Shown one piece after another: positions 1 through 25,147 of a DNA stretch of 25,147 nucleotides. Positions within the stretch are counted from its first letter, which is position 1; each line of letters begins with the position of its first letter. A model generated the notes under the pieces. It saw only the letters and a list, made by a program, of their open reading frames with translations. It was not told the origin of the DNA and made no database searches. The position numbers and the translations under genes were made by a program. The stretch is from an uncultured Candidatus Saccharibacteria bacterium (lineage in GTDB: Bacteria > Patescibacteriota > Minisyncoccia > UBA6257 > 02-FULL-45-10c), in the NCBI GenBank assembly GCA_964360665.1, contig CAYHXS010000002.1, forward strand, positions 1 through 25,147, read 5' to 3'.

Positions 1-15
1 TTTTTAATTGATTCC

Positions 16-280
16 ATGTTCTATAAAATTATATTTTCACTAAATTAAAATCTTGATTTTGACCAATATCAAGGCTTGTTGACGAAGGCAGATGGATATC
101 TGCCGAGGAAACATAACGCAGAGATTGGGCAAAATCAAGATTCCCTGCGGGTAAACAAATTTTGCCTAAATTCTTCGTTACTCCTCCTCGCTGCGGTAAA
201 ACCGCAAGCTCGTTGTCGCGCCTTGAATTTAAGGTAAAATTTTGTTTATTAATTAGAGAAAATATAGTTTTATAGAACAT
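16..280. mobile_element. MITE-like non-autonomous element with 28-bp imperfect terminal inverted repeats and two internal inverted hairpin units
   Basis: 16-43 atgttctataaaattatattttcactaa vs reverse complement of 253-280 atgttctataaaactatattttctctaa (26/28). Internal stems 49-70/121-142 and 153-173/225-247; inner hairpins 87-104 and 192-206. No target-site duplication or transposase seen. Confidence 0.55.
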
Positions 281-1040
281 TGCCATTGGTTAAAAATTTT
301 TTAATTGCTTCCGTTAAATTAAACTCTTCCTTAAGCCCAAAAAGTTCCGTCCCGTGGCCGGCCCCGTCAAAAATAATCAGATGCCGGGTCCTAACTTGCG
401 CCGCCGAATTATAATAAATCTGATTTTGTTCGGCATTATTACCGGTTGTCCGGTTGTCTTTCCTGCTGGCAACCAAAATAAGTTTTTGATTAGCGTCCAG
501 TTTTTTGACCAAAACACCGCTGTCTATTCCCTTATAATCTCCGGGAGAAAGAAACACGCCTCCGCCAATATCACGATGCAATGTTAAAAATTGCAAACCC
601 AGATTTGCCCCGATTGACGCGCCGATAACAGTTGTTTTTTCCGGAACCGCGCCCCTGGTTTTTAGAAATTCCCAGGCCGCTTCCACATCCTTAATGCCCA
701 CTTGATGCTGGGCATCGCTGAATTTTTGATAGCCGTCAGGACCGCCGTCCGATTTACCGTGCCCGCGCAGATCAATTGCCAGACTTTCGTATCCTAAACT
801 CCGCATTTCTCCGGCAAACTCGTCCCAGGATTCTTTTGTCGCGGGCATCATATGAATCAAAATCAACCAGCCTTTCGGCCTGGAAACTTCAAATAGGTTC
901 GCCGCTATTTTTACATTATCCGAAGCAATTAAATTAATGTCTTTTGTATTTCCAATCATCGGTAAAACCGAATTTAAACTTATAAAATAAACTGCCGCGA
1001 CCGCGGCAATTACCGCTATTATTCCAACAATAATTCTCAT
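270..1040 (-). CDS. Membrane-anchored/secreted alpha/beta-fold hydrolase (esterase-like)
   Basis: N-terminal hydrophobic segment; LIHMM oxyanion region, IDLRGHGKS, nucleophile elbow GASIG, Asp in ASRKD, His in GAGHGT. Confidence 0.85.
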   Translation of the reverse strand: MRIIVGIIAVIAAVAAVYFISLNSVLPMIGNTKDINLIASDNVKIAANLFEVSRPKGWLILIHMMPATKESWDEFAGEMRSLGYESLAIDLRGHGKSDGGPDGYQKFSDAQHQVGIKDVEAAWEFLKTRGAVPEKTTVIGASIGANLGLQFLTLHRDIGGGVFLSPGDYKGIDSGVLVKKLDANQKLILVASRKDNRTTGNNAEQNQIYYNSAAQVRTRHLIIFDGAGHGTELFGLKEEFNLTEAIKKFLTNGNVL

Positions 1041-1780
1041 AAGGACCTATTAATATGTCCTAATTCTACCATTTTTTTAACTTCTTCTTTTTTCAAACTC
1101 GCTCCGCCAACCAAAGCGCCGTCAATTTCTTTATACCGCAAATAATCGCCTATGTTTTGAGAATTTACCGAACCTCCATAAAGCACCTTAATTTGTAGTT
1201 TTTTGTCGTTATTTTGTAGTAGTTTTTTAATATAGTTTATTGTCTTTAACGCGCTTTCCGGAGTTTCCGGTTCGCCGGTGCCGATTGCCCAGACCGGCTC
1301 GTAAGCAATAATAGGGTTTAGGGCATAGGGTTTAGGGCATAGAGATAAAGCAGTTTTTAATTGCCGCTCCAGCACGCTTTCCCGCTGACCGCTGTCTTTT
1401 TCCGCCTTAGTTTCGCCAACGCATAAAATCGGTATTAAACCGCCTGCAATTACCGCCTTCAATTTCATGGCAACCGCCTCATCGCTTTCCCCCAACTTAT
1501 GCCTTCGCTCCGAATGGCCGACAATAACGTAGCGGACACCGAGATTTTTCAATTCCTCCGCTGATACTTCGCCGGTAAAAGCGCCGCCCGCGGATAAATC
1601 TCCGCCAAAAATATCCTGCGCTCCCAGTTCGGCCTTTTTCAAAATTTTCGCCGCTTCTTCAATAAAAGGAAATGGCGGGATAACCACGACATTTTTATAA
1701 TCGCTCGCTTTCGCTAAATCCAAAGCTTCATTGAGCTTGGCAGGATTCATTTTCCAATTAAATGCCAATAATTTAGCCAT
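1037..1780 (-). CDS. tpiA: Triosephosphate isomerase
   Basis: NWKMN, IVGHSERR, AYEPVWAIGTG, YGGSV and LVGGASL motifs all present. Confidence 0.97.
   Translation of the reverse strand: MAKLLAFNWKMNPAKLNEALDLAKASDYKNVVVIPPFPFIEEAAKILKKAELGAQDIFGGDLSAGGAFTGEVSAEELKNLGVRYVIVGHSERRHKLGESDEAVAMKLKAVIAGGLIPILCVGETKAEKDSGQRESVLERQLKTALSLCPKPYALNPIIAYEPVWAIGTGEPETPESALKTINYIKKLLQNNDKKLQIKVLYGGSVNSQNIGDYLRYKEIDGALVGGASLKKEEVKKMVELGHINRSL
1311..1342. repeat. Tandem 14-bp repeat (two 7-mer subunits) inside tpiA
   Basis: atagggtttagggc x2 plus atag; read as CPKPYALNP on the minus strand. Confidence 0.75.
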
Positions 1781-2402
1781 AAATTTTCTTTCTTATTATA
1801 TTCCAAATCTTCCGCCTGTCCTCCGGTGTCCTTAAAATATGAATTATTGTAGGCAAAACCGATAGAAAAATAATCAATAAAATTATCGGCAAAAGATATT
1901 TATCAATATCCGGAATCGTGTTTCCCAGATAATAACCGATAAAAGGCAAACCAACGCCCCATAAAAATCCGCCAATCAGATTAAAAGACAAAAAAGTCGG
2001 GTAATGCATTTTACCTACTCCGGCGAGAATCGGGGCAAAAGTCCTGATGCCTGGAATGAATCGCGCCAATACAATCGCCTTTTTTCCATATTTCTCGTAA
2101 AAAACCTTGGCTTTTTCCAAATTATCCTTATGGAAAAATATGGAGTCCTCCTTGGTAAAAATTTTCGGCCCAAACCGATAACCGAACGCGTAACCCACAT
2201 TATCGCCTAAAACCGCACCGATAAAAATCAAAACTATCAGAAGCCAGATATTTAAAAATCCCTGCGAAGCTAAAACCCCAGCGGCAAATAATAAACTGTC
2301 TCCCGGCAGAAAAAAACCGATTAATAATCCGGATTCGGCGAAAACAATCCCGAAAACACCCAAATATCCCGCCGCTTTGATAAACGAAACCAGATTAAAC
2401 AT
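1773..2402 (-). CDS. dedA: DedA family (SNARE-associated/VTT domain) membrane protein
   Basis: FAESGLLIGFFLPGDSLLF, GDNVGY and ARFIPGIRTF DedA motifs; multiple TM segments. Confidence 0.92.
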   Translation of the reverse strand: MFNLVSFIKAAGYLGVFGIVFAESGLLIGFFLPGDSLLFAAGVLASQGFLNIWLLIVLIFIGAVLGDNVGYAFGYRFGPKIFTKEDSIFFHKDNLEKAKVFYEKYGKKAIVLARFIPGIRTFAPILAGVGKMHYPTFLSFNLIGGFLWGVGLPFIGYYLGNTIPDIDKYLLPIILLIIFLSVLPTIIHILRTPEDRRKIWNIIRKKIYG

Positions 2403-2409
2403 GTTTAAA

Positions 2410-3405
2410 TTATTTTCTTAAAATTTTCGCCGCCTGGTCAGGATCAATGACATTGATTTCCATTCCGGTTCCCAATTCAAATCCCGCGTAAAGAGTGGAT
2501 TTCGGAATCACCTCCATGTGCCAATGATACATCTTATAATCATTTTTATCTTTAATCGGAGCCGTATGGATGAAAAAATTATAATCCGGGTCTTTAAGAT
2601 TTTTTTCAATTTTCACCAGCACTTTTTGCAAAGCTTCCACGGCGTAATCAATGTCCACGTCCAGAGTATTTTCAAAATAAGCCAGATGCTTTTTGGGAAA
2701 AATCCTGACCTCAAACGGATTTTTGGAAACAAACGGCGCGAAAGCGATAGCGCCTTTATTTTCATAAACAATCCGCTTTTTATGCTTTTTCTCAAAATCC
2801 AGCATAACGCAGTGGACGCATTTTTTTGTTTTTTTGAAATAATCAAACGACCCCCGGAAAGAATGCATCACGTCCGGCGGAATAATCGGCAAGGCAATCA
2901 TCTGGTAATGCGGGTGAAAAACCGAAGCGCCGGCTTTCGGCCCCCAATTATGAAAAATAACGAGATAGGAAACGCATTTATCGTTTAAAAGCATTAAATA
3001 CCGGTCACGAAAAGCCTCAAAAACCTGCTGGGCCTCGTTCCGGGACAACCGGCTGAAGTTTTTAACATGATTGCGAGTAATCACCAGGTCATGATGGCCG
3101 ACTGTTTCCGTGACCAAATAAGGGCCGACGCGCGTAAAATTTCCGCATTTGTTCTGATGCGTAAAAGCCGGAAATTTATTTTCTATAACCTGCAACTGCC
3201 AGTCTTTTCCGCTCCCATAAACCAAAATCGGTTTTTCATTGCCGTGAGATTGCGGATTCTCAAATGGGCAGGTTGCTTTCGGGGATGCTTTCCTTTTTTC
3301 TCCTTTTTTCAAAAATTGGTCCGGCCGGCTCCCTCTTTTCGGGGAAACAACAATCCAATCGCCGGAAACCAAGTCTTGCCTGAGTTCTGATTTATTTTTT
3401 CGCAT
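2410..3405 (-). CDS. galT: Galactose-1-phosphate uridylyltransferase (HIT superfamily)
   Basis: ELRQDLVSGDWIVVSPKRGSRP start, CPF, NKFPAF, active-site GASVFHPHYQ (HxHxQ), C-terminal YHWHMEVIP and AGFELGTG. Confidence 0.9.
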   Translation of the reverse strand: MRKNKSELRQDLVSGDWIVVSPKRGSRPDQFLKKGEKRKASPKATCPFENPQSHGNEKPILVYGSGKDWQLQVIENKFPAFTHQNKCGNFTRVGPYLVTETVGHHDLVITRNHVKNFSRLSRNEAQQVFEAFRDRYLMLLNDKCVSYLVIFHNWGPKAGASVFHPHYQMIALPIIPPDVMHSFRGSFDYFKKTKKCVHCVMLDFEKKHKKRIVYENKGAIAFAPFVSKNPFEVRIFPKKHLAYFENTLDVDIDYAVEALQKVLVKIEKNLKDPDYNFFIHTAPIKDKNDYKMYHWHMEVIPKSTLYAGFELGTGMEINVIDPDQAAKILRK

Positions 3406-3411
3406 ATATCA

Positions 3412-3417
3412 ATTATA
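3412..3417 (-). promoter_or_regulatory. -10 box (TATAAT) 6 nt upstream of the galT ATG; probable leaderless transcript
   Basis: Minus strand reads TATAAT-N6-ATG; no SD. Confidence 0.5.
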
Positions 3418-3458
3418 TCCTAAAAGATTATAAATTTCACGAGATAAATTTTCCCGTT

Positions 3459-3489
3459 AAAAAGCCTACTCCTATAAATAGGAGCAGGC
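3459..3489 (-). terminator. Intrinsic terminator downstream of mrdA
   Basis: Minus strand gcctgctccta-ttta-taggagtaggc (11-bp stem with one G-U) followed by TTTTT. Confidence 0.75.
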
Positions 3490-3541
3490 GGACATACATA
3501 TAATCCCAGCGTATTCTATAAGATTATCTATGCAGATAAGG

Positions 3542-5404
3542 TTATTTTGTCAGACGGTTCCAATAATACCAATCCAAAACATCTTTTCCGACCGGCACCG
3601 CGTTCAAACTTCCTTCGCGCGCGTTTTCAATCAAAACTAAAATGGCAATTTGTTTATCTAACGGCGCGCCCACCTCCACTAAAGCTTCGGCGGGTAAATA
3701 AGCCACGAAAAAAGCATTGGTCCGGGTATTATTGGCAACCTGCGAACTGCCTGTTTTTCCGGCAACCTGTATTGGCAGATCCGCCAACGCGTAAGCTGTT
3801 CCGTAATATTTCCGCACGGTATCTTTCATGCCCTCCTGGACTTCTTTTATTTCTCCGGATAAATCGGAAAAATCCCTGATAACTTCCGGCTCTTTTTTAA
3901 TAATATGAGGCCGATAAAATTTTCCGCCATTCGCAATAGATGCGATTTGGCTAATCAACTGGATCGGCGTAACCAAAAGGTCACCCTGGCCGATAGTAAC
4001 ATTATAAGTGTCTCCAAAGCGCCAAATGTCATTTTTCCGCGCCTCTTTTTCTTCCGGGTCAGGCAAAAAACCGGAGTTTTCCCCATCCAAATCAATTCCG
4101 GTTTTTTCTCCAAAACCGAAAAGTTTCCAGTATTCTTTCAGTTTCTCTATGCCTAATCCTTTCCGGACATCGCCGATATCACCGACGCTTGGCGGCAATC
4201 CGCCGCCCACCGCGTAAAAGAAAATATTGCTGGAACGCGCCAAAGCCGCTCGCACGTCCACCCAGCCATGCGCTTTCCAATCCAAAAACCGGCTTGGCTG
4301 GTCAGGATTATACGGATTAGGAATTTCCAAAACTCCGGAAGAAAAAACTCTGCTCTGGGGAGTAATCACGCCCTCCTTAAGTCCGGCAATCGCCACCAGC
4401 GGCTTTACGGTTGAGCCGGGCGTGTACATTCCGGAAATCGCCCGGTTAAAAAGCGGGCGGAAAAAAGCAGTTAATAAACTGATCCGTTCTTTTTTTGCCG
4501 AAGGAACCGTAAAAACATTGCTGTCATAACTGGGTATATTCACCAAAGACAAAACCTCGCCATTTTGCGGATTAACCGCTATTCCCACTCCGACATTCCT
4601 GCCCAAAGATATTAAAGCCTGCTGAAGCCGGTTGTAAAAATATTCCTGCAAATCCGCGTCAATCGTAGTATAAATATTCTGTCCATGCCGCGGCGCGTCC
4701 AATAATTTCTCGTCAAGAATTTCCCCTTTGGCGTTTTTATACATTAAACGCAAACCGTCTTCGCCGCCCAAAATACCGTCATAATATTTTTCCAAACCGG
4801 CTTTTCCGCGAAGATCACCAAGCTGGATCTGGCCGGTATAACCAACAACGGGTGCAAATGCCGGACCACCGATGTAATCCCGGCGGTAATCATCCTGAAT
4901 TTCCAAAGCCGGAATGTCCAATTTTTGTATTTCCGAAACCTGCGCCGAAGAAATATCTCGCCCCAAAGTAATCAAAGCGGTTTTCTCTAGGTCGGTTTTA
5001 TCGATGATTGACATTAAACTCTCTTTATCAGTTTCCAAAATTCCGCTTAAAGAATCCGCCATGACGTTCAAATTAATTTTTTGGCGTTTCGCCAAACCGG
5101 CATTCAACACCAAACGGAAAGCCGACTCGTTGCGCGCCATTACTTTTCCAAAACGGTCGTAAATCAACCCCCGCACCGCCGGCAAAGTAAGCGGCTGAGT
5201 GACGTTCATTGCTGAACGCCTCTTATAAAAATCACCTTTTACAACGGAAAGATAAAAAATACGGCTAAAAAAAATTCCGGCAAACAAAAACGCCACGCCT
5301 CCCATCAGTAAAAATACCCGCCGGGAAAGCGGCAATTCCAAAATATCCAAATGCCTTGCCTGGGTTTCAATAATGGCATGCTCCAGATCAAACTCCAGCT
5401 TCAT
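3542..5404 (-). CDS. mrdA: Penicillin-binding protein 2 (class B transpeptidase)
   Basis: N-terminal TM helix, PAVRGLIYDR dimerisation domain, catalytic SxxK (GSTVK), SxN (SSN) and KTG (GKTGS). Confidence 0.93.
   Translation of the reverse strand: MKLEFDLEHAIIETQARHLDILELPLSRRVFLLMGGVAFLFAGIFFSRIFYLSVVKGDFYKRRSAMNVTQPLTLPAVRGLIYDRFGKVMARNESAFRLVLNAGLAKRQKINLNVMADSLSGILETDKESLMSIIDKTDLEKTALITLGRDISSAQVSEIQKLDIPALEIQDDYRRDYIGGPAFAPVVGYTGQIQLGDLRGKAGLEKYYDGILGGEDGLRLMYKNAKGEILDEKLLDAPRHGQNIYTTIDADLQEYFYNRLQQALISLGRNVGVGIAVNPQNGEVLSLVNIPSYDSNVFTVPSAKKERISLLTAFFRPLFNRAISGMYTPGSTVKPLVAIAGLKEGVITPQSRVFSSGVLEIPNPYNPDQPSRFLDWKAHGWVDVRAALARSSNIFFYAVGGGLPPSVGDIGDVRKGLGIEKLKEYWKLFGFGEKTGIDLDGENSGFLPDPEEKEARKNDIWRFGDTYNVTIGQGDLLVTPIQLISQIASIANGGKFYRPHIIKKEPEVIRDFSDLSGEIKEVQEGMKDTVRKYYGTAYALADLPIQVAGKTGSSQVANNTRTNAFFVAYLPAEALVEVGAPLDKQIAILVLIENAREGSLNAVPVGKDVLDWYYWNRLTK
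3669..3694. repeat. In-frame palindromic element in mrdA (encodes PAEALVEVG)
   Basis: Minus strand cccgcc-gaagctttagtgga-ggtggg hairpin (one G-U) interrupting the usual FVAxAP...IA segment. Confidence 0.6.
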
Positions 5405-5410
5405 ACAAAG

Positions 5411-6457
5411 TTAAATGTTAATCTCTCTCGGCCGAAGCGGATTATTCACAATGTTGTAATATTTATCAAACTGTTCAACGGCAATACCGGCGCCGCGGGC
5501 AACCGCCGTCATCGGGTCATCAATTATTTTTACCGGCACCAGCAATTCTTTTTCCATCAGTTTATCCAAATTTTTCAACAAGCTCCCGCCGCCGCACATG
5601 TACAGACCGTTTTTAAGCATATCGCCGACTAATTCCGGCGGAGCGGTTTCAATCACCTCGCGTACGGATTCCAGTATCATTTTCAATGACCTGCTGATAG
5701 CCAGACGAATATGGCTGTCTTTCAGCAATACTTCCTTAGGCAAACCAGTCGCCATATCCCTTCCCCGGATGGCAAGTTCCATTTTCTGCTCAGGCAGAGC
5801 GGAACCGATAACCATTTTTAACTCTTCGGCAGTCGGTTCTCCGATTGCCAGTTTAAATTCCTCCCTGACAAATTTAATAATATCGTCATTCAATCTGTCG
5901 CCGGCAATTTTCAAACTTTTCGCCGTAACAATCCCGCCCATGGAAATCACCGCGATTTCCGTAGTTCCGCCGCCGATATCCACGATAAGATTCGCAGTTG
6001 GCTGGTCAATGGGCAAACGCGCCCCAAGCGCGGCCGCCAGCGGTTCTTCCAAAACATAAGCTTTTCTCGCTCCGGCGCCGATAACCGCGTCTTCCACGGA
6101 CTTTCTTTCCACCTCGGTCAAATTAGTTGGCACGCCGACTACCGCGCGGTGATAATGCAAAAAATTACCTTCCGCGCCTATTTTTTTGAAAAAATATTTC
6201 AACATCTCCTGCGTCATTTCAAAATCGGAAATAACGCCGTTAACCAGCGGCCTGATAACGGTAATATGCGCCGGCGTACGGCCAATCATTTTTTTTGCTT
6301 CCTCGCCGATTGCCAGCACCTGGCCGGTCTTATTGTTAACCGCGGCAACAGACGGCTCATTAATCACAATTCCCCTCCCGCCGACATAAATCAAAGAATT
6401 GGCCGTTCCCAGATCTACGCCGATGCTTTTTGAAAAATAATCAAAAATGTTTTTCAT
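5411..6457 (-). CDS. mreB: Rod shape-determining actin-like protein MreB (copy 1)
   Basis: GVDLGTAN, EPLAAALGA, VDIGGGTTE, GGGSLL; directly upstream of mrdA. Confidence 0.96.
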   Translation of the reverse strand: MKNIFDYFSKSIGVDLGTANSLIYVGGRGIVINEPSVAAVNNKTGQVLAIGEEAKKMIGRTPAHITVIRPLVNGVISDFEMTQEMLKYFFKKIGAEGNFLHYHRAVVGVPTNLTEVERKSVEDAVIGAGARKAYVLEEPLAAALGARLPIDQPTANLIVDIGGGTTEIAVISMGGIVTAKSLKIAGDRLNDDIIKFVREEFKLAIGEPTAEELKMVIGSALPEQKMELAIRGRDMATGLPKEVLLKDSHIRLAISRSLKMILESVREVIETAPPELVGDMLKNGLYMCGGGSLLKNLDKLMEKELLVPVKIIDDPMTAVARGAGIAVEQFDKYYNIVNNPLRPREINI

Positions 6458-6460
6458 TTT

Positions 6461-7738
6461 TTATTTCAATAATTTTCCCAATTGCGTAATGGAAATTAAT
6501 TTTGCTGATTTTTCCGAACGCTTTTTCACTTCAATCTTTTTTTCTTTTATTGTTTTTTCACTGACTATCAGCCGTAGCGGCGCCCCGATTAAATCCGCGT
6601 CATTCAGTTTTTCTCCGGGAGATGCCGTTCTTTCGTCATATAATACCTCTGATTCGCCAACGAGTCCAGCAGCGATTTTATAAACTTTTTCCGCTTCTTT
6701 TCTGACTTTTTCCGAATCTCCCAAGACAACTAAATGAACCCGAAATGGAGCAATAATTTCCGGCCACAAAATGCCTTTTTCGTCATTATATTCTTCAACT
6801 AAAGTTCCCAAAACCCGGGTTGGGCCGATTCCATAAGAACCCATAATCACAATCTGCCGGTCGCCTTTTTTATCCAAATAGAACAGGTTAAAAGCATCGG
6901 AAAATTTAGTGCCGAGCTTGAAAACATTGCCGATTTCAATGCCATGATCCATTTTAATGTTTCCCTGCCTGCCGGCAGGCAGGGCTTTTTTGCAGTTCGG
7001 GCATTTACCGCCGTGGCCGTCCTGAAAAATTTCCTTATTCTGCGCCCAATCACAGGAATCGCAATAATAAACCGTATCTTCCCCGGCCGGATTCAGAACC
7101 TGAAATTCATGCGTATATTCTTTGGTAAAAGCGCCGCCGCTCGCTTCCACGACTTTTGCCTTCAGGCAAAGCCGGCTAAAGATTTTTTTATAAGCGCCGA
7201 TTACTTTTTCATAATAAGCGTCCAAATCTTTTTTATCGGCGTGAAAACTGTATAAATCCTTCATTAAAAATTCCCGTCCGCGCAAAATTCCAGCCTGCGC
7301 CCGCGGCTCGGCGCGGAATTTCATTTGAATCTGGTAAACGGCTTTCGGCAAATCCTTATAAGAACTGATAAAGTGTTTGGCGATTGAAGAAATGACTTCC
7401 TCGTGCGTCCAACCGAGGCCGTACTGCAAATCGCGCAAATCTTTCAGATTTTCCCCTGTTTTATAAATAATATCCACATCCCAGCGTTTTGATTGCTCCC
7501 AGTATTTCTTATGCACCAAAGCCGGCATTAAAAGCTCTTCCCCGCCAACGGCGTTCATTTCCTCCCTGATTACCTGATTGATTTTATTTAAAACCCTAAA
7601 ACCAAGCGGGAGCATGGAATAAACTCCTGCCGAAGATTTGCTGATAAACCCGCCCTTAATTAAAAATTTGGCGTTTTTTGATTCTTCGCCTTCGGGCAGG
7701 TTTTTAATTGTTTTTGAAAATAATCGCGACTGCCGCAT
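6461..7738 (-). CDS. proS: Proline--tRNA ligase, short bacterial form without INS editing domain
   Basis: LGWTHEE, FRAEPRAQAGILRGREFLMKDLYSF, IEIGNVFKLG, MGSYGIG, anticodon domain DADLIG. Start moved to MRQSRLF (7738). Confidence 0.96.
   Translation of the reverse strand: MRQSRLFSKTIKNLPEGEESKNAKFLIKGGFISKSSAGVYSMLPLGFRVLNKINQVIREEMNAVGGEELLMPALVHKKYWEQSKRWDVDIIYKTGENLKDLRDLQYGLGWTHEEVISSIAKHFISSYKDLPKAVYQIQMKFRAEPRAQAGILRGREFLMKDLYSFHADKKDLDAYYEKVIGAYKKIFSRLCLKAKVVEASGGAFTKEYTHEFQVLNPAGEDTVYYCDSCDWAQNKEIFQDGHGGKCPNCKKALPAGRQGNIKMDHGIEIGNVFKLGTKFSDAFNLFYLDKKGDRQIVIMGSYGIGPTRVLGTLVEEYNDEKGILWPEIIAPFRVHLVVLGDSEKVRKEAEKVYKIAAGLVGESEVLYDERTASPGEKLNDADLIGAPLRLIVSEKTIKEKKIEVKKRSEKSAKLISITQLGKLLK
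6963..6984. repeat. Perfect 22-bp palindrome inside proS (LPAGRQG)
   Basis: ccctgcctgcc|ggcaggcaggg; reads LPAGRQG on both strands. Confidence 0.85.
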
Positions 7739-7768
7739 AAAGTAATATCTAACTAATTTTATCAATCC

Positions 7769-8803
7769 CTACCACAAAGTCAAAATGTCTTTCAGGGTAA
7801 CCAACAGAATCAAAGCCAACAAAAACATAAAGCTGGCGCCGGTAACGACAAACTCCGTTTTTACACTGACAGCGCGGCCGCGAATTTTTTCAATCGCCAA
7901 GAAAAGCAATTTTCCGCCGTCCAGCGCCGGAATCGGAATAACGTTAAAAACCGCCAAATTCAAAGAAATCAAAGCCAAAAGCTGGACAAAATATATCAGG
8001 CCGTCTTTGCTCGCCTGAATTGCCATTCCGACAATGCCAACCGGTCCGACGAATTTATCAATTACGCCTTTTTCCGTGAAAATACCCGCCAACAAACCGA
8101 ATACTCCCTTAATAATTTCCCCTACGGCCTTTAAAGACAAAACTAATCCTTCATACAAACTCCGGAAAAATCCGGTTTTCGGAATACCGGTTTCCGCCAG
8201 ATAAATCCCTAAATTACCCTCCCCTTCCGGCACTTTTACGCGCGGCGTCACCTTTATTTCCAAATCTTTGCTGTCCCGCTTAACACGCAAAACAACTTCT
8301 CTTCCTTTGTTTTCGTCTAAAAATTTCACCAATTCCGCAACAACCGTAAAATCGGAAATCCGGTCGTTTTTCATAATGCCGGCTTTTTCCGCCAAACCGC
8401 CCCCCTTAACCTCGGTTATCATCAGCGATTGCGGCACGCCAACCATGAAAACCGCCGAAGTCAGAAACCATCCCAAAATAAAATTCATCAAAACTCCGGA
8501 AACAACAATAGCCGTCCGCTTCCAAATTTTTTGGTGGCTGAAGCTCCTTTTTTCGTCTACAACGGTTTTTTCTTCAAAATGTCTTTCGCCGTAAATTTTC
8601 ACGAATCCGCCGAACGGCAGCCAGTTGAAACTGTATAAAGTCTCGCCGATTTTCCTGCTCCATAACCGCGGCGGCAGTCCGAAACCGAATTCTTCCACCA
8701 AAAGCCCGAAAAATTTAGCGGCAAAAAAATGGCCGGCTTCGTGAATAAATACCAACAAGGACAAACCTAAAATAACGATAACAATTGGCAATAATTCAAA
8801 CAT
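7769..8803 (-). CDS. rseP: RseP-like site-2 intramembrane Zn metalloprotease (M50), copy 1
   Basis: HEAGH, FGFG, PFGGFV, short PDZ-like region, NVIPIPALDGG. Start at MFELLP (8803); the ORF-track extension runs into a terminator hairpin. Confidence 0.92.
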   Translation of the reverse strand: MFELLPIVIVILGLSLLVFIHEAGHFFAAKFFGLLVEEFGFGLPPRLWSRKIGETLYSFNWLPFGGFVKIYGERHFEEKTVVDEKRSFSHQKIWKRTAIVVSGVLMNFILGWFLTSAVFMVGVPQSLMITEVKGGGLAEKAGIMKNDRISDFTVVAELVKFLDENKGREVVLRVKRDSKDLEIKVTPRVKVPEGEGNLGIYLAETGIPKTGFFRSLYEGLVLSLKAVGEIIKGVFGLLAGIFTEKGVIDKFVGPVGIVGMAIQASKDGLIYFVQLLALISLNLAVFNVIPIPALDGGKLLFLAIEKIRGRAVSVKTEFVVTGASFMFLLALILLVTLKDILTLW

Positions 8804-8809
8804 ATTAAA

Positions 8810-8818
8810 ATAATAACA
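8810..8818 (-). promoter_or_regulatory. Extended -10 (TGnTATTAT) 6 nt upstream of the rseP copy 1 ATG
   Basis: Minus strand tg-t-tattat-tttaat-ATG. Confidence 0.5.
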
Positions 8819-8820
8819 TA

Positions 8821-8846
8821 AAAAATCACCCTCCAAAGGAGGGTGA
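8821..8846 (-). terminator. Intrinsic terminator between the two rseP genes
   Basis: tcaccctcc-(3 nt)-ggagggtga 9-bp perfect stem followed by TTTTT on the minus strand. Confidence 0.8.
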
Positions 8847-8854
8847 AATATAAT

Positions 8855-9910
8855 TCATTTAACAGACATGCGCCTGATGTCGTTAAAAGTAGTAAACGCC
8901 AACAGCAATAAAACTAATCCAATACCGACCATCTGCCAAATCCGCATAAACTTCTTGCTCGGTTTAATGCCGGTCAGCATTTCAAAAATAACCGGGTAAA
9001 TCTGCCCGCCGTCAAAAACCGGAATCGGCAATAAATTAAACAAAAACAGCGAGAGGTTAATTTGAATAATCAGAAAAATCAGTACTTCAAAGCCCTGCCG
9101 CGCCGCTTCACTGGAAATCTGATAAATCATAATCGGTCCGCCGACGGAATCCGCCGACGCCTTTCCTTGAATTGCCTTGCGGATGAAACCGAATAATTGT
9201 TTCAAATCTTCCGATAATCTCCTATAACCTAAATTAGCAGCGGAACGGATACCCTTACGGACAAAATTAAATTTCGGAGAAACACCGATTACGCACTTAC
9301 CCTCTCCGCTCTCATTATCTAATTTCGGAACAACAATAACAGAAATTATTTTTTTATTTCTTTCCAGCAAAAAACGCAGGGGCTTACCATTGCTTTCTTT
9401 TATTTTTAAAACCACTTCTTCCCAAGCATTGATTTCTTGCTCATTAACGTTAATTATTTTATCGCCAATCAATATTTCCGATTGACTTGCCGGCGAATCC
9501 GGAAAAATATACTGCAATTCCGTAGTAGGAACAGCTAATCCTTTTATCCAAAATAATCCGATATACAAAACCAAAGCAAGAAAAAGGTTGGAAAACGGCC
9601 CGGCAAGAAATGTCAGGAGCCTTTTCCATGGCGCTATTGCTTCCATATACCGTTCCGGATAATAGGGTTCATGGAATCGCTTAAATTCCTCCGGCAAATC
9701 TTTCTGTAAGGGCATTACATAACCGCCGAGCGGAAACAGAGAAACGCGGTATTCCGTCTCGCCAAGTTGCGCTGAAAAAATCCTGGGTCCAAATCCGAAA
9801 CAAAACCGGATTACTTTTACGCCAAACAATTTCATTGTCAAAAAATGCCCAAACTCATGGAATCCAACAACTACACCCAAAACAAACAGAAAGGCCAGCG
9901 CGCTGGTCAT
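8855..9910 (-). CDS. rseP: Second RseP-like M50 metalloprotease with a canonical PDZ domain
   Basis: HEFGH, FGFGPR, TEYRVSLFPLGGYV, PDZ DSPASQSEILIGDKI, GGPIMI, NLLPIPVFDGG. Start at MTSALA (9910) with AGAGGT 4 nt upstream. Confidence 0.9.
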   Translation of the reverse strand: MTSALAFLFVLGVVVGFHEFGHFLTMKLFGVKVIRFCFGFGPRIFSAQLGETEYRVSLFPLGGYVMPLQKDLPEEFKRFHEPYYPERYMEAIAPWKRLLTFLAGPFSNLFLALVLYIGLFWIKGLAVPTTELQYIFPDSPASQSEILIGDKIINVNEQEINAWEEVVLKIKESNGKPLRFLLERNKKIISVIVVPKLDNESGEGKCVIGVSPKFNFVRKGIRSAANLGYRRLSEDLKQLFGFIRKAIQGKASADSVGGPIMIYQISSEAARQGFEVLIFLIIQINLSLFLFNLLPIPVFDGGQIYPVIFEMLTGIKPSKKFMRIWQMVGIGLVLLLLAFTTFNDIRRMSVK

Positions 9911-9953
9911 TTCAACCTCTATTAAATTTTCAAGGTTATTCTTATAGTAACAC

Positions 9954-10114
9954 CAAACTCGCCCCGCCTGCATCTCTGACGGCACCAGAGTCCGCTTGCT
10001 CCTGCGGCAAGCGGCTCCTATATCTCGGCGCCAAAAACCTATAAGCTTACGCCACGGTACCCAGCTTTTGGCGCCTCCGAAATTGCCGCGCGAGAAGCAA
10101 GCAGGGCTCGTTTG
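9954..10114. other. Highly structured intergenic element (candidate ncRNA, 5' leader or MITE-like repeat)
   Basis: Closing pair caaac 9954/gtttg 10114; hairpins 9974-9990, 9992-10014 (8 bp) and 10027-10075 (10-bp ggcgccaaaa/ttttggcgcc). No known RNA motif recognised. Confidence 0.55.
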
Positions 10115-10140
10115 ACCTTTTAACAAAAATCCCGTATTAT
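10112..10140 (+). promoter_or_regulatory. Sigma70-type promoter for the orphan ORF, overlapping a divergent TATAAT
   Basis: TTGACC (10112-17)-N17-TATTAT (10135-40); minus-strand TATAAT at 10141-10136. Confidence 0.6.
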
Positions 10141-10178
10141 ATTAACGCTCAACATTGTTCACGGAAAAAGGAGGAAGC

Positions 10179-10508
10179 GTGCAAGAAAAACAGGTAACGA
10201 AAAAGAGCATTCCCGCGTGGCTGGAAGGATTGCCAAAGTCGTGGGACAGCAACATATCCGTACTTTACAAAAACGGCAAAAGCAGCCTGCAAACCAAAGA
10301 GTGCCCCAGCGGCTTCATTTATATAGATCTGGAACGCAATCAAATCCAGCTCCATCGCACATCCAAGTCCCCTAGAAAAGAAGCTGAGTACTTCATTCAT
10401 GAAATAGGCCTCATAAACATGAAGGGAATTGTCTACATCTGCGTCAAAGACTGTCAAACGGGAAAAACAAACTATTTCATGCCAAAGAAAACTGCCCGCC
10501 GCGTTTAA
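10179..10508 (+). CDS. Orphan hypothetical protein (~109 aa, basic, soluble)
   Basis: GTG start with AAGGAGG 4 nt upstream, its own promoter and a downstream hairpin; no family recognised. Confidence 0.65.
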   Translation: MQEKQVTKKSIPAWLEGLPKSWDSNISVLYKNGKSSLQTKECPSGFIYIDLERNQIQLHRTSKSPRKEAEYFIHEIGLINMKGIVYICVKDCQTGKTNYFMPKKTARRV

Positions 10509-10513
10509 TTTAC

Positions 10514-10547
10514 AAAAGCCCCTCCGACGTTACGTCAGAGGGGCTTT
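10514..10547. terminator. Terminator hairpin between convergent orphan ORF and frr (probably bidirectional)
   Basis: aaagcccctc-c-gacg-tta-cgtc-a-gaggggcttt; fully paired (one G-U) on the minus strand; T-runs on both strands. Confidence 0.8.
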
Positions 10548-10561
10548 CTCAATTCAAATAT

Positions 10562-11104
10562 CTATTCAAAAATTTCTTTCAATTTATTGTCCAAAAGCTG
10601 TTCTATTTCTTTATTTATTTTATCCACTAATTTCTGAACTTCTTCTTTTTGTTTAAAAGCCGCGTCTTCGGAAAGTTTTTTATCTTCTTCCATTTTTTTG
10701 ATTTCTTTATTGGCTTCATCACGCGCGCCCCGGATTCTTATACGCGTTTCCTCGGTCATCTTTCTTATCAATTTTTCAAATTCTTTTTTCCGCTCATCAG
10801 TCAAAGACGGCAGATTAATCCTGATTAAATTACCGTCCGTATTGGCAGTCACCTTCAACGCCACCTCAATGGCCTTGGCAACCGTATTTACAGCAGCCTT
10901 ATCCCACAAACTTATACTAATTTCTCTTGGCGGCGCCACTGAAATGGAACCGAGCGCCTTTACCGGCATTTGCTGGCCATAAACTTCAACTTTAATGTCT
11001 TCCACCATGCGCGGAGACGGCCTGCCGCTCCGGATAGTCTGAAACTCGTTTTTTAAATTATCCGTTCCGGATTTTAATTTTTGCTCTAAAACTTTTATAT
11101 CCAT
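10562..11104 (-). CDS. frr: Ribosome recycling factor
   Basis: IRSGRPSP, VEVYG, NLPSLTDERKKE, RIRIRGARDEAN. Confidence 0.96.
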   Translation of the reverse strand: MDIKVLEQKLKSGTDNLKNEFQTIRSGRPSPRMVEDIKVEVYGQQMPVKALGSISVAPPREISISLWDKAAVNTVAKAIEVALKVTANTDGNLIRINLPSLTDERKKEFEKLIRKMTEETRIRIRGARDEANKEIKKMEEDKKLSEDAAFKQKEEVQKLVDKINKEIEQLLDNKLKEIFE

Positions 11105-11105
11105 T

Positions 11106-11192
11106 TTATTTATAAAGGCAAATTTGCGGCAAAAAATAAAGAAATATGCCGCTAAAAATAACTAATACGGCTAAAAAGAAAGCTTTGTCCAT
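11106..11192 (-). CDS. Candidate 28-aa single-TM small protein (MDKAFFLAVLVIFSGIFLYFLPQICLYK)
   Basis: Hand-translated ORF that fills the holB-frr gap (10 nt after the holB stop, 1 nt before the frr ATG); below the ORF-track cutoff. Confidence 0.4.
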   Translation of the reverse strand: MDKAFFLAVLVIFSGIFLYFLPQICLYK

Positions 11193-11202
11193 GGATTTTA
11201 TT

Positions 11203-11994
11203 TTAATTAATTGCTTCCAATTGTATCCTCTTATTCACATTATAACTTTTTATCAGAAAAAATCTATTTAAAACCGATTTCAGCGTTTTCCAGTTTTTCA
11301 ATTTATCTTTTTGCAGATTCAATATCAATGATTCAAAAAATAAATCCAATAATATCGGGACTTCTTTCTGCTCTTCAACCAATTCTTTAATTAATTTTGA
11401 CTTCGCGGAACCGCTCAAATGCAGGAATTCCCGCGCTTTTTTCTCCGCTTCCCGGGTCAAATTATCATTCAGCAAACGGAAAGCGCGCCCGGGCCGGCCA
11501 AAAGCCGAATCAATGATTTTTTTGTCTTTTGTCACGCTCAACATTTCACTATCCGATAATCTGCCGAAATAAATTTTCTGCAAACGGGATAACAGCGGTG
11601 GAAACAAATTTTCCGGCTGGCTGGCAATTAATATTAAAACCGAATGCTCCGGCGGTTCTTCGGTAATTTTCAAAATCGCGTTTTGCGCCTGCGGCGTTAA
11701 ATTTTCGGCATTATTTATTACAACAACCCTTTTTGGGGAAACAGCCGGCTTTTGCCATAAAAAATGTTTTATTTCCCGCATCGCGTCAATGCCGGATGCG
11801 TCTTTCAAAATCAAAGAATCCTGAAGCGGGCGGGAAGCTGGTTCAAATTCTCCACTTTCCAAAAGATTCGCCAGATGCCCCGCGAAATAAAATTTCCCGA
11901 CTTCCGGCTCGCCGAAAAAAATATAGCCGTGAGCCAGCCGGTTGTTTTTAACCAGATTCTTAAAATCCCTCACCAAATCCTGATGGCCGATCAT
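11203..11994 (-). CDS. holB: DNA polymerase III delta' subunit
   Basis: MIGHQ start, HGYIFFGEPEVGK, IDAMREI, KRVVVINNAENLTPQAQNAILKITEEPP; C4 zinc motif absent. Confidence 0.9.
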   Translation of the reverse strand: MIGHQDLVRDFKNLVKNNRLAHGYIFFGEPEVGKFYFAGHLANLLESGEFEPASRPLQDSLILKDASGIDAMREIKHFLWQKPAVSPKRVVVINNAENLTPQAQNAILKITEEPPEHSVLILIASQPENLFPPLLSRLQKIYFGRLSDSEMLSVTKDKKIIDSAFGRPGRAFRLLNDNLTREAEKKAREFLHLSGSAKSKLIKELVEEQKEVPILLDLFFESLILNLQKDKLKNWKTLKSVLNRFFLIKSYNVNKRIQLEAIN

Positions 11995-12998
11995 CTTTTA
12001 TTCAACAAAGTCCTCTTATAAACATCCAGATGGTCCAAAATAATGCCCGCGCCTTTAGCAACGCAGAAAAGCGGCTCTTCGGCGATATAAGTCTCAACGC
12101 CGGTCATTTGTTTGAAAAAATCATCTATATAACGAAGTTGGGCGCCGCCTCCGGAAACAATAATCCCCTTTTCCATTATATCCGCCACCAATTCCGGCGG
12201 AGTTTCATTAAACACATTCCGCACCGAAGAAGCAATGTCAATCAAATGCTGATTCAGCGCTTCGGCGACTTCGTGGGAATTAACAGTAATATCTTTCGGC
12301 AATCCGGTAATCATATCCCGCCCGCGAATCTGCATTTCCAGCCGCTCCTTTGACGGCAAAGCAGAACCAATTTCAATTTTAACCATTTCCGCGGTTTGTT
12401 CGCCGATGTGAAGCGCGTATTTCTTTTTTATATAATCAATAATCGCCTGGTCAAACTTATTTCCCGCCACCCGCAAACTGGACCAGGAAACTATTCCGCC
12501 CAAAGAAATAACCGCCACCTCGGAAGTGCCCCCGCCGACATTGATAACCATGTTTCCGGAATGTGAATTAATGGGTATGCCGGCGCCAAGCGCCGCAAGC
12601 AGCGGCTCCTTTACTATGTATGCCTCTCCGGCTCCGGCTTCTTTAGCCGCGTTAATAATCGCCCGACGTTCAGTCGGCGTAATGCCGGCCGGCGCGGAAA
12701 TAACCACATCCGGACGCACCAAATTAAACGCACCAGTGGCTTTGGCAATAAAATATTTCAGCATGGCCTTGGTGATGTAATAATCGGCAATCACACCGTC
12801 CTTCAGCGGCCGGTAAGCCGCGATATCTCCCGGCGTCCGCCCAACCATGTCTTTTGCTTCCCTGCCAACCGCCAAAACCGTATTATCGCTTAAACTAAGC
12901 GCCACAATCGTGGGTTCATTAATAATGAATCCTTTGCCGGGAACAAAAACAATCGTATTCGCTGTCCCCAAATCTATTCCGATTTTTCTGGTAAACAT
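11991..12998 (-). CDS. mreB: MreB/Mbl paralog (copy 2)
   Basis: GIDLGTAN, EPLLAALGA, NVGGGTSE, SGGGAQL. Start at MFTRKIG (12998); TGA stop overlaps the holB ATG. Confidence 0.94.
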   Translation of the reverse strand: MFTRKIGIDLGTANTIVFVPGKGFIINEPTIVALSLSDNTVLAVGREAKDMVGRTPGDIAAYRPLKDGVIADYYITKAMLKYFIAKATGAFNLVRPDVVISAPAGITPTERRAIINAAKEAGAGEAYIVKEPLLAALGAGIPINSHSGNMVINVGGGTSEVAVISLGGIVSWSSLRVAGNKFDQAIIDYIKKKYALHIGEQTAEMVKIEIGSALPSKERLEMQIRGRDMITGLPKDITVNSHEVAEALNQHLIDIASSVRNVFNETPPELVADIMEKGIIVSGGGAQLRYIDDFFKQMTGVETYIAEEPLFCVAKGAGIILDHLDVYKRTLLNKR

Positions 12999-13026
12999 GT
13001 GAAAAATTAATTTATTAATTTTGAGC

Positions 13027-13097
13027 ATCCCGTTGCCTGATTTTATCAGGCCATCGGGATTACATTATTATATTGTAACCCCGATGACTATCGGGGT
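13027..13097. repeat. Two related CCCG...CGGG hairpins in the murA-mreB spacer flanking a TATAAT
   Basis: accccgat-gact-atcggggt (13078-13097); atcccg..cctgat/atcagg..cgggat (13027-13060); minus-strand TATAAT at 13072-13067. Confidence 0.6.
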
Positions 13098-13107
13098 AAA
13101 ACGTTTG

Positions 13108-14367
13108 CTATGGCAAACGTTTTATTTCAGCTCCCAATTCCCGCAACCGGCCGTCCAAATTTTCATATCCCCGGTCAATTTGTTCAATGCCCCCCAGCTC
13201 CGTCTGCCCTTCCGCCACCAAAGCCGCGATAACCAAAGTCGCTCCGGCCCGCAAATCCAGGCTTTCAATTTTCGCTCCGTGCAAAACCACGGGACCTGTT
13301 ATGAGAGCGCGGTGCGGGTCCAAAATAACGGCATCCGCTCCCATTTTTTTGAACTCATCAATGTATTTTAATCTACCTTCATATAAAGTGTCAAAAATGA
13401 GCGAGGCGCCGCGCGCCTGGGTAGCCAGCACCCCGAAGGGCGCCTGCAAATCAGTCGGCAGGCCCGGATACGGCATAGTCTGAATTTTTACGGAACGCAG
13501 AACCGATTTCGGCCCGTCAATTTTCAAAACCTTATTTTCCAACCGGAAAACCGCGCCGAATTCTTTCAATTTCTGGAGCGGAAATTCCAGATGGCTTTCT
13601 TCAACACCATGGATATTTATTTTGCTTTTAGTCGCCACGCCCAAAATCGCCAGAGTTATCGCTTCAATGGGATCGGAAATAATCGCGTGTTCAACCGCCT
13701 TTCCAGTTTTTTCAGTTGAACCGATTTTAAATGAATGGGATGATATCTGTTCAATGCCCGCTCCAATTTTCCGCAAAAAATCAATCAAATCAAAAACATG
13801 GGGTTCAAGCGCCGCTAATTTAATTACAAACGGATGCGAAAATCCGAGCATGAGCAAATTTTCCGTGGCAGTCACGCTAAACTCCCGCAAACACACCGAG
13901 TCCGATTTTAACCTGTCCAAACTTATATCGTAAACGCCCGTACCCTCATCCAATTCCACTTTCGCGCCTAAATCACGCAAAGCGTCCAAATGGGTGTCAA
14001 TCGGCCGAACGCCAATTTTACAACCGCCCGGCGTCACAAATTTCATCCTGCCGAATCTCGCCAGCATTGGTCCGATTAAAAGAATTGACGAGCGAATCTG
14101 GCATACCAGCTCTTGATTCAAATTTTCAGGGTTCAAATCGTCATTGCGGATTTCAACGCTATTTTCCGAAAGCCACTTCTGTTTTGAACCCAAACTTTTC
14201 AGAATTTCCAGCATTTTCAGCACATCGCCGACTTTCGGAATATTGCGTAAAACGCACAGCTCTTTTGTCAGCAGTGTGGCGGCGATAATCGGCGTAGCCG
14301 AATTCTTAAATCCTTTGACAAAAATATCTCCTTTTAAAGTTTTGCCTCCGTTGATAATAAACTTCAC
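13108..14367 (-). CDS. murA: UDP-N-acetylglucosamine 1-carboxyvinyltransferase
   Basis: KNS, IRSSILLIGPMLARFG, active-site PGGCKIGVRPIDTH (Cys retained), PYPGLPTDLQ, DLRAGA, IDRGYE. Confidence 0.96.
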   Translation of the reverse strand: MKFIINGGKTLKGDIFVKGFKNSATPIIAATLLTKELCVLRNIPKVGDVLKMLEILKSLGSKQKWLSENSVEIRNDDLNPENLNQELVCQIRSSILLIGPMLARFGRMKFVTPGGCKIGVRPIDTHLDALRDLGAKVELDEGTGVYDISLDRLKSDSVCLREFSVTATENLLMLGFSHPFVIKLAALEPHVFDLIDFLRKIGAGIEQISSHSFKIGSTEKTGKAVEHAIISDPIEAITLAILGVATKSKINIHGVEESHLEFPLQKLKEFGAVFRLENKVLKIDGPKSVLRSVKIQTMPYPGLPTDLQAPFGVLATQARGASLIFDTLYEGRLKYIDEFKKMGADAVILDPHRALITGPVVLHGAKIESLDLRAGATLVIAALVAEGQTELGGIEQIDRGYENLDGRLRELGAEIKRLP

Positions 14368-14383
14368 ATCATTATAATATAAT
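14351..14383 (+). promoter_or_regulatory. Sigma70-type promoter in the 28-bp divergent murA/14396 spacer
   Basis: TTGATA (14351-56)-N16-TATAAT (14373-78); second TATAAT at 14378-83. Confidence 0.5.
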
Positions 14384-14395
14384 TGAATCTAAGTT

Positions 14396-15757
14396 ATGAC
14401 AATAAAAATCAGAAGGGTCCTATTTTACGGTCTTACTCTCACTTTCTTTGTCGTTGGCGCGGCAACAGTTTTTTATTCCAATGGCTGGCGGTTTGACTGG
14501 GAAACTTTTGCCATCAGCAAGCTAGGTGCCATTTATTTTAAAAACCTGCCTCCGGATTCCAGCGTGACAATAGAAAAAACCAATATCAAATTTGAACCGG
14601 GCATACTAAAATCCGGGCTTTATGTGGCGAACCTTTTTCCAAAAAATTATCCGGCCAAAGTCGTTAAAAACGGCTATCAGGTCTGGTTCAAAGAAATCTC
14701 CGTCAAACCGTCTTTGGTAACTGAAATTCCCCAAATTGTTTTGGTGCCGGAAAAATTAATCTTTGAAAAACCAATAGCCGAAAAAATCGCGGATTTCTGG
14801 CTAGGGCCGGAACATTTTGTTTTGCTTAATCAGGACGGCAACCTTTTGTTTAATGGCAAAAAAATCGCCGGCCAAGAAATTTTATCCTGGTCTGCTGATG
14901 GAAAATCCGCTCTCACCAAAGGCGGTAATAATTATTTTGCCGTTGACCTGAATAATCTTTCCAAAAGCGCCCTGGCCGGGCAGGCCGTCAATCTGAGCCT
15001 GACGTTCAATAATCTCAGAAAAAATCTGGGCAAAAAAGATTCCTCCGCTATCCAGACAATCCATTTTTACCCGGAAAATAACAACAAATTCCTGGTAAAA
15101 ACCGCCAATGACATTTATTCATTAGACCACAAAAAAATGAGTCTGACGCCTCTTCACCTGGATGAAATCGGATATTTCACTGAAAGAGACGGGGAAATGA
15201 TTTTCTCGCGCGGAATTAAAGCTTACGTTTACAATCTTAATTCCGGCTCGCCTGAACCGCTGGCGCTGGCAAAAGAAAACAATTCCAAAATAATAAACAT
15301 CGGGGTTTCACCCTCCGACAGATACCTGTCTTTTTTGAGCGAAGACGGGACGCTGCAGATTTTTGATGAAGACGCGCAAAGCGCGAAAATCATTGCCAGA
15401 AACGCAAAATCATCCGCCTTTTCCCCCGACTCCAAAAAAATAGCTTTTCTCAGCGGCAACAAGGAAATAGTGATTTACAATTTGACAGCCGATGAACAAG
15501 AACTGAAAAACAAACGCCAAAAACAAACCATCATACTCAATATCGGCGCTACTGAAAATACCTTGTTCAACTGGCATAAAGACTCCCATTACCTGTTTGT
15601 AAAATATCCGGATGCGCTTTATCTCCTGGAAGGAGACGCTTTTCCTCCTATCAATTTCCAGCTTATTGATTCTTCAAATCAAAAATACGCCTATCATCCG
15701 GAAACAGAAGTTTTATATCTGCTTAAAAACAACTCTCTCTACTCAATTATTTTTTAA
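14396..15757 (+). CDS. Membrane-anchored protein with PEGA-like domain and TolB/WD40-like beta-propeller
   Basis: N-terminal TM helix; YPAKVVKNGYQVWFKEISV (PEGA-like); repeated blade motifs WSADGK, VSPSDRYLSF, FSPDSKKIAF, WHKDSHYL. Confidence 0.7.
   Translation: MTIKIRRVLFYGLTLTFFVVGAATVFYSNGWRFDWETFAISKLGAIYFKNLPPDSSVTIEKTNIKFEPGILKSGLYVANLFPKNYPAKVVKNGYQVWFKEISVKPSLVTEIPQIVLVPEKLIFEKPIAEKIADFWLGPEHFVLLNQDGNLLFNGKKIAGQEILSWSADGKSALTKGGNNYFAVDLNNLSKSALAGQAVNLSLTFNNLRKNLGKKDSSAIQTIHFYPENNNKFLVKTANDIYSLDHKKMSLTPLHLDEIGYFTERDGEMIFSRGIKAYVYNLNSGSPEPLALAKENNSKIINIGVSPSDRYLSFLSEDGTLQIFDEDAQSAKIIARNAKSSAFSPDSKKIAFLSGNKEIVIYNLTADEQELKNKRQKQTIILNIGATENTLFNWHKDSHYLFVKYPDALYLLEGDAFPPINFQLIDSSNQKYAYHPETEVLYLLKNNSLYSIIF
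14969..14987. repeat. gccctggccgggcaggccg, identical to the alaS insert unit; in frame (ALAGQA)
   Basis: 19/19 identity with 24544-24562. Confidence 0.85.
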
Positions 15758-16187
15758 CGGACCTCAGCCAAATAATTCCGGCAACCAATCCGCCAAACAA
15801 ATCAAAAAATAGGTCTGATAAAGTATCGTCTAATGTCAAACTAAAAATCGGAAATCCGGACAATCGGAAAAAATAATATACCGTCAAATATTCATAAAAC
15901 TCCCAGAATAACCCTATTAAACCCGCGAAAGACACGATAAACAACAAAAAGACCGGTCCTTCGGGAATACTCAGGACCTTCGGCTTATTTTCTTTCCAGG
16001 ACGGCAATTCTAATTTTCTCTGAAAAAAAATAAGGAAGATTGACGCCACCAATACTCCTCCGAGGAAATGCATTAACATATCAGACCAGAACAATCCCTG
16101 AAACCAGGCAAATCGGCTGTATAAAATCTGGCCCAATAACAAAATAACGGCGACAACAAAAATAAATTTTCTGTCGGATATAAACAT
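15747..16187 (-). CDS. Small integral membrane protein (DUF2238/VanZ-like, tentative)
   Basis: Four hydrophobic segments; DMLMHFLGG, FWEFYEY and DTLSDL motifs. Confidence 0.7.
   Translation of the reverse strand: MFISDRKFIFVVAVILLLGQILYSRFAWFQGLFWSDMLMHFLGGVLVASIFLIFFQRKLELPSWKENKPKVLSIPEGPVFLLFIVSFAGLIGLFWEFYEYLTVYYFFRLSGFPIFSLTLDDTLSDLFFDLFGGLVAGIIWLRSVKK
15955..15978. repeat. In-frame palindromic element (VLSIPEG) in the membrane-protein gene
   Basis: Minus strand ggtcct-gagtattcccga-aggacc, preceded by a second ccgaagg. Confidence 0.55.
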
Positions 16188-16202
16188 TAAAATAGTTTCT
16201 CT

Positions 16203-16652
16203 CTACCGCTTCGCCCACTGCGGAGCCCTCCGCGCTTTTTTCAAGCCGTATTTTTTACGCTCCACCATCCGGGAATCCCTGGTTAAAAAACCCGCCTTCC
16301 TAAGCCCTTTTCTAAGTTCAGCGTTGAACAAAACCAAAGTTCTGGCAATGCCGTTAGCCAATGCCGTAGCCTGACCATGGATGCCGCCGCCACTTATTTT
16401 GGCGGTAATGCCGACTTTTCCTTCCAAATTCGCAACTTCAAACGGCTTCATTATTTCGCGCTGCAAATTTTTATTCTGAAAATAATTTTTAAAATCTTTG
16501 CCGTTCACGATTACGCCGTTGTTCTGATTCGCAAAAAGGCGGACTCTTGCCAAAGCGGTTTTCCTGCCACCGGTGGATTCAAAATACCTGTCCACTTTGA
16601 CTGGTTTTTTATCTTTTTTTATTGTTTCTTTTTTGAGTTCTTTTTTAATCAT
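16203..16652 (-). CDS. rpsI: 30S ribosomal protein S9
   Basis: GGRKTALARV, GGGIHGQA, LTRDSRMVERKKYGLKKARRAPQWAKR. Confidence 0.98.
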   Translation of the reverse strand: MIKKELKKETIKKDKKPVKVDRYFESTGGRKTALARVRLFANQNNGVIVNGKDFKNYFQNKNLQREIMKPFEVANLEGKVGITAKISGGGIHGQATALANGIARTLVLFNAELRKGLRKAGFLTRDSRMVERKKYGLKKARRAPQWAKR

Positions 16653-16659
16653 AATTTAA

Positions 16660-16998
16660 TTACTTAATTTCCAAACGGAGCATCCGTTTACGCCTTAAAG
16701 TGTTCTTGGGAAGCATCCTTTCCACCGCCATCCGCAAAACTTTAGCCGGATCTTTTTCAAAAACCTCCTGTAAAGTTTTGGAATATAAATGCCCCATATA
16801 TCCGGTATGGCGATAATATTTTTTTTGAACCAACTTTTTTCCGGAAAAAACCATTTTCTTAATATTAGCCACGAATACTTTGTCCGCTCCCGCGAGACGA
16901 GGCTCATAATAAGCGCTTTTTTTGCCCTGCAAAATCATAGCTATTTCCGAAGCCAATCTTCCCAATATTTTATTTGTGGCGTCAATTTTATATTCCAT
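16660..16998 (-). CDS. rplM: 50S ribosomal protein L13
   Basis: IDATNKILGRLASEIA, GDKV, YYRHTGY, MLPKN. Start at MEYKID (16998). Confidence 0.97.
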   Translation of the reverse strand: MEYKIDATNKILGRLASEIAMILQGKKSAYYEPRLAGADKVFVANIKKMVFSGKKLVQKKYYRHTGYMGHLYSKTLQEVFEKDPAKVLRMAVERMLPKNTLRRKRMLRLEIK

Positions 16999-17008
16999 AA
17001 GCAATGCT

Positions 17009-17347
17009 TTATTTAACAAATTCAATTATTGCCTGTTTTGCCGCGTCGCGCTTCCGCACTTTGGCGGTCTTTAAAATTCTCAAATATCCGCCGGGCCGGT
17101 TCTGATATCGCGGAGCGATTTCATAATATAACTTTGAAGCGGCGGCTTTCGGCAAACGGGAAAGCAACAAACGGAAACTGGCCAAATTCTGTTTTTTGGC
17201 AAGCGAAACCAGCCGTTCCACTAAAGGCCGGAGTTCTCTGGCGCGCGCGTCAGTCGTATTTATTTTCTCTTTCATGATTAAATTGTGTTCCAGAGTTTTT
17301 AGGAAAACCTTCCGCTTCCCCCGGACCCTGCCGAATTTGCGATGCAT
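17009..17347 (-). CDS. rplQ: 50S ribosomal protein L17
   Basis: RKFGR, INTTDARAREL, RPGGYLRILK, RDAA. Confidence 0.97.
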   Translation of the reverse strand: MHRKFGRVRGKRKVFLKTLEHNLIMKEKINTTDARARELRPLVERLVSLAKKQNLASFRLLLSRLPKAAASKLYYEIAPRYQNRPGGYLRILKTAKVRKRDAAKQAIIEFVK

Positions 17348-18132
17348 TATTTTTTTGATTTTTTAACCGTTTTCTTTTTCGCGGCTGTTTTGTTTTTTTT
17401 GGCTTCCGGTTTTTCGGAAACAACGGCCTCGGCTTCTTTAACTTCAATCTGGGAAATCTTGTCAAAATGGTCTTTTAAAATATTACTGGCTTTGTGCAAA
17501 GCTGACGAAGGAGTAATGCTGCCGTCGGTAGTAATGGAAATTATCAGGCGGTTATAATCGGTCCGCTCGCCCACGCGCATATTTTCCACGGAAAAATTCG
17601 CCTTAACTACCGGCGAAAAAGCCGCGTCCAAAGCTACTGTGCCGATTGGAAGTTTTTCCGCTTTTTGCGATTCCACCGGAACAAACCCCAATCCGCGCTC
17701 CACCGTCAGTTCCATTTCCAGTTCGGCGGATTTATCGGATAAAACGGCAATCGGGGCATCGGGAGTCACCAATTCAACATTCGCGTTAAGTTCAATATCC
17801 GAAGAAGTAATCACCTTTTCGCCCTTAACTTTTAAAGTCAGCGTTTGCGGTTCGTCGGTATGAAGGCGAAAACGGATTTTCTTCAAATTCAAACCGATTT
17901 CCACGACATCTTCCACAACGCCAGGAATAGTGGAAAACTGATGCCCAACTCCCCTAATTTTAAATTGAGTAACCGCTGCTCCCGGCAAAGACGAAAAAAG
18001 CACGCGGCGCAAAGTATTGCCAACAGTAATTCCATAACCTTTATAAAGACCCTCAACCTCAAATACTCCCTCGGTATTGGTTTCCGAAACTTTTTTTATA
18101 ATCACTGATTCGCTTAAATAGGCAAATTGCAT
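17347..18132 (-). CDS. rpoA: RNA polymerase alpha subunit lacking the alpha-CTD, with Lys/Ala-rich tail
   Basis: GYGITVGNTLRRVLFSS, FSTIPGVVEDV, GLGFVP, FSPV, RVGERTDY; ends at 261 aa with KPEAKKNKTAAKKKTVKKSKK. Confidence 0.96.
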   Translation of the reverse strand: MQFAYLSESVIIKKVSETNTEGVFEVEGLYKGYGITVGNTLRRVLFSSLPGAAVTQFKIRGVGHQFSTIPGVVEDVVEIGLNLKKIRFRLHTDEPQTLTLKVKGEKVITSSDIELNANVELVTPDAPIAVLSDKSAELEMELTVERGLGFVPVESQKAEKLPIGTVALDAAFSPVVKANFSVENMRVGERTDYNRLIISITTDGSITPSSALHKASNILKDHFDKISQIEVKEAEAVVSEKPEAKKNKTAAKKKTVKKSKK

Positions 18133-18166
18133 ATTATATAAATTTTATTAATAATAATTTTAATTT

Positions 18167-18781
18167 TTATTTTGAATAATAATCAACGACCATATTGACG
18201 TCAAAAGGCACTTCTATATCTTTTGGCAAAGCCACCATTTCCCCTTCCAATTTATCCGCATCAATCCGCAGCCAAGCCGGCGCTTCGTATTTTTTTAATA
18301 ATTCACCGATACCTTTCAAGACCGGATGGTCCTTTGATTGCGGCCGAATGGAAATCCTATCTTTGATTTTCACCAAATAAGACGGGGCAGAAACTCTTTT
18401 TCCGTTAACTAAAATATGCCCATGGCCGACCAGCTGCCTTGCCACGGAACGTGATGCCGTTAAACCAAGGCGGAAAACCACATTATCCAATCTCCGTTCC
18501 AGCATCTGAATAATCAGGTTACCGGTTAAACCGGGATTTTTCATAGCAGCGGAAAAAATGTTTTTCATCTGAGTTTCCCGTATTCCATAACTGGCTTTGA
18601 TTTTCTGCTTCTCCGCCAATTGCTGGCCAAATTCGGAAAGCGCGCGACGGCGCGCCTGACCGTGAAGGCCCGGGCGGTACGGCCTTTTCACCAAAACGCA
18701 TTTTGGAGAATTACAACGATGGGCTTTCAAGAAAAGCCTGGTTCCCAACGCGCGTTCTTTTTTTTCTTTGGTATTAAACAT
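18167..18781 (-). CDS. rpsD: 30S ribosomal protein S4
   Basis: SEFGQQLAEKQK, LERRLDNVVFRLG, ARQLVGHGH, VVDYYSK. Confidence 0.98.
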   Translation of the reverse strand: MFNTKEKKERALGTRLFLKAHRCNSPKCVLVKRPYRPGLHGQARRRALSEFGQQLAEKQKIKASYGIRETQMKNIFSAAMKNPGLTGNLIIQMLERRLDNVVFRLGLTASRSVARQLVGHGHILVNGKRVSAPSYLVKIKDRISIRPQSKDHPVLKGIGELLKKYEAPAWLRIDADKLEGEMVALPKDIEVPFDVNMVVDYYSK

Positions 18782-18788
18782 AAAAATT

Positions 18789-19244
18789 TTATACTCTCCT
18801 TACCTTCTTCGGCCTCGGGCCGTTATGCGCAATCGGCGTAATATCCCTAATGGATAAAATATTAAAACCCTGATTAGCCAAAGAACGGATAGCCGAGTCC
18901 CGTCCGCTGCCTACTCCGGTAACAAAAATTTCAATGCTGGTAAGGCCGGTTTTTTTCAATTTTTCCGCCAGAGCGGCAATAATCTTTGAAGCGGCGAACG
19001 GCGTGGCTTTTTTCGGACCGGAAAATCCCAGAGATCCGGCGGACGCCCAGGATAAAACATTGCCCGCCTCGTCGGTCACCGTGATAATCGTATTATTATA
19101 GGAAGCTTTAATATAAACATTTCCCTTCTGGATATTTTTGCTTGAAGAAGATTTATTGGAAGCCTTAGAAATTTTTTCTTCCAATTTATCCTTTTCCTTC
19201 AACGCTTCTTCCTGTGTTTGTTTTATGACTTTTTTCTTTCCCAT
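18789..19244 (-). CDS. rpsK: 30S ribosomal protein S11
   Basis: ASYNNTIIT, GPKKATPFAA, GSGRDSAIR, DITPIAHNGPRP. Confidence 0.98.
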   Translation of the reverse strand: MGKKKVIKQTQEEALKEKDKLEEKISKASNKSSSSKNIQKGNVYIKASYNNTIITVTDEAGNVLSWASAGSLGFSGPKKATPFAASKIIAALAEKLKKTGLTSIEIFVTGVGSGRDSAIRSLANQGFNILSIRDITPIAHNGPRPKKVRRV

Positions 19245-19257
19245 AAATAAATATAGT

Positions 19258-19641
19258 TTACTTCAATTCGCTCTTACGTTTGCCGCTTCCGGCGGTTTTA
19301 CGGACATTGCCGCGGACAGTGCGGGAATTTGTCTTGGTCCGCTGGCCGCGCACCGGCAAATGCCTTAAATGCCTGATGCCGCGGTACGCCTGCAATTCTT
19401 TCAACATATTGATGTTTTGTTTTATCACCTGCCTAAGTTCGCCTTCAATTTTAAAATTCTTTTCTATGAATTCTTTAATCTTGCTTACCTCGTCCTGTGT
19501 CAGATCTTTCGCCCGCTTGTTTTCATTGATATGCGTGGCGGCTAAAATTTTCTTAGCCAAAGAACGGCCGATGCCGTAAAGATACATCAATGAAATTTCA
19601 ATTTTTTTATTATCAGGAATATTTACGCCGATTATACGCAT
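19258..19641 (-). CDS. rpsM: 30S ribosomal protein S13
   Basis: RIIGVNIP, YGIG, EGELR, RGIRH, PVRGQRTKTNSRT. Confidence 0.98.
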   Translation of the reverse strand: MRIIGVNIPDNKKIEISLMYLYGIGRSLAKKILAATHINENKRAKDLTQDEVSKIKEFIEKNFKIEGELRQVIKQNINMLKELQAYRGIRHLRHLPVRGQRTKTNSRTVRGNVRKTAGSGKRKSELK

Positions 19642-19657
19642 ATATATATTTAAAATT

Positions 19658-19771
19658 CTAACCTTGCCTTTGCTTATGTTTTTTAATTTTACATACGATA
19701 AACACGCGGTTCTTTCTCCGCACCGCTTTACAATCCTTGCAAACTGTTTTTACCGATGATCGTACTTTCAT
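19658..19771 (-). CDS. rpmJ: 50S ribosomal protein L36 (Zn-binding form), absent from the ORF track
   Basis: Hand translation [37 protein letters not shown]; canonical position between infA and rpsM. Confidence 0.96.
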
Positions 19772-19776
19772 GTTTA

Positions 19777-19995
19777 TTAAAGCCTCCTGACAATTCTTCC
19801 CCGGCGGTCATCATAAGGAGTCAGTTCCACAAGCACCCGGTCACCCGGAAGAATTTTTATGTAATTCATCCGCATTTTTCCCGAGAGATGGCCAAGAATT
19901 TCTTTACCTTCGCGCGTCTTAAGACGAAACGAAGCTCCGGGAAGGGCTTCTTCAACAACCGCCTCTGCTTTAATGGTGTCTTTAGGGGAATTCAC
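19777..19995 (-). CDS. infA: Translation initiation factor IF-1
   Basis: [32 protein letters not shown]. Confidence 0.97.
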
Positions 19996-20024
19996 TTAGT
20001 TTATCTTACGCAATAATAGAAAAA

Positions 20025-20054
20025 AGTATAGCATCAAATAGCCTCATAAGTCAA
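20025..20054 (-). promoter_or_regulatory. Strong sigma70 promoter for the infA-rpsI operon
   Basis: Minus strand TTGACT-N18-TATACT with an extended -10 TG. Confidence 0.7.
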
Positions 20055-20074
20055 CTATCCGGATAGCCGCCGTT

Positions 20075-21700
20075 CTATTCCACCACGATTTTAATTTTAT
20101 CCGGAGAAACCGGGACCCGTTTAACCCAGATCGGCCAAAGCGAAACGGTTACGCTTTCAATTCCCGGCAAACCCGAAAGTGAGAACTGGAGCTCATTTTT
20201 AGACTTTCCGGCAAGCCTTGAACGCAATCCGCCAATATCAACTTTTTCCGCCAGAACCGCGTTAAAATTAACAGGAAAAGTCAGTTTGCCTTTTTCAAAA
20301 TCAATGCGCGCCAGTCCGAATTCCAAAGTATAATTCTTCACCTCAAAATTATCTCCAGCGTCGTAAATAACACGCTTAACCAACAAATCCTTGACATCGC
20401 TTTCCTTGAACGCGATTGCCGACATTTGCGCTTCGCTGAAAACTCCGAATTGGCTGTCTTCGCCGGCATCAGTATCAACTTTCTGGCTGATAACGCTGTA
20501 AGAAGTCGCTCCGTCAACGATTTTAAATTCCTTGGGAATCTGGGTGATTAGTAAAACTTTTAAGCTGTCTCTCAAAGACGTTCCGGCGTTTTCTTTCGCT
20601 TTTTTAATGTCGCTGTCAGTCGGGTAAGCCATTTCACCGACAAAACCACCGCTCATATTGCCGGTTGATTCGCCGTAAAACGCCTGATACTTCGGCGTTC
20701 CCTTAACAAAACCAGGAATGGTAAAAAGTTTAACTGGTCCGATGTTGTAATCAGGACCAGGCTTATCTGCCACCACCTCCGCTTCAATGCTGGAAGAAAT
20801 AATTTTCCCATCCGTAATTTTCGCGCCCGGGACGGTAATGCCTTTGGTCAAAAGAAAAATCTTGCCGTCCGGCGTCATAAAACGGGTTTTCACAAGCAAG
20901 GGCTGGGGATCGGAGCTATAACTATTGTAAACATTGATTTTTCCAGTCGCTTTTTTCTCCACTTGCCGTTTCCCGGTAGCCGGAAATTTCAATTGGACAT
21001 TTTTTTTCTGGAAAAAAACCTGCGCCGGAACACTCATCTTCTGGATATCAATCACCGCGGTTTTATCGGCTAAAATAGAATTGTTATACGCTCCATCCTG
21101 CTTTTTGGCGGTAATTTTCACGTCTGCTTCCGGCAACACCCTGACAGCGACAAAAACAATCGCCACTGCCACTGCCAGCGCGGCAATTCCGATAAAAACT
21201 TTCTTAACGGAACTTCCCGACGGCATTAACAGCCCAAAATTTATTTTAGGAAATCTTATTTTCGGCAAAGAAAATCTCCTGGCAGGCTTTTTAATTTCCA
21301 TAGGCCTGTTTAGCCGCGCTTCCAAAGCGGCAAATTTATCTTCTACTGCCATTTCCGCTGGTTCTTTTTTATTCAATTTTCCAATAGGTTGCCTTCTTAT
21401 TTTAATTTGCTGGGGAGCGACAATGTCAGAAAACTGCCGCTTGTTTTTAGCAAAAAACGGATTGACAGACGCCAGGCCGCTCATTTCCGAAAGTTCGGTA
21501 ATATGGTCGTCAACCGACTCCACGGAAACTCTTTTCCCGATCGCATCCGCCTCCCGTTTCAATAAATAAAAATTACTCAAAGATTCACCGATATGCGCGA
21601 AACGCGGAACAACTAAAGTTATGTCGTTGTCGTCCGCCTCAATTATTTTTTCAACGATTACCGCTATTTCGTCACTTTTATTTACAACAATTTTCTTCAT
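20075..21700 (-). CDS. Bitopic membrane protein with C-terminal baseplate J/gp47-like domain (tentative)
   Basis: ~90-aa N-terminal globular domain, charged linker, TM helix VFIGIAALAVAVAIVFVAV, beta-rich C-terminal part with EVVADKPGPDYNI resembling baseplate-J-type repeats (recalled, not computed). Confidence 0.6.
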   Translation of the reverse strand: MKKIVVNKSDEIAVIVEKIIEADDNDITLVVPRFAHIGESLSNFYLLKREADAIGKRVSVESVDDHITELSEMSGLASVNPFFAKNKRQFSDIVAPQQIKIRRQPIGKLNKKEPAEMAVEDKFAALEARLNRPMEIKKPARRFSLPKIRFPKINFGLLMPSGSSVKKVFIGIAALAVAVAIVFVAVRVLPEADVKITAKKQDGAYNNSILADKTAVIDIQKMSVPAQVFFQKKNVQLKFPATGKRQVEKKATGKINVYNSYSSDPQPLLVKTRFMTPDGKIFLLTKGITVPGAKITDGKIISSSIEAEVVADKPGPDYNIGPVKLFTIPGFVKGTPKYQAFYGESTGNMSGGFVGEMAYPTDSDIKKAKENAGTSLRDSLKVLLITQIPKEFKIVDGATSYSVISQKVDTDAGEDSQFGVFSEAQMSAIAFKESDVKDLLVKRVIYDAGDNFEVKNYTLEFGLARIDFEKGKLTFPVNFNAVLAEKVDIGGLRSRLAGKSKNELQFSLSGLPGIESVTVSLWPIWVKRVPVSPDKIKIVVE

Positions 21701-21721
21701 TATTATTTAAAAAATACTTGA

Positions 21722-22927
21722 TTAATTTACCAGCCACCTCATTCTCCGATTTGCTAAACGGCTTAAAATATCGTTTTTCGGCAAAAAATCCATTTCCAAA
21801 ACCGCCCCCAAAAGAGAAACAGGATTTTTCACCGGAGTCGCTGACTTAAATTGTACCTTATAGCCAAGTTTTTCGGTAATCATCGATGTGGATAACGACA
21901 ACAGTTTTACGGATTTTTGAAATCGCGACTGAAAACGGCTGGAATAAACTATCTGCGGAAAGTTTAAAAAGGCATTCAAATAGATGGACGCGCCGGCATC
22001 GCCCAGCAAAGATTCTATCCCGTTGGCAAAAACATAAAGTTCTTTTAATAAAAGGGTTTCAAATTTCCTTAAAAAATTCTGAGAAACGCTGCTGGAAACA
22101 TAGGTGTTAATCATCGCAACCGCGGTCTCCTGGTCAACCTTCAGATAGCGACACAAGAGATTATTCAAAGCATTCCCTCCCCAATCAAAACTGTCATGAT
22201 GGGATAAGCGGTCTCCCGCCGACACGAACATGGATGTTTGATTGGGAAAAAGGTTAATCGCGTAAAAATTATTACTGCCAACGATTTTGGAAAGCACGTG
22301 GCAAAGCGCGGTGCCAGCTTCAGTTATAAAAACCACATTCAGATTCTGGTCTAATTCCCGGATTCCCCTCAGTAATTCTTTGCCGACTAAGGTCTGGCTA
22401 AAAAATATTTCCACGGCCCTTGCCTTAAAACCGATGGGGTTTACAACCCGGTGACCATCCAAACGGATGTCACGGATGCGGACATCGCTTAAAATAACAT
22501 CAACATCGTCAATGCCCATTTTTTGGGCGACACGCCAGCGGTTCTTGTCAAAAAATCTCCAGATGGACTGTGAAATAAGGTTATCCAAATCCGCTTCATC
22601 AATAATTTCCCGGGAGTTCTGGCGAACCAGAGAAACCGAGGAGTGCGTCGTGGTCGCCAAAGTTGAGTCCAGACTTAAAATAACTTTATACTTCTCCAGC
22701 TTTCTGATTTTCTTCAAAAGCATCCGCGTGCCATGCAAAACATTCGCCGCGGTAAACTCCGGAACCTGGCGGATAAAGTTCTTCAATACCAAAATTTCCC
22801 TTTTTTCAGGATTTAATTTCAGAAGCGAAACTTGGACGTAATGATTAAGGATTTCTAAAACAAGGTAGTCCTCCCCTTTAACAAAGAGATTGGAAAAAGC
22901 CTCTTTTATGTGATTAAATCCCAACAC
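21722..22927 (-). CDS. FtsA-like actin-fold protein with degenerate nucleotide-binding motifs
   Basis: RLDGHRVVNPIGFKA (FtsA 1C-like), ITEAGTAL, FDWGGNALNNLL..YLKVD; phosphate motifs appear as VLEILNH and INLFPNQT. Start at GTG 22927 preferred (TGnTATACT-N5); the ORF track gives 22942. Confidence 0.6.
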   Translation of the reverse strand: MLGFNHIKEAFSNLFVKGEDYLVLEILNHYVQVSLLKLNPEKREILVLKNFIRQVPEFTAANVLHGTRMLLKKIRKLEKYKVILSLDSTLATTTHSSVSLVRQNSREIIDEADLDNLISQSIWRFFDKNRWRVAQKMGIDDVDVILSDVRIRDIRLDGHRVVNPIGFKARAVEIFFSQTLVGKELLRGIRELDQNLNVVFITEAGTALCHVLSKIVGSNNFYAINLFPNQTSMFVSAGDRLSHHDSFDWGGNALNNLLCRYLKVDQETAVAMINTYVSSSVSQNFLRKFETLLLKELYVFANGIESLLGDAGASIYLNAFLNFPQIVYSSRFQSRFQKSVKLLSLSTSMITEKLGYKVQFKSATPVKNPVSLLGAVLEMDFLPKNDILSRLANRRMRWLVN

Positions 22928-22980
22928 ATTTAAGTATAGCACACCATTCGGCGCCTTAACTATTTGCCTACCAACACCGA

Positions 22981-24846
22981 CTATTCAACCGCCGCTCTTA
23001 TTCTCCGCACTCCGGCGCCAACAGCTTCTTGTTTAATGATACGAAATCTGCCGATTTTAAAAGTATTGGTAACATGTGGTCCGCCGCAGAATTCCTTGCT
23101 AAAAGGTTGCTCCTCTTTGCCAACTGGCGAATCAGAGCCAATCGTGTAAACTTTTACACGATTGGGATATTTTTCCTTGAAAAAATAAAGTGCGTTGGTT
23201 TTTTTCGCTTCTTCAATCGGCAATTCCTGATAAGTAACCGGCAGATCTTTTTCCACTGTTTCATTAACTAACGCTTCTGTTTTTTTTAACTCTTCATCGG
23301 TCAATTTGCGCGGAAAAGAAAAATCAAAGCGCGTCCGTTCGGCCGTAATGTCCGAACCCATTTGTTTTACTTCCGAGCCAAGCACTTTGCGAAGCGCCGC
23401 CTGCAAAAGATGCGTTGCCGTGTGCAAACGGACTACTTTTTCCATCTCTTCTTCGCTGGACGCTTTCAATTCTCCGGTATTCAAAACCAATCCATGCCCG
23501 CCGAATTTCTTTTCCATTCCCGCCCGGGAAATTTCCTGGTGTTTTTTAAACTCCACCTCCAAATCTTCTTTTTGCAAATCTTTCACTTTTTCCGGCACCA
23601 ATTCCTGTAAAAGCTCAAAAGGCAACCCAAAAGTTTCATAGATATAAAAAGCGTCTTTCGCGAAAATCACTTCATATCTTTCAATTTCTTTCACGCCAAG
23701 AGCCAATGCTTTTTCAAACTTAGTTTTTTCGTCCATCAACACCGCCAAAATTTCTTCGGTATTTTTTACTTCCGGATAAGCGGCGCCGAAAATGTCTTTT
23801 ACTATGCCGACTGAAAGCGTAAAAAGTTCCGCGTGAATGTCATATTTAATCCCGTAAACCAAAATCCGGCGGAGCAATCGCCGCAAAATATAGCCCGCTT
23901 CTTTATTTAACGGCCGGACGCCGTCCGCAACCAGAAAAATTGAAGCGCGCAAATGGTCAGCCAAAACCCGCAAAACCCGGTCTTCTAAACCCGGCTTAGC
24001 TTTTTTAATCATAAAAATCAGCGGCTCAAAAAGGTCTGTTTCAAAAATATTATCCTTGCCCTGCATCACCATAACTAAACGCTCAAAACCCCGGCCGTTA
24101 TCAATAGATTTCTGTTCCAGCGGAACGTATTTACCGTCCGGCAATTTATTATATTGCATGAAAACATCATTGCCGATTTCCATAAAGCGCCCACAATCGC
24201 AATTAGGATGACAAACCGGCCCGAATTTTAAATCATGGGGTTTTCCGAAACAATAAAACATTTCCGAATCCGGACCCGCGGGGCCGGGACCGCCGGTTTC
24301 CCACCAATTTTTTTCACGGCCGTAAAGAAAAATTCTTTCCCCGACTTTCGCTTCAATTCCCGCTTTCTTAAACTGCTCCTGCCAAATGCGGATTGCCTCC
24401 TTGTCCTGCGGCACTTCGTCGTCGCCCTTAAAGGCAGTCACATAAAGAAGCTCTGGATCAAGCCCAAGCCCTTCTTCCGAAGTAATAAATTCAAAAGATA
24501 AAGGAATGGCTTTTTCCTTAAAATATCCCCCCTGGCCGGGCAGGCCCTGGCCGGGCAGGCCGAAAGAAAAATTGCCGAGCATTTCAAAAAAAGTAAGGTG
24601 GGTTTTATCTCCCACTTCTTCAATATCCGAAGTCCGAAAACACTTCTGCGCCGATGCCGTATTTTTACTGCCAAAATCACGCATCGGATCCGCCTTGCCG
24701 ACATAATACGGCTTAAACTGCTGCATGCCGGCAGTGGTCAAAAGCACCGAAGGGTCGTCCGGAATAAGCGAAGCTGAAGGAACAACCGCGTGTCCGCGAT
24801 CTTTAAAAAATTTCAGGAATTTTTTACGGATTTCCTGCGAATTCAT
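22981..24846 (-). CDS. alaS: Alanine--tRNA ligase (catalytic plus editing domains, no C-Ala)
   Basis: LLTTAGMQQFK, QKCFR, HLTFFEMLGNFSFG, GPAGPDSE, IDNGRGFERL, editing motifs HTATH and CGGPH; ends at GVRRIRAAVE. Confidence 0.97.
   Translation of the reverse strand: MNSQEIRKKFLKFFKDRGHAVVPSASLIPDDPSVLLTTAGMQQFKPYYVGKADPMRDFGSKNTASAQKCFRTSDIEEVGDKTHLTFFEMLGNFSFGLPGQGLPGQGGYFKEKAIPLSFEFITSEEGLGLDPELLYVTAFKGDDEVPQDKEAIRIWQEQFKKAGIEAKVGERIFLYGREKNWWETGGPGPAGPDSEMFYCFGKPHDLKFGPVCHPNCDCGRFMEIGNDVFMQYNKLPDGKYVPLEQKSIDNGRGFERLVMVMQGKDNIFETDLFEPLIFMIKKAKPGLEDRVLRVLADHLRASIFLVADGVRPLNKEAGYILRRLLRRILVYGIKYDIHAELFTLSVGIVKDIFGAAYPEVKNTEEILAVLMDEKTKFEKALALGVKEIERYEVIFAKDAFYIYETFGLPFELLQELVPEKVKDLQKEDLEVEFKKHQEISRAGMEKKFGGHGLVLNTGELKASSEEEMEKVVRLHTATHLLQAALRKVLGSEVKQMGSDITAERTRFDFSFPRKLTDEELKKTEALVNETVEKDLPVTYQELPIEEAKKTNALYFFKEKYPNRVKVYTIGSDSPVGKEEQPFSKEFCGGPHVTNTFKIGRFRIIKQEAVGAGVRRIRAAVE
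24531..24560. repeat. Tandem 2x15-bp near-palindromic insert in alaS (LPGQGLPGQG)
   Basis: cctggccgggcaggc x2; splits the conserved GNFSFG|xYFK segment. Confidence 0.9.
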
Positions 24847-24853
24847 ATAAAAA

Positions 24854-24862
24854 ATGTTATCA
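24854..24862 (-). promoter_or_regulatory. Extended -10 (TGnTAACAT) 7 nt upstream of the alaS ATG
   Basis: Minus strand tg-a-taacat-tttttat-ATG. Confidence 0.45.
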
Positions 24863-24876
24863 CGAAAATAAGAAAC

Positions 24877-24905
24877 AAAAAAGCGCTCCTCACAGGCGCT
24901 TTTTT
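24877..24905. terminator. Bidirectional terminator-like hairpin upstream of alaS
   Basis: aaaaaagcgc-tcctcacag-gcgctttttt. Confidence 0.65.
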
Positions 24906-25008
24906 GAATATCTACCTATTATCCTCTTTTTTCTTAATAGAGCCTATCCCAATAATAATCCCATAACGCGATACTTGCCAATTTTATTCAGAACAAGGAA
25001 TGAGGCCG

Positions 25009-25129
25009 TTCAGGCTCTGAGAGCCTTCAGGCTCGATGAGAGGAAATCGTGGTTCATCCACCTTTCCGACGAATGACGCGGTTATGGATAAAGTGGTCTT
25101 CAACCACTATTTCGTCGTCGCGCCTTGAA
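25009..25129. repeat. Structured intergenic element related to the 16-280 element; probably continues beyond the window
   Basis: 25112-25129 tcgtcgtcgcgccttgaa matches 210-227 at 17/18; ttcaggctc direct repeat at 25009 and 25026; hairpins 25013-25025, 25042-25067, 25067-25117, 25092-25108. Confidence 0.55.
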
Positions 25130-25147
25130 CTAATTTATTTATTTCAG

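Follow-up and report, generated by a model that had tools for sequence, protein, structure and literature searches.

Short GC-rich sequences lie in frame inside several essential genes of a groundwater bacterium, which raises the question of what these sequences are and how they got there. The bacterium is an uncultured, ultra-small Candidatus Saccharibacteria member of the Patescibacteria, and the DNA analyzed here is a stretch of 25,147 nucleotides (the window). Its genome, G000, is a 566 kb draft in 80 contigs with an estimated completeness of 94.6%, a GC content of 0.43, and an open reading frame share of 92.8%; the assembly is broken at repeats. An earlier note on this DNA had proposed mobile or replication-generated micro-repeats that add loops of 5-10 amino acids to proteins and whose mobiliser is not in the window. 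Copies read in several frames and strain differences of exactly one unit bear this out at the DNA level. With a probability of about 75%, what spreads is DNA and not a protein motif: the units are selfish interspersed micro-repeats, existing copies being copied elsewhere with one unit per event.

In-frame insertions in the window

All five GC-rich sites described in the earlier note were found in place, and alignments to the syntenic orthologues of as many as seven relatives identified each of them as an in-frame insertion. The gene alaS (22981-24846, minus strand; Pfam tRNA-synt_2c and tRNA_SAD) encodes an alanyl-tRNA synthetase (AlaRS) of 621 amino acids and contains two head-to-tail 15-nt units of family A (CCTGGCCGGGCAGGC twice; 24531-24560, plus strand). 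Read on the minus strand, this dimer encodes GLPGQGLPGQ, ten residues between GNFSF and GGYFK. A single family A unit (14969-14983, plus strand) is read as ALAGQ in the gene for a membrane-anchored beta-propeller protein (14396-15757, plus strand), which has weak Pfam beta-propeller matches and is conserved and syntenic in relatives; the insert amounts to 5-6 residues compared to the orthologues. A 19-mer is common to alaS and the beta-propeller gene and is read in opposite senses, as had been claimed for one unit in two unrelated genes.

The prolyl-tRNA synthetase gene proS (6461-7765, minus strand; Pfam tRNA-synt_2b and HGTP_anticodon) carries a perfect 22-nt palindrome of family B (core CCTGCCTGCCGGCAGGCAGG; 6963-6984, no strand assigned) that is read as ALPAGRQ. 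The insert of 21-24 nt adds 8 residues after the CxxC knuckle of ProRS and corresponds to an 8-residue gap in three orthologues. A 27-nt unit of family C (consensus GCCGAAGGTCCCGAGTATTCCCGAGGG; 15954-15980, minus strand) adds the nine residues KVLSIPEGP to a small DUF2238-like membrane protein (15747-16187, minus strand), PF09997 being detected on the orthologous gene of L058 and L025. The fifth site is a GC-rich 27-nt insert encoding EALVEVGAP (3662-3688, register ambiguous by a few nt, minus strand) in mrdA (3542-5404, minus strand; Pfam Transpeptidase and PBP_dimer), which encodes a class B penicillin-binding protein. These nine residues come after FFVAY of PBP2 and face a 9-residue gap in two orthologues. 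No real copies of this insert were found in the genome search, which returned a single look-alike with 21 of 27 matching positions; the insert is a singleton and at most a candidate member of a repeat family.

Repeat families in this and other genomes

A census of G000 revealed further copies in several frames and on both strands, belonging to three families. Family A has 18 exact copies, or 30 with at most one mismatch; the 18 occurrences of its 14-mer in 566 kb compare with about 0.001 expected from base composition, and the three in the window with 0.00 in 100 shuffles. A reversed control pattern had no match in 401 genomes or in 201 genomes. Family A is read in five of six frames, as GLPGQ, PGRAG, LAGQA, PARPG, and ACPAR. 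Family B is a palindrome of 20-22 nt with five copies in the genome, and family C comprises 18 copies, read in four frames, of a 27-nt unit, including seven tandem pairs that all have a period of 27 nt. The GC content of the units is 0.87 (A), 0.82 (B), and 0.56-0.67 (C). Copies occur on both strands and in unrelated housekeeping genes such as gyrA, dnaG, pheT, polX, and clpB. Open reading frames of at least 100 codons contain 28 of the 30 family A copies, which equals the 92.8% baseline, and 16 of the 18 family C copies, and some copies are also found in non-coding DNA. Of the two sequence groups proposed earlier, the hairpins containing CGAAG do not form one family.

The earlier description of the units as hairpins holds in part. 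Better folding than that of shuffled sequences was found for the alaS dimer (z -2.2) and the family B palindrome of proS (z -3.0), but not for the monomer of family A (z 0.10), the unit of family C (z 0.67) and its copy in the window (z -0.46), or the mrdA insert. Palindromy or hairpin folding is not the common denominator of the units.

In a sample of 201 genomes of the order, the 14-mer is present in nine genomes including G000, and it is multi-copy only in G000 (18), G005 (9), G015 (5), and G176 (4). Three genomes of the same genus that were searched (G001, G003, and G004) do not contain it. A separate phylum sample yielded G521 with ten copies and G533 with six. The genes containing units are not the same from genome to genome, and one 14-mer core occurs in differing longer contexts in unrelated lineages.

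Filled and empty alleles and the flanking triplet

In alaS, pheT, and dnaG, the extra length compared to five to eleven relatives is exactly 15 nt or twice 15 nt, the alaS insert being missing in 11 relatives; in the membrane protein gene it is exactly 27 nt. Neither of the two outcomes that the earlier note named as refuting its proposal was obtained: further copies exist, and the aligned orthologues of sister taxa lack the peptides.

Empty alleles also exist in very close relatives. The public contig L058 has 99.8% identity to the window, with 4 mismatches over 2182 nt, and lacks exactly the 15-nt unit of the beta-propeller gene and the 27-nt unit of the membrane protein gene; L059 (96.4% identical) has no 15-nt unit either. 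Two further proteins, P0129 and P0126, are shorter than the membrane and beta-propeller proteins of the window by exactly 9 and 5 residues, respectively. Alleles derived from sequencing runs were also considered: the 27-nt unit is missing in X5, a run of a separate study, and one contig of run X4 that spans positions 6884-7372, including the proS palindrome, has 21 gap positions somewhere within this segment. A membrane protein on contig C59 has alleles with two, one, or no PARPG units. Filled and empty alleles are seen in independent assemblies and studies, and as near-identical strains differ by whole units, the process appears to be ongoing.

Wherever the empty allele is known (five sites), the unit adjoins a GC-rich triplet that already existed in the target, so that the triplet stands on both sides of the core. 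In the beta-propeller gene, GCC (14984-14986) adjoins the 3' end of the unit, and the empty allele has only this GCC; likewise, the unit at 15954-15980 has CGG on either side and the empty allele a single CGG. Family A can therefore be written as GCC + CTGGCCGGGCAG + GCC, with 12 + 3 = 15 nt added and GCC on both sides at all four verified sites, and family C as CCG + 24 nt + CCG, with 27 nt added. Family A copies without the left GCC show no co-variation between their two flanking triplets; for this reason the triplet is not a free target-site duplication, and it is not an absolute requirement either.

The consensus sequences of families A, B, and C contain no stop codon in any of the six frames, for which the baselines are 32%, 20%, and 12%, respectively. 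All coding copies with known boundaries are stop-free and consist of whole codons, as a multiple-of-three rule predicts; the sole non-coding indel, of family B, measures 20 nt, compared to 21 nt in proS. Judged from their frame and length, the units would be translated into loops of 5-9 residues rich in Gly, Pro, Ala, Gln, and Arg. We infer that only units of whole codons that are stop-free in six frames and placed in loops persist in so compact a genome, and this would explain their location inside essential genes.

Movement of the units

In the proposed mechanism, an existing copy would be duplicated at a new place, each event adding exactly one unit. This copy-in might be tied to replication or repair and use the 3-nt homology as a primer, so that a dedicated transposase would be unnecessary. 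Tandem units are later gained or lost by local slippage. Three bases of homology are, however, a very short primer for template switching to a remote donor.

A trans-acting enzyme is the strongest alternative, even if an unlikely one. The units would then be classical non-autonomous elements resembling REPs, REPINs, or MITEs, whose 12-14-nt core is read by a HUH/Y1 enzyme or another nuclease or recombinase; the gene of this enzyme could be a repeated one left unassembled, or could belong to a phage, a plasmid, or a partner or host organism. Such an enzyme would account for the sharply conserved copies with constant ends and a constant flanking triplet, for a 14-mer core that behaves like a recognition site in varied longer contexts, and for the patchy, burst-like presence of multiple copies, and the breaks of the draft assembly at repeats could have hidden its gene. 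The family B palindrome also has exact matches in 35 viral-contig stretches, with up to six per contig, whereas the viral matches of family A all lie in contigs with more than 50% GC and look like chance, and family C has none in viral contigs. Profile searches of the 94.6% complete draft found no Y1_Tnp, TnpB, RVT_1, rve, DDE_Tnp_1, or IS110 family protein, and Y1_Tnp (PF01797) was also absent from G005, G015, G176, G521, and G533 (93-98% complete), while the same search gave matches in 6 of 14 control genomes. Also, no longer parent element bounded by half-sites was found in the genome, and the 15-nt unit has no significant hairpin. No transposase, including those of REP and MITE systems, is known to use as little as 15 nt without a hairpin. 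Copy-in without an enzyme of its own appears somewhat more likely than an unseen enzyme acting in trans.

On a broader and more tentative level, with the odds somewhat against it, Patescibacteria may carry an undescribed class of mobile DNA. Its unit, down to 12 + 3 bases, would be copied beside a GC-rich triplet without a transposase encoded by element or genome, either by copy-in during replication or repair or by an enzyme of host or phage, as yet unknown, that reads the 12-14-nt core. It would be active on the time scale of strain divergence and would repeatedly remodel the same surface loops in AlaRS and other essential enzymes throughout the phylum. No published description of such units was found in the literature.

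Repeated insertion into alaS

A single-unit insert with identical DNA is present at the equivalent alaS site in four other lineages, and distant carriers of the peptide encode it by identical nucleotides. On the AlaRS tree, GLPGQ requires at least four changes, and every carrier has an insert-free sister. These comparisons indicate that the 15-mer entered one triplet of alaS at least four times independently, a count that may be too high if the sole tolerated loop is under strong selection. In P0088, two synonymous changes within the unit represent decay after insertion. AlaRS varies in length from 573 to 662 residues, and 25 of 120 homologues have some insert at one site. In an AlaRS model, the insert residues 98-105 have a pLDDT below 50 and lie between a strand and a helix; the units occupy tolerant surface loops.

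The same site bears on the improbable alternative that insert-bearing alleles spread chiefly by natural transformation and homologous recombination, under a molecular drive like that of uptake sequences and not by insertion at new sites. DNA uptake is generally attributed to Patescibacteria, and highly conserved DNA of about 30 nt borders the alaS site. Identical inserts occur there in lineages with only 58-68% AlaRS identity, and yeast mitochondrial GC clusters have been reported to cross species by recombination at conserved flanks (PMC4478555). The flanks of the carriers, however, match their own insert-free sisters at 94 of 105 positions compared to 79-84 of 105 for other carriers, so that a co-converted tract cannot be seen. 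Recombination also cannot explain why unrelated genes contain copies, in several frames and both orientations. Known uptake sequences occur roughly once per kb with one motif per species, whereas the units occur once per about 19-31 kb, belong to at least three families per genome, and are inserted and not substituted.

It is very improbable that the units are artefacts of assembly or sequencing, or that they are cut out of the RNA in the manner of tiny introns and hence absent from the protein: contigs from de Bruijn assemblies do break at the palindrome and the tandem dimer, but filled and empty alleles are found alike in the NCBI genome, the ENA Hainich contigs, and the Logan contigs (another study), and removal from RNA would not require whole-codon, stop-free coding copies beside a non-coding indel of 20 nt. 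Selected protein motifs, meaning convergent or paralogous Gly/Pro-rich linkers without copying of DNA, can practically be dismissed. The inserts do resemble natural linkers in being in frame, in loops, and rich in G, P, A, and Q, but identical nucleotides yield unrelated peptides in five frames or orientations, as with the 19-mer of alaS and the beta-propeller gene, non-coding copies exist, and nucleotide identity is kept where the synonymous sites of the lineages are saturated; the multi-frame usage refutes this explanation.

Relation to known repeats

Among known repeats, the units most resemble the GC clusters of yeast mitochondria and the Rickettsia palindromic elements (RPEs), with GC clusters being closer than REPs. 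GC clusters (GC42, GC18, and the var1/rps3 cluster) are short, palindromic, GC-rich units dispersed in a compact, AT-leaning genome (PMC4478555). Like the units described here, they are flanked by 2-3-nt direct repeats resembling target-site duplications and vary between strains in presence and copy number; they measure 18 nt at the shortest, merge or nest, sometimes lie inside a protein gene, and have no known mobiliser (PMC4478555). In contrast to the organellar and mostly intergenic GC clusters, the units are located on a bacterial chromosome, about 93% of them in genes of which many are essential, and they consist of whole codons and are stop-free in six frames. Furthermore, families A and C do not form significant hairpins, and the alaS site gave no sign of exchange through recombination of the flanks.

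RPEs, according to PMC10969869, are elements of about 150 bp encoding one conserved peptide, are confined to Rickettsia, lie in frame in housekeeping genes, and are read through as a function-compatible peptide. The earlier comparison with RPEs stands insofar as both kinds of elements are found in frame in unrelated housekeeping genes and have no known transposase. Instead of 100-150 bp and one conserved peptide, however, the units have 15, 20-22, or 27 nt, about ten times less, and are read in 4-5 frames; they are also polymorphic between strains of 99.8% identity and belong to Patescibacteria.

REPs are extragenic, imperfectly palindromic hairpins of 20-40 nt with a GTAG or CGTC tag that are accompanied by a gene for RAYT, an IS200/IS605-type Y1 (HUH) transposase that mobilises them; this gene typically has REPs on its flanks. 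The units share with REPs and REPINs that they are short, GC-rich, partly palindromic, multi-copy, and not self-moving (PMC3733652). The second analogue proposed earlier, REP/RAYT, nevertheless fails because searches of the six carrier genomes found no Y1 transposase; in addition, the units are intragenic, the monomers of families A and C are not significant hairpins, and neither tag was seen in the consensus sequences. MITEs have terminal inverted repeats, duplicate a target sequence on insertion, and derive from a full-length insertion sequence with matching ends, which mobilises them. In the units, the triplet at the five sites with known empty alleles is always GCC (A) or CGG/CCG (C), without co-variation where the left GCC is missing, and neither a longer element bounded by the half-sites nor any rve, DDE_Tnp_1, IS110, TnpB, or Y1 family was found in G000. 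DNA uptake sequences arise by substitution; membership in this class was rejected in view of the copy number (18-30 in 566 kb), the presence of at least three families unrelated to each other, and verified copies that are all insertions. Coding micro- and minisatellites show similar in-phase changes from one to two units, as in the alaS dimer, the C59 series of zero, one, and two units, and the 27-nt pairs, but slippage cannot explain the presence of identical units in some 25 unrelated genes and on both strands, or at one site in separate lineages.

Implications

If this reading is correct, the units would be the smallest selfish proliferating DNA in a cellular genome, far shorter than a MITE or REP, and even the most compact bacterial genomes could house such DNA in their essential genes, as long as it consists of whole codons, is stop-free in six frames, and lands in loops. 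The units account for some of the variation in length among the core proteins of Patescibacteria. Filled and empty alleles occurring together in one aquifer community offer a natural system for studying how the units move, which parallels the long-open question of mitochondrial GC cluster movement in organisms with far more comparative data. Since contigs are interrupted at the palindrome and the dimer, assemblers, gene callers, and profile HMMs should be applied to such DNA with caution. The units could also be used as strain markers. The two polymorphic units in the window are less than 1 kb apart, which is closer than a uniform process would give.

Host genes and insertion sites

The window is one contig of a 566-kb draft genome (80 contigs, 42.7% GC, 94.6% completeness), and the sequencing runs in which its sequence is found are groundwater metagenomes. 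The names attached to AlaRS homologues are those of Patescibacteria and Parcubacteria, e.g. Harrisonbacteria and Giovannonibacteria. For comparison of orthologues, the syntenic region was taken from seven relatives and aligned gene by gene. All five in-frame sites claimed in the earlier note were recovered as extra residues with respect to the aligned relatives. In alaS (22981-24846, minus strand), a 30-nt insert encoding GLPGQGLPGQ is located exactly at the junction of the conserved segments GNFSF and GGYFK, and none of 11 relatives has it. ProS (gene at 6461-7765, minus strand) contains eight extra residues after the CxxC knuckle, within whose coding sequence a perfect 22-nt palindrome is found, and the insert of the beta-propeller gene (14396-15757, plus strand) is ALAGQ. 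The DUF2238-like membrane gene (15747-16187, minus strand) and mrdA (3542-5404, minus strand) each encode nine extra residues, which in mrdA follow FFVAY. In pheT and dnaG, a 15-nt unit of the family described below as A is again an insertion of exactly five codons relative to five relatives; no orthologue of PPDK was found in five relatives. A scan of the window at Rfam gathering thresholds gave no match.

Families of dispersed units

The genome-wide census of units, one of the checks proposed in the earlier note, placed four of the five sites in dispersed families. This k-mer census was based on clustering of 13-mers, an 11-mer version having been discarded since it was dominated by codon-bias words. 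Within the window, the 14-mer CCTGGCCGGGCAGG occurs three times, compared to 0.00 times in shuffles. Family A (CCTGGCCGGGCAGGC, 15 nt) is represented in the genome by 18 exact copies, 30 copies with at most one mismatch, and two tandem dimers. Family B, with the palindromic core CCTGCCTGCCGGCAGGCAGG, occupies five loci, and family C (GCCGAAGGTCCCGAGTATTCCCGAGGG, 27 nt) comprises 18 units with a period of exactly 27 in all seven tandem pairs. Three copies in this genome belong to a fourth family of low copy number (CTTCGGCAGGCTCAGG, peptide SAGSGQ), of which 16 of the 23 genomes of the taxonomic family, this one included, have one to six copies. The mrdA insert (3662-3688) was a singleton in the copy search. 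A single look-alike with 21 of 27 matching positions is found in polX (contig C1, 23486-23512), and CCGAAGCTT is common to the mrdA insert and a 36-nt alaS insert of the relative G010, which may be the weak remnant of a further and older family.

Family A copies are located in alaS, pheT, dnaG, gyrA, polX, clpB, the genes for a PEP-utilising enzyme and a D-Ala-D-Ala carboxypeptidase, and others. Copies of either orientation occur, and five of the six frames are used, with GLPGQ, PGRAG, LAGQA, PARPG, and ACPAR as the resulting peptides; family C uses four frames. Because unrelated peptides are derived from identical nucleotides, selection on the peptide is ruled out, and with it a protein-level motif as the repeated entity. 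Open frames make up 92.8% of the genome and contain 28 of the 30 family A copies; genes are neither sought nor avoided by the units. A stretch of Ns on contig C1 (about 11222-11391) lies beside a family A copy whose left flank is repeated across the gap, which suggests that a tandem or repeat was left unresolved there.

Filled and empty alleles among close strains

Polymorphism, likewise suggested as a check, was seen as presence or absence of unit-sized segments between near-identical strains, in contigs as well as in protein variants. When the proteins of the window were looked up exactly in public assemblies, near-identical variants emerged, among them a membrane protein lacking exactly the nine residues and identical elsewhere (P0129) and a beta-propeller protein without ALAGQ (P0126). 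The PARPG unit is present twice, once, or not at all in variants of a membrane protein encoded on contig C59. The 2247-nt contig L058, which belongs to a different assembly for the same aquifer, shows four substitutions against the window over 2182 aligned bases and lacks both 15 nt at 14969 and 27 nt at 15954. The 15 nt at 14969 are likewise missing from the more distant contig L059 (96.4% identity to the window), and the 27 nt at 15954 from contigs of a sequencing run that belongs to another study. In metagenome run X4, one contig covering the proS palindrome region shows 21 gap positions. No variation was found for five other unit-bearing genes among their few cluster members. An assembly or sequencing artefact is ruled out by the agreement of independent assemblies. 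Empty sites in the more distant strain and in every distant orthologue make gain of the units in the lineage of this genome the parsimonious reading of these alignments. At 15742, the more distant strain (L059, and also a contig of run X5 from another study) has 26 extra bases, which alter the C-terminal residues of the beta-propeller protein at the overlap with the end of the membrane gene.

Anatomy of the units

At all four family A sites with a known empty allele or an orthologous empty site (the beta-propeller gene, alaS, pheT, and dnaG), the filled site reads GCC-CTGGCCGGGCAG-GCC and the empty site has a single GCC. Correspondingly, the family C site consists of 24 nt between two CGG triplets, one of which is present in the empty allele. 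This structure of filled and empty sites indicates that each event inserts a core together with one further copy of a pre-existing triplet. Where family A copies lack the GCC on the left, the triplet on the right remains GC(C/A/T) without co-variation, which suggests that the triplet acts as microhomology or as a part of the element and not as a free target-site duplication.

The GC content of the window copies is 0.87 for family A and 0.82 for family B, and family C ranges from 0.56 (window copy) to 0.67 (consensus), compared to 0.43 for the genome. The hairpin nature claimed for the units was contradicted for most of them by folding tests, in which shuffles were outperformed by the family A dimer (z -2.2) and the family B palindrome (z -3.0) alone; hairpin formation is not required. 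Two variants of family C differ by changes that preserve a 6-bp stem (GGTCCC/GGGGCC versus GGTCCT/AGGACC), and this one covarying pair is weak evidence for a putative stem. All three families are free of stop codons in six of six frames, for which the baselines from random genomic words of matching lengths are 32%, 20%, and 12% for A, B, and C, respectively. Within genes, the inserted lengths are whole codons in all three families. One non-coding case agrees with the expectation that coding units, unlike non-coding ones, are multiples of three: the family B indel in non-coding DNA, between copies of a longer repeat, has 20 nt.

Recurrent insertion at the alaS site

The GNFSF/GG junction carries some insert in 25 of 120 AlaRS homologues, with at least eight sequence types. 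Four other AlaRS proteins contain GLPGQ once, encoded by the same GGCCTGCCCGGCCAG with two synonymous changes in one copy; thus, the unit decays like neutral sequence after insertion. On an AlaRS tree calculated without the insert columns, at least four changes are needed for GLPGQ, and every carrier has an insert-free sister. Allele transfer by recombination would explain such a pattern by import of the insert on a recombined tract. This is rejected, since the 105 flanking bases of carriers track their own sisters (94 of 105 matches) and not other carriers (79-84 of 105). The tree and flanks point to at least four independent insertions at one alaS triplet without conversion of the flanks. 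In the AlphaFold model of AlaRS (mean pLDDT 88), residues 98-105 have pLDDT values below 50 and lie between strand 86-95 and helix 110-122, so that the insert is predicted to form a disordered loop.

Other GC-rich inserts are found in alaS of further relatives (L004, L009, L003, L007, L008), including 39-nt and 36-nt units at GNFSF/GG, and the PSAGSGQ unit (CCTTCGGCAGGCTCAGG...) occupies two further sites in relatives' alaS. In another lineage, a reverse-transcriptase gene (RVT_1; L025, 7152-8138) lies two genes upstream of a GLPGQ-bearing alaS; RVT_1 was not found in the genome studied here.

Distribution across genomes and viral contigs

In a sample of the order, the 14-mer was found in nine of 201 genomes including the one studied here, and in multiple copies only in this genome (18), G005 (nine), G015 (five), and G176 (four); none of the three genomes searched from the same genus has it. 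A sample of the phylum gave 13 of 401 genomes, again including this one, with ten copies in G521 and six in G533. A reversed control pattern did not occur in either sample. Other carrier genomes have different host genes, and there the 14-mer often lies in longer, nested palindromic contexts outside long ORFs. In a distant pheT (L078), the family A copy is not at the position used here. In a scan of viral contigs, family A matched exclusively high-GC contigs, matches that look like chance, and family C gave no match. The exact 20-nt family B palindrome was observed in 35 stretches of viral contigs (L154-L188) that vary widely in GC content and flanking sequence, with up to six copies per contig; in L185 it comes after a sequence resembling a tRNA D-arm.

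Mechanism and relation to known systems

The claim of mobile or replication-generated micro-repeats was confirmed in so far as fixed units are copied as DNA to new sites. Gains are recent, tandem units are gained and lost, one permissive site is used repeatedly, and decay follows insertion. We propose with moderate confidence that copy-in is coupled to replication or repair and makes use of the 3-nt homology; dimers would then arise by slippage. The units would be selfish passengers with selection as a filter: in a 93% coding genome, persistence may be limited to codon-length, stop-free, and loop-forming units.

Uptake-signal drive is rejected on the grounds of density, by the presence of multiple families, and by insertion instead of substitution. 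The main rival is a trans-acting enzyme encoded elsewhere. Against it stands that searches for Y1_Tnp, TnpB, RVT_1, rve, DDE_Tnp_1, and the IS110 family were without match in this draft genome of 94.6% completeness, and that Y1_Tnp was not found in five other carrier genomes either. When the genome was searched for longer parent elements with family A half-sites at their ends, background half-sites were all that was found. The suggested analogy to REP sequences and RAYT transposases was not upheld, as the three defining features tested were lacking. Copy-in by 3-nt homology is somewhat preferred over a trans-acting enzyme.

The units are probably best regarded as selfish in-frame mini-repeats. 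Like Rickettsia palindromic elements, they colonise housekeeping genes in frame, but those elements are about 150 bp in length (PMC10969869), whereas the units described here have 15-27 nt. Palindromic GC clusters in the mitochondrial DNA of yeast are the closest functional analogue; they are short, GC-rich, dispersed, and polymorphic among strains, have flanking direct repeats of 2-3 nt, include merged units and one 18-nt member, and have no known mechanism (PMC4478555). No published description of such elements was found for Patescibacteria/CPR. The window contributes exact pairs of filled and empty alleles from strains of 99.8% identity, as well as the unit-plus-triplet anatomy. With these alleles, a natural population is available in which the mechanism can be tested directly.

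Other repeats in the window

Upstream of the second M50 protease gene is a repeat of about 115 nt (9975-10089), which has no Rfam match and is present at eight places in the genome. At either end of the contig (16-280 and 24957-25147) are longer repeats in intergenic DNA, whose motifs include CAAGGCGCGACGACGAAA and AATCCCATAACGCGATACTAGCC. As the same repeats are found at many other contig ends of the genome, these MITE-like elements probably break the assembly. In the copies of one of them on contigs C19 and C24, an additional segment of 20 nt is formed by the family B palindrome; the copy in the window lacks this segment.

Follow-up and report, generated by a model that had tools for sequence, protein, structure and literature searches.

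A dispersed 15-nucleotide palindrome in genes of a Patescibacteria genome: a likely micro-element with two copies in alanyl-tRNA synthetase

The alanyl-tRNA synthetase (AlaRS) of an uncultured Candidatus Saccharibacteria bacterium carries ten extra residues encoded by two adjacent copies of a 15-nt GC-rich palindrome. These are very likely copies of a non-autonomous micro-element that spreads by copy-and-insert in Patescibacteria genomes. The stretch of DNA that was analysed (the window, 25,147 nt) belongs to G000, a 566-kb metagenome-assembled draft genome in 80 contigs with 94.6% completeness. Its host is an ultra-small groundwater bacterium of the Patescibacteria. The features of the window that are discussed below are as follows.

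22981 to 24846, minus strand: alaS (AlaRS, 621 aa), which hosts the insert at residues 97-106
24531 to 24545, plus strand: unit copy 1, antisense to alaS, read LPGQG, an exact match to the dispersed 15-mer
24546 to 24560, plus strand: unit copy 2, head-to-tail with copy 1, copy number polymorphic
14971 to 14985, plus strand: third exact unit copy, sense, inside ORF 14396..15757 (beta-propeller-like), read LAGQA
6963 to 6984, no strand assigned: perfect palindrome of a second palindrome family, core CCTGCCTGCCGGCAGGCAGG, inside proS (ORF 6464..7765, minus strand)

The insert in alanyl-tRNA synthetase

At 24531-24560 of the window the 15-nt unit, CCTGGCCGGGCAGGC on the plus strand, occurs twice, exact and head-to-tail. 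Tandem Repeats Finder (TRF) describes this insert as period 15, 2.1 copies, 100%. The original prediction was of an exact 2x15-nt tandem, one mismatch from a perfect palindrome, whose translation LPGQGLPGQG splits the motif-2 region of AlaRS, and this is what the sequence contains. The unit is made up of a 14-nt core, CCTGGCCGGGCAGG, and one C; the core is a palindrome with a single mismatched pair (G5/G10). The target in alaS reads TTCGGCGG, and on the coding strand the insert is flanked by FFEMLGNFSFG and GYFK. At two or fewer mismatches the window holds three matches to the unit, compared with 0.04 expected by chance. The one at 14971-14985 lies 9.6 kb from the alaS insert in an unrelated ORF.

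The host ORF has precomputed Pfam matches to PF01411 and PF07973, the class II catalytic core plus the editing/second additional domain, as an AlaRS should. Its residues 1-268 align with the solved AlaRS 9jc7 (E 1.5e-47), and the alignment has a 10-residue gap precisely at the insert site. Modelling of the loop had been proposed with the original prediction. In the AlphaFold2 model of residues 1-270 (mean pLDDT 90) insert residues 97-106 fall in a low-confidence loop that joins strand 86-94 to helix 110-122, and pLDDT is <50 for residues 99-104. The insert site is thus predicted to be a disordered surface loop just past the second motif-2 strand. The low pLDDT and the gap relative to 9jc7 together argue that this loop is permissive. 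The insert is inferred to be translated as extra loop residues.

Dispersal of the unit in the genome

The whole G000 genome contains 18 exact and 11 one-mismatch copies of the unit (~30), about 1 per 19 kb, and none of a reversed control. With simple A/T runs excluded, the unit is the most repeated 12- and 14-mer of the genome. Twenty-eight of 30 copies are inside long ORFs, a proportion that matches the expectation from a coding density of ~91%. The host genes include those for AlaRS, a Mur ligase, PolX, GyrA, PPDK, RuvC, DnaG, RpoD, Rpe, SSB, RNase H, GreA, PheS, PheT, a class I aminoacyl-tRNA synthetase (aaRS), ClpB, a D-Ala-D-Ala carboxypeptidase, ThyX, and others. Almost always, then, the unit is hosted by core housekeeping or essential genes. 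No stop codon occurs in any of the six frames of the unit. G000 uses five of these frames, and with the copies of relatives included all six are represented.

Little is constant around the copies. Read in unit orientation, the core has a C before it in 25 of 30 cases and after it in 29 of 30, and further out there is a weak G/C bias. As for strand or replication bias, neither the orientation of copies relative to GC skew (10 vs 20) nor the split between sense and antisense (12 vs 19) is decisive. Tandem copies occur in alaS and on contig C59. Nested copies, in which a unit interrupts another of like orientation precisely at its centre (CC|GG), are present in four genomes (G000, G005, G020 and G142). 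A restriction-site explanation was considered and rejected; G000 shows no avoidance of CCGG, GGCC or CCWGG.

The single unit has a folding energy of -3.2 kcal/mol (z 0.4), no better than shuffled sequences. Hairpin stability fails as an explanation for one unit, for two units and for the copy at 14971, none of which folds better than its shuffles. The suggestion in the original prediction that the insert arose by hairpin-driven duplication is supported neither by this folding nor by the ~30 dispersed copies, which are not local. From its poor folding as a single strand, the core looks like a duplex palindrome, of the type bound by dimeric proteins, and not like a single-strand hairpin.

Insertion sites and empty sites in relatives

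Every G000 host protein was aligned to G004, a genome of the same genus that is complete in 14 contigs. Clean 5-residue (15-nt) gaps are found in nine hosts: Mur ligase, GreA, PheT, RuvC, DnaG, RpoD, the class I aaRS, RNase H and one further ORF. Gaps of 10 residues occur in AlaRS and at a nested double copy, which brings the hosts with an empty site in G004 to at least 11. The unit is therefore an inserted, frame-preserving block of five codons, as had been proposed. An unbiased list of G000 insertions of 3-16 residues relative to G004 has 161 members. When these are ranked by GC content, the top is almost all this unit, and other inserts that form GC-rich hairpins come next. The proS palindrome likewise corresponds to an 11-residue gap in the G004 alignment, and its core CCTGCCTGCCGGCAGGCAGG has 16 copies in G004. 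In other genomes, too, copies of the unit stand out as 5-residue inserts when compared with G000 or G004. The unit counts for relatives are somewhat inflated, because some near-matches there belong to native motifs of the proteins (EF-P, S9, PNPase, Obg) and were not inserted.

The flanks of the insertions vary. About 11% of copies (about 1 in 9) have flanking direct repeats of 8-15 nt, compared with ~1 in 90 expected. The majority are clean 15-nt inserts, and target-site duplication is not uniform. A C on both sides of the core is compatible with a 1-nt duplication; orthologous empty sites are without that C. A 3-nt GCC target duplication was rejected, since the core is constant but positions -2 and +2 are not.

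Distribution in the class

With at most one mismatch allowed, 14 of 22 other family genomes have the core, as does one of 18 genomes from other families of the same order. Copy numbers at this threshold are 30 in G000, 14 in G020, 12 in G005, 5 in G015 and 2-3 in same-genus genomes, and several of all these are native motifs; exact copies in the same genus number 0-2. Of 400 other genomes drawn from the class, 18 have the exact core, and the control is 0 throughout. Bursts in the class scan are those of G005, G020, G015 and G142, the last a separate burst (9 copies) in another family. Insertion sites are not the same from genome to genome. Such a distribution is typical of a replicator that bursts in individual lineages and is now and then transferred.

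It is very unlikely that the unit is instead a DNA-level motif maintained by selection, such as a DNA uptake sequence or the binding site of a dimeric protein. The duplex-type core with its poor hairpin folding would suit such a role, as would the identity of the core in distant families of the class, and Patescibacteria are believed to depend on taking up DNA. DNA uptake sequences have a very high density (~1 per kb), are common to close relatives, and arise by substitution. The unit has a density of only ~1 per 19 kb and is nearly missing from same-genus genomes (0-2 exact copies), and its copies are 15-nt insertions relative to orthologues and not substitutions. Nested and tandem copies, and the presence of several unrelated palindrome families in one genome, also fit replicators better.

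The AlaRS site in other lineages

Most AlaRS orthologues have FSFGGYFK or FSFGDYFK at this point with no insert, and the closest orthologue of the G000 protein (75% identity) is without the unit. A single unit, inserted at the identical nucleotide junction and oriented the same way, is present in the AlaRS of G011, which belongs to another genus. Two more AlaRS lineages, P0065 and P0106, came from a search of 5.8 billion proteins, each with exactly one unit at that junction. The expectation that relatives would have 0, 1 or 2 units is borne out by orthologues with none or one, together with the one-unit contigs of two metagenome studies described below. On a tree computed with the loop removed, the four unit-bearing AlaRS require 2-4 state changes. 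Insertion at this one nucleotide position of alaS has taken place in at least two lineages, and probably more.

The same point of AlaRS also accommodates other sequences. In G010 the insert at this site is a different GC-rich hairpin, and the protein search showed unrelated 11-14-residue inserts in several other AlaRS lineages. Since unrelated inserts enter the same loop, its repeated use can be explained by tolerance at least as readily as by targeting, and either or both may be at work. The idea that insertion is site-preferring therefore survives in part: the same alaS position has been hit repeatedly, while the flanks have little in common beyond the C and the loop takes unrelated inserts as well. 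In another protein, copies from two genomes occupy one shared loop in different frames.

That the LPGQG loops were selected for a new property of AlaRS is highly improbable. Inserts do occur in this loop in many lineages of the family, as such selection would have it. The inserts are unrelated in sequence between lineages, however, the loop is predicted to be disordered, and identical DNA is read in six frames in unrelated proteins.

Copy-number polymorphism at alaS

The two-unit allele of alaS is present on two separately assembled contigs whose AlaRS proteins are one residue apart. Logan contigs of four groundwater runs (X1-X4), from two metagenome studies, were compared with the window. One contig each in X2 and X3 has exactly 15 nt missing at 24530, the one-unit allele; the X3 contig is 366 nt long with two other differences. 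A contig of X1 ends at the branch point. Among the Logan matches listed no contig bridges both units, and parts of the window are uncovered in X3 and X4. As 31-mers do not collapse a 2x15 repeat, the one-unit allele exists beside the two-unit allele. The locus thus has the copy-number polymorphism of a simple tandem repeat (15 nt missing at 24530 in X2 and X3). The copy at 14971 is confirmed in contigs of X1 and X2.

A purely local hairpin or slippage duplication within alaS, with no element involved, is scarcely credible as the whole explanation. Tandem 15-nt repeats do vary by slippage, and one- and two-unit alleles do coexist here. Slippage explains only the step from one unit to two. The closest orthologues are without the unit, and it occurs exactly at ~17 other unrelated loci, so that at least the first alaS copy came from elsewhere and a local origin is refuted for that copy. 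The step from one to two would most simply be slippage or re-insertion beside the first copy.

The chance of an assembly or sequencing artefact (linker, chimera or repeat collapse) is negligible even for a fragmented metagenome bin with Logan contigs that break at the repeat, given the two-unit allele on two separate contigs, the one-unit allele in two studies, the confirmed copy at 14971, and the occurrence of diverged, always frame-compatible copies in many separately assembled genomes. The existence of other copies and of orthologues with no unit or one, on which the original prediction also depended, is likewise established.

GIY-YIG cassettes at tRNA genes

In G009, G172 (three times) and G299, which represent three families, the core is at a constant position within a duplicated 5' piece of tRNA-Gln, namely in its D-loop. 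The order in each cassette is the tRNA-Gln fragment with the core, a small GIY-YIG ORF within ~15 nt, and an intact tRNA-Gln. In a second G299 copy the fragment and core adjoin the intact tRNA with no GIY-YIG ORF. ARAGORN detected no gene in the tRNA-like remnants after the core was removed, because these are 5' fragments only.

The proS family shows the same association: core CCTGCCTGCCGGCAGGCAGG is found at the corresponding position of two cassettes, one at tRNA-Thr in G005 and one in G004. For the G010 AlaRS-loop insert, 27 of 29 nt match the hairpin upstream of a GIY-YIG ORF in G017 (score 25, compared with 16 for the best control). Three different in-gene palindromes are therefore also part of the front ends of tRNA-linked GIY-YIG cassettes. 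Such cassettes are a plausible vehicle for palindromes between families, and the arrangement suggests that palindromes are laid down where GIY-YIG nucleases cut.

The abundance of the nucleases does not follow that of the cores. G000 has one GIY-YIG gene and 30 cores, and G001 has 14 genes and ~0 true cores. Neither copy number nor subfamily of GIY-YIG genes correlates with the bursts, which speaks against any simple causation. An origin from split ends would leave a half core on either side of a GIY-YIG ORF, and no such arrangement was seen for the family of this unit. In G020, GIY-YIG ORFs are bounded by other 15-nt inverted repeats.

Possible mechanisms of spread

The enzymatic equipment of G000 for mobilising DNA is slight. 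Profile searches of this genome gave no rve, DDE_Tnp_1, IS110, TnpB, RVT_1 or Y1 transposase. When transposases, recombinases and reverse transcriptases were sought, one Xer-like tyrosine recombinase was the only such enzyme detected. Mobilisation by a RAYT/IS200 enzyme was rejected, as PF01797 has no match in the high-copy genomes G000, G005, G020 and G015. The 133 ORFs that are specific to G000 relative to G004, inspected by eye, include no obvious mobilising enzyme; in a draft of 80 contigs and 94.6% completeness such a gene could be unassembled.

Variable flanking repeats argue against a transposase with a fixed stagger and fit break repair or template switching with variable re-entry. Tentatively, we prefer deposition at DNA breaks linked to the small GIY-YIG nuclease cassettes that target tRNA genes. 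Deposition of this kind would be ectopic or abortive homing, or repair of a break templated from existing copies. A hypothetical transposase acting in trans is a doubtful alternative, and template switching independent of any nuclease is an unlikely one.

By whatever route it spreads, the element very likely lands irrespective of coding sequence. Its survival in essential genes follows from a length that is a multiple of three, from the lack of stops in six frames, and from its encoding only loop residues of the Gly/Pro/Ala/Leu/Gln/Arg type. The copies that persist are those in permissive loops and linkers. In alaS a second copy was probably added by slipped-strand duplication or by re-insertion beside the first, with one- and two-unit alleles both in circulation. 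It is possible, if on balance doubtful, that the 15-nt palindrome is the smallest known mobile element, moved or deposited by Patescibacteria GIY-YIG cassettes (as a break 'patch' or a solo cassette front end) and continuously remodelling surface loops of essential proteins throughout the class.

Implications

Even the most reduced bacterial genomes (0.57 Mb, >90% coding, with no recognisable transposase) very likely still carry an active population of selfish DNA, which persists there through small size, freedom from stops, and a sequence that encodes loops. The unit accounts for many lineage-specific inserts of 5 to 10 residues in universally conserved proteins of Patescibacteria. Such inserts otherwise pass as alignment noise or as adaptive novelties, and they can disturb marker-gene phylogenies and structure prediction. 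The process resembles a natural form of pentapeptide-scanning mutagenesis in which surviving copies mark the loops that are permissive in essential enzymes. If the link to GIY-YIG genes and tRNAs is causal, it would constitute a new route by which a homing nuclease leaves templated scars genome-wide, and 15 nt would become the lower size limit for mobile DNA.

Relation to known elements

A full-text literature search gave no account of such elements in CPR/Patescibacteria. By comparison with elements described elsewhere, the unit can be regarded as a selfish palindrome in genes, a known kind of behaviour at a remarkable size (15 nt). It fits none of the REP/RAYT, MITE, RPE and uptake-sequence classes, from which features such as size, location, tag, transposase and density set it apart.

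In its behaviour the unit parallels the Rickettsia palindromic elements (RPE; Ogata et al. 2000, summarised in PMC10969869), which are ~100-150 bp long and encode a conserved peptide in one frame. RPEs are dispersed palindromes that sit in frame in many housekeeping genes with no relation to one another; the genome is small, and translation turns the inserts into additional segments at the protein surface. In-frame insertion in many unrelated genes is shared by the unit, and neither element encodes a transposase. The unit differs in being 15 nt (about a tenth of the size), in using six frames and not a one-frame peptide of ~100-150 bp, in forming tandem and nested copies, and in belonging to a different phylum; the sequences are unrelated.

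REP/REPIN sequences, which RAYT (Y1) transposases mobilise, are 20-40 nt long and lie overwhelmingly outside genes; they are tagged with GTAG or CGTC and are found together with a RAYT gene (PMC3733652). Like the unit, they are short GC-rich imperfect palindromes with many copies per genome. Unlike them, the unit is intragenic in 28 of 30 cases, has no tag in its flanks and forms no stable 20-40 nt hairpin, and no Y1 transposase was found in any high-copy genome.

[quoted passage not shown] The unit resembles them in being non-autonomous, in its terminal inverted repeats (two inverted 7-nt halves with one mismatch), and in copy-number bursts that differ between related genomes. It is far smaller and has no internal sequence, and its flanks vary between clean inserts and direct repeats of 8-15 nt, with a C on either side of most cores. 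A parent insertion sequence with matching ends was not found in G000, a draft that is 94.6% complete.

Free-standing GIY-YIG homing-endonuclease cassettes share with the present system an ORF at a tRNA gene and a duplicated 5' segment of the tRNA with the same palindromic cores. They differ in that solo 15-nt copies occur here without a nuclease gene, and that nuclease number does not track core number.

The unit also behaves like the mobile GC clusters and hairpins of fungal and animal mitochondrial genomes, which include the GC clusters of yeast, 'byp' elements, and hairpins of sponges and placozoans. These elements are usually 30-60 nt long, and some are bypassed in translation. As in G000, they are short GC-rich palindromes in a compact, AT-leaning genome, present in coding sequence as well, single or in tandem (for comparison, PMC7813641, PMC7218506, PMC6649704). 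The mitochondrial elements are organellar; the unit described here is found on a bacterial chromosome, is 15 nt long, and appears to be read through.

Flanks of the palindromic inserts

Direct repeats of 8-15 nt flank about one-ninth of the copies of family 1, the 15-nt GC-rich palindromic unit found twice in tandem in alaS of the 566-kb draft genome (G000); the majority of copies are clean 15-nt inserts. The repeat is a perfect 15 nt at L186. AT-rich arms (GTTAAAAGTC ... AAAAGYGAAA) are common to the PolX, PheS and Rpe copies in G000.

Family 1 copies listed for their flanks
L186 (Patescibacteria genome G142)
L075, L100, L094 and L074 (Patescibacteria genomes G005/G020)
G000 contig C1:23767

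In other genomes, some of the hits to the core, whether exact or with one mismatch (L105, L106, L101, L167, L169), belong to native, conserved peptide motifs without insertion, namely EF-P-like KNLLTGQV, S9-like GGGLAGQA, PNPase-like RLAGQA and Obg-like GLPGQ. Because of these, raw pattern counts are slightly too high as a measure of the spread of the element.

A second palindrome family

A related palindrome, family 2, has a 20-nt perfect core and is inserted in proS at window 6963-6984. In the same-genus genome G004 family 1 is absent, but family 2 has gone through a separate burst there, to 16 copies; among these are clean 7-residue inserts, relative to G000, in one class I aaRS-like and one LigA-like protein.

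G000 and G004 also differ in GC content (42.7% versus 53.5%), though they belong to one genus. Across the whole G000 genome TCGA and GATC are strongly avoided (observed/expected 0.18 and 0.33, respectively) and in G004 neither is, which suggests restriction pressure specific to the lineage.

Association with GIY-YIG nuclease ORFs

At the loci listed, small GIY-YIG ORFs of ~80-110 aa lie between a duplicated tRNA 5' fragment (Gln, Thr or Ser/Leu-like) and the intact tRNA, and the D-loop of the tRNA fragment always contains a GC-rich palindrome belonging to either family 1 or family 2. Such cassettes are very abundant in certain relatives, where a genome can have as many as 14.

GIY-YIG/tRNA cassettes
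L037:1431-1855 (G009)
L166 (G172)
L194 and L195 (G299)
L201:1440-1824 (G005)
G004 contig C14:22849-23120

The AlaRS loop that carries the two-unit insert in G000 holds a different insert, TVSSEASSEGGA, in alaS of G010 (L048). This matches, at 27/29 nt, a hairpin of G017 (L181:1451-1480) that lies directly 5' of a GIY-YIG ORF.

Four nearly identical GIY-YIG ORFs in G020 (L203, L206, L210, L212) each lie between two inverted repeats of 15 nt, CCCACACATAACTTA and its complement, a transposon-like layout distinct from the tRNA cassettes.

Further repeats in G000

Additional repeat families of 8-10 copies each are present in G000. One contains TCAAGGCGCGACGACGAAA and has a copy at the end of the window; another, containing GGTCCCGAGTA(Y)TCCCGAGG, is also found as 9-residue in-frame inserts in two proteins.

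Locations of further repeat families
window ~25000-25147
G000 contig C37:5387-5821
G000 contig C49:1867-4056
others
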